From contig CAMDDU010000015.1 in NCBI GenBank assembly GCA_945892985.1, positions 9,017 to 73,016 of the forward strand: DNA of 64,000 bases, given 5' to 3'. The DNA comes from Bordetella parapertussis. GTDB lineage: Bacteria; Pseudomonadota; Gammaproteobacteria; Burkholderiales; SG8-39. Of the stretch, positions 1 to 64,000 are shown in pieces (positions within the stretch are counted from its first letter, which is position 1; each line of letters opens with the position of its first letter). Made by a program: the position numbers and the translations under genes. The notes beneath the pieces were generated by a model. The model was not told the DNA's origin. It did not search any database and worked only from the letters and a program-made list of their open reading frames with translations.

Positions 1-1569
1 CAAAATCGCACCTGTCATCGCCAGGTCAATCGCCGGACGCAGCAGCAGGGCACGATCCATTTTGAACAAAATATCCTGGTAGCCGAGAAAACTCGCCAGG
101 TCGTCGCGCCGGATGCGCAAATAACTCTGGAACCAGTCCTCAAAACGGTTGTAGTTCTGCCAGGTCGCGCCCAGGATCAGCGCGCCCATCAGCAGCATGA
201 GGGCGACCACCGCGCGCAACTTGGCGCCGAGCGCGGACGGAAAACCGTCCTTTTCCGTGAGGCCCATCAGCACGGCGGCCGGGCCGAGAAAATGGGCATA
301 CCAAAGGGGAAATTCGACCATGCTGTGTATGGCCTCGACGCCGACGAGCGCGAACAACCACCACTCCGCCAACTTGAATTCGACGCGCCGCGACCGCCAA
401 GCCCAGGTTCCCACCGCCATCGCAACGCAAGCCGTGCCAAGCAAGCCTGTTTCGGCCAGCAGTTGCATAACAATGCTGTGGGCGTGGCGCGACTGCCCGG
501 GGAACACGCTATCGGCGAACAATTCGATGTGCAAAAAATAATTCCAGGCGTACTCGCCAAAACCCGCCCCCAGCAGCGGCGCATCGGCAAACATCAGCCA
601 CGCCTGCCGCCAAAACAACAGGCGTATCGAAGGCTTGGCGTTTTCCGCATAAATGCTTTGCGAAGCCAGGCGCGAGCTGATCGTGTCCGGCGGGCCGGCC
701 ACACCCACGAACCAGCCGCTCTGGTGGACAAAGACTTCCATGCACACCGACAACACCATCGCGCCGGCAAGCCAAAACAGCATTTTCCTTGCCGCAGGCG
801 TGCGCGACAATGCGGCCCAAACGGCCGACAGCAGCACGAACCAGACGAGGTAAAGCCAGGCCGAGCGCGAACTGGACAGCGATACACCGAGCAAGAGCAA
901 CGCACCGGCGAAAATGGCAAAACCGGCGGACAAGCGCCCGCGCTGCACCAGGTAGGCGAGGGAAGCGAGCGCGAGGCAAAGCAGGTTCGCAAACAGGTTG
1001 GCTTGATTGATGTTGCCGAAGGCGTGCTGGCCCTGCATCGCCGAGATTGCCTTGGGCAGGTCGCGCGCATCGATGAAATACTGCAACAACCCGAACACGG
1101 CGTTGAGCATGCCGGCCACCAGCAACGCAAAAGCCAGCACCTCGCAAATGCGCTCCAGGCTGAGGCTGCGTCGCAATTCGCTGCCCAGCCATAGCAGCAT
1201 TGCCGCCCACAACACGTACAAGCCCCCCGTCACCGCCTGCTCGTAATAGGCCACCAGTTCGAGCTCGACCTGCAGGCCGAGCACGGCGGCGAACGCCAGC
1301 AGCCACAGCGCCGAGTGCGGGATGACCAGGCCCGCGCGCGGATGGGCAAGCAATATCGCCCCCACAGCCAGCAGGCCAAGCGCGATGGCCAGCCCTTCCT
1401 GGTAAAAGGTCGGCAGCGGGTACGCATGGTGCGAGAGCAGGAAGGGCAGCGAGAACATCAGCGCGAGAAAAAACAGCGCCGCGTGGGCGGCAAGCGTGCC
1501 GCGCGCGGGAAACGACCTGATGTTTAACGAAATGATAAGCTGGCCTTTGCTTAAGCGAGTTCGAGCCAA
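1..1569 (-). CDS. O-antigen ligase / PglL-type O-oligosaccharyltransferase family membrane protein (Wzy_C-like); C-terminus runs off the window
   Basis: Absent from the ORF track because it has no in-window stop. My reverse-strand translation from ~1569 to base 1 is stop-free and polytopic (ALFFLALMFSLPFLLSHHAYPLPTFYQEGLAIALGLL ... RLLFWRQAWLMFADAPLLGAGFGEYAWNYF ... HAHSIVMQLLAETGLLG), typical of Wzy_C/PglL ligases. Start uncertain: TTG at 1569 or ATG at 1458. Confidence 0.7.
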   Translation of the reverse strand, partial: MARTRLSKGQLIISLNIRSFPARGTLAAHAALFFLALMFSLPFLLSHHAYPLPTFYQEGLAIALGLLAVGAILLAHPRAGLVIPHSALWLLAFAAVLGLQVELELVAYYEQAVTGGLYVLWAAMLLWLGSELRRSLSLERICEVLAFALLVAGMLNAVFGLLQYFIDARDLPKAISAMQGQHAFGNINQANLFANLLCLALASLAYLVQRGRLSAGFAIFAGALLLLGVSLSSSRSAWLYLVWFVLLSAVWAALSRTPAARKMLFWLAGAMVLSVCMEVFVHQSGWFVGVAGPPDTISSRLASQSIYAENAKPSIRLLFWRQAWLMFADAPLLGAGFGEYAWNYFLHIELFADSVFPGQSRHAHSIVMQLLAETGLLGTACVAMAVGTWAWRSRRVEFKLAEWWLFALVGVEAIHSMVEFPLWYAHFLGPAAVLMGLTEKDGFPSALGAKLRAVVALMLLMGALILGATWQNYNRFEDWFQSYLRIRRDDLASFLGYQDILFKMDRALLLRPAIDLAMTGAIL

Positions 1570-1627
1570 GTATACAGGCTGCGCTGTATCGTGCTCCGAC
1601 TTCGGCCATTTTCACCGGCCCCACGCC

Positions 1628-1744
1628 ATGCCAGTGCAAGCCCTCGCCGTCGACACCTACGGCACCCTCTTCGACATTCACTCACAGCCTTGCCCAATTG
1701 CCCGCCCTGCTCACCTGAGCAACCGCGGTTTGCAGGTATCATGA
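1628..1744 (+). pseudogene. 5' remnant of a type II haloacid dehalogenase (HAD) gene
   Basis: ATG at 1628 opens MPVQALAVDTYGTLFDIHS, matching the N-terminal nucleophile motif of L-2-haloacid dehalogenases (FDxYGTLFDVHS). Similarity stops after ~20 codons and the frame ends at 1744. There is no room for the rest of the gene before the Nudix gene. Confidence 0.4.
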
Positions 1745-1772
1745 GGCCCTGCTCATTCATCAGACCGTAATC

Positions 1773-2312
1773 GTGAACTTTTGCTCCAACTGCGGCGCCA
1801 CTGTCGCGCTGAAAATTCCGCCAGGCGACAACCTGCCACGCCATGTCTGCGAGGCCTGCAACACCATCCATTACCAGAATCCGCGCATGATCCTGGGCAC
1901 CATTCCTGAATACGGCGACAAGATCATATTGTGCAAACGCGCCATAGAGCCGCGCTACGGCAAATGGACGCTGCCAGCGGGCTTCATGGAAAACGGCGAA
2001 TCGACCGCAGAAGCGGCGCTGCGCGAAACACGCGAAGAAGCCAATGCCAATGTTGAACTGGGCGCGTTGTTTTCCATGTTGTCCGTGCCTCACGTCCACC
2101 AGGTGCACATTTTTTACCGCGCCACGCTGCTTGACCTTAACTTCGGTCCCGGCGAGGAAAGTCTGGAAGTGGAATTATTCAGCGAAGCGGACATCCCCTG
2201 GTCGGAGCTCGCCTTTCGCACCATCTCGACCACATTGCAGCACTACTTTGATGACCGAAAAACAGGCCGCTTCGCGCTGCACTCCGGATCGATAGAGCCG
2301 CAACATCCCTGA
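1773..2312 (+). CDS. NUDIX hydrolase with N-terminal zinc ribbon
   Basis: 179-aa ORF. CxxC...CxxC ribbon (CSNCG...CEAC) followed by the Nudix box GFMENGESTAEAALRETREEANA. Confidence 0.9.
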   Translation: MNFCSNCGATVALKIPPGDNLPRHVCEACNTIHYQNPRMILGTIPEYGDKIILCKRAIEPRYGKWTLPAGFMENGESTAEAALRETREEANANVELGALFSMLSVPHVHQVHIFYRATLLDLNFGPGEESLEVELFSEADIPWSELAFRTISTTLQHYFDDRKTGRFALHSGSIEPQHP

Positions 2313-2486
2313 CCGGCCGGCGCTGAGCTTCGCTAACGGGATTTGAGCGCAAAGACCAACAGCACGCGCGCGTTTGAGCAGGCCTTGCCAGGCCTTTGGC
2401 CGTCGCAGCTTGCGTCAGGCGCGCAATGTTGCCAAGAGCCCGGCAAGATGGCCAATGCCGAACGCCTACCCTCCTGACCAACGATC

Positions 2487-3191
2487 ATGATCCCCTGGCT
2501 GCAAGACGACGCCCCCTTCCCCGATGTCGAGACCGCCCTCGCGGATCCGAACGGTCTGCTGGCGGCGGGCGACGATCTCAGCGCAGAACGCCTGCTGGCC
2601 GCCTACCGCCGCGGCATTTTCCCCTGGTTTTCCGCAGGCCAACCGGTGCTCTGGTGGTCTCCGGCTCCGCGCATGGTCTTGTTCCCTTCCGAACTGAAGG
2701 TGTCGCGCTCGCTTGCCAAGGTACTGCGCAACAGCGCTTATGAGACTCGCTTTGACACGGCCTTCCAAGACGTCATGCGCGCCTGCGCGGCGCCGCGCCC
2801 CGGCCAACACGGCACCTGGATTACCGATGACATGGTCAACGCCTACACCAAGCTGCATTCCCTCGGCTACGCCCATTCGGTGGAAACCTGGGTGGAGGGC
2901 GAACTCGCCGGCGGGCTGTACGGGATCGCCATCGGCGGCATGTTTTACGGTGAATCCATGTTCATGCGCCGTCGCGATGCCTCCAAAATAGCGCTGGTGC
3001 AACTGGTGCGCCAGCTTGCAACGCGCGGCTTTGGCATGATCGACTGCCAGATGCGCACCGGCCACCTCGCCTCACTCGGCGGCCGCGAAATTCCCCGGAC
3101 AGAATTTTCACAACGGCTGGCGGAGTTGATAAACTACGCGCTCCCGACCGGCAACTGGACCGCAAGCAAACGCATCGATGTCGCAGCTTAA
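2487..3191 (+). CDS. aat: leucyl/phenylalanyl-tRNA--protein transferase
   Basis: 234 aa. N-terminus IPWL..PFPD...[24 protein letters not shown] is the hallmark of Aat. Confidence 0.9.
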
Positions 3192-3918
3192 CGACCTCCC
3201 TGACGCCGTACTGCAGTTCTACGTCACCGCGCCCTACCCCTGCAGCTACCTGCAGGGGAAAATGGCCCGCTCGCAGGTCGCCACCCCAAGCCACCTGATC
3301 AGCTCCGAGCTTTACGGCGACCTGGTGAGACTCGGCTTTCGCCGCAGCGGCATCTTCACCTACCGCCCCTATTGCGACGCCTGCCGCGCCTGCGTGCCGG
3401 TGCGCCTGCCCGTCGCCGAATTCAACATGGCGCGCCACCAGAAACGCGCCATGGCAAAGCACCGGCATCTTGAGGCAAGCAGCCAGGGGCTGCGCTTTCG
3501 CATCGAGCACTACAACCTTTACCTGCGCTACCAGGCGCAGCGCCACGCCGGTGGCGGCATGGACCAGGACAGCCGCGACCAATATTCGCACTTCCTGCTG
3601 CAAAGCCGCGTCAACACCCGCCTCATCGAGTTCCGCGACGAAGGCCGGCTGGTGATGGTGAGCATCGTCGACTTTCTCCCCGACGGCATCTCCTCGGTCT
3701 ATACCTTCTTTGACCCGGAAATCAGCGGCGCGAGCCTGGGCACCTACAACATCCTGTGGCAGATCGAGCAATGCCGCAGCCTCGGCCTGCCCTATCTCTA
3801 CCTTGGTTACTGGATCGCCGAGAGCCGCAAAATGGCCTACAAGGCGCGCTTCAAGCCCATAGAGGGCCTGGTCAACGGCAGCTGGGCCCAGCTCAACACC
3901 GACTCCGCCGGCACCTGA
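3178..3918 (+). CDS. bpt: arginyltransferase-like aspartate/glutamate leucyltransferase (Bpt)
   Basis: 246 aa with ATE_N/ATE_C-like sequence (YPCSYLQGK...[11 protein letters not shown]...YLYLGYWI). Overlaps aat by 14 nt. Confidence 0.9.
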
Positions 3919-4001
3919 GCGAACAAGAAGCAACCCGCCGGTAAGCAGCCGGCAGACAGGCTGCGCCGGGACGCGGCAGCGCCTCTGTTAAAATCGCCGC
4001 C

Positions 4002-5039
4002 ATGTACAGCCTGCTGCGTCCCCTCCTGTTTAAACTCGACCCTGAAACTGCCCACAGCGCTGCCATGCTGGGCCTCGATCTGGCTTATCACCTCGGCCTG
4101 GGCCGGCTGATAGCCGGCGGTGTCGGTGGCACCACCGACACGCCGGCAACGCTGATGGGGCTGAACTTCCCCAACCGCGTCGGCCTCGCTGCGGGGCTGG
4201 ACAAAAACGGCGATCACATCGACGCCCTTGCCGCGCTTGGCTTTGGTTTCATCGAGGTCGGAACAGTCACACCGCGCCCGCAACCGGGCAATCCGCGTCC
4301 GCGCCTTTTCCGCATTGCAGAAGCGCAGGCCATCATCAACCGACTGGGTTTTAACAGCCTGGGCGTCGACTACCTGGTCGAGAGCCTGCGCAACATGCGC
4401 TACCGCGGCATCCTTGGCGTCAACATCGGCAAGAACCTCGACACGCCGATCGCCGCCGCCGAGGGCGATTACCTCATCTGCCTTGAGCGCGTGTACGCCT
4501 ACGCCAGTTACGTCACCGTCAACGTCTCCTCGCCCAACACCACGAACCTGCGGCAACTGCAGTCCAGCGACGCCCTGGAGAGCCTGCTCGCCACCATCGT
4601 GCGCACACGCGACCGGCTGGCGCGGGTGCACGGCAAGCGCATGCCGCTGACACTAAAGATCGGACCCGATCTCAACGATGAGGAACTGGGCGCTGTCGCA
4701 AGACTGGTCATAGCACACGGCATCGACGCGGTGATCGCCGCCAACACCAGCATTTCGCGCCAAGCCGTCAAAGGCCTGCCGCAAAGCGAGGAAAGCGGCG
4801 GCCTGTCAGGTTCACCGCTGTTCGCCTCCTCCAACCGCGTAATCCGCCTGCTGGCCGGGGAACTGGGCGGACGCGTGCCCATCATCGGCTCGGGCGGCAC
4901 GCTCTCGGGCAGGGACGCGCGCGCCAAGCTCGACGCCGGCGCGAGCCTGGTGCAAATCTACAGCGGTCTCATTTACCGCGGCCCGCGCCTCATCACCGAA
5001 GTCCGGCGCGAGTTCGCGACCCCGCCCAGCGACTCCTGA
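4002..5039 (+). CDS. pyrD: dihydroorotate dehydrogenase (quinone), class 2
   Basis: 345 aa. MYSLLRPLLFKLDPETAH N-terminus, GFIEVGTVTP, NVSSPNT and GGLSG motifs. Confidence 0.95.
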   Translation: MYSLLRPLLFKLDPETAHSAAMLGLDLAYHLGLGRLIAGGVGGTTDTPATLMGLNFPNRVGLAAGLDKNGDHIDALAALGFGFIEVGTVTPRPQPGNPRPRLFRIAEAQAIINRLGFNSLGVDYLVESLRNMRYRGILGVNIGKNLDTPIAAAEGDYLICLERVYAYASYVTVNVSSPNTTNLRQLQSSDALESLLATIVRTRDRLARVHGKRMPLTLKIGPDLNDEELGAVARLVIAHGIDAVIAANTSISRQAVKGLPQSEESGGLSGSPLFASSNRVIRLLAGELGGRVPIIGSGGTLSGRDARAKLDAGASLVQIYSGLIYRGPRLITEVRREFATPPSDS

Positions 5040-5043
5040 AACC

Positions 5044-6162
5044 GTGCACGTCGGCCTGCCGCGCGAAATAAAAGACGGCGAATGCCGCGTCGGCCTGACT
5101 CCGGAAGCAGCCGCGGCCATCATCCACGCCGGCCACTCGCTCAGCGTTGAAACCGGCGCCGGCCTTGGCAGCGGTTTCTCCGATGCGGCCTACCACGCTG
5201 CTGGCGCGCAGATCACCGATGCGACCGCCGCATGGCAGGCCGAACTGCTCGTCAAGGTAAAGGAGTTGCAGCCGCCCGAGTACGCCCGCGCGCAATCCGG
5301 ACAAATTCTTTTCTGCTACCAACACCTCGCCCCGGATCCCCGCCTTCTGGACGCGCTTGTCGCCTCCGGTGCTTCGTGCCTCGCCTTTGAAACCGTAAGC
5401 GACGGCAACAACGGCCTGCCTCTTCTCGCACCGATGTCACAAATCGCCGGCCGGCTCGCGCCGCTGATGGGCGCAGAAGCATTGCAGAAAAAAAACGGCG
5501 GCAGCGGGGTACTGCTGCCCGGCGCGCCCGGCGTGCCCCCCGCACAAGTGGTCATTATCGGCGCCGGCCATGCCGGTGCCAACGCCGCGCATGTCGCCAT
5601 GGGCCTGGGCTGCGCCGTCACCGTCTTCGCCACGGGCAGCCCGCGCCTCGATGCGCTGGCCCGCACCCTCGGTCCGCGCCTGCGTACCACTCTGGCAACG
5701 GCGGAATCGCTGGCGGCGTTCATCCCCGATGCCGACCTGGTGATCGGCGCCGTACTCAAACCCGGCAGCCTGTCCCCAAAACTCATAAGCCGCATGCTAC
5801 TGCGACGCATGCGCCCCGGATCGGCGCTTGTCGACATCGGCATCGACCAGGGTGGCATCGCCGAAACCTCCCGCCCCAGTTCGCACTCGCAACCCTTTTA
5901 TGTCGAGGAGGGCATCGTGCATTACTGCGTGCCCAACATGCCCGCCGCGTGCGCCCGCACCGCCACGCTGGCGCTTTCGGCCGCCGTTCTGCCCTACGTG
6001 CTGAAGCTCGCTGCAAAAGGCCTCGCCGCGGCCATCGCCACGGACCCCGGCTTCGGTAGCGGACTGCAACTACACCGGGGCCAGGTCACCTGCACGCGGC
6101 TGGCCCAGGACACAAGGCGCCGGTCCCACCCCTTCAAGGCAGCGGCCGGAGGCTGCACATGA
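5044..6162 (+). CDS. ald: alanine dehydrogenase
   Basis: 372 aa, GTG start. [18 protein letters not shown]-terminus and [14 protein letters not shown] Rossmann motif. Confidence 0.85.
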
Positions 6163-6779
6163 CTGCGCTGTCAGAGCGCATTGACGCGCTGCTGCCGCAA
6201 ACCCAATGCACCAAGTGCGGCTTCAACGGCTGCCGCCCCTACGCCGAGGCCATGGCTTCGGGCGAGGCCGATATCAATCGCTGCCCGCCTGGCGGCGCGG
6301 TGGGCATTGCCAGACTCGCCGCGCTGCTCGGCCGCGAAACCAAAGCTTTGGATACGGCACGCGGCACAGAAGGTCCGCGCCGCGTCGCCCTTATCGACGA
6401 GACGCTGTGCATCGGCTGCACGCTTTGCATACAAGCCTGTCCGGTCGACGCCATCATCGGCGCACCCAAGTTGATGCACACCGTGATTGCCGCGCTTTGC
6501 ACCGGATGCGACCTGTGCGTCCCGCCCTGCCCGGTAGACTGCATCAGCATGCCGCCCGCGCCGGCGGCGCTTGGCACCTGGGATGAGGCCAAGGCCGACG
6601 CCGCGCGTGCGCGCTACGAATTTCGCAATCACCGCCTCGCGAGCGAAGACAAAGCCCGCACCGAAATGCTGGCGCAAAAAACACGCGCGCAGCGCGACGG
6701 CCTGGATGATCCCAAGCGCGCCCTGATCCAGGCCGCGATCGAAAGAGCGCGTGTGCGCCAGGCTGGCGAAAAGCCATGA
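6159..6779 (+). CDS. RnfB/RsxB-like ferredoxin (Fe-S domain plus two 4Fe-4S motifs)
   Basis: 206 aa. N-terminal [13 protein letters not shown] cluster motif, then [12 protein letters not shown] and [16 protein letters not shown] overlap with ald; nth lies downstream, as is common. Confidence 0.8.
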
Positions 6780-6811
6780 CAGCCACCAAAAAAAACAATT
6801 GCAATGCCTGG

Positions 6812-6835
6812 AAATGCCCGTCTGTCGGGCATTTT
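6812..6835 (+). terminator. hairpin downstream of the RnfB-like gene (9-bp stem, 5-nt loop)
   Basis: AAATGCCCG-TCTGT-CGGGCATTT followed by T. Belongs to the CTGGAAA(T)GCCCG hairpin family also seen at 15102 and 16815. Confidence 0.5.
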
Positions 6836-6941
6836 AAGCCATTGCCCATCCGAAAATACCGCCCTGCCCGCACCTCACACCACTCGCACAATGCCGGGCA
6901 TACCCGCACGCCGGCACAGCTGCGATACGCCCGATAAGACC

Positions 6942-7580
6942 ATGAACCCGCAAAAACGCCACGCCATTTTCAGCCGACTGAAGGCCGCCAACCCGGCGCC
7001 ACGCACCGAGCTTGAATACACCACGCCCTTTGAGCTGCTGATCGCGGTGATCCTGTCGGCACAGGCCACCGACAAGGGCGTGAATCTCGCCACGCGCAAA
7101 CTCTTTGCGGTGGCGCGCACGCCCCAGGCCATACACGCACTCGGATTAGACAAGCTGGAGAGCCACATCCGCACCATCGGCCTGTTTCATTCAAAGGCAA
7201 AACACATCATCGAGACCTGCCACCTGCTCCTTGCGCGCCACGATGGGGAAGTGCCGCAGACCCGCGAGCAACTCCAAGACCTGCCGGGCGTCGGACGCAA
7301 GACCGCCAACGTCATCCTCAACACCGCCTTCGGGCACCCGACCATCGCCGTAGACACGCACATATTCCGCGTCGCCAACCGTACCGGCATCGCACCGGGA
7401 AAAAATGTCGACGCGGTAGAAAAACGCTTGCTTAAGTTTGTGGCCGATGAATTCAAGCTCGACGCCCACCACTGGCTGATCCTGCACGGTCGTTATGTGT
7501 GCAAGGCACGCACACCCGACTGTCCGTCCTGCGGCATCGCCGACTTATGCGAATTTCGCACCAAGACGGTGAAGGCTTAA
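6942..7580 (+). CDS. nth: endonuclease III
   Basis: The ORF 6804..7580 contains the canonical start MNPQKRHAIFSRL at 6942. FELLIAVILSAQATD, helix-hairpin-helix LPGVGRKTANV, and C-terminal CxxxxxxCxxCxxxxxC cluster. Confidence 0.95.
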   Translation: MNPQKRHAIFSRLKAANPAPRTELEYTTPFELLIAVILSAQATDKGVNLATRKLFAVARTPQAIHALGLDKLESHIRTIGLFHSKAKHIIETCHLLLARHDGEVPQTREQLQDLPGVGRKTANVILNTAFGHPTIAVDTHIFRVANRTGIAPGKNVDAVEKRLLKFVADEFKLDAHHWLILHGRYVCKARTPDCPSCGIADLCEFRTKTVKA

Positions 7581-7757
7581 AATCGGTGAAGGCGTGAATG
7601 AGTGAAAAGTGACAGAACCAAACACCCCCTTCACGCCTTCACGCCTTCACTCCTTCACTCCTTCACTCCTTCACTCCTTCACACCTTCACACCTTCACAC
7701 CTTCACGCCTTCACGCCTTCACGCCTTCACTCCTTCACGCCTTCACTCCTTCACTCC
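7569..7757. repeat. 8-bp tandem repeat array with an inverted short arm
   Basis: 16 head-to-tail copies of CCTTCACN (7628-7757). They are preceded by three inverted copies, GTGAAGGC GTGAATGA GTGAAAAG (7586-7609), and one more at 7569-7576 inside the nth 3' end. Confidence 0.95.
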
Positions 7758-7761
7758 AAAA

Positions 7762-8187
7762 ATGTTCAATCCCAGCCGCGACGAAGTGCGCAATTTCTTT
7801 TTCGACCTGTGGGCCAAATACCGCGGGCAAGCGCCGCTGGAAGGCCTGGAGACCACCGCACTCGATATCGTGCTGCGTCACCCCGAATACCACGCCATCC
7901 TCGATGATCGCGCCCGCTATGGCACGCATGAATGGACACCACAGGACGGCCAGACCAATCCCTTCCTGCATTTCTCGCTGCATCTCGCGGTCGCCGAACA
8001 ACTGAACATAGACCAGCCGCCGGGGATCAGGGCCGAATTCGAGCGCCTGCAGTCGGTCATGGGCGAACGCCACGACGCTGAGCACGCCGTGCTCGACTGC
8101 CTCGGGGAAACAGTATGGAAAGCCCAGCGCGAAGGCAGCGGACCGGATGCCGAAGCCTATCTGGATTGCCTCAGGCGCAAGGCCTGA
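7762..8187 (+). CDS. DUF1841 family protein
   Basis: MFNPSRDEVRNFFFDLWAKYR...HPEYH is the usual DUF1841 N-terminus. The upstream in-frame extension to 7609 is just the translated 8-bp repeat. Confidence 0.8.
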   Translation: MFNPSRDEVRNFFFDLWAKYRGQAPLEGLETTALDIVLRHPEYHAILDDRARYGTHEWTPQDGQTNPFLHFSLHLAVAEQLNIDQPPGIRAEFERLQSVMGERHDAEHAVLDCLGETVWKAQREGSGPDAEAYLDCLRRKA

Positions 8188-8239
8188 AATCGCCGGTCGA
8201 CTGGAAAAATCCAGCGGCCAAAAACACTGGACAAAAAAA

Positions 8240-8263
8240 GGGCCGGAGAAACCGGCCCTTTTT
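8240..8263. terminator. bidirectional rho-independent terminator
   Basis: A7-GGGCCGG-AGAAA-CCGGCCC-T5, between the convergent DUF1841 and cytochrome c genes. Confidence 0.75.
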
Positions 8264-8304
8264 ATCGTCTTGCTTATCGTCTGGCCGCCCTGGCGGCCCG
8301 CCTA

Positions 8305-8340
8305 CTCTGGCTCTGGCTCTGACGCTGACTCTAACACTTA
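8305..8340. repeat. degenerate 6-bp tandem repeat (about 6 units)
   Basis: CTCTGG CTCTGG CTCTGA CGCTGA CTCTAA CACTTA, abutting the stop codon of the cytochrome c gene. Confidence 0.8.
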
Positions 8341-8691
8341 GTGCCCGCCGCCCTTAAAGCGCGTGAGCGGCACAATATGCAGCGCACCCGTCCGCGACGA
8401 GAAATAGGCGGCAAGGTCTTCCATATCCTGGCGCGACAGATTCGTCACCTGACCGGACATGATGGCGTTCTTGCGCGTGCCGCTCTTGTAGTCGCTCAAC
8501 ACCTTGTAAAGGTAATCCTTGTGCTGGCCGGCGAGCTTGGGGAAATCGGGGCCAACAGGCGTGTTGCCATCCGCGCCATGGCAGGCCGCGCAAGGTGTGG
8601 ATTTCTTCTGGCCTTCGGCGGCATTGCCCGCGGCATGAACCGGGGCGCACAGCGCCAGCGCGCCGAGCAGGAAAAGAGCTTGTTTGATCAT
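8338..8691 (-). CDS. class I monoheme cytochrome c (c4-half-like)
   Basis: Start at MIKQALFLLGALALCAPVHA (signal peptide). One CAACHG haem motif, and distal Met in IMSGQ. Confidence 0.85.
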   Translation of the reverse strand: MIKQALFLLGALALCAPVHAAGNAAEGQKKSTPCAACHGADGNTPVGPDFPKLAGQHKDYLYKVLSDYKSGTRKNAIMSGQVTNLSRQDMEDLAAYFSSRTGALHIVPLTRFKGGGH

Positions 8692-8704
8692 GATTGGTTC
8701 CCGG

Positions 8705-9034
8705 TCAGTTCTTGTGCGAGGCGTAGTAAGCGGCAAGGTCGGCCATATCCTGATCCGACAGTCCGCGCGCGATGCCGCGCATGCTCGGATGGCTGCGGTC
8801 ACCCGTTTTGTAGGCCTGCAGCGCCTTGACAATATAGCCCTCCGACTGGCCGGAAATCATCGGCACATGATAGACATCGGGGAACGCGGTCTTGTAGTAA
8901 GGCACGCCGTGGCAACCAATGCACATGGCGATTTTGTTGTTCTTGGCCGCCTCGGCGTTGCCCTTCAGGGCGTCCTGGGCAAGGGCAGCGGAACTGCCGG
9001 CCAGCAACGCGAATAAAAACAGGATTTTCTTCAT
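8705..9034 (-). CDS. class I monoheme cytochrome c (c4-half-like)
   Basis: Start at MKKILFLFALLAGSSAALA (signal peptide). CIGCHG haem motif and PSMRG distal Met region. Confidence 0.85.
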   Translation of the reverse strand: MKKILFLFALLAGSSAALAQDALKGNAEAAKNNKIAMCIGCHGVPYYKTAFPDVYHVPMISGQSEGYIVKALQAYKTGDRSHPSMRGIARGLSDQDMADLAAYYASHKN

Positions 9035-9158
9035 TGGGTCGCTCGGAATATATAAAAAGGGGAAACCGGGTTCAGCCTGCCCGCTCAAAAGGGCGTCTTA
9101 AAAACCGTTCAGGGTATCCAGGGTCGCGCGGGTGCTTGAAAACATGTGGATTTTACCG

Positions 9159-9899
9159 TTAATCGGCGCCCCGGTCAAAACCGGACTGCAGCGCCGATGT
9201 GGGCCGCGGCAGGCAGGACCTCACCCCCGCCGCCACCGCCCGCGCGAAAGCGCGCCGCTGTGCCGGATCGGCCACCCGCAACTCCTCGTCGCGGTTGACA
9301 ATCACCCCCGCCTCGATCAGCAGCGCCGCCTGCTGCGCCGTCTTGAGCACCACCAGGTTGTCGTAATAATGCACGCCGTTGCGCCGGTCGGCATAAGGCT
9401 TCATTTCACCGGCGATACGCTCGGCATGATGCGGTGAATGGGCGAAGCCGCCCGATTGCAGCGCCGCGCCAATGCCCGATGCGCAGGCGAGGCTTTGCGC
9501 CTGCCGCGGATTTTTTCCCGATATGAACAGCGAATAGCCGGCGTAGCGGTCGCTGAACAGTCTCTGCACACCGCCATAATCCCAGGTCTGCAAAAAATGT
9601 GGCTGCACCGAATCGTGGTGTACCGACAGCAGTAAGGCCACCCCGCGCGCGGCGCGGCTGCGATCGCTCAGCCTTACCATGCCGCCGTCCCCGCCTATCA
9701 CCCTTGGCTGGAGCCCCTCACCTTGCAGCGCCGCAGCGATATCGCGCGCGAGGTCGAGGTTGAATTCAAATTCGGCGCGCCCTCGTGCGCTGGTCGCGCC
9801 CGGCGCGCCGGCATAGTGGCCGACATCAACGGCGACGGTCTGTGCGTCGGCCGGCGCGGCAACAAGGATCAACGCGAAAAAGGGGATGCGGTAGTGCAT
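9159..9899 (-). CDS. N-acetylmuramoyl-L-alanine amidase (Amidase_3)
   Basis: Start at MHYRIPFFALILVAAPADA (signal peptide). DVGH...SVHHDS...LIEAGVIVN motifs. The ORF-track extension to 9995 only translates the repeat element. Confidence 0.85.
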   Translation of the reverse strand: MHYRIPFFALILVAAPADAQTVAVDVGHYAGAPGATSARGRAEFEFNLDLARDIAAALQGEGLQPRVIGGDGGMVRLSDRSRAARGVALLLSVHHDSVQPHFLQTWDYGGVQRLFSDRYAGYSLFISGKNPRQAQSLACASGIGAALQSGGFAHSPHHAERIAGEMKPYADRRNGVHYYDNLVVLKTAQQAALLIEAGVIVNRDEELRVADPAQRRAFARAVAAGVRSCLPRPTSALQSGFDRGAD

Positions 9900-9910
9900 G
9901 GGACATTTTA

Positions 9911-10007
9911 GGGTGAATGGGAAATAGGAAAGGGTGAATCGGTAAAACCATACCCGAACCGGGCTCACCATTCCCCACCATTTCCCATTTCCCATTCACC
10001 ATTCACC
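9911..10007. repeat. hairpin element built from 7-bp repeats (AAATGGG / CCCATTT family)
   Basis: Left arm GGGTGAATGGGAAATAGGAAAGGGTGAAT. Right arm CACCATTCCCCACCATTTCCCATTTCCCATTCACCATTCACC. The arms are reverse complements of each other. Confidence 0.85.
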
Positions 10008-10021
10008 GCTCCCCTCCCCGC

Positions 10022-10027
10022 TATAAT
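10022..10027 (+). promoter_or_regulatory. candidate -10 box (TATAAT) for the MoxR-like gene
   Basis: Perfect TATAAT about 29 nt upstream of the ATG at 10056. No convincing -35 was seen. Confidence 0.3.
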
Positions 10028-10055
10028 GCCCGCTCCACTCCTTCCGGTATCCGTC

Positions 10056-10895
10056 ATGCGCTTCAACGGCTCAAGCACCTATGTTTCGACCGACGATCTC
10101 ACGCTCGCGGTCAACGCCGCCATCACGCTGGGGCGCCCTCTGCTCATCAAGGGCGAACCGGGGACAGGCAAGACCAAACTGGCCGAGGAAGTCGCCGCTT
10201 CGCTTGGCATGCCGCTGCTCGAATGGCACGTCAAATCAACCACCAAAGCGCAGCAAGGCCTGTACGAATACGATGCCGTGTCACGGCTGCGCGACTCGCA
10301 GCTTGGCGATCCGCGCGTCAAGGACATCGCCAATTACATCGTCAAGGGTACGCTGTGGCAGGCCTTCGCCGCCGACAAACCAGTGGTGCTGCTGATCGAC
10401 GAGGTCGACAAGGCCGACATCGAATTCCCCAACGACTTGCTGCGCGAACTCGACCGCATGGAGTTTTTCGTCTACGAAACGCGCGAACTGGTGAAGGCCA
10501 GGCACCGCCCCATCGTATTCATCACATCCAACAACGAAAAAGAGCTCCCGGATGCATTTTTACGCCGCTGCTTTTTCCATTACATCCGTTTTCCCGACAA
10601 GGATACGATGCAGCAAATCGTCGACGTACACTTCCCGGGCATCAAAAAGACCCTGCTACGCGAGGCGCTGGAGGTGTTTTTCGAAGTGCGCGAGGTGCCA
10701 GGCCTGAAGAAAAAGCCCTCCACTTCGGAACTGCTCGACTGGCTCAAGCTGCTGCTCGCCGAAGACATGCCGGCCGAGGCGCTGCGCTCCAAGGAGCGCA
10801 AGACCATCATCCCGCCGCTGCATGGCGCGCTGCTCAAGAACGAACAGGACGTGCACCTGTTTGAAAAGCTCTTGTTCATGACACGCAACCGGTGA
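10056..10895 (+). CDS. MoxR-family AAA+ ATPase
   Basis: Walker A GEPGTGKT, Walker B LLIDEVDKA, and the typical MoxR C-terminus. I prefer the ATG at 10056 (MRFNGSS) over 10026 because TATAAT sits at 10022. Confidence 0.85.
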   Translation: MRFNGSSTYVSTDDLTLAVNAAITLGRPLLIKGEPGTGKTKLAEEVAASLGMPLLEWHVKSTTKAQQGLYEYDAVSRLRDSQLGDPRVKDIANYIVKGTLWQAFAADKPVVLLIDEVDKADIEFPNDLLRELDRMEFFVYETRELVKARHRPIVFITSNNEKELPDAFLRRCFFHYIRFPDKDTMQQIVDVHFPGIKKTLLREALEVFFEVREVPGLKKKPSTSELLDWLKLLLAEDMPAEALRSKERKTIIPPLHGALLKNEQDVHLFEKLLFMTRNR

Positions 10896-11027
10896 ATGGT
10901 GGATAGGGAAATGGGGAATAGGAAATAGAAAATGGAAAAAGTCATCGCCGTTCGCGACGCCGTTCACCTTTCCCCATTTCCCATTTCCCATTTCCCATTC
11001 CCTATTCCCCATTCCCCATTTCCCATT
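10891..11027. repeat. 137-bp hairpin element built from 7-bp repeats, inside the MoxR-VWA gene pair
   Basis: Left arm GGTGAATGGTGGATAGGGAAATGGGGAATAGGAAATAGAAAATGG. Right arm TTTCCCCATTTCCCATTTCCCATTTCCCATTCCCTATTCCCCATTCCCCATTTCCCATT. Same unit family as 9911-10007. Confidence 0.9.
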
Positions 11028-11042
11028 AACTAGGCAGCTGTC

Positions 11043-12218
11043 GTGTTGATCGACTTTTTCCTCAAACTAAGATCGGCCAAGCTGCCGGTTTCAATCAAGG
11101 AATATCTCACCCTTGTGGAAGGCCTGCAAAAGCACGTCATCGGCCCCTCGCTGGACGAGTTTTATTATTTTTCGCGTTTGGCGCTGGTCAAGGACGAGTC
11201 ACACTTCGACAAATTCGACCGCGCCTTCGGCGAGTATTTCCGCAGTGCCGAACTGGCCACCGGTGACACCCCCGAGATCCCGCTCGAGTGGTTGCTGAAA
11301 CAGGCGGAGCTCACGCTGTCGGCCGAGGAAAAAGCCCTGATCGAGGCCATGGGCGGCTGGGAAAAACTGATGGAGACATTGAAAAAACGTCTCGAGGAAC
11401 AAAAGGAGCGCCATCAAGGCGGCAGCAAATGGATAGGCACGGCCGGCACCTCGCCCTTCGGTGCCTACGGCTACAACCCCGAGGGCGTGCGCATAGGCCA
11501 GAAGGAATCGCGCAATCGCAGCGCAGTCAAGGTCTGGGACCAGCGCGAATACAGCAACCTTGACGACAGCGTGGAGCTCGGAACGCGCAACATCAAGGTG
11601 GCCTTGCGTCGGCTGCGCAAGTTCGCGCGCGAGGGCTCGCCCGACGAACTGGACCTCGACTCCACCATAGACCGCACCGCACGCAACGCCGGCTGGCTGG
11701 ACCTCGCCATGCGGCCGGAGCGCCACAACGCCGTCAAGGTGCTGCTGTTCCTCGATATCGGCGGATCGATGGACGACCACGTCAAGCTATGCGAGGAAAT
11801 GTTCTCCGCCGCCAAGAGCGAGTTCAAACACCTCGAGTATTTTTACTTCCACAACTGCCTCTACGACTATGTGTGGAAGGAAAACCGCCGCCGTCACACC
11901 GAACGCATCCGCACCCGGGACATCTTGCACAAGTATGGCAATGACTACAAACTGATTTTCGTCGGCGACGCAACCATGAGCCCCTACGAAATCCTGCAAC
12001 CGGGCGGCTCGGTCGAATACAGCAACGATGAGGCCGGCGCGGCATGGATGCAGCGCATGCTCAAGGTCTATTCAAAAGCGGCATGGATCAATCCCGAGCC
12101 CGAGGAGATCTGGGGCTACCGGCAATCGATTGGGGTGCTGCGCGAAATCATGGGCGGGCGCATGTTCCCCGCGACCATCAACGGCCTTGAGCGCTGCATG
12201 CGCTCGTTGACAAAATAG
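11043..12218 (+). CDS. VWA domain protein, CoxE-like (MoxR partner)
   Basis: 391 aa, GTG start. N-terminus MLIDFFLKLRSAKLPVS is typical of CoxE-like VWA proteins. MIDAS-like DIGGSM. Confidence 0.85.
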   Translation: MLIDFFLKLRSAKLPVSIKEYLTLVEGLQKHVIGPSLDEFYYFSRLALVKDESHFDKFDRAFGEYFRSAELATGDTPEIPLEWLLKQAELTLSAEEKALIEAMGGWEKLMETLKKRLEEQKERHQGGSKWIGTAGTSPFGAYGYNPEGVRIGQKESRNRSAVKVWDQREYSNLDDSVELGTRNIKVALRRLRKFAREGSPDELDLDSTIDRTARNAGWLDLAMRPERHNAVKVLLFLDIGGSMDDHVKLCEEMFSAAKSEFKHLEYFYFHNCLYDYVWKENRRRHTERIRTRDILHKYGNDYKLIFVGDATMSPYEILQPGGSVEYSNDEAGAAWMQRMLKVYSKAAWINPEPEEIWGYRQSIGVLREIMGGRMFPATINGLERCMRSLTK

Positions 12219-12234
12219 CGAGCGGACATGCCTT

Positions 12235-12440
12235 AGCAGGTCCCCTCCCCCTTGGCGGGGCGAAGCCGGGGTTTCGCGGAGCATGCCCCGCGCCGGCTGA
12301 GCGGTATCGGCCTACCGGCCGATACGCGCCCTGCAAGGGAGGGACAGGGAGAGGGGGAATCGTCGCAATTTATACTAACGCCAATTCAGCCCACGTTCAC
12401 CCTCTCCCCAACCCTCCCCCGTCAAGGGGGAGGGAGTACT
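12235..12440. repeat. REP-like GC-rich hairpin elements (two units)
   Basis: First unit: AGCAGGTCCCCTCCCCC ... GGGAGGGACAGGGAGAGGGGG, with an inner hairpin GTATCGGCC-TACC-GGCCGATAC. Second unit: TTCACCCTCTCCCCAACCCTCCCCC-GTCAA-GGGGGAGGG (perfect 9-bp stem). Confidence 0.85.
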
Positions 12441-12491
12441 CAGGTTTGCTCATCCATGTCGCGCTTTTACAAATGCGCGTAAGCGAAATCC

Positions 12492-14288
12492 CTATTCCAT
12501 CTGTACCGGCGGCGCCACCTTGACGATTTCCTCGAAGGTGGTGAGACCGGCCGCCACCTTGGCCGCGCCGCTGATGCGCAAGGGCTTCATGCCCTCTTTG
12601 TAGGCCTGCTCGCGTATCTGCGCCAGATCCGCACCGTTGTGGATGATTTTTTTCACCGCGGGCGAGAGCAACAGAATCTCGTAAATACCGACGCGGCCCT
12701 GGTAGCCGGTGTTGCGGCACTCCAGGCAACCGACCGGTTTGCAGATGTGTGTCGGACGTTTGGCTTTCCACGGTGCCACCAGGTCATCCCATGAAATATC
12801 TTCAGCACGGCCGCCCTCGTCATAGACCACCTTCTGCTTGCAGTGCTTGCACAACGTACGCACCAGGCGTTGCGCCATCACCCCGAGGATGGTCGAGTTG
12901 AGCAGGTAGGGCGGCACACCCAGGTCGAGCAAACGCGTAATCGCGGCGGCCGCATCGTTGGTATGCAGCGTGGAGAGCACCAGGTGACCGGTCAGCGCCG
13001 CCTGCACCGCCATCTCGGCGGTCTCCAGATCGCGGATCTCGCCGACCATGATGATGTCGGGGTCCTGGCGCATGAGCGCGCGCACGCCGTCGGCAAAACC
13101 CAGGTCTATGCCGTGCGTCACCTGCATCTGGTTGAACGCCGGTTCGACCATTTCGATCGGATCTTCTATGGTGCAGACGTTGACCTCGGGCACCGCCAGG
13201 GTCTTCAGCGTCGAATAAAGCGTGGTGGTCTTGCCCGAACCGGTGGGACCGGTCACCAGGATGATGCCGTGCGGCGCGGCGGTCATCTTGCCCCAGCGCA
13301 GCTTGTCATCGTCGGAGAATCCCAGTGCGGCAAAATCCTTGACGATGACCTCGGGGTCGAACACCCGCATCACCAGTTTTTCGCCAAAGGCGGTCGGCAT
13401 GGTCGACAGGCGCAACTCGACTTCCTGCCCGTCGGTGGTGCGCGTCTTGATGCGGCCGTCCTGCGGGCGGCGTTTTTCCACCACATCCATACGGCCAAGA
13501 ATCTTGATACGGCTGGTCATGGCGGCCATCACCGCCGCCGGAATCTGGTAGACCGGATGCAGCACACCGTCGATGCGAAAGCGCACCTCACCGACATCGC
13601 GCCGCGGCTCCATGTGAATGTCGCTGGCGCGCTGGTCAAAGGCGTATTGCCACAGCCAGTCGACAACATGCACGATGTGCTGGTCGTTGGCGTCGAACTG
13701 CTTTTCCTTGCCCATCTCGACCAGCTGTTCGAAATTGCCTATGCCCGAACGGCCGTCGCCCTTGTTCACCGCGCCCTTGATCGACTTGGCGAGGTTGTAA
13801 AACTCCACCTGATAGCGCGCGATATCGTCCGGATTGGCGATGACGCGGCGGATATCGAGGCGCAGGATCTGCTTGAGCTCCTTCTCCCACTCCTTGACAT
13901 AGGGCTGGCAGGTCGCGATCACCGCCTCGCGTGTGTTCACCTCGACCGGCAGGATCTTAAAGCGCGCGGCGTAGGCGTTGGACATCACCGTGGTGACGGC
14001 GGAAAAATTTATTTTGAGCGGATCGATATGAAAATAAGTCTGCCCCACCCTGCCGGCGAGCCACTCGGTCAGCCACTCCAGGTGCATCACCTTGCCCGGC
14101 GGCTTGGGCGACTGCCACTTCATGTCGGCAATGAGATTGAGCGGGTGATAGTCGCCACGGTGCATGCGCCGCTCGGCAATGAGCTTGTCGGCCTCGGCGC
14201 GCCCGACAAAGCCGTCGTCCACCAAGCCGGCGAGGACCTCGCTGAGAGTCAGCCGGTGTTCGTCCACAGATTCGACGGCAAGCTTCAA
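12492..14288 (-). CDS. GspE/PilB-family secretion ATPase (orphan)
   Basis: 598 aa. Walker A GPTGSGKTTT, the Asp and His boxes, and the tetracysteine CKHC...CLEC motif. N-terminal T2SSE_N-like region. Confidence 0.9.
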   Translation of the reverse strand: MKLAVESVDEHRLTLSEVLAGLVDDGFVGRAEADKLIAERRMHRGDYHPLNLIADMKWQSPKPPGKVMHLEWLTEWLAGRVGQTYFHIDPLKINFSAVTTVMSNAYAARFKILPVEVNTREAVIATCQPYVKEWEKELKQILRLDIRRVIANPDDIARYQVEFYNLAKSIKGAVNKGDGRSGIGNFEQLVEMGKEKQFDANDQHIVHVVDWLWQYAFDQRASDIHMEPRRDVGEVRFRIDGVLHPVYQIPAAVMAAMTSRIKILGRMDVVEKRRPQDGRIKTRTTDGQEVELRLSTMPTAFGEKLVMRVFDPEVIVKDFAALGFSDDDKLRWGKMTAAPHGIILVTGPTGSGKTTTLYSTLKTLAVPEVNVCTIEDPIEMVEPAFNQMQVTHGIDLGFADGVRALMRQDPDIIMVGEIRDLETAEMAVQAALTGHLVLSTLHTNDAAAAITRLLDLGVPPYLLNSTILGVMAQRLVRTLCKHCKQKVVYDEGGRAEDISWDDLVAPWKAKRPTHICKPVGCLECRNTGYQGRVGIYEILLLSPAVKKIIHNGADLAQIREQAYKEGMKPLRISGAAKVAAGLTTFEEIVKVAPPVQME

Positions 14289-14506
14289 GTCATTCCCCTG
14301 TTATGAGTGTGGAATATAGCCGCCCTCGCCTCTGGCAGCAAGCAAGGCCGCCACGCTTTGCGCTCGCATTGCACGCGGATAGACTTTACATCTTTACATT
14401 AGTCCGCACCTGCGCCATCCTTTGCCCCTGCCGTTTTACGGCTGCCGCTTTTACTTGTATTACCCCCATATTTTTACCACTTTTTAAACACTCAATTGGA
14501 GTCACC

Positions 14507-15013
14507 ATGACCATCAAAGCCGGAGAAACCTTGCCCGCAGGCAAGCTGACCGAAGCCCTCGAATTCGACGAAGTCGCGGGTTGCCCCCTCAACCCCAAGG
14601 AAGTCGACGTCAGCGAAGCGACCAAGGGCAAGAAGATCGTCATATTCGGCCTGCCCGGCGCCTACACCCCGACCTGCTCAGCCAAGCATGTGCCCGGCTA
14701 TGTGGCCAACTACGACAAGCTCCTCGCCAAGGGCGTGAGCGAAATCTGGTGCGTCGCCGTGAATGACGCTTTCGTCATGGGCGCCTGGGGCCGCCAGCAA
14801 AAAGCCGGCGCCAAGGTACGCATGATGGGCGACGGCAGTGCCGTTTTCGCCAAGGCACTCGGCCTGGAACTCGACCTGACCGCCCGCGGCATGGGCATGC
14901 GCATGAATCGCTTTGCCATGATCGTTGACAACGGCGTGGTCAAGCACATCGCCGTCGAAGGCCCGGGCAAATTTGAAGTATCGAATGCAGAGTCGATTCT
15001 GGAAAAGCTGTAA
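14507..15013 (+). CDS. peroxiredoxin, Prx5 subfamily
   Basis: Start at MTIKAGETLPAG after GGAG. Peroxidatic motif PGAYTPTCS. The ORF-track start at 14303 adds a non-homologous leader. Confidence 0.9.
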   Translation: MTIKAGETLPAGKLTEALEFDEVAGCPLNPKEVDVSEATKGKKIVIFGLPGAYTPTCSAKHVPGYVANYDKLLAKGVSEIWCVAVNDAFVMGAWGRQQKAGAKVRMMGDGSAVFAKALGLELDLTARGMGMRMNRFAMIVDNGVVKHIAVEGPGKFEVSNAESILEKL

Positions 15014-15034
15014 GAGACAATCCGTAGGCGAATA

Positions 15035-15070
15035 AGCAGGTCCCCTCCCCCGTCAATGGAGAGGGAGTAC
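15035..15070. repeat. REP-like hairpin unit
   Basis: AGCAGGTCCCCTCCCCCGTCAATGGAGAGGGAGTAC. Same left end as 12235 and same GTCAA loop as 12421 and 16767. Confidence 0.75.
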
Positions 15071-15101
15071 CACGCAAAAATCATCAGCATTGCAGAACAA
15101 C

Positions 15102-15138
15102 AGGCTGGAAACCCGCGCCAGATGCGGGTTTCCAGCCT
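15102..15138. terminator. rho-independent terminator between convergent prx and HDAC-like genes
   Basis: AGGCTGGAAACCCGC-GCCAGAT-GCGGGTTTCCAGCCT (15-bp perfect stem), followed by TTTCTTT. Confidence 0.8.
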
Positions 15139-15143
15139 TTTCT

Positions 15144-16040
15144 TTAGCCGCGTGCAAACCACGCCGCCGTTTCCAGCGTGTGGTAATTGATGTCTATGGT
15201 GTCCTCGATGTCGCGCGCATAGCCACCGGCCATGCTCACCGCCACCGCCAGGCCGGCCCGCGCGCAGGCTTCGAACACCAAGCGATCGCGGTTCAGCAGC
15301 CCCTGTTTGGTCAGCGCCAGCCGCCCCAAGCGATCGTCGATATACGGATCGGCCCCGGCAAGATAAATCACCAGATCCGCACCAGCCCGTTCCATCGCCA
15401 GCTTAAGCCCCGGTTCGAGCAAATCCAGATAGGCGCGATCGCCGGTGTCATCGGGCAGTTCGATATCGAGGTCGCCCGCCTCCTTCGCAAACGGATAGTT
15501 ATTGGCGCCGTGGATGGAGAAGGTGAACACCGAATCGTCGCCACGAAATATCGCCGCCGTGCCGTTGCCCTGGTGCACATCGCAATCGATGACCAGCACG
15601 CGCTTCACCAGCCCCTCTTGCTGCAACACCCTTGCCGCCACCGCGCTGTCGTTGAACACGCAAAAACCCTCGCCGCGATCGCGAAAGGCGTGATGGGTGC
15701 CGCCGGCAAGATTGGCCGCCGTACCCTCGTTCAAGGCCGCACGCGCCGCCGCCAAAGTCGCCCCCGAGGAGCGACGCGAGCGCTCGACCATCTGCTCCGA
15801 CCAGGGAAAGCCGATGGCGCGCATTTCCCCTGCGCTCAATGTGCCGTACTTGACCTTGTCGAGATAGGCCGGATCGTGGACCAGCGAAAGTTGCGCGTCC
15901 GTTACCGCATCCGGTACCCGGCAATCGGCCCCCAAAGCGCTGCCCAGCACCCGCTCGCGCAGGCGGGCGTACTTGGGCATGGGAAAGCGGTGTCCCGTCG
16001 GCAGCGGCAGGACGAAGTGGTCAGAGTAGAAGATTTGCAT
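15144..16040 (-). CDS. histone deacetylase-family (HDAC/AcuC-like) deacetylase
   Basis: Start at MQIFYSDHF. GGTHHA, DCDVHQGNG and GADPY motifs. The extension to 16319 runs into repeat DNA. Confidence 0.9.
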   Translation of the reverse strand: MQIFYSDHFVLPLPTGHRFPMPKYARLRERVLGSALGADCRVPDAVTDAQLSLVHDPAYLDKVKYGTLSAGEMRAIGFPWSEQMVERSRRSSGATLAAARAALNEGTAANLAGGTHHAFRDRGEGFCVFNDSAVAARVLQQEGLVKRVLVIDCDVHQGNGTAAIFRGDDSVFTFSIHGANNYPFAKEAGDLDIELPDDTGDRAYLDLLEPGLKLAMERAGADLVIYLAGADPYIDDRLGRLALTKQGLLNRDRLVFEACARAGLAVAVSMAGGYARDIEDTIDINYHTLETAAWFARG

Positions 16041-16120
16041 GCGGATTATTGTATGGGAACACTGCGCGATGGTTTCTCTTGCCTGCGGGGAGCGGGGTCT
16101 TTCCTTTCTCTTAAGAGTCA

Positions 16121-16655
16121 TGTTTCGTCCCCCTGCGGGGGGCGACTTACTTTCTTTGCTTGTGCAAAGAAAGTAAGCAAAGAAAACACACCCCCGATAC
16201 CGCCCCTTCGGGGTGCCCTGCGCTACTCGGCAAAGCGGGCCGGTCCCTGAACTCGCCCCTGCGGGGCTCAGACAACGGGACCGGACATCCCCCGCTTCGC
16301 CTGCGTTGCTCGGCGGCATCGCAGGGGCCCCGAAGTCAAAAACAAAGTCAAAAACCCAAACAGCGCAACGCGACGGCTATCGCGTTCATGCTGTTTTGCT
16401 GTTGACTTGCCTTCCCGTAGGGGACACCGAGAAGCACAGCGTCCTCGGGGGCCTTCCGGTCCCGCATGTCTGAGCCCCACAGCCCTATCGTGGGGCGAGT
16501 TCGGGACCGGCCCGAGGAGGCGAGCATCGCAGGGCAGCCCCCGCCACCTCTATTGGAAGACTGTGACGCCCCCAGTCGGGGGCCGTCACCTCCGGGTCGC
16601 CTTTTCTTGGTTACTTCTTTTGGCGAAGCAAAAGAAGTAACTCGCCCCTGCAAAG
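16121..16655. repeat. ~540-bp compound imperfect palindrome (two diverged ~230-bp units in inverted orientation)
   Basis: Each arm carries a 13-bp perfect hairpin: TTACTTTCTTTGC-TTGT-GCAAAGAAAGTAA at 16147-16176, and GTTACTTCTTTTG-GCGAAG-CAAAAGAAGTAAC at 16602-16633. Shared blocks include GGCCGGTCCC(T/G)GAACTCGCCCC and GGGGCTCAGACA. Central hairpin at 16358-16396. Confidence 0.85.
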
Positions 16656-16748
16656 GGCGAAACCTCCCAACTGCAAAATTACGACACCAAACTCACAGAG
16701 AAGAAATCGACTAGTCGCGAGTGCAATGCCTAGTCACGTCACGTGGCA

Positions 16749-16779
16749 TTCACCCTCTCCTCTCCCGTCAAGGGAGGGG
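16749..16779. repeat. REP-like hairpin unit
   Basis: TTCACCCTCTCCTCTCCC-GTCAA-GGGAGGGG. Same family as 12396-12440. Confidence 0.75.
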
Positions 16780-16814
16780 CGCAACCCGGGCGACGGCACC
16801 GCAAGGTGCATCGA

Positions 16815-16845
16815 CTGGAAATGCCCGCCTGGCGGGGCTTTCCAG
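16815..16845. terminator. hairpin downstream of htpG
   Basis: CTGGAAATGCCCGCC-T-GGCGGGGCTTTCCAG (two internal mismatches), about 30 nt after the htpG stop. Sequence-related to the 15102 terminator. Confidence 0.5.
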
Positions 16846-16873
16846 CCTATACCCCTGTAGCCGCCAGCCCCGC

Positions 16874-18859
16874 TCAGGGCATCACAATCCGCGCAGCGCC
16901 CTCACCCGCCATACCCAGCATCAGCGCATTCATGCGCTTCACAAAGCCGGCCGGATCCTCGAGCTGGCCGCCCTCGGCCAGCAAGGCCTGGTCGAACAGC
17001 AGCTTGGACCAGTCGGCAAAGTGCGCCTCCTCCTGTTTCAAGCGGCTGATCATGGCGTGATCGGGGTTGATTTCCAGGATAGGCTTCACGTCCGGTGCTT
17101 TCTGCCCCACCGACTTGAGGATACGTGCGAGGTTGCCACCCGGATCGTGTTCGTCGGCAACCAGGCAGCACGGCGAATCGGTCAGGCGGTGGGTGATACG
17201 CACCTCCTTGACGCGATCGCCCAAGGCCTCCTTGATCTTTTCGACCAGCCCCTTGTATTCGCCGGCCTGGGCTTCCCGGGCTTTTTTCTCCTCGTCGGCA
17301 AGGCCACCGAGGTCCAGTTCTCCACGCGCCACCGAGGCCAGCGGCTTGCCTTCGAATTCGTGCAGGTTGGACACCAACCACTCGTCCACGCGCTCGGACA
17401 AAAGCAACACTTCCACGCCTTTTTTGCGGAAGAACTCCAGGTGCGGGCTGTGCTGCGCGGCAAGGAAAGTCTCGGCGGTGACGTAGTAAATCTTGGTCTG
17501 CTCGGGCTTCATCCGCGACACATAATCGGCCAGGGACACGACCTGCTCTTCGCTGTCGGTATGCGTGGATGAAAAGCGCAGCAGCTTGGCAATACGGTCC
17601 TTGTTGGCGAAGTCCTCGCCGACACCTTCTTTCATCACGCGGCCGAACTCGCGCCAGAAGGTGGTGTATTTGTCTTTCTGGTTCTCCGCCAGTTCGTCCA
17701 GCAGGCCGAGCACGCGCTTGACGCAACCGGAGCGGATAGCCTCGATGTCGCGGCTTTGCTGCAGGATTTCGCGCGACACGTTGAGCGGCAGATCCGCCGA
17801 ATCGACCACGCCGCGCACAAATCGCATGTAGGCGGGCAACAGTTGCTCGGCATCGTCCATGATGAACACGCGCTTCACATACAGGCGAACACCGTGGCGC
17901 GACTGGCGGTCAAACAGGTCAAAGGGCGCCCGCGCCGGGATGTAGAGCAATTGCGTGTATTCCTGCCGGCCCTCGACGCGGTTGTGCGTGTAGGCGAGGG
18001 GGGGCTCGAAATCATGACCGATGTTTTTGTAGAACTCGTTGTACTGCTCTTCGGTGACATCGGACTTGGGCCGCGCCCACAGTGCGCTCGCCTGGTTGAC
18101 CGTCTCCAGCTCTGCCGCCGCGGTTGTCTCGGCGTTCTCGACAGCCTCTCCGGCCTTGGCCTCCGCCGGCTCCGCCGCCTTGGCCATCAGAATCGGAATG
18201 GCGATGTGGTCGGAGTATTTGCGCAGGATGGATTTGAGCTTCCAATCGTTGAGCAGCTCGTCCTCGCCCTCGCGCAGGTGCAGCATGACTTCGGTGCCGC
18301 GCGAGGCTTTCTCGGCTGGCTCCAGCGTGTACTGGCCGCTGCCCTCGCCCATGTTGCATTCCCAGCGCACGGCATCGGTGGCGCCGGCGCGGCGCGTCAG
18401 CACGGTCACTTTGTCGGCAATGATGAACGACGAATAAAAACCCACGCCAAACTGGCCGATCATGCGCGCGTCCTTGGCCTGGTCGCCGGTAAGTGAGGAC
18501 AGGAATTCGCGCGTGCCTGAGCGGGCAATGGTGCCTATATTGGCGATCACCTCCTCGCGCGACATGCCGATGCCGTTGTCGGCGATGGTGATGGTGCGCG
18601 CGGCCTTGTCGAAGGCGACATGAATCTTCAGGTCGGCCTCATCACCATAAAGGGCCGGGTTTTCAAGCGCTTCAAAGCGCAGCTTGTCGGCGGCGTCCGA
18701 GGCGTTGGAAATCAATTCGCGCATGAAAATCTCCTTGTTGCTGTACAAGGAATGAATCATCAATTGCAGCAGTTGTTTGACTTCGGCCTGGAAACCGAGG
18801 GTCTCCTTGGCCGATTCCGGTGCGGATCCCTTGGCTGCGGTGCTGGCGGTGTCACTCAT
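16874..18859 (-). CDS. htpG: molecular chaperone HtpG (Hsp90)
   Basis: Start at [44 protein letters not shown] is the canonical Hsp90 N-terminus. Confidence 0.95.
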
Positions 18860-19002
18860 GCAAAACTCCCTAATTTCCTGTTGTTTCTGATGGACTGGAT
18901 GGACTATGTGAAGCAAATCAACTGAATGAACTGAATAAACTTGACGGCAAAGCGCCGGGCCGCTTGTTTAAGCCCGACCACGGATAGCGCCAGTCGCGCA
19001 TT

Positions 19003-19031
19003 ATATTGGGTCGGGCCATCCGCGATTCAAG
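19003..19031 (-). promoter_or_regulatory. candidate sigma-32 heat-shock promoter of htpG
   Basis: The minus strand reads CTTGAA-N14-ACCCAATAT, against the consensus CTTGAAA-N13-14-CCCCATNT. It lies about 140 nt upstream of the htpG ATG. Confidence 0.55.
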
Positions 19032-19127
19032 AGCCGCCGCCAGAGTCTTAGCCACCCTGCGCTACAATACGCAGCCAGCCGCAACGGGCTGTTTTCCCCG
19101 ATTTTTCCGTCAGCCACCAAACTCCGC

Positions 19128-19859
19128 TTGAAGCCAAGCTCGCAATTCGTCTCCGGTGCGAAAGCCACCATCATCGCCATGCCCGGCATCCTGTCCTGGG
19201 GGGTCATCAGCGGCGTGGCCATGGTCGGGGCGGGTCTGACGCCCTTCGCCGCCCTCGCCATGTCGGTGCTGGTTTATGCCGGCGCGAGCCAGCTCGCCGC
19301 GCTGCAACTGATCAGCGCCGGGGCACCGATCGCGCTGGCTTTGTTGGCCGGTTTTGTCATCAACCTGCGCTTCATGTTGTTCAGCCTGTCGCTGTCCTCC
19401 CACCTGCGCCACCTGCCCTGGTTAGGCCGTGCGCTGCACAGCTACGCCTTGTCTGACAACAGCTTTGCCGTTGCCATCAACGCCTTCCACAAGCACCCGA
19501 ATGACCCGCAGCGCCATCAGTACCTGGCCGGCTCCTCGAGCATGGTCTGGATCGCCTGGCAGGTGGGCACCGGCGCGGGCATCGTCCTTGGCGCCAGCGT
19601 GCCGGCAAGCTGGTCGCTCGAATTCACTATCATCCTGACCTTTATCGCGCTGGTGGTGCCGCACATCAAGGATCGCGCCAGCGTGGCCGCCGCCGCCACC
19701 GCCGGCATGGTCGCGCTGGCCACCGCCGGACTGCCCTTTCGCCTCGGCCTGATTGTGTCGGCCGTAGCCGCCATAGGTGCGGGCATGCTGGCCGAACGCG
19801 GCAAGGCCGCGGCCCAGGCAGTAGAAACCAGACACCAGACACCAGACTCTAGACTCTAG
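19128..19859 (+). CDS. azlC: AzlC-family branched-chain amino acid exporter subunit
   Basis: 243 aa, polytopic, with VYAGASQLAALQL typical of AzlC. The last ~10 codons and the stop lie inside a 7-bp tandem repeat. Confidence 0.85.
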   Translation: MKPSSQFVSGAKATIIAMPGILSWGVISGVAMVGAGLTPFAALAMSVLVYAGASQLAALQLISAGAPIALALLAGFVINLRFMLFSLSLSSHLRHLPWLGRALHSYALSDNSFAVAINAFHKHPNDPQRHQYLAGSSSMVWIAWQVGTGAGIVLGASVPASWSLEFTIILTFIALVVPHIKDRASVAAAATAGMVALATAGLPFRLGLIVSAVAAIGAGMLAERGKAAAQAVETRHQTPDSRL

Positions 19860-19875
19860 ACTCTAGACACCAGAC
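19827..19875. repeat. 7-bp tandem repeat, 7 units
   Basis: ACCAGAC x3, TCTAGAC x3, ACCAGAC x1. Contains the azlC stop and ends 1 nt before the azlD ATG. Confidence 0.95.
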
Positions 19876-19876
19876 A

Positions 19877-20203
19877 ATGGATACCCTGACCATCTGGCTG
19901 CTCATCGCCGGCCTCACACTGACCAGCTATTCGTCGCGCGCATCGTTTATCTCGCTGCTCTCGGGGTTTGTGCCGCCGGCGCCGCTGCAGCGCGCGCTGC
20001 GCTTTGTGCCGGTGGCGATTTTTGTCTCGCTGGTGGTGCCCGAACTGCTGCTCAACGCCGGCCACATCCAGCTGTCGCTGGCCAACGCCAAACTCTTCGC
20101 CGGACTCACCGCCATCACCGTGGCATGGCACACGCGCAACACCCTTCTCACGCTGCTGGCGGGCATGGCCGTGCTGCACCTTGTGCGCATGCTAAACAGT
20201 TAA
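19877..20203 (+). CDS. azlD: AzlD-family small membrane protein
   Basis: 108 aa, hydrophobic, immediately downstream of azlC. Confidence 0.8.
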   Translation: MDTLTIWLLIAGLTLTSYSSRASFISLLSGFVPPAPLQRALRFVPVAIFVSLVVPELLLNAGHIQLSLANAKLFAGLTAITVAWHTRNTLLTLLAGMAVLHLVRMLNS

Positions 20204-20374
20204 GATACTTACGACCGCAGGATCAAGCCGCCGAACTTCGGCACGCCGGTACGGTCTTAGTCCTGGATGCACCGAACCACCCCTTCTTTCCTCCTTCTTG
20301 CGCCCCCCCTGCTTACCCTCTCCTTTCCCCCTTTTTTTGTCAACGCAACAAGACACCACGACACCCGGAACGCC

Positions 20375-23146
20375 ATGAAACTTCGCCTGCCCTCCCTCCT
20401 TGCCATGCTGTCCTCGCTGGCCTGTTTTTCACTCGTCGGCACAGGCAACGCCCTCGCCCAGAGCGCCGGTCCGGTCAAATTCACAACGGTCGAAGGCATT
20501 TCCGAATACCGCCTCAATAACGGCCTGAAGGTGCTGCTGATGCCCGACGGCTCGCTCGACACCATCACCGTCAATGTCGTCTATCTCGTCGGTTCGCGCG
20601 ACGAGGGCTACGGCGAGTCGGGCATGGCCCACCTGCTGGAGCACCTGTTGTTCAAGGGCACCACCCGCCACCCGGACGTCAAGGCCGAGTTCACCGCCAA
20701 GGGCGCGCGCTGGAACGGCACGACATCGCTCGATCGCACCAATTACTACGAAACCTTCACCGCCACGCCGGCCAACCTCGACTGGGCGCTCGAAATCGAA
20801 GCGGACCGCATGATCAATTCGCGCGTCTCCCGTGCCGACCTTGACACCGAAATGACCGTGGTGCGCAACGAATTCGAGTCGGGCGAGAACAATCCCTTTG
20901 GCGTGCTCGGACAGCGCATGGCCGCCGCCGCCTTCATCTGGCACAGCTACGGCCGCTCCACCATAGGCGCGCGCTCGGACATCGAAAACGTGCCTATAGA
21001 ACGGCTGCAGGCGTTTTACCGGCATTACTACCAGCCGGACAACGCGGTGCTGGTCATCGCCGGCAAATTCGACGAAGCACAGACGCTGGCAATGGTGGCG
21101 CGCCACTTCGGCCCCATCCCCAAGCCGGCGCGCACGCTGCAAAAGACCTACACCGTGGAGCCGACGCAGGACGGCGAGCGCAGCGTCACGTTGCGCCGCG
21201 CCGGCGACGTGCAAATCGTCTCGGCGCTGTATCACATCGCCCCGGGCGCCAGCAGCGACTACGCCGCCATCGACCTGCTCACCGCCATCATCAGCAACGT
21301 GCCCGGTGGCCGCCTGCACAAGGCGCTGGTGGACGGCAAGCTCGCCACCTCCATCTGGGGCTATGAACGCCAGCAGCGCGAAGCCGGTTACGCCAGCTTT
21401 GGCGCCAGCCTGCGCCCGAACATGTCACTGGATGCCGCACGCGAGGCCATGCTCAAGGCGCTGGAGAACATCGCCACCGACCCGCTCACCGCCGACGAGC
21501 TCGAGCGCGCGCGCACGCGGCTGCTCAACGAAATTGAGAACATGCTCGCCAACACGCGCGCCTTGTCGACCTCCATCACCGAGTACATCGCCATCGGCGA
21601 CTGGCGCCTGCTGTTCCTGCACCGCGACCGCATCAAGCAGGTCAGACTGGCCGAAGTACAGGCGGCCGCCGCGCTTTACCTCAAGGCGAGCAACCGCACG
21701 CTGGGTGTGTTCATTCCGACGACAAAACCGGAGCGGGCGGAGATTCCCGCCGTACCCGACCTCACACTCGCGCTCAAAGACTACAAGGGCAACCCTGAGG
21801 TCGCCGCCGGCGACGCCTTTGACCCGACCCCGGCCAATATCGAGCAGCGTGTAATCCGCCGCACCCTGCCCGGCGGCATGAAGCTGGTGATGCTGCCCAA
21901 GAAAACCCGCGGCGGCACCGTCATCGCGGCGCTGGGCATCCGCTGGGGCGACGAGCGCAGCAAGGAAAACCGCGCCACCGCCTGCGGCATCGCCAGCGCC
22001 ATGCTGATGCGCGGCACACAAAAACACACGCGCGAGCAACTGCGCGACGCCTTCGACAAGCTGCGCGCGCAAGTGGGCATAGGCGGCGAAGGCGCATCCG
22101 TCGAGACGGTGCGCGCCAACCTGCCCGAGACCCTGAAACTGGTGGCCGAGGTGCTGCGCACCCCGTCCTTCCCGGAAAAAGAATTCGAACAACTGAAGCT
22201 CGCATCGCTGTCGGCGATCGAGACCCAGCGCAGCGAACCGGGTGCGCAGGCCGGCCTGCTGCTCGGCCGTCACATGTCGCCGTATCCGCCGTCGCACTGG
22301 TTTTACATCGCCACGCTGGACGAGCGCCTCGCGCGCATCAAGGCGCTCACGCTCGATGAGGTGAAAAAATGCTACGGCGATTTTTACGGCGCATCAGACA
22401 GCGAACTGTCCCTTGTCGGTGACTTCGATCCGGAAGAAATTGCCAAGCTGGCGCAACAGCTTTTCGGCGACTGGAAAAGCCCGCAGTCCTACACGCGCAT
22501 TCCCGGCCCTTACGTCGCCGTCCCGCCGATCGACCGCCTCATCGAGACCCCGGACAAGGCCAATGCGGTGCTGCGCGCCAGCATGAGCCTGAAGCTGCGC
22601 GACGATCATCCGGACTATGTCGCCCTCATCATCGGCAACTATCTTCTTGGCGGCTCGGCCGATTCGCGCCTGTGGCGGCGCATCCGCGAAAAAGAAGGCC
22701 TCTCCTACAGTGTCGGCTCCGCGCTTTCGGCCAGCGCCTTTGACGAGCGCGGCGAGTTCAGCGTATCGGCCATTTACGCGCCGCAAAACCGCTCACGCGT
22801 CGAATCTGCGACAAAGGAAGAACTCGAGCGCGCGCTGCGCGAGGGCTTTACCAAAGAGGAGGTCGAGAATGCCAAGTCCGGCTACCTGCAGGCGCGCCGC
22901 GGTGCCCGCGGCCAGGACGGCGCCCTCGCCGCCCGCCTGGCGAGCTACGCCGTGCTCAAGCGCACCATGCAATGGGATGCCGACTTCGACGCCAAGATCG
23001 CAGCACTCACGCCCGAGTCCATTCTTGCCGCGCTCAAACGCCACCTTGATTTCAGCCAACTGAGTTCAGTCAAGGCCGGCGACTTTGCCAAGCCAAGCGC
23101 TGCCGCACCGGCGACCAATCCGGGCAGCAGTGCTAAAGCGAAATAA
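20375..23146 (+). CDS. M16-family (pitrilysin/PqqL-like) zinc peptidase, double module
   Basis: Start at MKLRLPSLLAMLSSLACFSLVGTGNALA (signal peptide). HLLEH zinc motif. ~920 aa with two M16 active/inactive domain pairs. Confidence 0.9.
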   Translation: MKLRLPSLLAMLSSLACFSLVGTGNALAQSAGPVKFTTVEGISEYRLNNGLKVLLMPDGSLDTITVNVVYLVGSRDEGYGESGMAHLLEHLLFKGTTRHPDVKAEFTAKGARWNGTTSLDRTNYYETFTATPANLDWALEIEADRMINSRVSRADLDTEMTVVRNEFESGENNPFGVLGQRMAAAAFIWHSYGRSTIGARSDIENVPIERLQAFYRHYYQPDNAVLVIAGKFDEAQTLAMVARHFGPIPKPARTLQKTYTVEPTQDGERSVTLRRAGDVQIVSALYHIAPGASSDYAAIDLLTAIISNVPGGRLHKALVDGKLATSIWGYERQQREAGYASFGASLRPNMSLDAAREAMLKALENIATDPLTADELERARTRLLNEIENMLANTRALSTSITEYIAIGDWRLLFLHRDRIKQVRLAEVQAAAALYLKASNRTLGVFIPTTKPERAEIPAVPDLTLALKDYKGNPEVAAGDAFDPTPANIEQRVIRRTLPGGMKLVMLPKKTRGGTVIAALGIRWGDERSKENRATACGIASAMLMRGTQKHTREQLRDAFDKLRAQVGIGGEGASVETVRANLPETLKLVAEVLRTPSFPEKEFEQLKLASLSAIETQRSEPGAQAGLLLGRHMSPYPPSHWFYIATLDERLARIKALTLDEVKKCYGDFYGASDSELSLVGDFDPEEIAKLAQQLFGDWKSPQSYTRIPGPYVAVPPIDRLIETPDKANAVLRASMSLKLRDDHPDYVALIIGNYLLGGSADSRLWRRIREKEGLSYSVGSALSASAFDERGEFSVSAIYAPQNRSRVESATKEELERALREGFTKEEVENAKSGYLQARRGARGQDGALAARLASYAVLKRTMQWDADFDAKIAALTPESILAALKRHLDFSQLSSVKAGDFAKPSAAAPATNPGSSAKAK

Positions 23147-23322
23147 GCGCCTGCGCTTGAAATAAAAAACTGGGGACGCCCAATACAAGCAATCGCGAAG
23201 CAGGCGACATCCCCCTCTGCCGTAAAGGGCTGGCGCAGGATCAAGATACGCATAGAATCAGTCCTGCCGCCACGGCACTTAAAGCGTGGCGATGCGTGCT
23301 GATGCGCGGTAAGTCCTTGGTC

Positions 23323-23350
23323 AGTGCTTAGTGCTTAGTGCTTAGCGCGT
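23323..23350. repeat. 7-bp tandem repeat, 4 units
   Basis: AGTGCTT x3 then AGCGCGT, about 30 nt upstream of the TTG start at 23381. Confidence 0.85.
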
Positions 23351-23380
23351 AGCCGGCAAGTCGCAACAAGGAGAGCTATT

Positions 23381-24568
23381 TTGAGCAACACCCAGCCCCA
23401 GACATACGAAGTGCAGCCCGAGTGGGTCCATGTGCGTTTTTCCGAGGCCACGAGCTTCACCGAGGTCTATGGCTTTTCCGGCAACCAGGGCACGGTCAAC
23501 CTGGAGGGCGTGCGCTATATGCCCAAGGGGCGTCCATCAAAAACCCTGGCCGTGTACATGCACCCCTCCTCGACGCTGCAGCTATTGCCGATGCCGCGCG
23601 CGATGGCCGAGCACGGGGCGCATGTACTTTGCGCGGGCAGCCGCTACGCCAAGAACGACACACCCTTGATCATGGAAAAGGTCGTGCTTGACCTGGGCGC
23701 CTACATTCGTCACGCCAAAGAAGTATGGGGCTACGAGAAAGTGCTGCTGTGTGGCTGGTCTGGCGGCGGATCGCTATCGCTGTTTTACCAATCACAGGCC
23801 GAAAAGCCCACCATCACCGCCACGCCCGCTGGCGATGCCATCAACCTGGCCGCAGCCGGCCTGATTCCCGCCGACGCGATGATTTTTCAGGCCGCGCATC
23901 TGGCGCGCGCCATCACGCTCACTGACTGGCTAGACCCGTCGGTGCGCGATGAAAACGATCCGGACCGGCGCGACCCGGAACTCGACATCTACGACCCCCA
24001 AAACCCCAACCAGCCGCCATACTCAAGCGATTACATTACGCACTATCGCGCCGCGCAGCTCGCGCGCATGCGCCGGCGCACAGCCTGGGTAAAAGAAACG
24101 CTGGAGCGGCTGAAAAAACGCGGCGGTAACGAACTGGAGCGCGGCTTTGTCACCCATCGCACCATGGCCGACCTGCGCTTCCTCGACCCGGGCATAGACG
24201 CCAACGACCGCAAGCCGCGCTGGTGTTACCTCGGCAACCCGGAAACCGTCAACAGCGGCCCCGCCGGCCTCGGACGCTATTCGAGCTTGCGCGCCTGGCT
24301 GTCGCAATGGTCGCTGGAAGATTCACGCGCACTCGGGCCGCTCTGCGCGGCATCGGTCACGGTGCCCTTGCTGGCGATAGAGAACACCGCCGATGACGCC
24401 GTGCCGCAACCGGACACCGGCCTCATACATGCCGCCGCCGCTAGTCGCGATAAGACTTTCAGGGCCATCAAGGGGGCGACGCATTATTATCAGGGGCAAC
24501 CGGCGCAATTACAGCAGGCCCTGGCAAGCTGCCTCGACTGGATGGGCGAGCGAAATCTGCTCGATTAA
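23381..24568 (+). CDS. alpha/beta-fold hydrolase, function unknown
   Basis: 395 aa, TTG start after AAGGAG. Nucleophile-elbow-like GWSGGG. Confidence 0.65.
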   Translation: MSNTQPQTYEVQPEWVHVRFSEATSFTEVYGFSGNQGTVNLEGVRYMPKGRPSKTLAVYMHPSSTLQLLPMPRAMAEHGAHVLCAGSRYAKNDTPLIMEKVVLDLGAYIRHAKEVWGYEKVLLCGWSGGGSLSLFYQSQAEKPTITATPAGDAINLAAAGLIPADAMIFQAAHLARAITLTDWLDPSVRDENDPDRRDPELDIYDPQNPNQPPYSSDYITHYRAAQLARMRRRTAWVKETLERLKKRGGNELERGFVTHRTMADLRFLDPGIDANDRKPRWCYLGNPETVNSGPAGLGRYSSLRAWLSQWSLEDSRALGPLCAASVTVPLLAIENTADDAVPQPDTGLIHAAAASRDKTFRAIKGATHYYQGQPAQLQQALASCLDWMGERNLLD

Positions 24569-24678
24569 CCGGGAAAGCTGAGGGGCCGCGCCAGGCCCGC
24601 GCCTTCCCGCGCTTTGGACTAACATGGTCGTGACGACCCGCAAGCAATGCGGAGACGCCGCCCCAAACAGGAGGAACC

Positions 24679-25206
24679 ATGCCCATACAGTCGCTGCATC
24701 ACGCCGCCTATCGCTGCAAGGACGCGCAACAGACGGTGGATTTTTATACCAAGGTCCTCGACCTGAAATTCTCCATGGCCATGGCCGAGAACAACGTCCC
24801 CAGCACCGGCGAGTTCTCGCCTTACATGCATATTTTCTTCGAGATAGCCGACGGCAGTTGTGTGGCGTTTTTCGAGCTGCCCGAAGCCCTGCCCATGGAC
24901 CGCGACCGCAACACACCGGAGTGGGTGCAACACCTCGCCCTGCGCGTCGATGACGAGGCGCAGTTGCTCTTTTACAAGGCGCGTCTGGAAAAGGCCGGTT
25001 GCAGCGTCATCGGACCGACCGACCACACCATTTTTAAATCGATTTATTTCTTCGACCCCAGCGGCAACCGCCTCGAACTGACGTGCAATATCGACGCGCC
25101 GGTGGAACTGCGCAAACTCGCCGAGCTGAAGGATCCCATGCTCAAAGAGTGGAACACCACCAAACGTCCGCCCCAGCTGGCCGGCTTCGTGCACAAGAAA
25201 GCCTGA
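24679..25206 (+). CDS. VOC (glyoxalase/extradiol dioxygenase) family protein
   Basis: 175 aa. LHHAAYRCKD...HIFFE...HLALRV...YFFDPSGNRLEL pattern of paired beta-alpha-beta-beta-beta modules. Confidence 0.8.
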   Translation: MPIQSLHHAAYRCKDAQQTVDFYTKVLDLKFSMAMAENNVPSTGEFSPYMHIFFEIADGSCVAFFELPEALPMDRDRNTPEWVQHLALRVDDEAQLLFYKARLEKAGCSVIGPTDHTIFKSIYFFDPSGNRLELTCNIDAPVELRKLAELKDPMLKEWNTTKRPPQLAGFVHKKA

Positions 25207-25247
25207 TCCCGCACCCGCCGTCCGCCGGCTTCCTGCTGCTGGACAGA

Positions 25248-25391
25248 ATTACTCCGCAAGAAGGCGGGCTGCCGATTTTCGCCGGCAAGGAACTGGTCGG
25301 CGCGGTCGGCATCTCCGGCGCACCAGGCGGCGAAAAAGACACCGCCTGCGCACAGGCCGGCATAGACAAAATCGCCAAAGGCCTTAACTAG
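25248..25391 (+). pseudogene. 3' remnant of a GlcG/HbpS (DUF336) haem-binding-protein gene
   Basis: The frame reads ITPQEGGLPIFAGKELVGAVGISGAPGGEKDTACAQAGIDKIAKGLN*, matching the conserved GlcG C-terminus (GGLPI..G..vGAiGVSGa...D..cA.AG). No in-frame start follows the VOC stop, and about 90 N-terminal codons are missing. Confidence 0.5.
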
Positions 25392-25442
25392 AAACAAGAC
25401 CGGCTACAGCGCCGGCCACAAATCCGCGCCCGGGATTAAGAC

Positions 25443-25464
25443 GGGGGCGGGAGTTCCCGCCCCC
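25443..25464. terminator. GC hairpin between convergent genes
   Basis: GGGGGCGGG-AGTT-CCCGCCCCC followed by TTT. The T-tract is short. Confidence 0.5.
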
Positions 25465-25504
25465 TTTACTTTCGACTGTAAACTCTGGACCCTGGGTCCC
25501 GCAC

Positions 25505-26800
25505 TCACGCGAGGGCTCGGGTATTGGCGATCCGCAACCGGTCGGCAAGATTGCGCACCAGCGTGCGCATCAGTTGCAACTGCGCCCCGGCGCTCACCTG
25601 CATCAACGCAAAAGGCCGGAATTCCGCCAGCAGGCATTCTTGCAAGGCCACCACCGTGGCTTGACGCGGCACCGAGCCGCCGTAGATATAGGCGATCTCG
25701 CCAAATATTTCGCTCTGTCCTATGGTATTGAGCAGATGCCCCTCGCGCGTCACCCGCACCTCGCCCGCGGCAAGAAAATAAACACTGTCGCCCTCGTCGG
25801 CTTCATTGAGGATGACCGTGCCGGCGGCCACCCGCGACCAACGCGCCGCGCGCGCCAGTTCCCAAACTTCCGAATCCGAAAGTTCGGCCAGGGTTTCGCA
25901 TTGCTTCAACGCGACATACCGTTCGCTGTCCGATATCACCTCGGGCGCCGTCACCAACCGTGCGGCGCGCGCCAGATCCAACGCGAATTCATCGTAATAG
26001 TCGTAGCGATCGAGCGGCTTTTTCTGCAAGGCCTTCAGCACAATGGCATCCACCTCCGGCGGAATGCCCGCGCGCAAGCTGCTCGGCGCCGGCGGCGTCT
26101 GGTGCAGGATTTTTTGCACCAACATTTCAAGACTGCCCGCGGTAAAGGGCTTTTGCCCGGTGAGTAACTCAAAGAGCACCACGCCCATGGAATACATGTC
26201 GCTGTGATAAGTGAGCTCCCCCCCCTCGATCTGCTCCGGTGACATGTAATAGGGCGAGCCCATGGCCACGGTCTGCACCGACTGGCTGCGCCGCAGGAAG
26301 GCGGCGCCAAAATCGGCGATTTTCACCTCGGTACCTTTGACGACCATGATGTTTGCGGGTTTGATGTCGCGGTGAAAAATCCCCTCCTGGAACGCGTAGT
26401 CGAGCGCGCCGCAACACTTGAAACCCACCTGCATCACATCGCCGACCGGCAACAGCGTCTCCGGACTGGCATGCGCCGCAAGATCACCGCCCATCACCAG
26501 TTCCATGGCGATGTAGCCCGCATCCGCCTCGACCACGGCTTCAAGAATGCCGACGATGTGCGGATGACGCAACTTGCCCGCAAGCGAGGCCTCATTGAGA
26601 AACTGCGTGCGGTACTCAGCGCCGAACTCCGCATCAAGGAACAGGGCGGGGTCAATCGTCTTGAGCGCGACTTCGCCGCCGGAAAACGTGTCGGTCGCAA
26701 GGTAAACGGTTCCGGTCGCGCCTTTACCGAGCAGCCTCTGCACTTCGTATTTGCCGATCCGCAGCTCCAGGCCAGGATCAATCGGGTTTTCCGACACCAC
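25505..26800 (-). CDS. Hanks-type Ser/Thr protein kinase fused to a C-terminal cyclic-nucleotide-binding domain
   Basis: 431 aa. Kinase motifs GKGATGTVY, VALK, HRDIKPAN, DFGAA and SPE, then a cNMP domain with phosphate-binding cassette FGEIAYIYGGSVPRQATVVA. Confidence 0.85.
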   Translation of the reverse strand: MVSENPIDPGLELRIGKYEVQRLLGKGATGTVYLATDTFSGGEVALKTIDPALFLDAEFGAEYRTQFLNEASLAGKLRHPHIVGILEAVVEADAGYIAMELVMGGDLAAHASPETLLPVGDVMQVGFKCCGALDYAFQEGIFHRDIKPANIMVVKGTEVKIADFGAAFLRRSQSVQTVAMGSPYYMSPEQIEGGELTYHSDMYSMGVVLFELLTGQKPFTAGSLEMLVQKILHQTPPAPSSLRAGIPPEVDAIVLKALQKKPLDRYDYYDEFALDLARAARLVTAPEVISDSERYVALKQCETLAELSDSEVWELARAARWSRVAAGTVILNEADEGDSVYFLAAGEVRVTREGHLLNTIGQSEIFGEIAYIYGGSVPRQATVVALQECLLAEFRPFALMQVSAGAQLQLMRTLVRNLADRLRIANTRALA

Positions 26801-26916
26801 TTCCCCCCGCGCCGGGTGTAGCTGCGGCGCCGTTTCAAGTCGCTTTTGAGTTCTGCAGGTTACAGGGGATCAGAGATTTTTGTCACCCCGGCTCGCCGTC
26901 GCCAGATTGCACTGGA

Positions 26917-27594
26917 TCAGCGCCGCCACACACTCGCCAGCCAGGGTTGCTGCTCGCGCGGCAGGCCCTCCGGGCGGAAATAATGCGTCAACTCAACAAA
27001 CCCCGCACCAGTCATGTAAGCGCGCCAGGCCTCGATGTCGTGATAGGCGCCATAGCGTCCGCGGTTCCAGCCCTCTTCGTTTTGTCCGCGCGGATTGGAG
27101 CAGAACAGCGCCCCGCCCGGCTTGAGCGTGGCGTGCAAAACGTCCAGCACCCGCGGCAACACCTGCCCTGGCACATGGAACAGCACCGCGTTGGCAAACA
27201 CGCCGTCAAAGCGCGCCCTTGGCAAATCAAGATGCATGAAATCCTGCTGCCAGACTTCGCAGCCGCTGTAGTCGCGCGCCATGGCGGCAAAGCGCGCGGC
27301 TCCTTCGACGCCGACGGCCTCGTGCCCCAGCCCCGAGAAGGTCTTCAGGTCGCGCCCCGGCCCGCAGCCCACGTCCAGGATGGAAAAAGGCGGCGCAGCC
27401 GTGATGTGGTCGAGTAAGGCGGCGATGTTCTGCGCGACGTCATGATCGCGTGTACCCGCCCAGAAGGCCTCGGCGCGCTCGTTGTAATGCGCCAGCGTGC
27501 CGGCGCTGATATCGGACAAGGTCTTGCTGTCCAATCGAACTGCGCCGTCTGCGCCTTCTGCTTTGTCCACCGGGGACGGGAATGCTGATGTCAT
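26917..27594 (-). CDS. class I SAM-dependent methyltransferase
   Basis: Start at MTSAFPS. Motif I ILDVGCGPGRD. Confidence 0.85.
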   Translation of the reverse strand: MTSAFPSPVDKAEGADGAVRLDSKTLSDISAGTLAHYNERAEAFWAGTRDHDVAQNIAALLDHITAAPPFSILDVGCGPGRDLKTFSGLGHEAVGVEGAARFAAMARDYSGCEVWQQDFMHLDLPRARFDGVFANAVLFHVPGQVLPRVLDVLHATLKPGGALFCSNPRGQNEEGWNRGRYGAYHDIEAWRAYMTGAGFVELTHYFRPEGLPREQQPWLASVWRR

Positions 27595-27847
27595 GGCAAA
27601 AGTATAGCCGTTCGCGCAGCCAGTCTGCGGCAAAAATGCCGCGGGTGCGATAATCGAGGGCATCGACAGCGGCAACACGCTCAAAACAGCCGACATTGAC
27701 GGTTTGCTTATGCGGCGGCGCCGATGCGGGAAGCGGCGTTTCGCTTTGTCACAGCAACAGCATCACCGCCCTGAGCGTTCAATTTAGCCGTTCAATTCTG
27801 CCGGCATGACGCCCCACCCTTAACCCGTCCCGGTTAGCCCGTTCCAG

Positions 27848-29257
27848 ATGCAACGCACTGTGCTCATCCCGCTGATTGTCGCCTGCGCCCTGTTCATGGA
27901 AAACATGGATTCGACGGTGCTCGCCACCTCATTGCCGGCGATCGCCAATGACATCGGCGAGAACCCGCTCGCACTCAAGCTGGCGCTGACCTCCTACCTC
28001 GTCGGCTTGGCGATTTTTATCCCGATCAGCGGCTGGGTGGCCGACCGCTACGGCTCACGCACCATTTTCGCCTGGGCCATTGTGGTCTTCATGGCCGGCT
28101 CGCTGGGCTGCGCCCTGTCGAGTACGCTGACCGCCTTCGTGCTGGCACGCTTCATTCAAGGCATCGGGGGTGCGATGATGGTTCCGGTCGGACGCCTGGT
28201 GCTGCTCAAGAGCGTACCCAAAAGCGAACTGGTTAAAGCGCTCAACTACCTCACCTTCCCGGCGCTGCTCGGCCCCATCATGGGCCCGCCGCTGGGCGGC
28301 TTCATCACGCAATACTTCAACTGGCGCGGCATATTCCTGATCAATGTGCCGATCAGCATCCTCGGCCTGATACTGGTGCTGCGCTTCATCCCCAACATCC
28401 GCGAAAGCGCGTTGCCGCGCCTGGATGTGCGCGGCTTTGTGCTGCTGGGCATCGGCCTGTCGGTGATGATGCTGGGTCTTTCCGCCCTCGGCGGGCACCT
28501 GCTGCCCGTGGCCGTCACCTCCGCCTGCATCATCACCGGCGCCATGGCCCTCGCCGCCTATGCCCGGCACTCGAGCCAGACCGCCGAGCCGCTGATCAAC
28601 CTTGGCCTGTTCAAGTTCCCGACGTTCCGCGCCGGCATCATCGGTGGCAGCCTGTTTCGCACCGGCATGGGCGCGACGCCCTTCCTGCTGCCGCTGATGT
28701 TTCAACTGGGCTTCGGCCTCGACCCGCTGCACTCCGGTCTGCTCAGTTGTGCCACCGCCGGCGGCGCCATGTTCATGAAAACCCTCACCGTCATGATACT
28801 CAGGCGCTTTGGCTTCAGGCAGGTGCTGCTGGTCAACGCCATTCTCGCCTCGGGCTCGGTCGCCGCCTATGGTTTGTTCAATGCCGACACGCCGCACGCA
28901 ATCGTAGTCGGCGTGCTGCTGCTGAGCGGCTGCCTGCGCTCGCTGCAATTCACCTGCCTCAACGCCATCAGTTTTTCCGATATCACCAAACAGACCATGA
29001 GCCAGGCTTCAAGCCTGCAAAGCATGTCGCAACGGCTGGCGCAAAGCATCGGCGTGGTGATCGGCGCCTACGCGCTGCAACTGGCCAGCACGATGCAGGG
29101 GCACGCGAACATCATGACCTCGGACTTCTGGCCGGCCTTTGTGGTGATCGCTATTATTTCCGCCGCGTCGCTGCTCTTTCACACCGGGCTCGCGGCGGAT
29201 GCCGGTGCGGAAATCGCCGGGCGGGGTAACAGCGAGAAAAACACTCCCGCTGCGTGA
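27848..29257 (+). CDS. MFS transporter, DHA2 (14-TMS EmrB/QacA-like)
   Basis: 469 aa. LDSTVLATSLPAIA N-terminus and GWVADRYGSR motif A. Confidence 0.9.
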   Translation: MQRTVLIPLIVACALFMENMDSTVLATSLPAIANDIGENPLALKLALTSYLVGLAIFIPISGWVADRYGSRTIFAWAIVVFMAGSLGCALSSTLTAFVLARFIQGIGGAMMVPVGRLVLLKSVPKSELVKALNYLTFPALLGPIMGPPLGGFITQYFNWRGIFLINVPISILGLILVLRFIPNIRESALPRLDVRGFVLLGIGLSVMMLGLSALGGHLLPVAVTSACIITGAMALAAYARHSSQTAEPLINLGLFKFPTFRAGIIGGSLFRTGMGATPFLLPLMFQLGFGLDPLHSGLLSCATAGGAMFMKTLTVMILRRFGFRQVLLVNAILASGSVAAYGLFNADTPHAIVVGVLLLSGCLRSLQFTCLNAISFSDITKQTMSQASSLQSMSQRLAQSIGVVIGAYALQLASTMQGHANIMTSDFWPAFVVIAIISAASLLFHTGLAADAGAEIAGRGNSEKNTPAA

Positions 29258-29305
29258 GACATACCCTGAAAAGGCACGCCAGGCGCGCCTCTTCAGCCAT
29301 CACTC

Positions 29306-30652
29306 CTAGGAAACATCCAGATCTGCATAGGCTGGCAAGGCGTCCGTGACAGGGCGCCCAGCGTTGACGACGACACGGTCGGCCTGCGGCCGGCAAACCA
29401 GTTCATTGATGGTGCGCGCATCGAAGATGATCAGGTTGGCGGGGCCGCCCGCGCAAAGGGAGCCAATCGGCTCGATCCCCATCATGCGCGCGGGCGCCGG
29501 GCCCACCATGCTCACCGCCTCACCGAGGCAATGGTCCAGATGGTAGACGCCGATAGACTGGCGAAACAGATCGAACAAATCATAATCCCCGAAGGGAATG
29601 AAGGCATCGCGCACATTATCGCTGGCGATGGCAAAAGGGATGTTGCGGGTCAGCATTTCCTGTGCCAGCGTGACGCCGCGTAACCTTGGCGTGCGCCCGG
29701 GCGTGCGGTCATGCATATACAGATTCGAAGTCGGCAGCGAAACAACGCCTATCCCAGCCTCGGCACACAGCGCGAGGGAGGCGGCGATTTTGTCGTCGGG
29801 CTGGGCCGCCAGACTGCACAGGTGGCCGCAGACGACACGGCCCTCAAGTCCGTGGCGCATGACCGCCCGCGCGACCTCATCAAGGTGCGAGTCGGCGGCG
29901 ATCAATGTCTCGTCGACATGCAGGTCTATGGCGAGGCCGCGTACTTTCGCCAGCGTGAACTGCGCATCGAGCAATTCGGCGATATTGTCCATGTGGCCGT
30001 AGTTGTGGTCGGTCGAGCGGCGCAACACGCCACCCAGCAGCCCGCCCTCGGTCGCCGCGGCAAGATCGGCCAGCCGTCTGCCATAGTCCGTTGCGTACAC
30101 GTCTATAGGCACCGAACTGGTCGCCTGCAATACGACGCGACCCTGCCACGCGGCCCGTACCTCGGCGAACACCGACCAGCTCAGCTCGGCCTGTCCTTCG
30201 TAGGAATCAATATGCGAACGCAGCGCCGACGTGCCATTCACATAAGCACAACGCACCGAAAACTCCATCCTCGCGCGGATGTCCTCGTGGCTCCAGTAGC
30301 GTTGGCGATCCTTGAGGATGGCCTCGCGCGCACTGGCGAACGAGGCACCGAGGCGGCCCATGCGGCCGATGACCTGCGATTTATCAATGTGGGTGTGCAG
30401 GTCGACCAGCGTCGGCCAGAGCTGGCGCCCGCCCAGTTCAAGGCAAGAAAGTCCGCCTGCCACCGCCTGCCCGGCAGCGGCAATAGCCGTCAACCGTCCC
30501 TTCTCGACGCGCAAATCGATGAGCACCGAGCCTTCGGCATCCGCAACCGCTCCCGGCGGTATATCACGCAATAACCTGCCAGGAACACGCGCGCCCCTGA
30601 TGGAGAAGGCCTGCGCATCGGGCAAAGCGACGAAGCTGCCGGAACGCATCAT
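29306..30652 (-). CDS. amidohydrolase-superfamily deaminase/hydrolase (cytosine deaminase / AtzC-like)
   Basis: 448 aa. Metal-binding LHTHID, with later HVDE and ASDN motifs. Confidence 0.75.
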   Translation of the reverse strand: MMRSGSFVALPDAQAFSIRGARVPGRLLRDIPPGAVADAEGSVLIDLRVEKGRLTAIAAAGQAVAGGLSCLELGGRQLWPTLVDLHTHIDKSQVIGRMGRLGASFASAREAILKDRQRYWSHEDIRARMEFSVRCAYVNGTSALRSHIDSYEGQAELSWSVFAEVRAAWQGRVVLQATSSVPIDVYATDYGRRLADLAAATEGGLLGGVLRRSTDHNYGHMDNIAELLDAQFTLAKVRGLAIDLHVDETLIAADSHLDEVARAVMRHGLEGRVVCGHLCSLAAQPDDKIAASLALCAEAGIGVVSLPTSNLYMHDRTPGRTPRLRGVTLAQEMLTRNIPFAIASDNVRDAFIPFGDYDLFDLFRQSIGVYHLDHCLGEAVSMVGPAPARMMGIEPIGSLCAGGPANLIIFDARTINELVCRPQADRVVVNAGRPVTDALPAYADLDVS

Positions 30653-30692
30653 GTCTTTTTAGTCAGCGCACGCATTTGAGCGCGGCAACCAG

Positions 30693-31427
30693 TCAGCTAC
30701 GAACACTCACAGCCTTCGCGGCCGGTTTGGGACGATTGTAACCAGCGTCAAAGTCCTTCCATGAACCGATCATGTGCTGCTGCATCATCGCCGCCAGTCC
30801 CAAGCCATCGCGCTGCTGCACCAGCTCTAGAATCCGCTCGTGCTCACCCAGCGACCGACGCCACGCCGCATCGGTTATTTCGATGAAAAAGCGATCGCGG
30901 GTAATCCGGATCCCGAGTGACCGGTGCTGCGCGATGAGGAACTGGTTGTGCGCGCCGCGCACGATACTGTCATGGATGGCCTGATTGGCGCGGTAATAAT
31001 CCTTGATGCGTCCATTTGCCTGATGGTCGAGCATCGCCACATGCTCACGCTCGATGAAAGCGATATCATCCGCGGTGAAATTTTCACAGGCTATCGGCGC
31101 GCACACTGATTCAATTGCACCAAGCGCATAGAAAAGCCCCTGGATTTCGTCTTGTGTCGGCGTCGCCACAACCGCGCCTCGGCGCGGCAGCAACGTGACA
31201 AGTCCCTCGGCTACAAGGACCCGAATGGCCTCGCGCAACGGCGTGCGCGAAATGCCGAATTGCTCGCACAATTCGGCCTCCTGGATGCGCGTACCCGGCG
31301 ACAGTTCATCCTGGATGATGCGCTCGCGCAGCACCGCGACCACCTCGTCATGCAGGTTTCCGCGCTCTATGCGGGCGGGCATCCCCGCCAGGGGCACTGC
31401 CGGATCGTCAGTCAGGTTGGCCATCAC
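30693..31427 (-). CDS. GntR-family transcriptional regulator (FadR/FCD subfamily)
   Basis: 244 aa. Winged-helix EAELCEQFGISRTPLREAIRVLVAEGLV followed by an FCD-like helical domain. Confidence 0.9.
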   Translation of the reverse strand: MMANLTDDPAVPLAGMPARIERGNLHDEVVAVLRERIIQDELSPGTRIQEAELCEQFGISRTPLREAIRVLVAEGLVTLLPRRGAVVATPTQDEIQGLFYALGAIESVCAPIACENFTADDIAFIEREHVAMLDHQANGRIKDYYRANQAIHDSIVRGAHNQFLIAQHRSLGIRITRDRFFIEITDAAWRRSLGEHERILELVQQRDGLGLAAMMQQHMIGSWKDFDAGYNRPKPAAKAVSVRS

Positions 31428-31465
31428 TCCTCCTTGTCACGCAGGCTGCGCTCGCGACTTTAGCG

Positions 31466-31780
31466 TCAGCGTATCGGCGAAAACGGCGCCGGAACCAAAA
31501 TGCGGCTTTCCATCGCGACGACAATATCAGGCGACTGCGCGAGGTACTCCAGCCAGTCCTTGTCCTCGAACAGCGCCTTGCGGCGCTTTTCGCGTTCAGC
31601 AAGCGAGTCATAGCCCCACAAGTGCACCACCCGGTTTAGCTCGCCGATCTCAGTGTGGAAATAGCCGATCAGGTTGCCCAGAATGCGCGTCTGGATCGCC
31701 AAACCGCGGGGATTGTAATCTTCATAATAGACATGCACCGTGCCCGGCTTTAGGGTGTAGGTTCTCTCTTCGACAATCAT
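31466..31780 (-). CDS. NIPSNAP family protein
   Basis: 104 aa. MIVEERTYTLKPG...HLWGYDSLAERE pattern. Confidence 0.7.
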   Translation of the reverse strand: MIVEERTYTLKPGTVHVYYEDYNPRGLAIQTRILGNLIGYFHTEIGELNRVVHLWGYDSLAEREKRRKALFEDKDWLEYLAQSPDIVVAMESRILVPAPFSPIR

Positions 31781-31822
31781 CGTGTCCTCCTTGTTCTAAA
31801 AAATATATGGCGTGATTGCCGC

Positions 31823-32581
31823 TCAAACCATCACATCGCCACCGGCCGGGCAAAGCGTCTGGCCGGTAAAAAAGGATGAATCCTTGGTCGCCAGGAAAAG
31901 CGCGGTGGAGACCACATCCTCAACCTCGCCAACGCGGCGCAGCGGATAGGTCCCCACGATGGAATCGCGCACCTCTTCGGGCATGAAGTTGTAGAGGTCG
32001 GTACGGATGATCGCCGGCGCGATGGCATTGACGTTGATGCCGTCCTTGCCAACCTCTTTGGCTAGCGCCTGCGTGAAGCCGATCATGCCGGCCTTGGCCG
32101 CCGACAGATGGCTGAAATTCTCGCCACCCAGTACACCAAATGTGCCACTCATGTTGATGACCTTGCCGTATTTTTGTTTAAGCATGTGCGGGATGACGAA
32201 GCGGGTGCACAGGAACATGCCGCGCATATGCGTCTGTATCATCTCGTCCCAGGTTTCCACCGACATTTCGGCCAGCGGCACGGCGTTGAGCAGGCCGGCG
32301 TTGTTGACCAGGATGTCGATCTTGCCGAAACGCTTGATGCCGGCATCGACCATGTTCTTCACGTCGTCGGTGACGCCGACGTTGGCTTTGACGGCAATCG
32401 CCTCGCCGCCGGCAGCCTCGATTTTCTTGACTACAGCGTCGGCCGAAGCGGCATCCTTGACGTAATTGACAATGACCTTGGCGCCCTCTGCGCCAAAGCC
32501 CTCCGCGATACCGCGCCCGAGCCCCCTGCCGCCGCCGGTGATCATCGCTACCCGTCCTGCAAGTCTTCCGTTCGCACTCAT
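31823..32581 (-). CDS. SDR-fold protein lacking the canonical catalytic Tyr
   Basis: TGGGRGLGRG, NNAG and NMSG are present, but the YxxxK position reads HLSAAK. Confidence 0.85.
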   Translation of the reverse strand: MSANGRLAGRVAMITGGGRGLGRGIAEGFGAEGAKVIVNYVKDAASADAVVKKIEAAGGEAIAVKANVGVTDDVKNMVDAGIKRFGKIDILVNNAGLLNAVPLAEMSVETWDEMIQTHMRGMFLCTRFVIPHMLKQKYGKVINMSGTFGVLGGENFSHLSAAKAGMIGFTQALAKEVGKDGINVNAIAPAIIRTDLYNFMPEEVRDSIVGTYPLRRVGEVEDVVSTALFLATKDSSFFTGQTLCPAGGDVMV

Positions 32582-32603
32582 TGCTTTATCTCCTATTGAA
32601 TAA

Positions 32604-33461
32604 TCAAGCTAAAAAATTGTGCCCGGTCCATCCCTGCCAGCGCCCGCTGTCGACGGCGACCACAAAGTCATGAATCACTTGGTTGAACGCGGCCGGATCC
32701 TCCAGATTGGCAAGATGCCCGGTTCGCGGCAGCACGCACCAGGCCGCTCCCGGGATGGTCCGCTTCAGGTAAAGATTGGGCTCCAGACAAGGATCGTCCT
32801 CGTCACCAGCGAGCAGCAGCACCGGCAATTGCAGGCGACGCAGCCTGTCTTCAAGGTGCCACAGCGACGGACGTGTTGCCAGCACGGCGCGCAGCGTCAT
32901 CGCCGTTCCCTGGGCAGAGTGCCCGGCCAGTTGCGCGGCAAAGACGGACCAGCCCTGAGAATCCTTGGCGCGCAGCGGCATCGCATAAGGGCTGGCCGCC
33001 AACTCCGCGGCGAAGGCTGCCATGCCGATGTTTTCGGCATGATCAGCCTCGGCACGCATGCGCTGACCGTAATCGGGCTGCTGCTCGGGCTTGGCGCCAT
33101 AGCCGCAGCCGGCGATCACCAGCGACTTGGCCAGCTGCGGGTGACGCAGTCCGAAATGCAGGGTCGCAAACCCGCCCATGGACAGGCCGACGACATGGGC
33201 CGCGCCCAGCCCCAGCCCGCGAATAACATCGGCGACGTCGTCGGCGGCGCGTTCCTGGCTGTATGCGGCGGTGCTCGCAGGCACATCCGAGGGCAGATAG
33301 CCGCGCGCAGCATAGGTGACGCAGTGCGCATGGCGGCCAAAATAGGCAAGCTGCGGATCCCAGCTGCGTTGGTCGCCGGAAAATTCGTGCACGAACACCA
33401 TCGGCTCGCCCTGCCCGCTCTCGCACACATGCAGGCGCACGCCGTCCGAGGCCTTGAGCAT
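32604..33461 (-). CDS. alpha/beta hydrolase (paralogue of 40212..41105)
   Basis: Nucleophile elbow GLSMGG. Start at MLKASDGVRLHV chosen by alignment with the paralogue MPYMTASDGVKLYF; the alternative ATG at 33500 would overlap the amidase gene. Confidence 0.85.
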   Translation of the reverse strand: MLKASDGVRLHVCESGQGEPMVFVHEFSGDQRSWDPQLAYFGRHAHCVTYAARGYLPSDVPASTAAYSQERAADDVADVIRGLGLGAAHVVGLSMGGFATLHFGLRHPQLAKSLVIAGCGYGAKPEQQPDYGQRMRAEADHAENIGMAAFAAELAASPYAMPLRAKDSQGWSVFAAQLAGHSAQGTAMTLRAVLATRPSLWHLEDRLRRLQLPVLLLAGDEDDPCLEPNLYLKRTIPGAAWCVLPRTGHLANLEDPAAFNQVIHDFVVAVDSGRWQGWTGHNFLA

Positions 33462-33477
33462 GCGGCCTGCGGCAGAA

Positions 33478-34956
33478 TTATTTTTTGCCGAGTTTGCCAT
33501 CGGTTGCCTTCAGCGCCTGCATGACCAGCGGCGGCAGGCGCGGCGTCGCTTCGGCGAGGCAGGCCTCGAAACTTCGCGCCACCGCCAGCACCAGGTCGTC
33601 CTGACCCCAGGGGCCGACGATTTGCAGGCCCACCGGAATGCCGCCGGCGGTAAAACCGCAGGGAATGGAAATGGCCGGCTGGCCCGACAGGTTGAACGGA
33701 TAGGTGAACGGCGTCCACCCTATCCACGGCAGCGGCACCGAGGCGTCGCCGCCGGCCGGCACTTCCTTGTCCGCATCAAAGGGCAGCAGCGGCATGGTCG
33801 GCGTGACCAACACATCAAAGCGCTCGAGCACCGCGCAGGCGGCTGAAACGAATTTGCGCCTGTCGCCTATGGCCTTGAAGTAATCGGCGACTGCATAGTC
33901 CTTGGCGAGGCCGTCGAGGCGCGCCAGGCCCTGGTCCATTTTCGCGCCGTGCTTGGCAATCAGCTCGGCAAAGCCCAGACCGCGGCCAGTGACCCACAGC
34001 GTCTCGAAGGATTCGTAAGGCAGTTCGGCATCTATGGTCGTGTTCTTGTAGGCACCCTTGACCGAGCGCTTGAGGCGCGACACTGCGCGCGCGAACACCG
34101 CACTGACTTCGTCGTCCACTTGCACACCAAACAGCGAGGCCGCCACGCCGATGCGCAGTGCACCGGCACGCAGGCGCCTTTGCCGCGCCGGATCGGCGTT
34201 CGCAGCCGAGTTGTACGACAGCGGATCGCGCGCATCCGGCCCGGCACTTGCGCGTAACACCAGCGCGGCATCGCCGACGGTGCGGCACAGCGGTCCTTGG
34301 TGCGACAGCGTTTCAGTCACTGTGCCCGGCCACACCGGAATGCGGCCCAGCGTCGGCTTGAGCCCGACGGTGCCGCAAAAGGCGGCGGGTATGCGTATTG
34401 AACCGCCGGCATCCGAGCCGAGCGCAATGGGTACCGCTCCGGTCGCCACCGTCACCGCCGAACCGGCGCTGGAGCCGCCGGAGTTGCGTGTCGTGTCCCA
34501 GGGATTGCGCGTCACGCCGCTGAGCGGTGAAATGCCGGTGCCCTTCCAGCCGAACTCGGGCATGGTGGTCTTGCCGATGATGACAACACCAGCTTCGAGC
34601 ATACGCTCTATCATCGGCGAGTTGGTGTCGGGCACGTACTCGGTGCTGGTGCGCGAACCGCGCGTCGCCGGGAAGCCCTTGAGGTAGAAGTTGTCCTTGA
34701 TGGCGATGGGCACGCCGTGCAGCGGGCTGCGCAACTGGCCCTTGCGCGCCTCGGCCTCGCGCGCCGTCGCGCCCTTGCGCGCATAGGCTTCGAGAAACAT
34801 CACATAGGCGTTGACCGCCGGTTCAAATTGCTTCGCCAGCGCAATCGCGCACTCGGCCAGTTGCACCGGCGATACGCGGCGCTGCGCCACCAACCGCCCC
34901 AGCTTCGCCGCCGAGGATCGTGCAAATTCCGCCGGTCCGAGTTCCTTGAATGCCAT
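33478..34956 (-). CDS. amidase-signature (GatA-like) amidase
   Basis: Start at MAFKELGP. GGSSAGSA and SDAGGSIRIPA signature. Confidence 0.9.
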   Translation of the reverse strand: MAFKELGPAEFARSSAAKLGRLVAQRRVSPVQLAECAIALAKQFEPAVNAYVMFLEAYARKGATAREAEARKGQLRSPLHGVPIAIKDNFYLKGFPATRGSRTSTEYVPDTNSPMIERMLEAGVVIIGKTTMPEFGWKGTGISPLSGVTRNPWDTTRNSGGSSAGSAVTVATGAVPIALGSDAGGSIRIPAAFCGTVGLKPTLGRIPVWPGTVTETLSHQGPLCRTVGDAALVLRASAGPDARDPLSYNSAANADPARQRRLRAGALRIGVAASLFGVQVDDEVSAVFARAVSRLKRSVKGAYKNTTIDAELPYESFETLWVTGRGLGFAELIAKHGAKMDQGLARLDGLAKDYAVADYFKAIGDRRKFVSAACAVLERFDVLVTPTMPLLPFDADKEVPAGGDASVPLPWIGWTPFTYPFNLSGQPAISIPCGFTAGGIPVGLQIVGPWGQDDLVLAVARSFEACLAEATPRLPPLVMQALKATDGKLGKK

Positions 34957-35009
34957 GCCTGCCCCCTTGCGTGTACTGATGAACCCGCTGCCGCGTACTG
35001 GCTTGCTTC

Positions 35010-36197
35010 TTAGATGGCCTTGAGCATTTTTGCCGTGGCCAGCGTGTAGATTTTTGTCGCCGCCTCGATGTCGGACAGCGCCAGCGATTCGTTCGGCTGG
35101 TACACCGGTTCGCCGCCGGGTCCGAAAATCACCGTGTCGCACAAGTGGCCGACCGTTGCCGTGTCCGCCAGCCAGGAACCGCCAACCAGTTTGGGCGTCC
35201 TGCCCATCACCGCTGTCCAGGACTCGACCAGAGCCTGCACAATGGGCGCCTTGGGGTCGACCATGAAGGAGTTTTTCTTGTCCGCCACAACAAGCTCGAG
35301 CTTGATCGACGGATCGCGCGCAACGGCCTTGTCGAGCGCGCCCTGCAGCAGCGCCTGCACCTCCTCGAGCGGCACGCCCGGCTGCGGACGCGTGTCGACG
35401 CGGATGGTGCAGCGATCGGGAATCATCGACGGGCCGCCCGGGAACAGGCCGCCGTAAATGCGGCCAACCGCGGTGAACAGTTCCGCCCCTACCAACGCTT
35501 CCATTTCCTTGCTGATTTTCGGAAAGTACTTAAGCTTGGACAACTCTTCGACCACCGGCAGCATTTTCTCGATGGCGTTGGTCGCATGGTATTTATGGCA
35601 GGTGTGGGCCGAATGGCCTATCGTGGAAATGTCAAAGTAATAACGGCCGCGGTGCGCAATGTAAATCTGCATGTCGGTCAGCTCACCGAGGATGCTGCAA
35701 TCAAACTTGTGGCGGTTGAACAAGTCGATGGCACCGGTCTGCTGGCCCATGTGGTCGGCGACACCGCAGAAGGTCAGCTTTCCGGAGAATTCGACACCCG
35801 AATCGATGATGGTTTTCATTGCGCCTATCAATGAACCGAGGCCGGCCTTCATGTCCATGACCCCATGGCCGAACAACCGGTTGTTTTCGATGGCGCCGTC
35901 AAACGGATCGCGCTCCCAGCCTTCGCACACTGGCTTGGTGTCAAGGTGGCCGGTAAGCAGCAGGTGCGGACCGGGACGCCCGCTGTCGACCTGCCATAGC
36001 GTATTCAGGCGCCCGGGCGAAACCTCCTCGCACCAGACCTTGCCGACACCGAAGGATTTGAGCCGCGCCTCGAGCTGCTGGGCGAGCACGCCCTCCTTGC
36101 CGGAAGTACTGTCGGTACGCACCATTTCCTGGGTGACGCCGATGGCTGCGTCGGTGGCCAGCACTTTGTCGAATTTGTCGAGAATAGCTGTGCTCAC
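35010..36197 (-). CDS. M20-family metallopeptidase/deacylase (ArgE/DapE-like)
   Basis: GTG at 36197 lies 6 nt after AGGAG. LLLTGHLDT and GHGVMDMKAG motifs. Confidence 0.85.
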   Translation of the reverse strand: MSTAILDKFDKVLATDAAIGVTQEMVRTDSTSGKEGVLAQQLEARLKSFGVGKVWCEEVSPGRLNTLWQVDSGRPGPHLLLTGHLDTKPVCEGWERDPFDGAIENNRLFGHGVMDMKAGLGSLIGAMKTIIDSGVEFSGKLTFCGVADHMGQQTGAIDLFNRHKFDCSILGELTDMQIYIAHRGRYYFDISTIGHSAHTCHKYHATNAIEKMLPVVEELSKLKYFPKISKEMEALVGAELFTAVGRIYGGLFPGGPSMIPDRCTIRVDTRPQPGVPLEEVQALLQGALDKAVARDPSIKLELVVADKKNSFMVDPKAPIVQALVESWTAVMGRTPKLVGGSWLADTATVGHLCDTVIFGPGGEPVYQPNESLALSDIEAATKIYTLATAKMLKAI

Positions 36198-36421
36198 GTT
36201 GACTCCTGATAACTTGATAAGAATTTCAAAAAACCATTTATCTCCAGCCACTCAGGGACTACAAATACTCGCCTGGCGGCGTCTTGGTAGGCTTGTCGTG
36301 AGCGACGCCAGGAAAGAAAATTTATGGCAAAACTCACACACCGAAGGCATTTTTAGTATATTGTATTTTTTATTTATTGCAAGCCAAGTTTCTTCAAACC
36401 CAACCGCCAGAGAGGCAGGAC

Positions 36422-37819
36422 ATGCCGCAAACCGCCGACATACTGATAGAGCACGCCATCGTACTGACCATGGATGCGACGCGCCGCATCCTCACCGATG
36501 GCGCGGTTGCGATACTCGGCGACCGCATCGTTGCAGTCGGCAAGACCGCCGAAATCAAAAAGGCTTGGGCAGGCCGCAAGGTCATAGACGGCAGCAATCG
36601 CCTGGTGATGCCCGGCCTTGTTGACGGCCACGCCCACCTCAACGAAATCGCCCGTGGCCTGATCCCCGACAACCTGAAAACCAGCGACTGGCTCAAGGAC
36701 TGGTGCTACCCCTACCTCGCCGCGACCAAGCCGGAAGACGAATACTGGTACTCGCAATGCCTGATGGCCGAAATGATTCGCAGCGGCACCACCTGCTTTG
36801 CTGAACCGGGCTGCAGCTACCTGCCCTCGGTGGTGAAATCCATAGAGAACTCCGGCATGCGTGCCAGCACCGGCAGCTGGGTGTGGGACCACGGCGGGCC
36901 AGACGGCCAGAAGTGTCCCGAGTACTTCCTCAAAATGAACCTGAAGGAATGCCTCGACCTGACCGAGAACAACATCAAGTCCTTCAACGGCGCGGCCAAC
37001 GGCCGCATCAAAATTTTCGCCACCATTGAGGGCGTGGGCACCTGCTCCGACGAACTGATGCAGGGCACCAAGGAAATCGCCGACAAGTACAAGACCTCGA
37101 CGCTGATGCACAAGGCCAGTTCGCGCGAGGAAGCCGCCGCCGAAATGCGCGCCACCGGACACCGCCCGGTCGAGCACATGTACAAGATCGGCGTGCTCGG
37201 CCCCAATGTGTATCTCAACCATATGACCGCGGTCGATCCCTACGAGGTGGACTACCTCGCCGAAACCGACACCAAGGTCTGCCAGAACCCGCCGGCCGCG
37301 CTCAAGCTCGCCAAGGGCACGACGCAAATGGGCAAGTTCATCGAAATGCGCAAGGCCGGCGTCACTGTCGCGCTCGGCTGCGACGGCGTGAACTCCGGGG
37401 ACAGCAAGGACATGTTCCGCACCATGTACCTCGCCGCAACACTGTCCAAGGATTCGCGCCTTGACCCCGGCGTAATCACCGCCGAAGAGGTCATAGAAAT
37501 GGCCACCCTCGACGGCTACCGCGCAATGGGCTGGGAAGATGACCTGGGCGTGATCGAGGCCGGCAAAAAAGCCGACCTGATCCTGATCGACATCGACCGC
37601 CCCGAGTTTGTGCCGACCTACAACTACATCTACAGCCTGGTGTATTCGGCCAACGGCGATTGCGTCGACACCGTGATGGTCGACGGCAGGATACTGATGG
37701 AAGGCCGTGAACTGACCACCATAAATATGGAAGAAGTGCGCGCGCATTGCCGCGAACTGGCGCCGCAACTGCTCGCCCGCTCCAACGTCAAACCCGTCTC
37801 CCGCTGGCCGGTAGTCTGA
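36422..37819 (+). CDS. amidohydrolase, Atz/Trz / SsnA-type chlorohydrolase-deaminase family
   Basis: Start at MPQTADILIEHAIVLTMD. PGLVDGHAHL, and later GCDG. Confidence 0.85.
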   Translation: MPQTADILIEHAIVLTMDATRRILTDGAVAILGDRIVAVGKTAEIKKAWAGRKVIDGSNRLVMPGLVDGHAHLNEIARGLIPDNLKTSDWLKDWCYPYLAATKPEDEYWYSQCLMAEMIRSGTTCFAEPGCSYLPSVVKSIENSGMRASTGSWVWDHGGPDGQKCPEYFLKMNLKECLDLTENNIKSFNGAANGRIKIFATIEGVGTCSDELMQGTKEIADKYKTSTLMHKASSREEAAAEMRATGHRPVEHMYKIGVLGPNVYLNHMTAVDPYEVDYLAETDTKVCQNPPAALKLAKGTTQMGKFIEMRKAGVTVALGCDGVNSGDSKDMFRTMYLAATLSKDSRLDPGVITAEEVIEMATLDGYRAMGWEDDLGVIEAGKKADLILIDIDRPEFVPTYNYIYSLVYSANGDCVDTVMVDGRILMEGRELTTINMEEVRAHCRELAPQLLARSNVKPVSRWPVV

Positions 37820-37842
37820 ACTCGGGGCGTTCGAACTGCGCC

Positions 37843-40194
37843 ATGCCGGAGGCAACGGGTACCGGCCTGCACATCGGCCGGCGCGTTCTACGCGTCGAAG
37901 ACGAGCGCCTGCTAAAAGGGATGGGGCAGTACACCGCCGACATCACCTTTGCGCGCCTGGCCCACCTCGCGGTCGTGCGTTCCGACCACGCTTCGGCGGA
38001 AATCATTTCAATCGACACCAGCGCCGCACTGGCCATGCCGGGTGTGCTTGGCGTGTGGACCGGTGGCGATGCCGCCGCCGACTCACTGGGCGGCATACCC
38101 TGGGAAGACCGCCCTCCCCCTTCGGACACAGCGCGCGCGGCCGGACTGCCGCCCGCTGGCAATGCGTCCGTGGCCATGCCGCAACCGGTGCTGGCCCAGC
38201 GCCGCTTACGCTTTCAGGGCGAGGGGGTTGCCATCGTCGTAGCCGAAAGCCATGAACTGGCCCGCGACGCCGCCGAACGTGTCGTCGTGGAGTACGCAGT
38301 CCTCAATGCGGCCGTGCGGCCGGCGGCCCCCGGACCGGCGGTCTGGGAACAGTTCCCGGACAATATCGCTTTCTCATTTTGCTGCGGCGATGCCGCGGCA
38401 ACCACTTCTGCGTTTGCGGGCGCGGCGCGCACCGTCCGCGTGGCGGTGGACGTTCCACGCCTGATTCAGAACCCCATCGAGCCGCGCACCTACGTCGGCG
38501 AGTGGGATGCCGCGAGCGGCCGTTACACACTGCATGCCGCGGCCGGCAAGCCGCAGGCTGTGGGTCGTACCATCGCGCGTGACATTTTCAGGATTGCGCA
38601 AGACCGGGTGCGCGTCATCACGCGCGACGTAGGCGGCGGCTTCGGCTCGAAGAACATCCTCTACCCGGAGGAGGTGCTGGTGTTGTGGGCAGCGCGCAAG
38701 CTCGGCCGGCCCGTGCGCTGGCTGGGCTCGCGCTCCGAGAACTTCCTCACCGATACACAGGCGCGCGACCAGTCGGCAGTGCTCGATCTCGGCTTCGATG
38801 CCGTCGGTCGCATACTCGGGCTGCGCGCGGCGGTCACCAGCAACCTGGGCGCCTACCTCAGCCCGAAGGGCGCGATCCCACCGATCATCGTATCGAAAGT
38901 CCTTACCGGGACCTATGTGGTCCCGGCAGTCGAGCTTGAAGTGAAGGCCTGGTACACCAACACGCCGCCGACCGGCCCCTACCGTGGCGCCGGCACACCC
39001 GAGGCAATATTCATGATCGAGTACGCCATGGACTGCGCGGCGCGAGAACTCGGCATGTCGCCGGCGGAACTTCGCCGCCGCAACCTGATCCCCGCCACCA
39101 CCAAACCGTATTCCACCAGCCTCGGCGTGCACTTTGATTCCTGTGACCTCGCAGCTGCGCTGGTTGCCGCCGAGCAGGCCGCCGACGTTGCCGGGTTTGC
39201 ATCGCGGCGCATACAAAGCGCGGCCCGGGGACGGTTGCGCGGCCTCGGCTACGCCAGCATGATCGAATGGGCGGGCATTGGCATTACGGAGCGGGCCATG
39301 CTCTCCTGCCTGCCTGACGGTACGGTCGTCGCACGTGTGGGCACCATGTCGCAGGGCCAGTCGCACCAGACCGTCTACACCCAGCTCGTCGCCGACCTCC
39401 TGGGCATCACTGCCGCGCGCATCCGGATCGTGCAAGGGGACACCGACGAGATGCCTGATGCCATAGGCACCGGCGCGTCCCGCTCGCTCACCGTCGCCGG
39501 AAGCGCACTGCTTGCCGCAACGGGAAAGCTGATCGAGGCCGGGCGTACCGGCGCCGCCGACCTGCTCGAGGTGTCGGCGGATGACATTTCATTTGCTGAT
39601 GGCCGTTACACGATCAGCGGCACCGACCGCGGAGCCAGCCTGGCGGAAGTGGCCGCCCATGCGATCAAGGCGGGCGCTGACGCGCATTTCGGGCTGTACG
39701 CCGAGGACCGGTTCACGCCCGCCGATTCGACCTGCCCCAACGGCTGTCACATCGCTGAAGTAGAAATCGACCCGGAAACCGGCGTCGTCACGCTGCAGAA
39801 CTACACCATCGTGCAGGACGTCGGACGCGCAATCAATCCAATGGTGGTCGAAGCGCAATTGATGGGGGGCGTCACGCAGGGCATCGGCCAGGCCCTTTTC
39901 GAGCGCGCCGTGTTCGATCCGGAATCAGGGCAATTACTATCCGGCACATTCATGGACTACGCAATGCCGCGTGCCGACGGCGTCCCCGCCTTCACCGTCA
40001 AGCTGCTGGAGGTGCCCAGTCCGCATGCGCCCATGGGCATGAAGTCCTGCGGCGAAATCGGCGCAACCGGCGGGCCGGCGACCACCTTCAATGCGGTAAT
40101 GGATGCGCTCGCAGGCCTCGGCGTTCGCGATCTGCGCATGCCTGCAACACCCGAACGGGTGCTGCAGGCAATACGCAACGCACCGACCCCTTAG
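37843..40194 (+). CDS. xanthine dehydrogenase/CO dehydrogenase-family molybdopterin-binding large subunit (no adjacent FeS/FAD subunits)
   Basis: 783 aa. RVEDERLLKGMGQYTADI N-terminus, GGGFGSK, and C-terminal QDVGRAINP...GGVTQGIGQAL...GEIGATG. Confidence 0.9.
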   Translation: MPEATGTGLHIGRRVLRVEDERLLKGMGQYTADITFARLAHLAVVRSDHASAEIISIDTSAALAMPGVLGVWTGGDAAADSLGGIPWEDRPPPSDTARAAGLPPAGNASVAMPQPVLAQRRLRFQGEGVAIVVAESHELARDAAERVVVEYAVLNAAVRPAAPGPAVWEQFPDNIAFSFCCGDAAATTSAFAGAARTVRVAVDVPRLIQNPIEPRTYVGEWDAASGRYTLHAAAGKPQAVGRTIARDIFRIAQDRVRVITRDVGGGFGSKNILYPEEVLVLWAARKLGRPVRWLGSRSENFLTDTQARDQSAVLDLGFDAVGRILGLRAAVTSNLGAYLSPKGAIPPIIVSKVLTGTYVVPAVELEVKAWYTNTPPTGPYRGAGTPEAIFMIEYAMDCAARELGMSPAELRRRNLIPATTKPYSTSLGVHFDSCDLAAALVAAEQAADVAGFASRRIQSAARGRLRGLGYASMIEWAGIGITERAMLSCLPDGTVVARVGTMSQGQSHQTVYTQLVADLLGITAARIRIVQGDTDEMPDAIGTGASRSLTVAGSALLAATGKLIEAGRTGAADLLEVSADDISFADGRYTISGTDRGASLAEVAAHAIKAGADAHFGLYAEDRFTPADSTCPNGCHIAEVEIDPETGVVTLQNYTIVQDVGRAINPMVVEAQLMGGVTQGIGQALFERAVFDPESGQLLSGTFMDYAMPRADGVPAFTVKLLEVPSPHAPMGMKSCGEIGATGGPATTFNAVMDALAGLGVRDLRMPATPERVLQAIRNAPTP

Positions 40195-40211
40195 CGGATC
40201 GCGCGCGTCTC

Positions 40212-41105
40212 CTAGCTCTTGGCGTTGGGGTCGAGCAGCACTGCGGGCTGCTCGGTGCGCTTATCGCGCAGCGTCCAGCGGTCCGCATCGACAGTCGCCA
40301 TGAAATCCTGCAGGTGCTGGTTGAAGAGCCCCGGATCCTCGAGGTTGATCGTGTGACCGGCCTTGGGCATCACCACCAGCCCCGCAGATGGCACGGTGCG
40401 CTTGAGGAAGGCGCCGGTACCCAGCGCCGGGCGGTCTTCATCTCCGTGGATGATCAACGTCGGCACTATCATCTTCTTGAGGTCCGCCTCAAGCTCGAAC
40501 GGCGAAGGCCTGCGCATCTGCACCCCACGCAGCGTCATCGCAGCGCCCTTCTCGGAATGCTCGCTGAGCTGGTCGATAAATTCTTTGAAGCCGCGCGGGT
40601 CCTTCGCCTGCAACTGTTCGCGCCCCGGCCCCGCCCCGTAGATAGGCGCGAATTTCTTTGCGCCTTCGTTTTCCCAGCGCTGCGCCACCACCTCAACCTC
40701 TGCGCGAAACTGCGCCGCCTTCTCTGGCTCGGCACCGAAACCAACGCCACCAATGACAACCGAAAGGGCTCGATCCGGGTAGATGATGCCGAAGTTCATC
40801 GCGGCAAAGCCACCCATCGACAGGCCGACGACGTGCGCTTTGGCGATTTTCAGGTGGTCAAGAACGTCCTTGGCGTCATCGACGGCGCGGCGCTGGCTGT
40901 ATTTTTCCAGGTTGTCCGGTACCTCCGATGGCGGATAACCGCGCGCGCAGAACGTGATGCAGCGATAGCGCCGGCTGAAGTAGCGAACCTGCGTTTCCCA
41001 GGCGCGATGGTCGCCGGAAAACTCGTGGATGAAGATGATGGGGATACCGCTCCCCGTTTCCTCGAAGTACAGCTTTACGCCATCGGATGCAGTCATGTAC
41101 GGCAT
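40212..41105 (-). CDS. alpha/beta hydrolase (paralogue of 32604..33461)
   Basis: 297 aa. GLSMGG elbow, and HEFSGDHRAWE shared with the paralogue. Confidence 0.85.
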   Translation of the reverse strand: MPYMTASDGVKLYFEETGSGIPIIFIHEFSGDHRAWETQVRYFSRRYRCITFCARGYPPSEVPDNLEKYSQRRAVDDAKDVLDHLKIAKAHVVGLSMGGFAAMNFGIIYPDRALSVVIGGVGFGAEPEKAAQFRAEVEVVAQRWENEGAKKFAPIYGAGPGREQLQAKDPRGFKEFIDQLSEHSEKGAAMTLRGVQMRRPSPFELEADLKKMIVPTLIIHGDEDRPALGTGAFLKRTVPSAGLVVMPKAGHTINLEDPGLFNQHLQDFMATVDADRWTLRDKRTEQPAVLLDPNAKS

Positions 41106-41155
41106 GGTGTCTCCCTGTTCAAAATTCGTCCGATTGAACCCTGTTTACCGCGCAC

Positions 41156-42370
41156 CTAAAGCGCGCCCGCCGCACGCAGGCGCGCAATGTCCTCTGCAGA
41201 ATACCCGACGGAGGCCAGCACCGAATCAGTGTCAGCCCCGAGCGCCGGCGCCGGGCGCTCCGGCCAGGCTGTCTGTGCCGCCCCATCGCCCATGCGTATC
41301 GGCTGCGACACGAAGCGCCCGCCCCCGGCAGCCGCGATCATGTTTCGCGCCAGGACTTGGGGGTCGGCCACCACGTCCGGGATCGAATTGATCGGGCCGG
41401 CGGGTACATCGGCCTTCTCGAGCGCAGCCAGCCACGCGGCACGGCCGCGCTTGATGAAACATTCGTTCAGGATCGGCTCGAGCACGGCAATGTTGTGCAC
41501 ACGTGCATTGCCATCGACGAACAACGGCTCCTTGAGCAGGTCTTCGCGGCCAAGCACGTCGCACAGGCGTTCCCACTGCGGCTCCGTATCGACGCAGACC
41601 ACGATGGGCTCATCGCTGGTCGAAAAGGCCTGGAACGGGGCGATCAGCGGATGGCGGCTGCCGATGCGCCGCGGTACGTCGCCGGCGTTCAGGAAGCGCG
41701 CCACCGCGTTTTCAAGCAATGCAAGCTGGGCGTCAAGCATGGCAACATCGACGAAAGTGCCGCGTCCGGTGTGTTGGCGCGAGTGCAGCGCCGACAGGAT
41801 GCCCACCGTCGCAAAAAGGCCGGCCGCCATGTCGCCGATTGATGCACCAACGCGGACCGGGCCGCGCCCCTCCTCTCCGGTAATGCTCATGGTGCCGGAC
41901 ATGGCCTGAATTACGGCGTCGAAGGCGGGTCGACTGCTGTAGGGACCGGTCTGCCCAAAGCCTGAAACCGATGCGTACACGATTCGCGGATTGACGGCCG
42001 CCACGGCGGCGTAGTCAAGACCCAGCCTCGCCATCACGCCGGGACGGTTGTTTTCAAGCAGTACGTCGGCACCGGCAACCAGCCTCAGAAATGCCGCCTT
42101 TCCTTCGGGGTGCTTCAGGTTCAGCGTGACGCTGCGCTTGTTGCGGTTGATGCTTAGAAAGTAAATGCTCTCACCCTGCAGGAAGGGGCCGATTTTGCGG
42201 GTGAAATCACCGCGCCCGGGAACCTCGACCTTGATGACATCCGCGCCGAGCGCCGCCATGATCCAGGTCGAATAGGGCCCAGCCAGCATGTGACTGAGGT
42301 CGACCACCTTGATCCCGGCCAGCGGCAGGGTGCCGGCGCTCCCGGGCTGCGCTGCAGCGCTCATGCTCAT
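41156..42370 (-). CDS. family III CoA-transferase (CaiB/BaiF)
   Basis: 404 aa. GIKVVDLSHMLAGPY N-terminus. Confidence 0.9.
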   Translation of the reverse strand: MSMSAAAQPGSAGTLPLAGIKVVDLSHMLAGPYSTWIMAALGADVIKVEVPGRGDFTRKIGPFLQGESIYFLSINRNKRSVTLNLKHPEGKAAFLRLVAGADVLLENNRPGVMARLGLDYAAVAAVNPRIVYASVSGFGQTGPYSSRPAFDAVIQAMSGTMSITGEEGRGPVRVGASIGDMAAGLFATVGILSALHSRQHTGRGTFVDVAMLDAQLALLENAVARFLNAGDVPRRIGSRHPLIAPFQAFSTSDEPIVVCVDTEPQWERLCDVLGREDLLKEPLFVDGNARVHNIAVLEPILNECFIKRGRAAWLAALEKADVPAGPINSIPDVVADPQVLARNMIAAAGGGRFVSQPIRMGDGAAQTAWPERPAPALGADTDSVLASVGYSAEDIARLRAAGAL

Positions 42371-43146
42371 TTTCCCTTGAAGTCGGGCTTGCGCTTGGCG
42401 AAAAATGCATCCAGGCCCTCGCGAAAGTCGCCGCTGCTAAACACTTCCTCGTACCACTTGCGCCCCGCGTAGACGTCGTTCGACGGCGCCGTGTATTCCT
42501 CGATGATTTCCTTGGTCACCTTGTGTGTCAGCGGCGCATTGTCGGCCAGCACCCGTGCGAAAGCCTCGGTGGCCTCCTGCAATTGCGCCGGCTCAACGAC
42601 CTCGTCGACGAGCCCGATCTCCAGCGCCCGCTTTGCGTCCAGCAGTTTGCCGGTCATCATGATCCACTTGGCTTTGGCCGGGCCGACAAGGTGCGCGAGG
42701 CGAAGCACGTCCGGGACAGGCGCAACGAATCCGAACTTTGCCACGGGTACGCCAAAACGCGCTGCCGTGCTGGCAATGCGAAAATCACAGGCCACCGCAA
42801 CGATGCAGCCGCTGCCGACGGCGTAGCCCTGGATCATCGCGATCACCGGCTTGGGGAGCTTTCGTATCGCTGTCTGCATCAACTCGGCGTTGGCGTCATA
42901 GTCAAGCGCCGACTGCGGCGATGCCAGCGACTCCGTGAATTCGTTGATGTCCGCCCCGGAGACAAACACCTTTTCACCGGCGCCGCGAAGCACCACCACC
43001 CTGACCGCGGTGTCCAGCGCGAGTTCATTGAGGCGATCGGCGATCTCGCGGCACAACGCGGCGGACAGCGCATTGCGCACTTCCGGCCGGTCGACCGTCA
43101 GCCAGGCGACGCCGGCTCCAACCTCCAGGTGCAGTTCCTTGCTCAT
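42367..43146 (-). CDS. enoyl-CoA hydratase/isomerase (crotonase) family
   Basis: 259 aa. VVVLRGAGEKVFVSGADI, and GYAVGSGCIVA oxyanion-hole region. Confidence 0.9.
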   Translation of the reverse strand: MSKELHLEVGAGVAWLTVDRPEVRNALSAALCREIADRLNELALDTAVRVVVLRGAGEKVFVSGADINEFTESLASPQSALDYDANAELMQTAIRKLPKPVIAMIQGYAVGSGCIVAVACDFRIASTAARFGVPVAKFGFVAPVPDVLRLAHLVGPAKAKWIMMTGKLLDAKRALEIGLVDEVVEPAQLQEATEAFARVLADNAPLTHKVTKEIIEEYTAPSNDVYAGRKWYEEVFSSGDFREGLDAFFAKRKPDFKGK

Positions 43147-43523
43147 GCCCGCTTCTGGATCAGCTCGAGCTGGATGCCATCAGGCGCGTAGACGTAGGCG
43201 ATCCGAACCGGACCGGCGTCATACGGTGCCGCGGCCACCTCGACGCCGTCGGTCTTCATCCGTGCAACGAGGTCGTCGATCCCGTCGAGGAATATACCGA
43301 TATGGTCAAAGCCCCGGCGTGGCCCCCGCGCCGGATCGGCCAGCACCATGTCGCCACGCTTGGGCGACAGGGCGACGATGGTTTCGCCGAGTTTCATGCG
43401 GATGATCAGCCAGTCGGGGAACGGAACCCGCGACTCAACGCTGGCGCCGAAATATTTTTCGAAAAACGACAGGGTCGCCTCCGGGTCGGTACAGTAAAAA
43501 TGGACATGCTCAAAACGGGCCAT
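43143..43523 (-). CDS. VOC family protein (glyoxalase / methylmalonyl-CoA-epimerase-like)
   Basis: Start at MARFEHVHFYC. 126 aa. Confidence 0.75.
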   Translation of the reverse strand: MARFEHVHFYCTDPEATLSFFEKYFGASVESRVPFPDWLIIRMKLGETIVALSPKRGDMVLADPARGPRRGFDHIGIFLDGIDDLVARMKTDGVEVAAAPYDAGPVRIAYVYAPDGIQLELIQKRA

Positions 43524-43549
43524 GGTGTTCTCCTTAGTCTTCTCCGCGG

Positions 43550-44353
43550 CTAGCGCCCGCCGGCCACGGCAATGCATTCCCGGGTGACATAGCTACCGCC
43601 CGGACCGGCAAGAAATGCGACGACATCGGCCACCTCTTCGACCGTCCCGGTGCGCTCCAGCGGCACTTCCGCCCGCATCCGGCGGCGCATTGCCACCGAA
43701 CGGTGAATCACCTCCGACAGATCGGTCGCAACGTATCCTGGTTCGACCACGTTCACGGTAATGCCCGAAGGGGCCAGTTCACGCCCCATTGACGAGCAAA
43801 GCCCCCGCAACGCCGCCTTGGACGCGGCGTAATGCGGACCAATGTTCCCTCCCAGGCGCGCCGCTACGGAGCCGATGAACACGATGCGCCCGCTCCCTGA
43901 GCGCGCCAGCATCGGCGCAGCAGCCTGGGCGCAGAAAAAGGCGCCCGTTGCGTTGGTTTCCATAGTGCGTCTCCACATCGACGGCGTGACCGCTGCGAGC
44001 GAGCGTGCCAGCGGGGCGACACCGGCATTGGCGACTAGGATGTCGAGACCTCCGGCATCTCGCCGGACGCGTGCCAGCATGTTTCGAACCTGAGCAGCAT
44101 CGGAAACGTCGGCCCGCACCGCCTGCGCAGCTCCGCCGCTGGCAATGATTTCGGCCACGCACCCCAGCGCGGCCACACGATCGCTGCGGTAGTTGACGAA
44201 CACCATGGCACCGTCACGGGCCAGGCGGCAGGCAATCGCACGCCCGATCCCGCGTCCGGCCCCCGTAACCAGCGCAATGCGGCGCCCCGGCGCGACGGCA
44301 CCCTTGCGCCTGCCAGCGGGAATCTTCACCCTGCGTTCAGCCCTCGCCACCAT
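43550..44353 (-). CDS. SDR-family oxidoreductase (canonical)
   Basis: TGAGRGIGRA, NAG, and an intact YAASK catalytic motif. Start position uncertain (overlaps the upstream gene by 17 nt). Confidence 0.85.
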   Translation of the reverse strand: MVARAERRVKIPAGRRKGAVAPGRRIALVTGAGRGIGRAIACRLARDGAMVFVNYRSDRVAALGCVAEIIASGGAAQAVRADVSDAAQVRNMLARVRRDAGGLDILVANAGVAPLARSLAAVTPSMWRRTMETNATGAFFCAQAAAPMLARSGSGRIVFIGSVAARLGGNIGPHYAASKAALRGLCSSMGRELAPSGITVNVVEPGYVATDLSEVIHRSVAMRRRMRAEVPLERTGTVEEVADVVAFLAGPGGSYVTRECIAVAGGR

Positions 44354-45143
44354 TCGCCTCGCGGCTCGCGGCGAACGCTTTCCTCGCCTCTTCCTCCATC
44401 AACGAACCGACATGCCTGCGAATGGCGTTGAACGCCTCCGAGGTTACGTCCCGGGGACGCGGGAGAACGACCTCGACGATTTCCTTGATGCTGCCCGGCC
44501 GCGCGGTCATGATCACCACGCGATCCCCGAGCAGGATCGCTTCTTCAATATTGTGCGTGATGAAAATCACCGCGCGCCGGTCGCTGCTCCACACATTCAA
44601 CAGTTCTTCCTGCATCAGCGTGCGGGTTTGGGCATCAAGCGCCGCGAATGGCTCGTCCATCAGCAGTATCTTCGGGTCGTTCACCATGACCCGTGCCAAC
44701 GCCACGCGCTGGCGCATTCCGCCGGACAACTCCTGCGGATAGCGGTTCTCGAAGCCGGACAGACCGACCGCGGCGATCTGCCTGCGCGTGCGCTCGGCGC
44801 GTTCCGCCGCCGGGACGCCCCTTTCGCGCAGACCGAACTCCACGTTAGCCGTCACGTTGAGCCATGGGAACAGGGCGTATTCCTGGAACACCACGCCGCG
44901 ATCCGGCCCGGGCCCAGAGATGCTGGCACCGTCGAGACTCAGGCTGCCGCCGGTCTCCTTTTCGAATCCTGCAACGATGTTCAGGAAACTGGTCTTGCCG
45001 CAGCCGCTGGGGCCGAGGATGGTTACAAATTCGTCATCAGCGATATCAAGGTCAAGGCCGGCAATCGCCACGACCTCTTCCTTGCGCCTAATGTCGAAAT
45101 AACTCTTCTTAAGGCCGCGGCAAACGATGCGATGGGTACTCAT
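44337..45143 (-). CDS. ABC transporter ATP-binding protein (NitT/TauT family)
   Basis: Start at MSTHRIV, forming an ATGA overlap with the permease stop. GPSGCGKTS, LSGGMRQR, LLMDEPF. Confidence 0.9.
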   Translation of the reverse strand: MSTHRIVCRGLKKSYFDIRRKEEVVAIAGLDLDIADDEFVTILGPSGCGKTSFLNIVAGFEKETGGSLSLDGASISGPGPDRGVVFQEYALFPWLNVTANVEFGLRERGVPAAERAERTRRQIAAVGLSGFENRYPQELSGGMRQRVALARVMVNDPKILLMDEPFAALDAQTRTLMQEELLNVWSSDRRAVIFITHNIEEAILLGDRVVIMTARPGSIKEIVEVVLPRPRDVTSEAFNAIRRHVGSLMEEEARKAFAASREANGGEG

Positions 45144-45991
45144 AATCCCTTGTTCCAGCTGAGCGCCCAGCGGCTGATCCACAGCACCACCAAGTCACTG
45201 AGGAATCCGAGAAAGCCTACGCTCAACATGGCGGCGATGATCACGTCCATCCGCAGGAAGTAATAAGCATCCCACATCGCAAACCCGAGCCCGGATTTAA
45301 CTGCAAGCATTTCAGCCACGATCACCAGCACCCAAGCCAGCCCGATCCCAAGCCGCAAGCCGGTAAAGATGAACGGCAGCGCGGAGGGAATCACCACACG
45401 CAACAAAAGCATGTGCGGGCGTATGCCCAGCATTCTAGCCGCCCGCACCAACAGCTTGGGCGTCCCGGACACGCCGGCCGCCGTGTTGACGACGATCGGA
45501 AAAAACGCCCCGAGTGCAATCAGAAAAAAAGCCGACGCATCGCGAATGCCGAAGAAAATCACCGCGAACGGGACCCATGACGTAATCGGGATGGGACGGA
45601 GCATTTGGATGATCGGGTCGAGCAGGTCCGACACCAGGCGAAACCAGCCGATCAGGGTTCCGAGAAACACGGCCACCACGGCGGCGAAGGCAAACCCGAT
45701 CAGCACCCGGTAGGTGCTGTTGCCGGCGTGCGACGCCCAGGTGCCAATATAGGGATCACCGGTCGGCTTCGCGAAAATCCAGCTGTACAGCGTCTTGCCG
45801 ACCGTCGCGGGCGACGGGACGAAACGCACGTCCACCCAGCCCGCGGTGGACGCCACATGCCAGAGCAGGAGGACGGCGAGAGGCCCGACCAGCCTAACTG
45901 CATTGACCTGCAACCAACTGCCGATGTTTCCCGCCACCAAGAATCCGCCTGACTTCACGCCGCCCGTCGGCATGCTCCGCTCATTCGCCAC
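45140..45991 (-). CDS. ABC transporter permease (NitT/TauT family)
   Basis: 283 aa, polytopic, with an EAA-loop-like ARMLGIRPHMLLLRVVIPSALP. Confidence 0.9.
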   Translation of the reverse strand: MANERSMPTGGVKSGGFLVAGNIGSWLQVNAVRLVGPLAVLLLWHVASTAGWVDVRFVPSPATVGKTLYSWIFAKPTGDPYIGTWASHAGNSTYRVLIGFAFAAVVAVFLGTLIGWFRLVSDLLDPIIQMLRPIPITSWVPFAVIFFGIRDASAFFLIALGAFFPIVVNTAAGVSGTPKLLVRAARMLGIRPHMLLLRVVIPSALPFIFTGLRLGIGLAWVLVIVAEMLAVKSGLGFAMWDAYYFLRMDVIIAAMLSVGFLGFLSDLVVLWISRWALSWNKGL

Positions 45992-46958
45992 CGAGGTCCT
46001 TCTTGGACTTGCCGGTTACCTGCATCAGCAGGCTGTAATCGAAGGTGCGGTCGATCGAGGCGGTCGTGTCGACCTTCGTGATGCCCGCTTCATGGATCAT
46101 CTTGAGGAGGTACTTCGCTTCCTTCTGGTACAGCTTGTAGTCAAGCTTCCCGCGGGGGATGGATTCCTTGACCACCTCGGGCGTCGACCCCGTACCTTTC
46201 TGCGCGACCTCGGCATAGCGGGCCGGGTTGGCATTGAGCGCATCGGTAGACTCGACCAGCGCACGCACCACCGCCAGCACGGCACTGCGGTTCTTCGCGA
46301 GGAAATCAGAATTGACCGCCATGGCGCCATTGATGTGCTTGGTCGGGTTGTCACCGATGTCGAGGCTGCTGTAATAGCCGACCTTGCCGATCGCCGCATC
46401 GGCGTTGTTCGGCTCCCAGAAGACGAACCCATCGATATCGCCTGCGCGCAGCGCTGCGATGACCGGCGGGCCGCCACCGCCAAAGCTGACCGTCTTGATT
46501 TTTGAGAGATCTGCCCCGGCGAGCTTGGCCGTCGCCTTGAACAGCAGTTCGGCATAACTGTTGGGTGCGGTGCCCAAGGTCTTGCCCTCGAGGTCCTTCC
46601 AAGTCTTGGCCTGAACGCCGTTGCGCAATGTCAGGCTCTGCCCACCAGTGAACACGCCCCCGACCACCTTGTGGTTCCTGAAGGCGTTTTCCTCCATCAG
46701 GCCGAGGTTGACATAGCCGAGCACCACGACATCCACCTGGTTGGTGGTGAGCGCCAGTTGCAGGTCTGCATAGCGCCGCAACGGCGTGACTTCCAGGTCG
46801 ACGCCATGCTTCTTGGCGTACTCCTGCATCAGCATCATGTTGGCCTGGTGAATCTGCACGGCATAAGCAAACCGGACCTTCTGCTGCGCCTGCGCGGACG
46901 TGATGCCCGCGAGCAGCGCAAATGCAAGCGCCGCTGAAAACTTCAACATTCTGCCCAT
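45981..46958 (-). CDS. ABC substrate-binding protein (SsuA/TauA/NMT1-like)
   Basis: 325 aa with a signal peptide. Paralogue of 54224..55204. Confidence 0.85.
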   Translation of the reverse strand: MGRMLKFSAALAFALLAGITSAQAQQKVRFAYAVQIHQANMMLMQEYAKKHGVDLEVTPLRRYADLQLALTTNQVDVVVLGYVNLGLMEENAFRNHKVVGGVFTGGQSLTLRNGVQAKTWKDLEGKTLGTAPNSYAELLFKATAKLAGADLSKIKTVSFGGGGPPVIAALRAGDIDGFVFWEPNNADAAIGKVGYYSSLDIGDNPTKHINGAMAVNSDFLAKNRSAVLAVVRALVESTDALNANPARYAEVAQKGTGSTPEVVKESIPRGKLDYKLYQKEAKYLLKMIHEAGITKVDTTASIDRTFDYSLLMQVTGKSKKDLGGE

Positions 46959-47025
46959 AGTAGCCCCCTGTGAATCAACGATTATTGGCGTCCCGTCCTT
47001 TACCCCCGAATCCCTGCCGCCATGA

Positions 47026-47856
47026 TCAGGGAATCAGTTGCGTAAGCAGTCCATAGCTGTCAGGCCGCCTATCGCGGTAGAACTGCCAAGCGCGCCTGCG
47101 CTCGGTGATGAAGTCCAGATCGCAGTCGGCCAGGAGGATTTCCTCGCCCTCGCCCGCCTGCGCCATGATATCGCCGACCGGATCGCAAATCACGCTCCGA
47201 CCGTAATAGGTGTAGTCGCCTTCCTTTCCCGTTCGGTTGAGACCGGCCACGAAGTACTCGTTGAAAATCGCATGCCCCATCAACTCCTTTTCCCAGACCT
47301 TCACCGACAGGCTGGCCTTGGGCGTGGCGCTGGGCACCAAGAGAATCTCGGCGCCATTCAATGCCGAGCAACGCGCACCTTCCGGGTAGTGGCGATCGTG
47401 GCAGATGATCACACCGATCTTGCCGAAGGCCGTCTCGAACACGGGGTAACCCAGGTTGCCTGGCTTAAAGTAAAGCTTCTCGTAGAAAATCGTGTTCAGC
47501 GGAATGTGGTTCTTGCGATACACCCCGAGGAACCTGCCATCCGCGTCGATCATCGCCGCCGAGTTGTAGTACACGCTGCGCCCGACGCGCTCGTAAATCG
47601 GCGCACAAATGACCACGCCCAGTTCCTTGGCGAGGGACTGCATCATCTTTGTGATGGGTCCGGGAATCTCCTCGGAGGTCTCCATGTACTTGATATCCAG
47701 CGAGGTGATGAAAAACAACTCGTGGAACACCTCCGGGAGAAGCAGCACCTGCGCGCCCTTGGCCGCAGCGTCGCGGATGTATTTTTCCGCCCTCGCAAGG
47801 TTCTCGGCGCGGGAGCGGTTGCACTCCACCTGCAGCAATCCGACACGGACCTTCAT
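47026..47856 (-). CDS. carbon-nitrogen hydrolase (nitrilase superfamily; N-carbamoyl-amidase / beta-ureidopropionase-like)
   Basis: 276 aa. E-K-C triad contexts LLLPE, YRKNH and VIICHD. Confidence 0.9.
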   Translation of the reverse strand: MKVRVGLLQVECNRSRAENLARAEKYIRDAAAKGAQVLLLPEVFHELFFITSLDIKYMETSEEIPGPITKMMQSLAKELGVVICAPIYERVGRSVYYNSAAMIDADGRFLGVYRKNHIPLNTIFYEKLYFKPGNLGYPVFETAFGKIGVIICHDRHYPEGARCSALNGAEILLVPSATPKASLSVKVWEKELMGHAIFNEYFVAGLNRTGKEGDYTYYGRSVICDPVGDIMAQAGEGEEILLADCDLDFITERRRAWQFYRDRRPDSYGLLTQLIP

Positions 47857-47887
47857 TTTCGCGCTCCCTGAGAATGTGTTGACTTGA

Positions 47888-48637
47888 TCAAACCATTATT
47901 TCGCCACCGGACGGACAAAGCATTTGTCCGGTGTAAAAATCCGAATCGCTCGACGCAAGGAACAGCGCCGACGCCTGGATGTCGCGCAACTCGCCGAGCT
48001 TGCGCAGAGGATAGCGCTGCCGCAGGACCTCAAGGAAAGCCGGGTCCATCTTCTCGGTCGTCTCCCCCTTGATCATGCTGGGCGCGATCGCGTTGATGTA
48101 AATTCCCTGCGGTCCGACTTCGCGCGCGAGTGCCCGCGTAAAGCCGGTCATCGCTCCCTTTGCCGCCGACAGGTGCACGAACTTCTCGGCGCCTGAGACC
48201 GCAAACGATCCGCTCATGTTGATGATCTTCCCGTACTTGCGCGAAATCATGTGCGGCAACACCGCCTTGCAGCACAGGAACATCGCCCGGACATGTACGT
48301 TGAACACCGCATCCCAGGCCTCGGGAGTCATGTCGACAAGCGGGGATGCGTTGACGATGCCGGCGTTGTTGACAAGGATGTCCACGCCGCCGAATTTTGC
48401 GCCGATGGCCTTGACCATGGCGTCGACCTGCGTCGCATCACCGACGTCGGCACGGAACACCTCGGCGACGCCGCCCGCCGCGCGAATCTTCGCAACGGTA
48501 TCTTCGGCACCCGCGGTACTGGAGTGATAGTTGACTGCAACCTTTGCGCCCTCGGCGGCAAACGCAGTTGCGATGCCCTTGCCAAGACCACGACTTGCGC
48601 CGGTAACCAGGGCTACGCGCCCGTCGAGTTTGCCCAT
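47888..48637 (-). CDS. SDR-fold protein lacking the canonical catalytic Tyr (paralogue of 31823..32581)
   Basis: TGASRGLGKG, NNAG and NMSG are present, and the YxxxK position reads HLSAAK. Confidence 0.85.
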   Translation of the reverse strand: MGKLDGRVALVTGASRGLGKGIATAFAAEGAKVAVNYHSSTAGAEDTVAKIRAAGGVAEVFRADVGDATQVDAMVKAIGAKFGGVDILVNNAGIVNASPLVDMTPEAWDAVFNVHVRAMFLCCKAVLPHMISRKYGKIINMSGSFAVSGAEKFVHLSAAKGAMTGFTRALAREVGPQGIYINAIAPSMIKGETTEKMDPAFLEVLRQRYPLRKLGELRDIQASALFLASSDSDFYTGQMLCPSGGEIMV

Positions 48638-48741
48638 GAATTCACCTCCCGTTAGAAGTCATTGCCAGAACAAACCGTGTCATGTTACGCCACCGCGACG
48701 TGCCTTGATAGCCTGATGAAGCTGCACATGCACACTGCATC

Positions 48742-48770
48742 TGTATACGTTATCGACATTATCGTATACA
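48742..48770. promoter_or_regulatory. candidate operator: perfect 8-bp inverted repeat
   Basis: TGTATACG-N13-CGTATACA, about 105 nt upstream of the SDR gene start (48637), in the only long non-coding gap of the minus-strand array. Confidence 0.35.
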
Positions 48771-48813
48771 ACTTGGCATGTCAACCACGCCTTTACTGTG
48801 GGGCAAAGCCGCA

Positions 48814-48975
48814 CTATTTGCATGCGGCGTCGATCGCCTGCAAGAACCGCATCGGCGTCAACGGCATATCCAACTGCCCCACGCCCAAGGGGCGAAGGAC
48901 ATCAACGACGGCATTGACGACGCAGGGCGCGGCACCGGTAGCTCTCTCCCGAAAAACACCGGATATCCTTTCCTG
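48814..48975 (-). pseudogene. 3' remnant (53 codons) of a third xanthine-dehydrogenase-family molybdopterin subunit gene
   Basis: My translation is QERISGVFRERATGAAPCVVNAVVDVLRPLGVGQLDMPLTPMRFLQAIDAACK*. It aligns with the C-termini of both intact copies (GATGAPPCVVNAVMDALRPMGVSWIDMPLAPMRVWRAL and GATGGPATTFNAVMDALAGLGVRDLRMPATPERVLQAI). It begins directly after the ABC ATPase stop codon, in the same frame. Confidence 0.7.
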
Positions 48976-49806
48976 CTAGACCGGGCCGGTGGCTCCACCC
49001 TGCCCGCTCGACTCATCGCGCAAAAGGCCCGCTTCTTCGAATAACCGGAGGATCTGCGATTCATATTCGCCGAAGGCCAAACTTCGGCGAACATGCAGGC
49101 TGCGCGGGCGCGGAAGGTCGATATCGATGATCTTGCTTACCGTTCCCGGCCGCCCCGTCATGACGACAACCTTATCCGACAAAAATATCGCCTCTGGAAT
49201 TGAATGGGTAACAAACAGGACCGACGCACGCCTCTTCAAAAAAATCCGCCCGAGGTCGACGGCCAGTTGATCCCGTGTGATGGCGTCCAGGGCGGCAAAA
49301 GGTTCGTCCATAAGCAACATATCGGGTCCGTGCACAAGGGCGCGGCAAATGGCAACGCGCTGTTGCATGCCGCCAGACAACTCGCGCGGATAAGCGTTTT
49401 CAAACCCTGCCAACCCCACTGAAAGCAGCAAGTCCCGTGCGCGCCGTTCACCCTCCTCCTTCGGCATGCCGTGCGCCTCTGCCGACAGCATGACGTTGCC
49501 GAGGGCACTGCGCCATTCGAGCAATACCGGTTTCTGGAATACCATCCCGGCGCTGGTGACCGGGCCCCGTATGGTTACATTGTTACGCAGCACCCGCCCG
49601 GCGGTCGGCATGCGAAGACCCGCAACCAGCGACAGGATAGTGCTCTTGCCACAACCGCTGGGGCCCAGAATTGACACGAATTGCCCGGACTCGACGGTCA
49701 TCGACACATTGCGCAATGCCTCGACGCTGGTGCGTCCTGCATAGCGCAAGGATACGCCCTCAAGTGTGATCGATGCGGTGCCCGGTGTGCAGAGTTCATC
49801 AGCCAT
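48976..49806 (-). CDS. ABC transporter ATP-binding protein (NitT/TauT family)
   Basis: Start at MADELCT overlaps the permease stop (TGATG). GPSGCGKST, LSGGMQQR, LLMDEPF. Confidence 0.9.
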   Translation of the reverse strand: MADELCTPGTASITLEGVSLRYAGRTSVEALRNVSMTVESGQFVSILGPSGCGKSTILSLVAGLRMPTAGRVLRNNVTIRGPVTSAGMVFQKPVLLEWRSALGNVMLSAEAHGMPKEEGERRARDLLLSVGLAGFENAYPRELSGGMQQRVAICRALVHGPDMLLMDEPFAALDAITRDQLAVDLGRIFLKRRASVLFVTHSIPEAIFLSDKVVVMTGRPGTVSKIIDIDLPRPRSLHVRRSLAFGEYESQILRLFEEAGLLRDESSGQGGATGPV

Positions 49807-50594
49807 CACTGCGACCCCCGCGCTTCGGTGTCCGTCTCGCGCCGCCACGGCACGACCAACCACTCGAGCAGCGCGACCGCAGCGTAGAGCGCGAGGCCAA
49901 GCAGGGTCAGCGCAATTAGCGCTGAGAACGAAAGCGTGGAATCCATGCGCGCCGAGGCCGAAAGCAGCAGGTAACCGAGGCCCTTGTCTGCCCCGACAAA
50001 TTCGGCCACTATGGCGCCGATCAGCGCCAGGGTCATGGCGACCTTGAGACCGGCGAATATAGCGGGCAGCGCTTGCGGCAGGCTGATGCGCATGAAGAAT
50101 TTGACACGACCAAAACCGAGGATACGGCCGAGATTGTGCATGTCAGGATCGACCGTGCGAAAGCCCGCAATGGCATTGACCACAATTGGGAAAAACGCCA
50201 CCAGCACGACAACAATGACCTTTGGCAGTATGCCAAAACCGAGCACCACCACCAGGAGCGGGGCGACAGCGATCTTGGGAACAGTCTGCAGGCCGACCAC
50301 CAGCGGGTAGCCGAACGAGTAAGCAGTACGCGATTCGGTCATCAGCACCGCCATCGGCATGGCGATGAGCACGCTGACGATGAACCCAAGGACGGTCTCC
50401 CAAGCGGTGACAGCGGCCTCATCGAGCAACGTGGCACGCTGCTCCCACATGTTGCTTAGCACCTTTTCAGGACCGGGCAACAGATACTCCTTGACTCCGG
50501 TCAGGCGCACAAAAAGCCACCAAAGCAGCACCACTGCGATGGCGCTTGTCAGGTAGATCGCAGTCTCACGCCAGGCGCGACGCGACATGATCAT
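49806..50594 (-). CDS. ABC transporter permease (NitT/TauT family)
   Basis: 262 aa, polytopic. ATGA overlap with the upstream hydrolase gene. Confidence 0.9.
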   Translation of the reverse strand: MIMSRRAWRETAIYLTSAIAVVLLWWLFVRLTGVKEYLLPGPEKVLSNMWEQRATLLDEAAVTAWETVLGFIVSVLIAMPMAVLMTESRTAYSFGYPLVVGLQTVPKIAVAPLLVVVLGFGILPKVIVVVLVAFFPIVVNAIAGFRTVDPDMHNLGRILGFGRVKFFMRISLPQALPAIFAGLKVAMTLALIGAIVAEFVGADKGLGYLLLSASARMDSTLSFSALIALTLLGLALYAAVALLEWLVVPWRRETDTEARGSQ

Positions 50595-51763
50595 GGCTCT
50601 GGTATCAGGGTGCGGCTGTCATGCCCGGCCACCAGCCCTACGCTAGATACCGTCTTGATCCAGTCGGCGATCTGCACCCATAAGTTGGCGCGTAGCGCGC
50701 CCATCGGGTGGAACTGCCCCTCGGCAATCCAGATTTCCTTAGGGCACTTCATGTTGGCATAGAAAGCCTCAGCCGCCTCGAGCGAGGTGAGTTGGTCATA
50801 CTCAGCAGTGACAATCAGGGTCGGCGTCCTGATCTGTGACGCCAACCGCGGCACCGACAACTCATCGACCTGCTTGTCGAGTTCCTCATCCGTCTTGATG
50901 CCAGCCATGTACATGAAGTGGCTGCGAAAGTTGGGAGGTGCCATGGAAAAGAACATGTCCAGATTGCCGTAAAGGCCGATCATCGACACATGCGCCTTGA
51001 AGCGATGTTCAATGGCGACGCTGCGAATCGAGTTGTAGCCACCCAGCGAAAGGCCAAGCACGCTCACATTGCCGCCGTCCACGTCGTCGCGCTTGGCCAG
51101 AGCGTCAAGCACCGTCGTCAATGCGCGCTCGTAGGCGCCAAGACTCGCCTTGATGCCGCGCAGGTTGCTGGCGCCCTGGCCCGGGCCGTCGATTGACAGG
51201 CAGGCCATACCGCGGCGCGCAAAGACGTTATTCTGGACGTTGGGAAAGTCCTCCTTGGTCATATCCATCCCGGGCACAAACACCACGCACGGTGGCCGCG
51301 TGACGCCCCTGGGCAAGTGCAGGATGCCCGGAATGAGACCGCCCTCGAACGGGATCTCAACGCGCACGATCTTGTACAACTCGTTGTAGGCGATGACCTT
51401 GTCAAAACAGCGCTCCTCGGAGGCGTTAAGTTCGATCTTGCGCGCGCTCTTGTCGTCCATGATTGGCCACTTGGCGCGGCCGAAACAGATGGCGGCGCGC
51501 TGGTAGAACTCGCCGGCGGTGATGTGGTTGCCCTTGCCTTCGGCCAGGGTGGCCTGCAATTCGAGACCGCGGGCGGTGCGTTCCCACTCCTTGCTGATCA
51601 TCTTGAAGGAGCGAATTCGCGACATGGTGCGTTCTATGTCGATCTGGCGCTGGCCGCATTCGATCCACGCCGGGCCCATTCCCGGCCACATGGCCTCGGT
51701 GCCGGCGATACCCAGCGCCATGTCCATCATCCAGGTTTCGTTACGTCTGCGGAAATTGCTCAT
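50591..51763 (-). CDS. alpha/beta hydrolase with N-terminal helical domain (FrsA / C-C-hydrolase-like)
   Basis: 390 aa. Nucleophile elbow GLSLGG, and about 150 aa of non-catalytic N-terminal region. Sits between the binding-protein and permease genes. Confidence 0.7.
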   Translation of the reverse strand: MSNFRRRNETWMMDMALGIAGTEAMWPGMGPAWIECGQRQIDIERTMSRIRSFKMISKEWERTARGLELQATLAEGKGNHITAGEFYQRAAICFGRAKWPIMDDKSARKIELNASEERCFDKVIAYNELYKIVRVEIPFEGGLIPGILHLPRGVTRPPCVVFVPGMDMTKEDFPNVQNNVFARRGMACLSIDGPGQGASNLRGIKASLGAYERALTTVLDALAKRDDVDGGNVSVLGLSLGGYNSIRSVAIEHRFKAHVSMIGLYGNLDMFFSMAPPNFRSHFMYMAGIKTDEELDKQVDELSVPRLASQIRTPTLIVTAEYDQLTSLEAAEAFYANMKCPKEIWIAEGQFHPMGALRANLWVQIADWIKTVSSVGLVAGHDSRTLIPEP

Positions 51764-51811
51764 GCTACGGCCCTTTCGATTCGTTAAAGGTGACTGCTGT
51801 CGGCGGACGGA

Positions 51812-52828
51812 CTATTGCGGGATAAATTCGTTGGTAAAGTACGTCGATACCGGCTGGCGATTCTTGAGCTCGGCATGCTTTTCCAGCAAATCCAGCGTGG
51901 CAGTCCAATCGGCCTCACTGGTCCAGCCCATGGGCTTGCCGACCGAGCGCGGCGTTTGCGCCAGCTTCAAAGCCCAGCCGAGCGTCTCGGTCAGGAACAC
52001 GCGGTTGGCCTTGGGGGCCGCTTTGAGGGTGTACTCCACCGCCTCGTTCGGGTTCTTGCGGGCATACTCCCATGAACGCACCGTCGCCGCCATGAATCGT
52101 TTCACCAGATCGGGGTTCTGCTTGATGAGATCGTTATGCGCGGCAACCGAGGCACTTACGGTGGAGATGCCATAGTCCACATACGTAATCTGGTCGATGT
52201 TCATTCCGGCCGGTGCGCCAAGCTTTACGCGGTAATAGTCGCCGGTCACATACCCACCCACGGCGTCGACCTGGCCCTGGTAGAGCACCCCAGGCTTGTT
52301 GGCCGGGTTGATGGCAACAACCTTGACCGTTTTGGGGTCGATCTTGTTCGATATGAGCAGCGTATTGAACAAGGCCGTCATCGCTTCGCCTGGCTGCAGG
52401 CCCACCGTCTTGCCCTTGAGGTCGGCTAGCGTCTTGATGCCGGAGGCCGTATTGAAGATGAGGTCGAACGGCGCCTGCTGCACCAGTGTGCCGACCGATC
52501 GGATCGGCAACCCCTGGCCTACGCTCAACGCAAGAACACTACCGTCGATTATGCTGAACTGCTCCGATTTTTGCGCCAGTAACGCGGCGTTGGGCGCGGC
52601 ACCCTTGCCTTCGATGATCTTCAGATCTATGCCGGCATCGCGGTAAAAGCCCAGCGCTTGGCCGAGGAAAAACGGCAGTTGGTCCCCTCCAAATCCCGGA
52701 ATCCACGCCAAGCGCAGCGTGACCTCGTCGCGCGCCGGGGTCTGGGCTTGCGCGAGCGGCGTGAAACATGTGAACAGCGTAAGCGCGGCGATTAGTGCGA
52801 GTGGTACCACAGACAGGCGTAAGCGCAT
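51812..52828 (-). CDS. ABC substrate-binding protein (NMT1/THI5-like)
   Basis: 338 aa. Signal peptide, then LRLAWIPGFGGDQLPFFLGQALGFYRDAGIDLKI, typical of NMT1/ThiY-like binding proteins. Confidence 0.85.
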   Translation of the reverse strand: MRLRLSVVPLALIAALTLFTCFTPLAQAQTPARDEVTLRLAWIPGFGGDQLPFFLGQALGFYRDAGIDLKIIEGKGAAPNAALLAQKSEQFSIIDGSVLALSVGQGLPIRSVGTLVQQAPFDLIFNTASGIKTLADLKGKTVGLQPGEAMTALFNTLLISNKIDPKTVKVVAINPANKPGVLYQGQVDAVGGYVTGDYYRVKLGAPAGMNIDQITYVDYGISTVSASVAAHNDLIKQNPDLVKRFMAATVRSWEYARKNPNEAVEYTLKAAPKANRVFLTETLGWALKLAQTPRSVGKPMGWTSEADWTATLDLLEKHAELKNRQPVSTYFTNEFIPQ

Positions 52829-52930
52829 AATTTCTCCTCGTTAACTCGGTTGGGCGGGCAAAAACGGGGTGGCTAAACTCATAGAAAGAAGTAATGATAC
52901 TAATGGATGCACTAGGCCGCGGCGACGGCG

Positions 52931-53374
52931 TCAGCCGGCATCCCCGGCTTTTCTAGTTTTCTTACCTGCCGGCTTGACGGCGCTCTCGGCCATCACTGCA
53001 TTGAGCCGTTTCATCGCGAACAAACCTCGCGGCTGGCCGGCGTAGTACATAACCTGATAGATGATTTCCTTTATGTCATCGTTGCTGATGCCCAGCTTGT
53101 GCGCATGGCGCAGGTGCAGGTCAATGCCATCGGTGCCCAAGGTGATCAGAGAAGCGAGCACGATCATTTCTCTTTCGCGCAGCGTGAGCCCGGGCCGCGC
53201 CCAGACCTCGCCAAACACGAAGCCGGTGGTCAGGCGCCAGAAAACTTCGTCGTTCTTGCGAAGGTCGGGGTTGGTGCCCCAGCCCATTTTTTTGTATATC
53301 TTGAGACCACGCTCAAGGCGGCCCTTGGGATCCAGGGTTAGGTTTTTGCTTTTTTTTATGGCGGGCTTTTTCAT
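52931..53374 (-). CDS. carboxymuconolactone decarboxylase (CMD/AhpD-like) family protein
   Basis: 147 aa. LTLREREMIVLASLITLG...HLRHA pattern. Confidence 0.8.
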   Translation of the reverse strand: MKKPAIKKSKNLTLDPKGRLERGLKIYKKMGWGTNPDLRKNDEVFWRLTTGFVFGEVWARPGLTLREREMIVLASLITLGTDGIDLHLRHAHKLGISNDDIKEIIYQVMYYAGQPRGLFAMKRLNAVMAESAVKPAGKKTRKAGDAG

Positions 53375-53380
53375 GGCACC

Positions 53381-54154
53381 TCAGTTGGGTGAGTGGAGTT
53401 GGCGCCGGAACATTGGAAAGATGATTTCCCAGTCACGGTTGGCACCCTGCTTGTCGAAAATATCGCGATCGGGCAACGCATAGCCGTGGTCCGCGCCCTG
53501 ATGGATTTCGGAATGGTAATTAACCCCCGCGGCGCGCATCGCCTTGTCCAGTCCCTCGATCATCGCGACCGGCGTGTGGCGATCTTTTGAGGCAAAACCG
53601 CAGTACACCTCGCCCTGTGCGTTGGCGGCGGTCAGGTGCGGTGAATCGGCGGCATTTGACACAAGGTCTGTGCCATGAAGGCTCACGCTCGCCCGGAAAC
53701 GGTCTGGAAACACGCCGGCAACGCGAAACACATGGCGTCCTCCCATGCAGTAGCCGATGGAACCGAGCGGGCCGCCCGGTCGCACCGGCTGGCCGGCATC
53801 GATAAAATTCAGGATCGCACGCGTATCCTCGATCACCATGCCGTCGTTGAGGTGCTTGAGCGGTTCAAGCACTTTTTCGCGCTTGTCCTGCTCAAGCGCA
53901 TCAAGCGTGATCATCTGGTTCTTTGCGTTGCGGAACTCGTGCCTGACCCTTCCCTGGCGATAATAAAAATCCGGCACCATACAGTAATAACCGACCGTCG
54001 CAACACGCCGCGCAACGTCGAACAGCTCTTCGCGCACGCCCCAGACATCCATGTAGATAATGACCGCAGGAAAGGGGCCACCCTCGACCGGGTGCGTGAC
54101 AAAGGTGTCAATTACGCCGCTCGGTGTGGGAATTTCGAACACATGTTCTCTCAC
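53381..54154 (-). CDS. dienelactone hydrolase family protein
   Basis: 257 aa. GYCMGG nucleophile (Cys) elbow. Confidence 0.85.
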   Translation of the reverse strand: MREHVFEIPTPSGVIDTFVTHPVEGGPFPAVIIYMDVWGVREELFDVARRVATVGYYCMVPDFYYRQGRVRHEFRNAKNQMITLDALEQDKREKVLEPLKHLNDGMVIEDTRAILNFIDAGQPVRPGGPLGSIGYCMGGRHVFRVAGVFPDRFRASVSLHGTDLVSNAADSPHLTAANAQGEVYCGFASKDRHTPVAMIEGLDKAMRAAGVNYHSEIHQGADHGYALPDRDIFDKQGANRDWEIIFPMFRRQLHSPN

Positions 54155-54223
54155 AAAATTGTCCCTTTCTGGAAGAGGGCATGCAGGGAAAATACCCTAG
54201 CGCAGGCTACGCAGGCGCCCAAG

Positions 54224-55204
54224 CTACTCTCCTCCCAGTTCACGCCTGGATTTGCCGGTCACTTGCATCAGGAAACTGTAATCAAAAACACGGTCCACAG
54301 CTGCGGTGGTATCAACTTTTGTAATTCCGGCCTCGTGGATGATTTTCAGCAGCGCCTTGGATTCTTTCTGGTAAAGCTTGTAATCGAGCCGGCCGCGAGG
54401 GATCGACTCCTTCACGACTTCGGGCGTTGAGCCGGTACCTTTTTGCGCCACCTCGGCATAGCGCCCGGGATTGGCATTAAGCGCGTCGGTGGCCTCGACC
54501 AGCGCCCTCACCATGGCCAGCACCGCGCTGCGCTTCTTCAACGCAAAATCGGCGTTGACGGCGAGTGCGCCATTAATGTGTCGAGTCGGGTTGTCGCCGA
54601 TATCTAGGCTGCTGTAGTAGCCGTCGCCAGCCAGCGCCGCGTTGGCGTTATTGGGCTCCCAAAACACGAAGCCGTCGATATCGCCGGCGCGCAGTGCGGC
54701 CTGCAGCGGCGGGCCGCCTGGAGGCGCAAAGCTGATGGTCTTTATTTTCGAAACGTCGGCACCGCCGAGTCTGGCCGATACCTTGAACAACAGCTCGGCG
54801 TAGCTGTTAGGCGCCGTTCCCAGCACCTTGCCCTCAAGGTCCTTCCATGTGTTCGCCGTCACGCCCTTGCGAAGCGTCAGGCTTTGGCCGCCAGCAAAAA
54901 CACCGGCGACAATCTTGTGGTTCCTGAATTCCTTCTCCTCCATCAAGCCAACATTTACGTAGCCTAGCACCGCGGCATCCAGTTCGTTGGTGATGAGCGC
55001 GAGCTGGATCGCCGGGTAACCGCGCATGACGATGGTCTCAAGATCCACGCCCTGTTTTTTTGCGTACTCTTGCATCAGCAGCATGTTCGCCGTGTGAATC
55101 TGTACCGGGAAGCCGATGCGGACTTTTTCCTGTGCATGGACTACAGTTATGGTCAGAAAGACACCCGTCAGCGCATTGATGAAACCTGCCATTAATCGCT
55201 TCAT
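54224..55204 (-). CDS. orphan ABC substrate-binding protein (paralogue of 45981..46958)
   Basis: Start at MKRLMAGF. Long identical stretches with the paralogue (WKDLEGK.LGTAPNSYAELLFK, AALRAGDIDGFVFWEPNNA, YAEVAQKGTGSTPEVVKESIPRG). Confidence 0.85.
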   Translation of the reverse strand: MKRLMAGFINALTGVFLTITVVHAQEKVRIGFPVQIHTANMLLMQEYAKKQGVDLETIVMRGYPAIQLALITNELDAAVLGYVNVGLMEEKEFRNHKIVAGVFAGGQSLTLRKGVTANTWKDLEGKVLGTAPNSYAELLFKVSARLGGADVSKIKTISFAPPGGPPLQAALRAGDIDGFVFWEPNNANAALAGDGYYSSLDIGDNPTRHINGALAVNADFALKKRSAVLAMVRALVEATDALNANPGRYAEVAQKGTGSTPEVVKESIPRGRLDYKLYQKESKALLKIIHEAGITKVDTTAAVDRVFDYSFLMQVTGKSRRELGGE

Positions 55205-55246
55205 GTCAATTCTCCTTGGGATATGTGCGAGAAACCTCAACGCGTG

Positions 55247-55993
55247 TTACGGGTTGTCGATAGGGTTGGCGCCACACGCAGCCCAGATTGCACTCAGTAC
55301 GTCTATGCTCGAGACTTCGCCGAACAGCCGGTCGAGGGTGCGCAGCGCACTCTCATGGTCCTCGGGCGAATAAGCCGCCGTGCCATCCCTGATCGGGACC
55401 ACATAGTAATCACGCATAAACGCCTCGCGGGCCGTGCTCTCAACGCAACAATGGGTACTTACGCCGGAAAACACAAGCGTTCGAATGCCGTGAGCTCGAA
55501 GAATGGTGTCAAGGTCGGTATTGTGAAATCCGTTGTAGCGGTGCTTGGTGACAACCGGATCACCGTGTTCTGGCCGGACTTCACCATAAAACTCGCCGCC
55601 CCAGGAATCCGCACCACAAAATCCACGGCTCTCAAACACCGGTGCCGCAACCGCACCAACGGGACGCTTGCGCGCGCGCGCCATCTGCTCGAGCCATACT
55701 TCGGACAGATAGAGGTTGCCATCGGTGGTGTAAACATTGCGCACAAAAATTATCAGCACACCTGCTTTCCGCGCGGCTGAAATCAGCGCCGGCAGCCTTG
55801 CGGCCATCTCCCGGGATGCCGAGACATCCCAGCCTTCCCGGTGCATCAATCCGCCCTCGGCGACAAAGTCGTTCTGCATATCTATCACGACCAGCGCGGT
55901 ATGGCACGGCAGCACCTTCCGGGCAAGCCCCCACAATGGACGGACATGCGCGACTTTCTCCGCAGCAGCGGTATCGAATTGGGACGCACTCAT
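55247..55993 (-). CDS. isochorismatase-family cysteine hydrolase (amidase type)
   Basis: 248 aa. D-K-C triad contexts VIDMQNDF, TKHRYNGF and GVSTHCCVEST. Confidence 0.9.
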   Translation of the reverse strand: MSASQFDTAAAEKVAHVRPLWGLARKVLPCHTALVVIDMQNDFVAEGGLMHREGWDVSASREMAARLPALISAARKAGVLIIFVRNVYTTDGNLYLSEVWLEQMARARKRPVGAVAAPVFESRGFCGADSWGGEFYGEVRPEHGDPVVTKHRYNGFHNTDLDTILRAHGIRTLVFSGVSTHCCVESTAREAFMRDYYVVPIRDGTAAYSPEDHESALRTLDRLFGEVSSIDVLSAIWAACGANPIDNP

Positions 55994-56007
55994 GAATTCC
56001 TCCTCAT

Positions 56008-56961
56008 TTACAAGCGCAGCAGTCGCTCGGCGTTGCCGTGCAGCATTTTTTCACGGTCATCCGGACTAATGGGACTGCTCTCGATGAAGCGTACACCGTC
56101 TACATTGGAAGCCCACGGCCAGTCGACGGAAAAAAGGATGCGATCCGCACCCATTTCCAGCATGGAGCATTGCAGGGCCGGAATTGAAAAGTTACCGCTG
56201 GTCGTGAGGTAGAAGTGCTCACAAAAATACTCGCGCAATGATCGGGGCAGCTTGTTGGTGCGCTGAACGATGTCATTCACCCGCCACAACGAGAACGGCA
56301 GGCCCTCTCCGAGATGGCCCAGGATGATCTTCAGCCCCGGGTAGGCATCGAATACACCGCTCAGGATCAGCCTCAGGGCATGGGTTGCCGTTTCCACGCC
56401 AAAGCCCCAGGCCGCCCCCGCCAGGACAGCGTGGTCCCTGTAGTAGGCATCGGCCACGGATTTGTGCGGCATCGCCGGGTGAACATAGATGGGCACATCA
56501 AGGGCCTCCGCCCGCTCGAATATAGGCCAGAATGGCTTCTCATCGAGAAAGCGTCCGTCAGTCAGGCCGTGCACCATGGCCCCCTTGAAGCCCAGCTTGT
56601 CCACCGCGCGCTCGAGCTCATCGGCGGAAGCAACCGGATCGATGGTAGGCAGCGCCGCGAATCCTGCAAAGCGTGTCGGGTGGCGCAGGATGGCCTGGTG
56701 CAAGGCATCGTTGACGCGCCGGGCCATCGGCACCGCCTTGTCCACGCCAAGCTGTTGGGTGGCCGGGGGCGCATGCGACAGCACCTGAACATCAATGCCC
56801 GCCTGGTCCATCTCGGCGAGGCGAATTTCATTGAAGTCCAGCAATCGATCGACTATGGATGCCGGTTGGCCAGATCTCCAGTTGGCAAATGTCGCCGCGA
56901 GCTCCGGATGTACGTAGTGCTCCTCGATGGCGATAACCCGGGAACCGGCCTTCGATGTCAT
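56008..56961 (-). CDS. amidohydrolase_2 (ACMSD / gamma-resorcylate-decarboxylase-like) non-oxidative decarboxylase family
   Basis: 317 aa. The VIAIEEHY N-terminal metal motif is characteristic of this family. Confidence 0.85.
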   Translation of the reverse strand: MTSKAGSRVIAIEEHYVHPELAATFANWRSGQPASIVDRLLDFNEIRLAEMDQAGIDVQVLSHAPPATQQLGVDKAVPMARRVNDALHQAILRHPTRFAGFAALPTIDPVASADELERAVDKLGFKGAMVHGLTDGRFLDEKPFWPIFERAEALDVPIYVHPAMPHKSVADAYYRDHAVLAGAAWGFGVETATHALRLILSGVFDAYPGLKIILGHLGEGLPFSLWRVNDIVQRTNKLPRSLREYFCEHFYLTTSGNFSIPALQCSMLEMGADRILFSVDWPWASNVDGVRFIESSPISPDDREKMLHGNAERLLRL

Positions 56962-57149
56962 GCTTTAACCAACTGTTGCGCTTGGATTGTCATCCTGCAC
57001 CCTATTGATGAACGGTATCGCCCTTGTAATTGTCCAGACCCCGGCTACCCCAACTGCAGCTTTGCCGCAGCCTCGCAGAAACCCGCCTCATATCGCCGCC
57101 ACTGTTTTCCGGGTTGAAACGCCTGTCCGCCGCGCCCCTTGCAATATCG

Positions 57150-58133
57150 TCATTCATTCAGAATTACGACACGGCCAGTGCTCTTGCGGCTCGCGACCAG
57201 ATCGAGTGCCTCATTCGCGCGTGCAAGTGGATACCGCGCCCCGATCAACATCCTGATTTTCCCAGTGCGCATGTATTCGAGCACCGCATCCCCCGCCGGC
57301 CTGAGTACCCCGGGGCGTGCGTACCGATGACCGCCTGTGCTGTAACCAACAGCCGACCGATTGCCCGCGTGCAGAACGTTGGTCGGGATGCTTCCCGGAA
57401 CGCCGCCGGACATGCCATATACGACGATCCTGCCCCATGGGGCGAGACAGGCAAGACTCAGTTCGGTGACGGCCCCTGCGATCGAATCGAGGATTACGTC
57501 AGCACCCCTGCCTTCGGTGATGTCCATGACCTTGTCGGAGAAATTTTCCGTCTGGTAATTGATGACATGGTCACAACCCATTTCAAGCGCCAATTCGATT
57601 TTCTCCGCAGCGCCGACGGTCCCGATCACGCAACCGGCGCCCAGCAGCTTCGCCAGTTGTACCGTCGTCGTTCCCACCCCGCCGGCGGCCGAATGAACTA
57701 GCACGGTCTCGCCGCGAACGAGGCGTCCTGCCAGCGTCAGCAGGTTGTAGGACGTTACGGCGTTCGTCGGAAACGCCGCACCCGATGCAATGTCGATCTC
57801 CTCGGGCAAGAGCCAGGTGATCGGAGCGGGCGCTATGACAATCTCGGCAAAGGAACCGGTAAGCGCAATAGCCGTCACGCGCTGGCCTTTTCGCACATGG
57901 GACACCCCTGGTCCGACCTCCGTCACAATGCCGACGACATCGTGCCCAGGAATGACAGGCGGCTTGCGCGGCGTGTGGTAACGGCCTTCACGCATTTCGA
58001 TATCTCCGAAGCTTACCGCCGTACCCTCCATGCGTATGGCCACCTGCCCTTCGGCCGGCTTGGGTTCTGGCACATCCTGGAGCACCAGCAAACTGCGCCC
58101 CGCTTCTTGTGTTACCACCATAGCTTTCATCAT
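57150..58133 (-). CDS. MDR-family NAD(P)H:quinone oxidoreductase / zinc-type alcohol dehydrogenase-like protein
   Basis: Start at MMKAMVV. VHSAAGGVGTTTVQLAK cofactor motif. Confidence 0.85.
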   Translation of the reverse strand: MMKAMVVTQEAGRSLLVLQDVPEPKPAEGQVAIRMEGTAVSFGDIEMREGRYHTPRKPPVIPGHDVVGIVTEVGPGVSHVRKGQRVTAIALTGSFAEIVIAPAPITWLLPEEIDIASGAAFPTNAVTSYNLLTLAGRLVRGETVLVHSAAGGVGTTTVQLAKLLGAGCVIGTVGAAEKIELALEMGCDHVINYQTENFSDKVMDITEGRGADVILDSIAGAVTELSLACLAPWGRIVVYGMSGGVPGSIPTNVLHAGNRSAVGYSTGGHRYARPGVLRPAGDAVLEYMRTGKIRMLIGARYPLARANEALDLVASRKSTGRVVILNE

Positions 58134-58164
58134 CAAACCCCTAGCTGTCATGGTTACTGTTGAA

Positions 58165-59388
58165 CTAAAACGAGTCGCCCCCCTCAATGAGTTCGACCAA
58201 TGTATTGAGCAACGCGGTGGCGCCCGTTCCATCGACGAGGCGATGGTCAGCGGTAAGCGTGAGATCGGCAACCGCTCGTATGACTATCTGGCCGGCCTCG
58301 ACCACCGCGACCTCGCGGCGTCGGCCGACCGCGAGGATGTACGACTCCCCGGGATTGATGATGGCGTTAAACCTGTCCGGTCCATTCGCCCCGAGATTGG
58401 AAATCGAGAGCACCGCTCCCTCCATTTCCCCCGGTCGGAGGCGGCCGGCGATTGCAGCAGCCACCAGACGCGATCGCAGCCCTGCCACCTCCTGCACCGA
58501 TCGTTGTTCGGCGTCGGACATTACCGGGACACGGACCCCGCCACTGACCGCAACCACAAGCCCCACGCGTGTCCCGGTTGCCATGCGAATTTCTCCGTCC
58601 CCGTCGGTGCCGCGAGCATGAAAGGTCGCATTCAAATCCGGGTGCGTCACCAGCGCCTTGGCGGCAGCCCGAATCAGAAAATCCGTGATCGAAGGCCGGA
58701 TCGCCGATTCCGAATACGCCACATTCGCCCGGCGCTTGAAATCATCGAACATCGCCAACGACGCCGTCCGGGATACCGTGAACTGCGGAATTGAACGCAC
58801 GCTCATGGTCATTGCGAGAGCGATGGCCCGCCGAATAGGGGACAGCGCCCCGGAGAGGCCGGGCGGTCCGGTTACCGCCTCGACGTCGCACAATTGCAGC
58901 CGACCGCCGGGCCCCGATGCTGCGACCGCATCAAGGTCGATCCCGAGCATGCGCGCCCGCCGTCTGGCAGCCGGGGTTGCTTTGCGCGCCGACGACACGG
59001 GTTGCTTGTTGGAAACGGCGGGCGACCCCGACGAATCGGGCGCAGGCCCGGACGGCTGTGCGACTTCATCCCCAGACGAAGCTGCGGCCGGCCGCCCGCC
59101 TCCTTGTCCCTGCTCAACCGCAATCTCGCCCAGCACCGCACCGACATCGACGGACTCGCCCGCGTTCCGGGAAATCGTCCGGAGAACGCCGTCAACCGGC
59201 GCCTCCACCTCCACGATAGCCTTGTCGGTTTCCACCTCCAGCAAGGGCGTGCCGGCGTCGATTCGTTGCCCTTCAACCGCAAGCCACCGCACCACGGTTG
59301 CGCATTCGGTAACCATGCCCAGCCGCGGCATCAGGAACGGGATGCCCTCCAGTTGTCCTGCTACGATCGTCACCGGGTCCGGGTTCAT
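58165..59388 (-). CDS. 2-oxoacid dehydrogenase E2 (dihydrolipoamide acyltransferase)
   Basis: Lipoyl motif VETDKAIVEV, a subunit-binding domain, and catalytic DHRLVDG. Confidence 0.9.
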   Translation of the reverse strand: MNPDPVTIVAGQLEGIPFLMPRLGMVTECATVVRWLAVEGQRIDAGTPLLEVETDKAIVEVEAPVDGVLRTISRNAGESVDVGAVLGEIAVEQGQGGGRPAAASSGDEVAQPSGPAPDSSGSPAVSNKQPVSSARKATPAARRRARMLGIDLDAVAASGPGGRLQLCDVEAVTGPPGLSGALSPIRRAIALAMTMSVRSIPQFTVSRTASLAMFDDFKRRANVAYSESAIRPSITDFLIRAAAKALVTHPDLNATFHARGTDGDGEIRMATGTRVGLVVAVSGGVRVPVMSDAEQRSVQEVAGLRSRLVAAAIAGRLRPGEMEGAVLSISNLGANGPDRFNAIINPGESYILAVGRRREVAVVEAGQIVIRAVADLTLTADHRLVDGTGATALLNTLVELIEGGDSF

Positions 59389-59390
59389 GG

Positions 59391-60365
59391 CTATCGGAGC
59401 AACTGATCGAGCGCGGCGTCGATCTCGCGATGTCCCGGGAGGACCGCGCTTTCCAGCACAGGGGCGAATGCTATGGGCGCGCTGGCGCAGCCGACCCTGA
59501 TGATTTCCGCATCAAGTTCATCGAAGGCGTCAGTCGCAATTCTCGCGGCAATCTCGGCACCGATTCCGCCGGTCAATACTGCCTCGTGCACGATGGCCAG
59601 CCGGTGTGTCTTGCCGACTGATCGAACGATGGTTGCCATGTCCAGCGGTGCCAGTGTGCGCAAGTCGATTACCTCTATTGATTGCCCCGCCTGCCTGCGG
59701 CGCTCCGCGACCTCCAGCACCGGATGGAGCATGTTTGAATAGGTTACGACGGTGGCATCGGTTCCCTCGCGCACAACGTGCGCCCGGCCGGCCGGAATGA
59801 TCAGATCAGGATCCGGCGGCGATTGCCTCATGCCATAGAGCCGCTTGTGTTCGACGAACACGACCGGATCGTTGAGCCGGATTGCCGCTCGCAGCATCCC
59901 GTAAGCTTCGACCGGGGAGGAAGGCGCCATGACGACCAGCCCCGGAACATGCAACAGCCATGCTTCGAGGCTTTGCGAATGCTGGGCTGCCGCCCCACCG
60001 GCCGCCCCGGCCTGGGTCCGAACCACCATGGGAACGGAGAGCTGCCCGCCCGACATGTGGCGGTACTTTGCCGCCTGGTTTACCAATGCGTCCAGCGCCA
60101 GGGTGAGGAAGTCCATGAACATGATTTCAACCACGGGGCGCATACCGCACAAGCTCGCACCCACGCACATTCCGCATATCGCGGCCTCGCTAATCGGCGT
60201 ATTGCGGACTCGTGAGGTTCCGTGCCGGGCAACCAACCCTTTGGTCGCGCCGAACGGCCCGCCTACTGCCACGTCCTCGCCAATGACGTAGACACCCGGA
60301 TCGCGTGACATTTCCGCGTCAAGGGCGCGCCGGATGGCTTCTATGAATGTAATCTGATCATCCAT
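59391..60365 (-). CDS. TPP-dependent dehydrogenase E1 beta subunit
   Basis: 324 aa. Transketolase-like pyrimidine-binding and C-terminal domains (VRNTPISEAAICGM). Confidence 0.9.
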   Translation of the reverse strand: MDDQITFIEAIRRALDAEMSRDPGVYVIGEDVAVGGPFGATKGLVARHGTSRVRNTPISEAAICGMCVGASLCGMRPVVEIMFMDFLTLALDALVNQAAKYRHMSGGQLSVPMVVRTQAGAAGGAAAQHSQSLEAWLLHVPGLVVMAPSSPVEAYGMLRAAIRLNDPVVFVEHKRLYGMRQSPPDPDLIIPAGRAHVVREGTDATVVTYSNMLHPVLEVAERRRQAGQSIEVIDLRTLAPLDMATIVRSVGKTHRLAIVHEAVLTGGIGAEIAARIATDAFDELDAEIIRVGCASAPIAFAPVLESAVLPGHREIDAALDQLLR

Positions 60366-60368
60366 GCT

Positions 60369-61349
60369 TCAGGCTCCGCTCTCACGTCCGGTCAGATCGC
60401 CAAGCACCTTTTCAAGCACGCGGTCTGCCGCGGGAGACGCCGCCGATACCGCCCTGGCGAGCACTTGATCAAGTTCGTCACGAACGTCGGCCTCAATCCG
60501 TGCCAATGCCGCGTCCTTGACGCCAAGTTCGGTCAAATGCCGGTGCAATCGCAGGATAGGGTCGCGCGCCGCCCAACTGGCCATCTCGGCCTTGTCACGG
60601 TAACTCATCGAATCACCCTCATAGTGTCCCGAAAGCCTGTAGGTGAGGCATTCCAGAAACTGCGGACCGCTCCCGCCCCGGGCTGCCGCGACCATTGCCG
60701 TTGCAGCGGACTGCACTGCCAGCACGTCGTTCCCATCAACGACCGTATTCGCGATGCCGTAAGGTGCACAGAACTCCGAGAGGTGTTTTACAACGCTGTG
60801 TTCCTCTCGGCTTGTAAATTCCGCATAGCCGTTGTTCTCGCAGACAAACAGCATCGGCAGGCGCCAGAGCGCGGCAAGGTTGAGCGTCTCATGGAAAACC
60901 CCGGATCCGCCGGCACCGTCGCCAAAGAATACAACCGCGACCCGCCCCCTTCCCGCTTCGGCCGCCGCCCAGGCGGCACCGGCGCAAAGTGGTATGTTCC
61001 CGCCGACCACGCCGGTGGCGCCAAGAGCACCCCGCTGCGCGTCCACAAGGTGCATGGATCCACCGTAGCCCCCGCACAGGCCGTCCTGCCGCCCAAGTAT
61101 CTCCGTCAAGACGCCGTAAGGGTCGCTGCCCCGCGCGAGAAAGTGCCCGTGGCCGCGATGACTCGAAAAAAGATAGTCACCATCCTCCAGTGCCGCACAG
61201 GTACCGACGGCCACCGCCTCCTGTCCGCTGCATAGATGGACGAATCCGGGCACTTCGCCGGCTTTCGAAAGCCGCGCCACATGCTCTTCAAAGACACGGA
61301 TCAACCACATTTGCCGCAGGTAGCCGCACCCGGAAGTCACTTCTGTCAT
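60369..61349 (-). CDS. TPP-dependent dehydrogenase E1 alpha subunit (acetoin/pyruvate/BCKA type)
   Basis: 326 aa. TPP motif GDGAGGSGVFHETLNLAALWRLPMLFVCENNG, and YRLSGH loop. Confidence 0.9.
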   Translation of the reverse strand: MTEVTSGCGYLRQMWLIRVFEEHVARLSKAGEVPGFVHLCSGQEAVAVGTCAALEDGDYLFSSHRGHGHFLARGSDPYGVLTEILGRQDGLCGGYGGSMHLVDAQRGALGATGVVGGNIPLCAGAAWAAAEAGRGRVAVVFFGDGAGGSGVFHETLNLAALWRLPMLFVCENNGYAEFTSREEHSVVKHLSEFCAPYGIANTVVDGNDVLAVQSAATAMVAAARGGSGPQFLECLTYRLSGHYEGDSMSYRDKAEMASWAARDPILRLHRHLTELGVKDAALARIEADVRDELDQVLARAVSAASPAADRVLEKVLGDLTGRESGA

Positions 61350-62350
61350 GCGCCTACCCCGACTGGACGACCCAGTGTTGCAAGCACGCCCTCGACTATT
61401 TTCTCGACTGTCACGCTTATTTCGCGTTCCAGCCCCTTGTCATAGGGGATGGGAACATCGGCCGTGGCGACCCTCCGCACCGGGGCCTTCAGCGCCGCGA
61501 ATGCCTCCTCGGCAAGTACCGCCGCCACCTCTGCATTCACTCCGAAGCTCTTGTGGCACTCGTCGGCGATGACCGCGTATCCGGTCTTTCTCACCGACGC
61601 CAGCAGCGTCCCCCGGTCAAACGGCGCCAGCGTCCGCAGGTCGATCACTTCGGCCGATATACCGTGGTCCCGTTGCAGCACTTCGGCCGCCTTGATGCTA
61701 CGCGGCACGGTCACGGAATGCGCGATGACCGAAACATCGCGGCCGGGCCTGCAAATGCGTGCGACTCCGACGGGCAGGGGCGCTGCGGAGAGGTCAACGT
61801 CCTCGCTCGAGAGGAGCAGATCCGAATGGGCGAGGAATACCGTCGGATCTTGACTCTCGAGCAGGCACCACTTCATCAGGCCGTACGCGTCGCCGGCCGT
61901 CGCCGGTGTGAGTATCTGCAGCCCGGGTATGTTACCGAGCATCGACTGCAGCCGGTGCGAGTGCTGCGATGATCCGCCGCCGCGAATACCGCCGAGCGCG
62001 TAACAAGTCAAAGGCGCGTTGACGCGGCCGCCAGTGGTGTAGCGGACGTTGGGAGCCTCATTGACGATGGGCGGGAGTCCATGGAGCATGAAGCTTGCAA
62101 TATTGAAGCTGAGCAGGGGCCGGCCACCGGCGAGGGCAACGCCGACGGCCGCACCTGCGAGCCCGAATTCCGCGATCGGCACGCTCATGTATACCCGCGC
62201 GGCGTGTTTCGCCAGCGCAGGCCCGAAGGCCTCATCCTCCTGCACCGCAAAATGCCCGCCAAAACGCGACCCCATTACAACCACACGCGGATTCTCATCG
62301 AGGGCTTCACCTATGGCACGCCCAAGCGCCTGCAGATAAGTCATTTGCAT
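61346..62350 (-). CDS. second, divergent E1 beta subunit
   Basis: Start at MQMTYLQALGRAIGEAL. Transketolase-like fold, clearly diverged from 59391..60365. Confidence 0.85.
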   Translation of the reverse strand: MQMTYLQALGRAIGEALDENPRVVVMGSRFGGHFAVQEDEAFGPALAKHAARVYMSVPIAEFGLAGAAVGVALAGGRPLLSFNIASFMLHGLPPIVNEAPNVRYTTGGRVNAPLTCYALGGIRGGGSSQHSHRLQSMLGNIPGLQILTPATAGDAYGLMKWCLLESQDPTVFLAHSDLLLSSEDVDLSAAPLPVGVARICRPGRDVSVIAHSVTVPRSIKAAEVLQRDHGISAEVIDLRTLAPFDRGTLLASVRKTGYAVIADECHKSFGVNAEVAAVLAEEAFAALKAPVRRVATADVPIPYDKGLEREISVTVEKIVEGVLATLGRPVGVGA

Positions 62351-62352
62351 GA

Positions 62353-63378
62353 TCAGCCCCCCTTCGCCGCAAAAACGTCGCAATACGCCAGATCCCCGGA
62401 CGGATGGGGGCTGCCAATTGCCGATTCCATGGCAGCCTCGATTCGCGCCCTCACCCTCGCATCAATACCGAGAATTGCCTCGCGGCTCAGAACCCCGTCC
62501 GCCAGCAGTTGCCGGACATGGCTCATCAACGGGTCGCAGTGCATGCTCCAATCCCGTACCGCCTCCGGCGGTTCCCCCTCGTTCCATGCCCAGGGCAGAC
62601 TGGTTTCGGCTCCGGCAAGGTGGGGCCAGAAGGTGCGGTTGCCCGGGTAACGGGAAGTGCGGACTTCGACAAACTGTGTTCTGCGCTCCTTCCTCACCCC
62701 ATCCGCTGCGCCTCGCAGGGCGCCGAACAGTGCCTTGACGTCGGCTCCGTCGACGGTCGAACACTTGATGCCAAAGGATGCGGGTATATCCGTCAGCCGT
62801 CGTGCCAGAAACGTCGAGGATTTTGCGGTATCAACACCGCGCATGTCGGCCGGGACGCCGTTGTTCTCGCAAATGCAGAGAAGGGGAACCTGCCAAAGGG
62901 CGGCGAGATTGATTCCCTCGTAGAACGCCCCTTCCTCCAGGACACCATCACCAAAAAAAGCGATGATGATCCCCGCCTGCCCGAACTGCTTGTGCGCCAG
63001 CGCGCTCCCCACGGCCATGGGAACGCTGCATCCCACGAGGGAAGTCGTCCAGGGAATTCCCAGTTCCGGTGCCACCATGTGCAGCGTTCCGCCCTTGCCG
63101 TCGGTGTTGCCGCCAATGCGCCCCAATTGCTCTGCGTACATCCGGCCGGGATCGGCGCCCCGAGCCAGAAGATGGCCGTTGCTGCGATGGTTCGTATAGA
63201 TGACATCCTCGGCGGCCGCGGACGAGCACACCCCGACCGCCGTCGCCTCCTGACCGATGGAAATATGGAAGTGCACCGGCATGATGGACCGCCGATGCAG
63301 TTGCAACATGCCCTCCTCGAAGCGGCGGATCAGCAGCATCCGTTCCAACGCTCCGGCAGTTTGTTCTAGGCTTTGCAT
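62353..63378 (-). CDS. second, divergent E1 alpha subunit
   Basis: Start at MQSLEQ. TPP motif GDGVLEEGAFYEGINLAALWQVPLLCICENNG is intact, but the YRxxGH loop reads SRYPGN and is followed by an insertion. Confidence 0.85.
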   Translation of the reverse strand: MQSLEQTAGALERMLLIRRFEEGMLQLHRRSIMPVHFHISIGQEATAVGVCSSAAAEDVIYTNHRSNGHLLARGADPGRMYAEQLGRIGGNTDGKGGTLHMVAPELGIPWTTSLVGCSVPMAVGSALAHKQFGQAGIIIAFFGDGVLEEGAFYEGINLAALWQVPLLCICENNGVPADMRGVDTAKSSTFLARRLTDIPASFGIKCSTVDGADVKALFGALRGAADGVRKERRTQFVEVRTSRYPGNRTFWPHLAGAETSLPWAWNEGEPPEAVRDWSMHCDPLMSHVRQLLADGVLSREAILGIDARVRARIEAAMESAIGSPHPSGDLAYCDVFAAKGG

Positions 63379-63456
63379 TTGATGCGCCCCTTTGGTCGAA
63401 AACAAGGTTGACCTGCATGATGTGAAATTCTAGAAGCAAGAAAAAATCGCGCGTCC

Positions 63457-64000
63457 CTACTGCGCCTTGCCGATGACAGCGGCCCCTCCCGTGCGCGCAT
63501 CCCGCAACGCCCTCCATACGCGCATTGGCGCAAGCGGCATGTCAATCCAGGAGACCCCCATTGGCCGCAGCGCATCCATCACCGCATTGACAACGCAGGG
63601 TGGCGCGCCGGTCGCCCCGGCTTCGCCAATACCCTTTACACCCAGCGGATTGTCGCCCGGCGGGCCTTCGACAAAGAGGCATTCGATGTCGGGCAGGTCA
63701 TCGGCCCGGGGCAATCCGTAGTCCATGAGGGAACCACTGGTCAACTGCCCCGAATCGGCGTCGTAGCGCACCTCTTCCATAAGGGCCTGGCCGATTCCCT
63801 GCGCCACACCGCCGTGCAACTGCCCTTGAGCCAAAAGCGGATTGACTATGCGTCCGGCATCCTGTGCGACGACGTATCGGCGCAGGGCGACAACGCCTGT
63901 GTCCGGGTCTACCTCGACCTCGCAGGCATGGCATGCCGCGGGAAAGCCCTCGTGATAATTGTCAAAATGTCCGGTTGCCGTGAAACCCGGAACGGCCCGG
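63457..64000 (-). CDS. xanthine dehydrogenase-family molybdopterin-binding subunit, C-terminal part (5' end beyond window)
   Basis: My translation is stop-free from 64000 to the TAG at 63457: ...ACEVEVDPDTGVVALRRYVVAQDAGRIVNPLLAQGQLHGGVAQGIGQAL...GIGEAGATGAPPCVVNAV... Confidence 0.85.
   Translation of the reverse strand, partial: RAVPGFTATGHFDNYHEGFPAACHACEVEVDPDTGVVALRRYVVAQDAGRIVNPLLAQGQLHGGVAQGIGQALMEEVRYDADSGQLTSGSLMDYGLPRADDLPDIECLFVEGPPGDNPLGVKGIGEAGATGAPPCVVNAVMDALRPMGVSWIDMPLAPMRVWRALRDARTGGAAVIGKAQ

Follow-up and report, generated by a model that had tools for sequence, protein, structure and literature searches.

The rut, pic, atz/trz, nicotine and gamma-resorcylate clusters are described systems with which the locus reported here can be compared; it reproduces none of them. 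Its isochorismatase-family hydrolase is RutB-like yet scores below the RutB cut-off, and one product resembles gamma-resorcylate decarboxylase. Nearly all of the proteins, including every core enzyme, fall short of the NCBIfam equivalog cut-offs, and only two products (g01 and g31) pass a curated NCBIfam cut-off. An earlier note had stated that the region, which begins at position 29306 of the window (the 64,000-nucleotide stretch of DNA analysed here), matches no known pathway, and this holds. We lean towards reading it as a mosaic chromosomal supercluster of about eight operons, a modular set for several related nitrogen-containing substrates rather than one pathway.

Gene content, extent and composition

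Positions 29306–64000 contain 34 complete genes and a 35th that the window edge truncates, at a coding density of 0.96, and all 26 genes from 40212 to 64000 lie on the minus strand. Gene calls bear out the 35 tightly packed genes that had been reported, with an unbroken minus-strand run of 26. Overlaps of 1–4 nt, also reported, are seen at six junctions (E1 beta'/E1 alpha, FrsA-like hydrolase/permease, permease/ATPase, permease/ATPase of ABC system 1, VOC/crotonase and crotonase/CoA-transferase); their coordinates were taken from the gene calls of metagenome contigs 99–100% identical to the window, which are also the basis for its source and integrity. Operon boundaries were set from strand and gap sizes, and promoter and terminator scans of the cluster performed no better than chance.

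According to Pfam, the hydrolase families are Amidohydro_1/3 (g01), Amidohydro_1 (TRZ/ATZ-like), Amidohydro_2, amidase signature, M20, CN_hydrolase and isochorismatase. They are accompanied by GntR plus FCD, NIPSNAP, three SDRs, four alpha/beta hydrolases including a dienelactone hydrolase (DLH), CMD, the XDH-family Mo subunit, a CoA module (CoA_transf_3, ECH and VOC), E1 alpha and E1 beta twice and E2 once, and, within the window, a pair of NitT/TauT-type ABC systems together with three binding proteins of the NMT1 family. The inventory of enzyme families in the earlier note was thus largely correct, and its picture of closely packed catabolic genes, many of them for C-N hydrolases and NMT1-type transporters, is supported. 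Its count of six C-N hydrolases stands, but they have five folds and not six, because g01 and g08 share the TIM-barrel amidohydrolase fold. As had been claimed, oxygenase domains of the Rieske, flavin or P450 type were found in none of the 35 products. The diverged paralogue pairs are also real, with identities of 54% for the SDRs g04 and g19, 48% for the alpha/beta hydrolases g05 and g10, 75–77% for the binding proteins g17 and g26, 44% for the ATPases, 33% each for E1 alpha (g32 and g34) and E1 beta (g31 and g33), and 45–49% for the Mo subunits.

Position 64000 is not the end of the cluster: upstream, beyond the window edge, it goes on with genes for a PotD/PhnS-like ABC system and for two further TRZ/ATZ-type amidohydrolases. 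The cluster runs at least 7 kb past the window end and measures at least 43 kb in total from 29.3 kb. The region had been called an island, which its composition does not support. The G+C content is 0.619 versus 0.617 (0.62 on either side), GC3 is 0.79 versus 0.75, and the shift in codon usage is modest (L1 distance 0.213 versus a null of 0.115 ± 0.019). A search at the cluster found no tRNA, integrase or transposase/mobility gene, and housekeeping genes flank the region. It turns out that the region is a chromosomal cluster, real but fairly ordinary, and no compositionally foreign island.

The core conserved in related genomes

We assign the region to an uncultured, Pseudolabrys-like soil alphaproteobacterium (Xanthobacteraceae). 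The nearest genomes are two MAGs, one from a Pseudolabrys sp. and one alphaproteobacterial, and the relatives that share the core are Pseudolabrys-like MAGs. Only around 13 genes, from units 3 to 6, stay together in relatives, which argues against a single 35-kb unit; the four differing arrangements in which they occur, together with the paralogue pairs, support the proposed assembly by modular duplication, with reshuffling. In the related loci L012 and L013 the core (g28, g27, g25, g24, g23, g22, g21, g20, g18, g12, g11 and g10) has 58–79% amino acid identity and carries an embedded GntR gene. In L018, L019 and L179, where the left flank stops within g10, the genes g18, g12 and g11 were not seen and g17 (58%) is present instead; in L178 the core families were recognised from Pfam calls only. 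In relatives, the genes next to the core include those of RidA, aminotransferase, GNAT and M20 proteins. Outside a few close lineages, the families do not occur together around FrsA-like genes at a rate clearly exceeding background.

Unit 3, a putative ten-gene operon on the minus strand, is opened by an SDR gene (g19, 47888–48637), followed by a core gene for a nitrilase-superfamily amidase resembling N-carbamoyl-amine amidases (g18, 47026–47856; Pfam CN_hydrolase, 198 bits). The closest structure to the latter is N-carbamoylputrescine amidohydrolase (5h8i, E 4e-55), and it is 78% identical in L012. ABC system 1 comes next, with its NMT1_2 binding protein (g17, 45981–46958), permease (g16, 45140–45991) and ATPase (g15, 44337–45143), and then a second SDR (g14, 43550–44353) and a single-domain VOC protein of 126 aa (g13, 43143–43523; Pfam Glyoxalase) that is weakly similar to glyoxalase I and methylmalonyl-CoA epimerase and shows no similarity to extradiol dioxygenases. 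The last three genes belong to the core and encode a crotonase/enoyl-CoA hydratase (g12, 42367–43146), a family III CoA-transferase of the dicarboxylate type (g11, 41156–42370; Pfam CoA_transf_3, 421 bits; 65% identical in L012; closest structures YfdE 4hl6 and SUGCT 9br7) and a MenH/PcaD/RutD-like alpha/beta hydrolase (g10, 40212–41105; 74–79% identical in L012/L018).

Units 4 to 6, as we propose them, are likewise on the minus strand, and all of their genes except g26 belong to the core. Unit 4 would be ABC system 2, in which the genes for an NMT1 binding protein (g23, 51812–52828), a permease (g21, 49806–50594) and an ATPase (g20, 48976–49806) enclose that of an FrsA-like alpha/beta hydrolase (g22, 50591–51763; Pfam FrsA-like). 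The closest structures to g22 are 2,6-dihydroxypseudooxynicotine (DHPON) hydrolase (2jbw, E 7e-24), AntI and Ayg1; it is 72–77% identical in L012/L018, its Ser239, Asp323 and His352 are invariant across 35 homologues, and it is predicted to be a C-C (retro-Claisen) hydrolase of the DHPON-hydrolase type. Unit 5 would consist of the DLH-family gene (g25, 53381–54142) and that of a PcaC-like, CMD-family protein (g24, 52931–53374). Unit 6 would start with an Amidohydro_2 non-oxidative decarboxylase resembling gamma-resorcylate decarboxylase (g28, 56008–56961; closest structures 3s4t and 4qro, E 6e-79), in which the residues matching Glu8, His10, His164, His218 and Asp287 are kept. It would continue with an isochorismatase-family cysteine amidohydrolase (g27, 55247–55993), RutB/BiuH-like, that keeps the Asp/Lys/Cys triad and is closest in structure to RutB (8bkd, E 2e-34), with 141 bits against the NCBIfam RutB cut-off of 378. 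The unit would end with an orphan NMT1_2 binding protein (g26, 54224–55204), whose position is likewise occupied by an NMT1_2 protein in L018 but by a TctC protein in L012.

Lineage-specific modules

The E1/E2, Mo subunit and amidase/M20(/GntR) modules are absent from the core loci of relatives; the deaminase plus Mo-subunit, amidase/M20 and doubled-E1 modules are lineage-specific additions. Putative unit 1, on the minus strand, is opened by an M20 deacylase (g07, 35010–36197; ArgE/DapE/YgeY-like). It continues with an amidase-signature amidase of 492 aa (g06, 33478–34956; Pfam Amidase, 326 bits), below the NCBIfam cut-offs for PRK06169 (457 against 506 bits) and AtzE (222 against 461), a PcaD/MenH-like alpha/beta hydrolase (g05, 32604–33461), an SDR (g04, 31823–32581), a NIPSNAP protein of the dimeric alpha/beta-barrel type (g03, 31466–31780; PF07978, 115 bits) and a GntR/FCD regulator (g02, 30693–31424). 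Its last gene encodes a cytosine-deaminase-like amidohydrolase of 448 aa (g01, 29306–30652) that passes NF005759 'cytosine deaminase' (498 bits, cut-off 403). A strain variant (L011) has a 218-aa ORF in place of g01.

An AT-rich, putative divergent promoter region (36198–36421) with three promoter-like matches separates this operon from putative unit 2 on the plus strand. There, a TRZ/ATZ-type (COG0402) amidohydrolase/deaminase (g08, 36422–37819; Pfam Amidohydro_1, 172 bits), whose best NCBIfam matches, 5'-deoxyadenosine deaminase and N-ethylammeline chlorohydrolase, are all under cut-off, precedes an XDH/CoxL-family Mo-binding large subunit of 783 aa (g09, 37843–40194; Pfam Ald_Xan_dh_C, MoCoBD_1 and MoCoBD_2). 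The motifs GGGFG, YRGAGTPE and the catalytic GE are present in g09, and its closest structures are CoxL 8uem, QorL 1t3q and Kdh 7dqx. The 181 C-terminal codons of another such subunit lie at 63457–64000 on the minus strand. Two Mo subunits and a remnant of a third had been described; the window holds only two XDH-family segments, the complete g09 and this one, which is no remnant but the end of an intact 773-aa gene (63457–65778; intact in a 100% identical contig) that crosses the window edge, and there is no third. This gene would end unit 8, following two deaminases and the PotD-like ABC system past the window end.

Both Mo subunits are intact but lone, and no 2Fe-2S (CoxS-type) or FAD subunit gene for either was found in 71 kb. 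In cultured relatives, one S/M set 6 kb distant can serve two L subunits, or S/M genes are adjacent; the subunits here would need FeS and FAD partners from elsewhere in the genome. The idea that Mo-hydroxylases act as ring hydroxylators is weakened, since the large subunits are lone and outside the conserved core. The argument for O2-independent attack is also weak, because one related version of the core has a luciferase-like monooxygenase and a dioxygenase of the TauD type as neighbours, and oxygenase genes may lie elsewhere in the genome.

Unit 7, as we propose it, comprises minus-strand genes for E1 alpha' (g34, 62353–63339; TPP motif kept), E1 beta' (g33, 61346–62350), E1 alpha (g32, 60369–61349; TPP motif present), E1 beta (g31, 59391–60365; above the PRK09212 subfamily cut-off), an E2 acyltransferase with lipoyl, E3-binding and catalytic domains (g30, 58165–59388; lipoyl-Lys and DHRLVDG motifs present) and a PIG3-like MDR quinone oxidoreductase (g29, 57150–58133), which had been taken for a Zn-ADH. 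The complex had been described as doubled; this is true of E1 but not of E2, which is single, and there is no E3. The closest cultured relatives of g34 are E1 pairs without E2, placed after an ABC transporter.

Probable substrates and candidate operators

The substrate of the core may be an N-containing hydroxylated (hetero)aromatic or a ureido carboxylate, imported by NitT/TauT-type ABC transport and broken down without dedicated oxygenases. In its degradation, g22 would hydrolyse a C-C bond in retro-Claisen fashion, g28 would remove a carboxyl group ortho to a hydroxyl, g27 and g18 would cleave amide or ureido bonds, and g25, g10 and g24 would hydrolyse lactones or enol esters; the dicarboxylate so formed would undergo CoA transfer (g11) and then hydration (g12). 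A nitrogen-free polyphenol or aromatic acid would suit g22, g28, g25, g24 and g10 equally well. N-containing substrates are likely, given that the core includes the RutB-like hydrolase and the carbamoylase-like nitrilase and that it is joined in relatives by genes for RidA, aminotransferase and M20 proteins. With every core enzyme below equivalog cut-offs, the assignment of these substrate classes extrapolates from relatives that are distant (25–50% identity). Four binding proteins and three ABC systems make several substrates more probable than one. For such a set of N-containing substrates, the remaining units could be lineage-specific add-ons feeding related compounds to central metabolism: amino-N-heterocycles through the deaminase plus Mo subunit modules, amides and N-acyl compounds through the amidase/M20 module, and a 2-oxo or 1,2-dicarbonyl product through the PDH-like complex.

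The single GntR/FCD regulator that had been noted is confirmed by Pfam (g02), but its role as regulator of the cluster is weakened, because it shares only 30% identity with the GntR that lies within the L012 core and the window has the GTATACAA motif ahead of one operon only, unit 3. An operator-like inverted repeat, TGTATACGTTA-N7-TATCGTATACA (48742–48770; 11-nt repeat), overlaps a TTGACA-15-GATAAT promoter-like site there. The GTATACAA motif is intergenic, ahead of core operons, in L012, L018/L019, L178 and L179, and these sites are typical of FCD-type GntR operators and are candidate operators. All nine exact copies are intergenic (five in L012, three in L179 and one in the window), against an intergenic fraction of 0.04–0.17; the site before unit 3 is the sole one that survives in the window.

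Gene content and borders of the cluster

ORF listing, GC3 filtering and a Pfam scan of every candidate identified 34 complete genes (g01–g34) and one gene cut by the window edge between positions 29306 and 64000, with gene starts refined from the gene calls of metagenome contigs that are 99–100% identical to the window. The earlier note had described a tightly packed region with 26 consecutive minus-strand genes from 40212 onward and junctions overlapping by 1–4 nt, and our listing bears this out: coding sequence makes up 96% of the DNA in the block, and six such overlaps were counted. All of the enzyme families named in that note were also recovered. The C–N hydrolases comprise cytosine-deaminase-like (g01, 29306–30652), amidase-signature (g06), M20 (g07), TRZ/ATZ-like (g08), nitrilase-superfamily (g18) and isochorismatase-family (g27) enzymes, that is, the six enzymes that had been proposed, but from five folds rather than six. 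Further enzymes are an Amidohydro_2 decarboxylase (g28), four alpha/beta hydrolases including a dienelactone hydrolase (DLH, g25), three SDRs (g04, g14 and g19), a CoA-transferase III (g11), a crotonase (g12) and a VOC protein (g13). Inside the window there are two NitT/TauT-type ABC systems with three NMT1 binding proteins (g17, g23 and g26), and the region also encodes two sets of E1 alpha/beta with one E2, a single GntR/FCD regulator (g02), a CMD protein (g24), a NIPSNAP protein and a PIG3-type quinone oxidoreductase (g29). No Rieske, flavin or P450 oxygenase was recognized by Pfam among the 35 products, in agreement with the note. The diverged paralogue pairs that it had pointed out have identities of 33–77%, and three of them (g04/g19, g05/g10 and g17/g26) cross module boundaries.

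The gene cut by the window edge encodes a 773-aa Mo subunit (63457–65778). Upstream of it, beyond the window, are genes for two permeases, an ATPase, a PotD/PhnS-like binding protein and two more TRZ/ATZ-type amidohydrolases, which brings the cluster to a length of at least 43 kb. TRZ/ATZ-type deaminase genes lie directly upstream of both this Mo subunit gene and g09 (37843–40194). The transcription units are separated by gaps of 80–340 nt; promoter and terminator scans gave no more matches than shuffled sequence and were left out of the operon-boundary calls. The 338-nt gap at 48638–48975 is unusually long within the minus-strand run, and two short plus-strand ORFs at this place (48662–48979, 105 aa, and 48778–49044, 88 aa) match no family. 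In a strain variant that is 98.8–99.7% identical (L011), g01 is replaced by a 218-aa ORF without a Pfam match (window positions 29410–29850 compared with L011 positions 2311–2412), which shows that gene content varies inside the cluster at the population level.

The region had also been labelled an island, a label to which composition and borders give no support. The G+C content is 0.619 to the left of 29306 and 0.617 to the right, a search for tRNA genes found none, and no integrase, transposase or other mobility gene is present among the products examined, left half included. The functions encoded in the left half are of the housekeeping type; among them are Aat, Ate/Bpt, PyrD, alanine dehydrogenase/PNT, AmiC, a T2SS-type ATPase, HtpG, AzlCD, an M16 peptidase, a Ser/Thr kinase, a methyltransferase and an MFS transporter. 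A DNA search of both window halves against PLSDB plasmids returned only short, low-identity matches to ABC ATPases, nothing near-identical, and a known plasmid segment is ruled out. The comparison of 29–64 kb with 1–29 kb that the note had suggested gave equal G+C contents but a modest, significant shift in codon usage (L1 distance 0.213 versus a permutation null of 0.115 ± 0.019), with GC3 at 0.79 to the left and 0.75 to the right of 29306. This shift, the GC3 values of only 0.64–0.74 in 52–63 kb and a G+C dip to 0.58–0.60 at 46000–58000, which covers the operons of the conserved core and some of the E1/E2 module, would favour horizontal acquisition. However, a comparable dip occurs at 10–12 kb within the housekeeping part, and given the equal overall G+C content, the housekeeping left flank and the lack of tRNA, mobility genes and plasmid matches, we regard a horizontally acquired genomic island as highly improbable. 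A Ser/Thr protein kinase fused to a cyclic-nucleotide-binding domain is encoded just left of the cluster (25505–26800, minus strand).

A conserved core and its intergenic motif

Exact copies of the cluster proteins were found in metagenome contigs only. Using the central gene g22, which encodes an FrsA-like hydrolase, as the probe, followed by tblastn of all window proteins against the retrieved loci, we found the closest genomes (77% identity in g22) to be a Pseudolabrys sp. soil MAG and an unclassified alphaproteobacterial MAG. This places the source among uncultured, Xanthobacteraceae-like members of the Alphaproteobacteria. Orthologues of g22 at ≥59% identity are confined to a few lineages; the FrsA-like genes at the other 78 genome loci (35–39% identity) represent a broad family in unrelated contexts with heterogeneous neighbourhoods. 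At those distant loci, which are phylogenetically non-independent, the co-occurrence of SDR, CoA-transferase, amidase and XDH genes is not clearly above background.

A core of around 13 genes is present at 58–79% identity and in four arrangements in the close relatives (loci L012/L013, L018/L019, L178 and L179), not every gene being found at each locus. It consists of the Amidohydro_2 gene g28 and the isochorismatase-type gene g27, followed by a binding-protein gene (NMT1_2 in some lineages, TctC in L012); the DLH and CMD genes g25 and g24; a unit of NMT1 binding protein (g23), FrsA-like hydrolase (g22), permease (g21) and ATPase (g20); the nitrilase-type amidase (g18), crotonase (g12), CoA-transferase (g11) and alpha/beta hydrolase (g10) genes; and one SDR gene. 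For g18, g12 and g11 the confirmation by tblastn pertains to L012/L013 only. The E1/E2/quinone-oxidoreductase module, both deaminase–Mo modules and the M20/amidase/GntR module are absent from the loci of all these close relatives, where the other neighbours of the core include genes for a TPP enzyme, a luciferase-like monooxygenase and TauD, for an aminotransferase, a GNAT protein and M20, and for RidA and cyclase proteins. This TPP enzyme belongs to family PRK08327, which is not functionally characterised, and this rules out an oxalyl-CoA decarboxylase, an enzyme that would pair with a YfdE-like transferase. At a more distant locus (L014, 59% identity) only the binding protein–hydrolase–permease–ATPase unit is retained, beside tig-clpP-clpX. 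Many genes of L178 (positions 1–21173) are split, such as those for CN_hydrolase (92 + 176 aa) and an ABC ATPase (129 + 168 aa), probably by frameshift errors in the assembly rather than as pseudogenes.

An 11-nt inverted repeat, TGTATACGTTA-N7-TATCGTATACA, is located at 48742–48770 in the 338-nt gap that precedes g19; it is the only strong operator-like palindrome and overlaps a promoter-like site (TTGACA-15-GATAAT). The hexamer GTATAC occurs four times in the window, twice in this gap. All five GTATAC sites of L012 are intergenic and each extends to GTATACAA; three are situated between the divergent Amidohydro_2 and DLH operons, one separates an embedded GntR gene from the nitrilase operon, and one precedes the SDR gene. 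The intergenic motif is common to each of the four core operons of L012. The motif recurs at matching intergenic positions in L018/L019 and L179 (3/3 exact GTATACAA sites intergenic in the latter), and L178 has a TGTATACG site like that of the window. Taken over L012, L179 and the window, nine of nine exact GTATACAA sites are intergenic, with intergenic DNA amounting to 4–17%. When one mismatch was allowed, the window gave 14 matches against 9.9 expected, which is no enrichment, and among these only the clustered intergenic site is meaningful. The palindrome TTGTATACAA fits the GT..AC operator type of FadR/FCD-subfamily GntR regulators. The motif before the core operons of the relatives thus supports a single regulon for the core there, with these sites as candidate operators. 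In the window itself it precedes one unit only (48742–48770), and the regulator g02 is 30% identical to the GntR protein embedded in L012.

Enzyme relatives, known pathways and the likely nature of the cluster

NCBIfam equivalog or subfamily cut-offs were passed by g01 (cytosine deaminase, PRK07583) and E1 beta only; by this measure all other products are diverged members of their superfamilies. The closest structure to g22 is 2,6-dihydroxypseudooxynicotine (DHPON) hydrolase (2jbw, only E 7e-24, over residues 60–326), followed by AntI and Ayg1. The nucleophile motif is kept and Ser/Asp/His are invariant in 35 homologues. These three enzymes are retro-Claisen C–C hydrolases that act beside ring hydroxyls. 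The product of g28 is closest to gamma-resorcylate decarboxylase (3s4t, E 6e-79), with 2,3-dihydroxybenzoate and 5-carboxyvanillate decarboxylases also among its most similar proteins; it keeps the metal ligands and the catalytic Asp (residues matching Glu8, His10, His164 and Asp287 of 3s4t). The closest structures to g27 are RutB and then biuret hydrolase, and the Asp/Lys/Cys triad is kept; with 140.8 bits against a cut-off of 377.95 for the RutB equivalog TIGR03614, g27 is classed as a member of the superfamily outside that equivalog. N-Carbamoylputrescine amidase and beta-ureidopropionases are closest to g18, and the dicarboxylate CoA-transferases YfdE and SUGCT to g11. The VOC protein g13 weakly resembles glyoxalase I and methylmalonyl-CoA epimerase; it is not dioxygenase-like, and an assignment as extradiol dioxygenase was rejected.

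The earlier note had held that the cluster matches no known pathway, and we reach the same result: for the rut, atz/trz/biuret, nic/pic, pAO1 nicotine, gamma-resorcylate and acetoin/pyruvate dehydrogenase systems the defining components are missing or score below cut-off. Soil Alphaproteobacteria commonly contain clusters of this kind, and all of the parts belong to well-known enzyme superfamilies. Our literature search found nothing relevant on a cluster that combines these enzymes, or on orphan CoxL subunits. The Rut system of E. coli (rutABCDEFG) shares with the cluster a RutB-like cysteine amidohydrolase with its triad, a RutD-like alpha/beta hydrolase (g10, 62.9 bits versus 238.5 for the equivalog), RidA (RutC-family) genes adjoining the core in relatives and a common logic, the hydrolysis of a ureido or enamine intermediate. 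However, RutA, RutE/F and RutG are missing in the window and the gene order is unrelated. RutA is an FMN-dependent (luciferase-like) monooxygenase that opens the uracil ring; the 35 products contain no Bac_luciferase or other flavin monooxygenase domain, and a RutA-like protein near a related locus, L013 only, scores 129 bits against a cut-off of 498.

The pAO1 nicotine pyridine pathway of Paenarthrobacter nicotinovorans, whose enzymes include NDH, KDH, DHPON hydrolase and an omega-amidase, combines a Mo-hydroxylase, a C–C hydrolase and an amidase by the same kind of logic as the cluster. It contains the closest solved relative of g22, its Kdh large subunit resembles g09, and the cluster likewise has a nitrilase-superfamily amidase, but the similarity is distant, the Mo enzymes of the pathway are S/M/L heterotrimers, and the cluster lacks its flavin hydroxylases and amine oxidases. 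In pic/nic clusters an Amidohydro_2 decarboxylase gene stands beside that of an isochorismatase-family amidase (a PicC/PicF-like pairing). This pairing, an alpha/beta-hydrolase analogue of the deformylase and a Mo-hydroxylase are found on both sides, whereas 2,5-dihydroxypyridine dioxygenase, the monooxygenase, maleate isomerase and the three-subunit dehydrogenase are absent from the cluster, and g28 is closest to gamma-resorcylate decarboxylase in a comparison that contained no sequence of PicC, the 3,6-dihydroxypicolinate decarboxylase. No dioxygenase such as PicD and no three-component dehydrogenase such as PicA is encoded in it. With the degradation of s-triazines, cyanuric acid and biuret the cluster shares TRZ/ATZ-type and AtzC/CodA-like amidohydrolases, a BiuH-like cysteine hydrolase and an AtzE/AtzF-like amidase-signature enzyme; however, scores remain far from the equivalog cut-offs (BiuH, 108.5 versus 370; AtzE, 222.5 versus 461; allophanate hydrolase, 210 versus 511; TRZ/ATZ, 261 versus 540), and no cyanuric acid hydrolase or barbiturase (AtzD/TrzD fold) was detected by Pfam among the 35 products. 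The gamma-resorcylate (gra/tsd) clusters resemble it in the decarboxylase-type g28 with its predicted metal ligands, but their resorcinol hydroxylase, hydroxyquinol dioxygenase and maleylacetate reductase are absent from the 35 products.

We think it somewhat probable that the region is a mosaic of around eight transcription units, four of which hold a conserved and probably co-regulated core for a nitrogen-containing substrate, the rest being lineage-specific additions. The core would import a hydroxylated (hetero)aromatic or ureido carboxylate containing nitrogen and degrade it through hydrolysis, decarboxylation and CoA chemistry, and the remaining units may serve related compounds. The earlier note had seen instead one pathway of around 35 kb, acting without O2 on an N-heterocycle, ureide or amide, in which Mo-hydroxylases hydroxylate the ring with oxygen from water, hydrolases open and trim it, and one GntR protein regulates the whole. 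Such unity would suit the dense, co-directional genes with their short gaps and overlaps, the lack of an oxygenase domain in 35 of 35 products, the intact active-site motifs of the Mo subunits, the TRZ/ATZ-type deaminase immediately upstream of each, and the FrsA-like hydrolases that accompany g09-like Mo subunits and amidases at five distant loci (L061, L078, L080, L091 and L097). It is nevertheless quite unlikely, given that none of the related versions of the core contains the Mo, amidase/M20 or E1/E2 modules, that the import of several substrates is implied by the presence of four binding proteins and three ABC systems, that no gene for an FeS or FAD subunit is present within 71 kb, that the operator motif stands before one unit only, and that a luciferase-like monooxygenase and a TauD dioxygenase accompany a related core. 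At the other extreme, unrelated operons with no common substrate class or regulation may simply lie side by side in a genome rich in hydrolase and ABC paralogues, a possibility that we take seriously while doubting it. The SDR, CoA-transferase III, amidase and alpha/beta hydrolase families are very abundant in soil Alphaproteobacteria; in addition, non-core gene content varies among lineages and, for g01, between strains, the units are set apart by gaps, and the window has the motif on a single unit. Chance neighbourhood is opposed, however, by a core that has stayed together through four rearrangements, by the intergenic motif that the four core operons of L012 share, and by the paralogue pairs that link the modules.

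A nitrogen-free substrate of the core is not mutually exclusive with a mosaic. An acyl-resorcinol, resorcylate, phloroglucinol-type or other polyphenol or aromatic acid, with the homologues of C–N hydrolases acting on esters or vinyl ethers, would fit the nearest relatives of g28, the shortening of polyketide polyphenols by the g22 relatives AntI and Ayg1, the DLH, PcaC-like and PcaD-like proteins, which recall the beta-ketoadipate route, and the TctC carboxylate-binding protein that takes the place of NMT1_2 in L012. We consider it unlikely, because g27 keeps the RutB-type triad and is nearest to ureidoacrylate and biuret hydrolases, g18 is nearest to N-carbamoyl amidases, genes for RidA, an aminotransferase and M20 adjoin the core in related genomes, and no ring-cleaving dioxygenase, hydroxylase or maleylacetate reductase is found among the products. 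With little confidence, we put forward a more specific form of the nitrogen-containing reading, in which the core encodes a route, free of oxygenases and not yet described, for a carboxylate or acyl derivative of a hydroxylated N-heteroaromatic of the pyridone or pyrimidine type, and is coupled to the partner-less CoxL-like subunits. The compound would enter through a NitT/TauT-type ABC system and be broken down purely by the DHPON-hydrolase-type C–C hydrolase, the gamma-resorcylate-decarboxylase-type enzyme, the RutB-type amidohydrolase and the carbamoylase, and its product would join a dicarboxyl-CoA branch. An FCD-GntR protein acting at the putative GTATACAA operators would control the core, and the CoxL-like subunits, which come from a large clade usually encoded without FeS/FAD partners, might share partners in trans or work otherwise.

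If the core regulon is real, soil Xanthobacteraceae, which are abundant, would possess a compact candidate for a hydrolase-only route that mineralises nitrogen-containing (hetero)aromatics, and three binding proteins, the operator motif and four enzymes of recognisable chemistry offer experimental handles on it. Failing that, it is another example of a type of catabolic cluster that is common in the genomes of soil bacteria.

The Mo subunits and the E1/E2 module

The earlier note had counted two Mo subunits and the remnant of a third. Two XDH-family segments are indeed present, one of them complete in the window (g09), but there is no third copy, and the supposed remnant at 63457–64000 is the C-terminus of the intact 773-aa gene that runs off the window. 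The two proteins are 45% identical (49% over the in-window C-terminal segment), and both have the full domain set, GGGFG, a form-II-CoxL-like YRGAG(T/R)PE loop and the catalytic Glu, the closest structures being CoxL, QorL and Kdh. They resemble the large subunits of aerobic CO dehydrogenase (CoxSML) and quinoline oxidoreductase (QorSML), but unlike in those systems no S (2Fe-2S) or M (FAD) gene accompanies them within 71 kb. No ORF of ≥70 codons with both cysteine motifs of CoxS was found in the 64-kb window or a 7-kb extension, by a test that detected the S genes in four loci that have them (L033, L100, L110 and L113), and no Pfam-scanned product, extension included, matched FAD_binding_5. 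The metagenome relatives of g09 (L099–L177) are 40–47% identical, at most 47%; among those flanked on both sides by at least 2 kb of sequence, only four of 35 have a CoxS-type ORF within 3 kb, and the other 31 stand in heterogeneous neighbourhoods. These relatives show no consistent link to TRZ/ATZ deaminases. Of the cultured relatives, Azospirillum lipoferum 4B has S and M genes adjacent to L, and in Neorhizobium petrolearium an S/M set is common to two L genes 6 kb apart. The conservative reading is therefore that the FeS and FAD partners are supplied in trans, and the cluster adds a data point on the role of the many form II CoxL-like Mo subunits that are encoded without such partners.

A pair of genes for a MoxR-type AAA ATPase and a VWA CoxE-like protein (CoxD/E-like) lies at 10026–12218 on the plus strand, with no Mo-hydroxylase genes alongside; in A. 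lipoferum 4B the same pair follows a canonical S-L-M operon. Its products could be maturation factors for the lone Mo subunits 26–55 kb away. On the N. petrolearium plasmid (L182, 650919–669255) the two XDH-family L genes with their common S/M/CoxG set adjoin UbiD/UbiX decarboxylase genes, GntR, a TctC binding protein and a TPP-binding protein, and this pairing of TctC and TPP recurs beside the related core in L012.

The E1/E2 module has two E1 alpha/beta pairs (g31/g32 and g33/g34) before a single E2 (g30), followed by the quinone-oxidoreductase-type MDR gene g29. As in pyruvate and acetoin dehydrogenases, the TPP motif is present in the two E1 alpha paralogues, and E2 has lipoyl, E3-binding and catalytic domains with the lipoyl lysine and DHRxxDG. 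The cluster differs from these complexes in having two diverged E1 pairs (33% identical) and no E3: no pyridine-nucleotide disulfide oxidoreductase is present among the products scanned in the window and extension. E1 beta passes the PRK09212 subfamily cut-off (339.5 versus 321), whereas E1 alpha (310 versus 394) and E2 (188 versus 445) do not reach the PDH equivalog cut-offs. Among cultured organisms, the nearest relatives of E1 alpha' (g34) are Azospirillum plasmid genes (39–41% identity), and in A. lipoferum 4B an E2-less E1 alpha/beta pair stands behind genes for a cysteine hydrolase and an ABC transporter. This arrangement hints at a class of stand-alone TPP enzymes related to g33/g34, and by analogy this pair may therefore belong functionally to the upstream unit of ABC transporter and Mo subunit rather than to an E1–E2 complex. 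On the A. lipoferum plasmid AZO_p3 (615197–640108), a cytochrome c gene follows the E2-less pair.

What the first reader, a model, noticed from the sequence alone, without database searches (positions are those of the whole stretch)
57150..63405. Two tandem E1 alpha/beta pairs feeding one lipoyl E2, with a quinone-oxidoreductase-like gene and no E3, directly downstream of a Mo-hydroxylase
Minus-strand order is E1alpha'-E1beta'-E1alpha-E1beta-E2-MDR oxidoreductase, with 1-4 nt spacers or overlaps.

The E2 looks complete: lipoyl VETDKA, a subunit-binding domain and DHRLVDG. Both alpha subunits keep the GDG...NN TPP motif.

The distal pair is strongly diverged. In alpha', the conserved YRxxGH loop, which carries the His used for reductive acylation of lipoamide, reads SRYPGN and is followed by an insertion (TFWPHLAGAETSLPWAWNEGEPPEAV).

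No dihydrolipoamide dehydrogenase (E3) gene is in the window.

A single E2 serving two different E1 heterotetramers inside a heterocycle/amide island is not the standard PDH, BCKDH or acetoin-dehydrogenase layout. It may represent TPP-dependent C-C cleavage of two successive diketo or hydroxyketo intermediates.
Basis: partly seen in the sequence, partly recalled or inferred. Interest (0 to 1): 0.72.

Follow-up and report, generated by a model that had tools for sequence, protein, structure and literature searches.

The report
Tandem E1 pairs, one atypical
The operon really does carry two thiamine-dependent E1 enzyme pairs and one lipoyl E2, but the odd pair belongs to a widespread, unstudied E1 subfamily that has lost the histidine needed to load lipoate, so it probably works without the E2.

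Summary
On the minus strand lie a CoxL-type Mo-hydroxylase, alpha', beta', alpha, beta, E2 and an MDR reductase. The E1 and E2 genes are separated by 2-3 nt or overlap by 4 nt. The E2-MDR gap is 31 nt. No E3 lies in the window or in 10 kb upstream.

Alpha'/beta' is not a decaying duplicate: it is 35% identical to alpha/beta. It belongs to a monophyletic E1 clade, with at least 581 loci in species-representative genomes, almost all MAGs.

All 74 alpha' sequences examined carry xR[WY][PE]G[NS] plus a roughly 12-residue W/P-rich insertion in place of YRxxGH. The TPP motifs, the beta' catalytic Glu and the beta' His are conserved.

A canonical alpha-beta pair sits next to alpha'beta' in 31 of 80 loci. 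An E2 is present only when that canonical pair is present (10/31 against 0/49).

The closest relatives are alpha'beta'-MDR (Binatia) and alpha'beta'-alpha-beta-MDR, both without an E2. A natural alpha'-beta' fusion protein exists.

My best reading has two parts. Alpha-beta-E2 is a lipoyl-dependent dehydrogenase that uses an E3 encoded elsewhere. Alpha'beta', with the MDR, is a lipoyl-independent TPP enzyme in cyclic-amide or N-heterocycle catabolism. The substrate is unknown. I rate this a new variant of a known kind.

The parts
63457..64000 (-). C-terminal part of a CoxL-type molybdenum hydroxylase large subunit. The gene runs off the window end and is 773 aa in the identical public contig L001.
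   Evidence: MoCoBD_2 domain. NCBIfam CODH/XDH/glyceraldehyde-DH large-subunit models all score below their cutoffs. The translation is open to the window end. L001 gene map.
62353..63378 (-). alpha': atypical E1 alpha subunit, 341 aa from the ATG at 63378. Public gene calls use the ATG at 63339 (328 aa), and a TTG at 63405 is also in frame.
   Evidence: PF00676 E1_dh, 134.8 bits. TIGR03182 scores 210 against a cutoff of 394. It is a member of a monophyletic clade of 74 sequences. AF2 model pLDDT 90 with an E1alpha fold, TM about 0.8 to human PDH/BCKDH E1alpha.
62530..62655 (-). Remodelled active-site loop of alpha', SRYPGNRTFWPHLAGAETSLPWAWNEGEPPEAVRDWSMHCDP. The His of YRxxGH is replaced by Asn and a W/P-rich insertion of about 12 residues follows.
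   Evidence: Alignment to human PDHA1. The loop is present in all 120 homologues inspected and all 74 clade members. Clade consensus. Predicted ordered, pLDDT 90-94.
61346..62350 (-). beta': partner of alpha', 334 aa.
   Evidence: Transket_pyr + Transketolase_C. The TPP-activating Glu (PIAEFG) and the QHS His align with B. stearothermophilus E1beta and are conserved in the 73-member beta' clade. A natural alpha'-beta' fusion exists, P0259.
60369..61349 (-). alpha: canonical-type E1 alpha subunit, 326 aa, with the YRLSGH loop at 60624-60641.
   Evidence: PF00676, 241 bits. TIGR03182 scores 309.8, below the cutoff of 393.85. Its loop His is kept in all 32 partner alphas.
59391..60365 (-). beta: canonical-type E1 beta subunit, 324 aa.
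   Evidence: NF006667 scores 339.5, above the cutoff of 321. The partner-beta clade is monophyletic in the NJ tree.
58165..59388 (-). E2 dihydrolipoyl acyltransferase, 407 aa. It has a lipoyl domain (VETDKA, 59218-59235), a peripheral-subunit-binding domain and a catalytic domain (DHRLVDG, 58228-58248).
   Evidence: Pfam PF00364, PF02817 and PF00198. The closest solved structures are PDH E2s. Motifs checked.
57150..58133 (-). MDR-superfamily oxidoreductase of the quinone/enoate-reductase (PIG3/Qor) type, 327 aa. It is co-inherited with alpha'beta'.
   Evidence: TIGR02824 scores 218 against a cutoff of 297. The best PDB sequence match is an unnamed 'Oxidoreductase' (9vxk); the best named matches are 2-haloacrylate reductase and Qor. 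It is 69-74% identical to the MDR that directly follows alpha'beta' in Binatia loci L006-L015 and in L086.

Best explanation
The six genes form one operon that joins two different thiamine-diphosphate (TPP) enzymes.

**Unit 1, alpha-beta-E2.** This is a conventional lipoyl-dependent 2-oxoacid or acyloin dehydrogenase. It decarboxylates or cleaves its substrate on TPP, reductively acylates the E2 lipoyl-lysine, releases an acyl-CoA, and relies on a dihydrolipoamide dehydrogenase encoded elsewhere.

**Unit 2, alpha'-beta'.** This is a catalytically competent member of a separate, ancient, widespread and uncharacterised E1 clade. Its active-site 'phosphorylation loop' has lost the His used for reductive acylation and has gained a conserved, ordered Trp/Pro-rich insertion. 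It most likely acts without lipoate. It would do a non-oxidative TPP-dependent C-C cleavage, decarboxylation or ligation on a 2-oxo or 1,2-dicarbonyl intermediate from hydrolytic opening of a cyclic amide or N-heterocycle. It would work with the co-inherited NAD(P)H-dependent MDR reductase and hand on, or receive, the intermediate that alpha-beta-E2 oxidises.

**Shown:** gene content, residue pattern, clade structure and co-occurrence statistics.

**Inferred:** lipoate independence, the order of the steps and the substrate class.
For: - **Anatomy and motifs:**
- **Ancient paralogy:** alpha' versus alpha and beta' versus beta are each 35% identical. In NJ trees alpha' (74 sequences) and beta' (73) each form a clade, with no canonical sequence inside either.
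- **Loop dichotomy:** 74/74 alpha' have xR[WY][PE]G[NS] plus the insertion, and 32/32 partner alphas keep [YHF]RxxGH.
- **Catalytic competence:** GDG..NN is invariant in the alpha' alignment. The beta' Glu and QHS His are conserved. The AF2 model has pLDDT 90 with an ordered loop.
- **Role of the lost His and loop:** the PDB entries 1OLS/1OLX are titled for the role of His291-alpha in reductive acylation. An ordered loop is needed for lipoyl-domain binding (PMC3397410).
- **E2 tracks alpha-beta, not alpha'beta':** 10/31 against 0/49, Fisher p=2.7e-5. With at least 4.5 kb on both sides it is 6/18 against 0/26, p=0.003.
- **Nearest relatives lack an E2:** alpha'beta'-MDR in ten Binatia or related genomes at 66-72% identity, and alpha'beta'-alpha-beta-MDR in L086.
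- **Self-contained unit:** a natural alpha'-beta' fusion exists, P0259.
- **Precedents for E1alpha-beta acting without an E2:** AcoAB alone is a carboligase (PMC3744081), and Plm8/Plm9 work without an E2 (PMC4802897).
- **Catabolic context:** caprolactamase-like HyuA/HyuB lie beside the E1 genes in about 22 of 80 loci. Amidohydrolases, an amidase, a RutB/BiuH-like hydrolase and Mo-hydroxylases lie in the window.
Against: - No biochemical data exist for any member of the clade, and none turned up in the literature searches.
- The beta' His, equivalent to human BCKDH His146-beta', is retained. Some lipoyl chemistry therefore cannot be excluded.
- In L076 and L078 the E2 gene directly follows beta'. 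In L058 and L059 a free lipoyl-domain ORF follows beta'.
- Two thirds of the alpha-beta-containing loci also lack an E2. Absence in cis is therefore weak evidence of independence.
- The loci are not phylogenetically independent, so the Fisher p-values overstate the support.
- The NJ trees use few outgroups.
- I could not inspect the model coordinates to see whether the insertion occludes the lipoyl-lysine channel.
Confidence: 0.5

Rival explanations
1. Both E1 heterotetramers dock on the one E2 core and reductively acylate the same lipoyl arm. A single complex therefore oxidises two different 2-oxo or acyloin substrates in sequence.
For: - All genes are translationally coupled in one operon.
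- Beta' keeps the second reductive-acylation His and the catalytic Glu.
- The E2 or a lipoyl-domain ORF directly follows beta' in L076, L078, L058 and L059.
Against: - The alpha' loop His is absent in 74/74 clade members, and the loop that forms the lipoyl-domain docking wall is rebuilt.
- No E2 was found next to alpha'beta' unless alpha-beta was also present (0/49).
- The nearest relatives lack an E2.
Confidence: 0.2
2. Alpha'beta' and alpha-beta assemble into one mixed (alpha-beta)(alpha'-beta') tetramer with two non-equivalent active sites. One site is lipoyl-competent. The other is specialised or regulatory.
For: - The two pairs are directly adjacent in 31 of 80 loci, in either order.
- The partner alpha-beta form their own conserved clade: 65% mean identity across phyla, against 41-43% to reference E1s.
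- Most of these loci have no E2.
Against: - Alpha'beta' occurs without alpha-beta in 49 of 80 loci, including ten near-complete Binatia-type genomes at the locus level.
- A natural alpha'-beta' fusion argues for a self-contained alpha'beta' protomer.
- Seven MAGs carry 2-3 alpha'beta' loci in different contexts.
Confidence: 0.15
3. Alpha'beta' is a catalytically dead or merely structural paralogue, or a decaying duplicate. The operon is functionally an ordinary PDH/acetoin-type E1-E2.
For: - Loss of a catalytic His.
- Low scores against the curated PDH models.
Against: - The ORFs are intact, with GC3 like their neighbours.
- The TPP-binding GDG..NN motif, the beta' Glu and the beta' His are conserved across a clade that spans many phyla.
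- The insertion itself is conserved and predicted to be ordered.
- At least 581 loci were found in species-representative genomes.
Confidence: 0.05

Closest known systems
Heterotetrameric (alpha2beta2) E1 plus E2 of pyruvate / acetoin / branched-chain 2-oxoacid dehydrogenase complexes
   Same: - Same domains and fold.
- Alpha-beta-E2 keep every catalytic motif checked: GDG..NN, the loop His, the beta Glu and His, the lipoyl DKA, the PSBD and DHRxxDG.
- The E2 is closest to PDH E2s.
- Both alphas are closest to the PDH 'y' type: TIGR03182, and PDB human PDHA1 at E=1e-34 for alpha'.
   Different: - Alpha (309.8 against 393.85) and E2 (188 against 445) score below the curated equivalog cutoffs. 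Only beta passes a subfamily model.
- There is a second, 35%-identical E1 pair whose alpha lacks the loop His.
- No E3 is nearby.
- An MDR reductase is coupled to the operon.
- The context is amide/N-heterocycle catabolism rather than central metabolism.
Acetoin dehydrogenase system AcoABC(L), including AcoAB acting alone
   Same: - It is a catabolic E1alpha-beta-E2 operon. I recall, without checking here, that in some proteobacteria it has no E3 gene and has an MDR alcohol dehydrogenase downstream.
- AcoAB cleaves a C-C bond of an acyloin on TPP. Without AcoC/AcoL it behaves as a carboligase (PMC3744081).
   Different: - The E2 here has a normal 2-oxoacid_dh catalytic domain. It matches the AcoC model NF011457 only over the lipoyl and linker region, residues 18-171 (81 bits against a cutoff of 307).
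- The MDR is of the Qor/PIG3 type, not a butanediol dehydrogenase.
- No single Aco system is known to carry two E1 pairs.
Stand-alone E1 alpha/beta pairs in natural-product sugar branching (Plm8/Plm9 of paulomycin; the avilamycin and kosinostatin systems)
   Same: These are E1alpha/beta homologues that work without an E2 or E3. They transfer a TPP-bound two-carbon unit to a carbonyl acceptor (PMC4802897). This is a functional precedent for a lipoyl-independent alpha'beta'.
   Different: - They are biosynthetic, actinomycete proteins that act on sugar nucleotides.
- I could not test whether they carry the alpha' loop.
- Alpha'beta' sits in catabolic or transport contexts in Proteobacteria, Binatia, Chloroflexota and others.

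Membership tests
2-oxoacid dehydrogenase E1, heterotetrameric alpha/beta type (PF00676 + PF02779/PF02780) | E1_dh domain in the alpha subunit; Transket_pyr + Transketolase_C in the beta subunit | tested here: met
   Both pairs pass the Pfam gathering scores. The alpha' model has an E1alpha fold, TM about 0.8.
2-oxoacid dehydrogenase E1, heterotetrameric alpha/beta type (PF00676 + PF02779/PF02780) | TPP/Mg-binding GDG...NN motif in alpha, and the TPP-activating Glu in beta | tested here: met
   GDG(143)...ENN(171-173) occurs in alpha and alpha'. It is invariant in the alpha' alignment. The Glu is conserved in beta, beta' and the whole beta' clade.
2-oxoacid dehydrogenase E1, heterotetrameric alpha/beta type (PF00676 + PF02779/PF02780) | Loop His of YRxxGH, used in reductive acylation of lipoamide (human PDH alpha-His263, BCKDH alpha-His291) | tested here: not met
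   The feature is met by alpha (YRLSGH) but not by alpha' (SRYPGN). It is absent in 74/74 alpha'-clade sequences. The status refers to alpha'.
Pyruvate dehydrogenase complex (NCBIfam equivalogs TIGR03182, NF006667/NF008854, TIGR01349) | Scores at or above the curated cutoffs for E1alpha, E1beta and E2 | tested here: not met
   Alpha scores 309.8 (cutoff 393.85), alpha' 210.1, beta' 224.4 (cutoff 321) and E2 188.4 (cutoff 445). Only beta passes, at 339.5 against 321.
Pyruvate dehydrogenase complex (NCBIfam equivalogs TIGR03182, NF006667/NF008854, TIGR01349) | A dihydrolipoamide dehydrogenase (E3) available to the complex | tested here: inconclusive
   There is no E3 in the 64-kb window or in 10 kb upstream. 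The rest of the genome could not be searched, and an E3 is commonly shared in trans.
Acetoin dehydrogenase system AcoABCL | AcoC-type E2 (NF011457) and acoL in the cluster | tested here: not met
   NF011457 matches only residues 18-171 (lipoyl domain and linker), at 81 bits against a cutoff of 307. No E3 is present.
Acetoin dehydrogenase system AcoABCL | Activity on acetoin or methylacetoin | not testable with these tools
   This needs an enzyme assay.
alpha'-type E1 clade (defined here) | xR[WY][PE]G[NS] loop plus a roughly 12-residue W/P-rich insertion, an H-x-H-x-x-IGQE motif, and a cognate beta' encoded immediately downstream | tested here: met
   The window alpha' falls inside the monophyletic clade. 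It carries the loop. It is followed by beta', as in every locus whose contig allows the check.

The most novel reading that the evidence does not exclude
Alpha'beta' defines a new functional class of E1-fold TPP enzymes. These would be lipoate-independent C-C lyases, decarboxylases or ligases. They would be recruited repeatedly, often beside ATP-dependent lactamases, Mo-hydroxylases and a canonical E1-E2, to break down ring-opened cyclic amides and N-heterocycles. The tandem-E1 operon would then be a two-step TPP relay in which alpha'beta' makes the substrate that alpha-beta-E2 converts to an acyl-CoA.
Probability: 0.35. Interest if true: 0.75.

Novelty: new variant of a known kind. Interest (0 to 1): 0.6.

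Why it matters
2-oxoacid dehydrogenase E1s are textbook enzymes. Their loop His and loop ordering are regarded as essential for handing the acyl group to lipoate.

This finding points to a large, phylogenetically broad E1 clade that has systematically replaced that loop yet keeps the TPP machinery. Current annotation lumps the clade under 'pyruvate/acetoin dehydrogenase E1'.

If the clade is lipoate-independent, three things follow:
- It would add a new reaction type to the E1 fold.
- It would correct the annotation of hundreds of genomes.
- It would give a handle on unknown steps in lactam and N-heterocycle catabolism in poorly cultured soil and groundwater lineages such as Binatia, Chloroflexota and Burkholderiales.

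The test is simple: express two proteins and ask whether they acylate a lipoyl domain.

Tried and rejected
- **Exact-sequence look-up of alpha' with the ATG at 63378.** It found nothing, because public gene calls start at 63339. The look-up with alpha worked.
- **Plasmid collection.** It holds no alpha'-type protein. The best hits, Azospirillum at 39.5-41%, have the canonical YRLRGH loop and sit next to a cytochrome c. They were used only as outgroups.
- **First neighbourhood clustering by longest ORF.** It picked antisense ORFs in these high-GC loci. I redid it with a GC3 filter and with tblastn.
- **HyuA/HyuB neighbours as ketone carboxylases.** The idea was that a ketone released by acyloin cleavage would be carboxylated. 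I rejected it as the leading idea. The proteins match caprolactamase subunits far better than acetophenone-carboxylase subunits, and HyuB has lactamase length.
- **Literature searches.** Searches for the doubled E1, for E1 with hydantoinase, and for E1 with Mo-hydroxylase clusters found no characterisation.
- **Rfam scan.** No riboswitch, TPP or otherwise, in the window.
- **Promoter and terminator scan.** Nothing found inside the operon.
- **Sizing the clade with the 112-residue loop segment.** This gave only 98 representative clusters at E<=1e-3. That is a lower bound limited by the short query, not a census.
- **Model coordinates.** They could not be inspected, so whether the insertion blocks the lipoyl channel is untested.

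Full report
**1. Observation**

The minus strand of 57150-64000 carries these genes, in order:
- the 3' part of a CoxL-type molybdenum-hydroxylase large subunit (63457 to the window end)
- alpha' (62353-63378, E1_dh)
- beta' (61346-62350, Transket_pyr + Transketolase_C)
- alpha (60369-61349)
- beta (59391-60365)
- an E2 (58165-59388; lipoyl, E3_binding/PSBD and 2-oxoacid_dh domains)
- an MDR oxidoreductase of the PIG3/Qor type (57150-58133)

The junctions are a 2-nt spacer, an ATGA overlap, a 3-nt spacer and a 2-nt spacer. The gap before the MDR is 31 nt.

These are VETDKA, DHRLVDG, GDG...ENN in both alphas, YRLSGH in alpha, and SRYPGN plus the insertion in alpha'.

GC and GC3 are uniform across the genes. 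No terminator-like or promoter-like site lies inside the block. No Rfam family is present in the window.

No E3 is in the window. No redox-disulfide motif occurs in six frames. A bona fide LpdA from Novosphingobium pCAR3 gave no tblastn hit.

An identical public contig (L001) extends the view 10 kb upstream. It shows two 8-oxoguanine-deaminase-like amidohydrolases, an ABC importer and the complete 773-aa CoxL, but no E3 and no CoxM/CoxS.

The source is an uncultured betaproteobacterial MAG (NCBI MEI6300221-25).

**2. The distal pair is not a recent duplicate or a wreck**

Alpha' is 35% identical to alpha, and beta' is 35% identical to beta.

A search with alpha' returned thousands of homologues. 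All 120 inspected carry the same unusual loop.

A scan of one genome per GTDB species used two alpha'-specific peptide patterns.

The best 80 loci are all MAGs. They come from Binatia, 'Deltaproteobacteria'/Thermodesulfobacteriota, Chloroflexota/Dehalococcoidia, Beta-, Alpha- and Gammaproteobacteria, Verrucomicrobiota, Bacillota and Acidimicrobiia. Seven MAGs carry two or three such loci.

In NJ trees the 74 alpha' and the 73 beta' sequences each form a clade with no canonical sequence inside.

The loop dichotomy is absolute in this sample:
- 74/74 alpha' read xR[WY][PE]G[NS] followed by the insertion. The clade consensus is R-W-P-G-S/N-x3-W-P-x-L-x-G-x-x-T-x-L-x-W-A-W.
- 32/32 partner alphas read [YHF]RxxGH.

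**3. Alpha'beta' looks catalytically competent**

GDG and NN are invariant in the alpha' alignment.

Beta' aligns with B. stearothermophilus E1beta over the TPP-activating Glu (PIAEFG) and the active-site His (QHS). Both are conserved across the beta' clade.

The AlphaFold model of alpha' has mean pLDDT 90. The insertion (residues 241-282) scores 90-94, so it is predicted to be ordered. The model matches human PDH and BCKDH E1alpha at TM about 0.8.

**4. What alpha' has lost**

Alpha' lacks the His that aligns with human PDH alpha-His263. This is equivalent to BCKDH alpha-His291.

The role of that His in reductive acylation is the subject of the PDB entries 1OLS and 1OLX, which were the top structural matches. 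Ordering of this loop is required for lipoyl-domain binding (PMC3397410).

**5. Comparative architecture**

A tblastn map of the 80 loci shows the following:
- Alpha' and beta' are always adjacent where the contig allows the check.
- A canonical alpha-beta pair lies directly beside them in 31 loci, in either order.
- A complete E2 is adjacent in 10 loci, all of which also have alpha-beta. That is 10/31 against 0/49, Fisher p=2.7e-5. With at least 4.5 kb on both sides it is 6/18 against 0/26, p=0.003. The loci are not phylogenetically independent, so these p-values are upper estimates of support.
- Only one locus (L023) has an E3 next to an E2.

The partner alpha-beta form their own conserved clade. 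Mean identity within it is 65% across phyla, against 41-43% to five reference E1 alphas. The outgroup sampling is thin.

The closest relatives of the window's alpha'beta' (66-72% identity) are ten Binatia-type loci. In these, alpha'beta' is followed directly by an MDR 69-71% identical to the window's. They have no alpha-beta and no E2.

The closest overall relative is metagenomic contig L086. It reads alpha'beta'-alpha-beta-MDR, at 68/50/70/78/74% identity, and has no E2.

So the MDR travels with alpha'beta', and the E2 travels with alpha-beta.

A 683-aa natural alpha'-beta' fusion (P0259) carries the RWPGS loop. It argues that alpha'beta' is a self-contained protomer.

**6. Context**

Clustering of the neighbouring ORFs, with Pfam and NCBIfam annotation of representatives, found these recurrent neighbours:

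| Neighbour | Loci out of 80 |
|---|---|
| HyuB, caprolactamase-like ATP-dependent lactamase subunit, often immediately flanking the E1 genes | 22 |
| HyuA, the other lactamase subunit | 14 |
| NMT1 binding proteins | 17 |
| TAXI (NMT1_3) binding proteins | 11 |
| TctC binding proteins | 11 |
| SDR | 16 |
| MDR | 19 |
| F420/FMN luciferase-like oxidoreductases | 10 |
| DMFase-like amidases | 10 |
| Amidohydro_2 | 8 |

CoxL-type hydroxylases also recur.

The window's own island (about 29-64 kb) holds the following:
- amidohydrolases, an amidase and an M20 peptidase
- a GntR regulator
- two orphan CoxL genes
- a CoA-transferase III and an enoyl-CoA hydratase
- a RutB/BiuH-like cysteine hydrolase, an Amidohydro_2, a DLH and a CMD
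- three NMT1/SsuA-type ABC systems

The association of alpha'beta' with cyclic-amide and N-heterocycle catabolism is therefore general, not peculiar to this window.

**7. Mechanism**

My best-supported reading has confidence about 0.5.

Alpha-beta-E2 is an ordinary lipoyl-dependent dehydrogenase module that uses an E3 encoded in trans.

Alpha'beta' is a lipoyl-independent TPP enzyme that carries out C-C cleavage, decarboxylation or ligation. It acts with the MDR reductase on a ring-opened 2-oxo or dicarbonyl intermediate, either upstream or downstream of alpha-beta-E2.

Precedents exist for E1alpha-beta chemistry without an E2:
- B. subtilis AcoAB expressed without AcoC/AcoL acts as a carboligase and no longer degrades acetoin (PMC3744081).
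- Plm8/Plm9 attach a pyruvate-derived C2 unit to keto-sugars (PMC4802897).

The rivals, with my confidence in each, are:
- A mixed alpha-beta/alpha'-beta' tetramer forms (0.15).
- Alpha'beta' is an inactive paralogue (0.05).

Points against the best reading:
- Beta' keeps the second His.
- In L076 and L078 the E2 follows beta' directly.
- In L058 and L059 a free lipoyl-domain ORF follows beta' directly.
- Most alpha-beta-containing loci also lack an E2 in cis.

**8. Comparison with known systems**

The proteins belong to the heterotetrameric E1 / E2 superfamily and are nearest to the PDH type.

The cluster is not a bona fide PDH. Alpha and E2 score below the equivalog cutoffs.

It is not an Aco system. 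The E2 is not of the AcoC type, there is no acoL, and the MDR is Qor-like rather than a butanediol dehydrogenase.

NCBIfam has no model specific to the alpha' clade. Public names are generic, such as 'TPP-dependent dehydrogenase E1 component subunit alpha' or 'acetoin:DCPIP oxidoreductase'.

Four literature searches found no study of this clade or of the tandem-E1 operon. That shows absence from the searchable library, not proof of absence.

**9. Verdict**

The finding is not a one-off oddity of this island. It is one instance of a conserved, cross-phylum operon type built around an uncharacterised E1 subfamily.

I rate it a new variant of a known kind, with interest 0.6. The substrate and the lipoate independence remain inferences that a simple in-vitro experiment would settle.

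Noticed in passing
P0259, not in the window: A 683-aa protein is a natural fusion of an alpha'-type E1 alpha (RWPGS loop) with a beta'-type subunit.
   Followed up: partly
L059:11994-12230 and L058:11976-12212: A free-standing lipoyl-domain ORF of about 78 aa (EIDTDKVS) lies directly after beta' in the Chloroflexi alpha-beta-alpha'-beta' locus L059, which has no E2 catalytic domain. L058 gives a tblastn lipoyl-domain match at the same position. This may be a separate lipoyl carrier.
   Followed up: partly
window 37747-40194 (+) and 63457-64000 (-): There are two CoxL-type Mo-hydroxylase large subunits. Both match glyceraldehyde-DH-alpha and CODH models below their cutoffs. No 2Fe-2S (CoxS) or FAD (CoxM) subunit gene lies next to either of them.
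   Followed up: partly
window 45981-46958, 51812-52828, 54224-55240 (all -): There are three NMT1/SsuA-family periplasmic binding proteins. The first and third are close paralogues. Each sits beside ABC-importer genes or lies within the island. This suggests uptake of several related small N-compounds.
   Followed up: no
L088 (Azospirillum lipoferum 4B plasmid AZO_p3) 11971-14441: A canonical E1 alpha-beta pair (YRLRGH loop) is followed by a cytochrome c gene, with no E2 and next to an ABC importer. This may be an E1 that passes electrons to a cytochrome.
   Followed up: no
window 7628-7757; also 10970-11027 and 19814-19876: Short tandem repeats are present. CCTTCACT occurs 16 times inside ORF 7609-8187, where it encodes a repetitive FTPSxLHS peptide. 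There are also 7/14-bp and 14-bp arrays.
   Followed up: no
L006-L015 (Binatia and related chromosomes), about 6600-15500 in each locus: A conserved block reads TAXI-TRAP transporter (fused DctM plus an NMT1_3 binding protein), alpha'beta', MDR, then an N,N-dimethylformamidase-like protein. It is syntenic across ten genomes.
   Followed up: partly
L087 (ENA ERZ25039504 contig_701) 2641-19488: Here alpha'beta' stands alone. It is surrounded by CoxSML, a kynurenine-formamidase-like cyclase, two Amdase-family proteins, an oxalyl-CoA-decarboxylase-like TPP enzyme, a family III CoA-transferase and an ADP-forming acyl-CoA synthetase. This is another N-heterocycle-type context.
   Followed up: no
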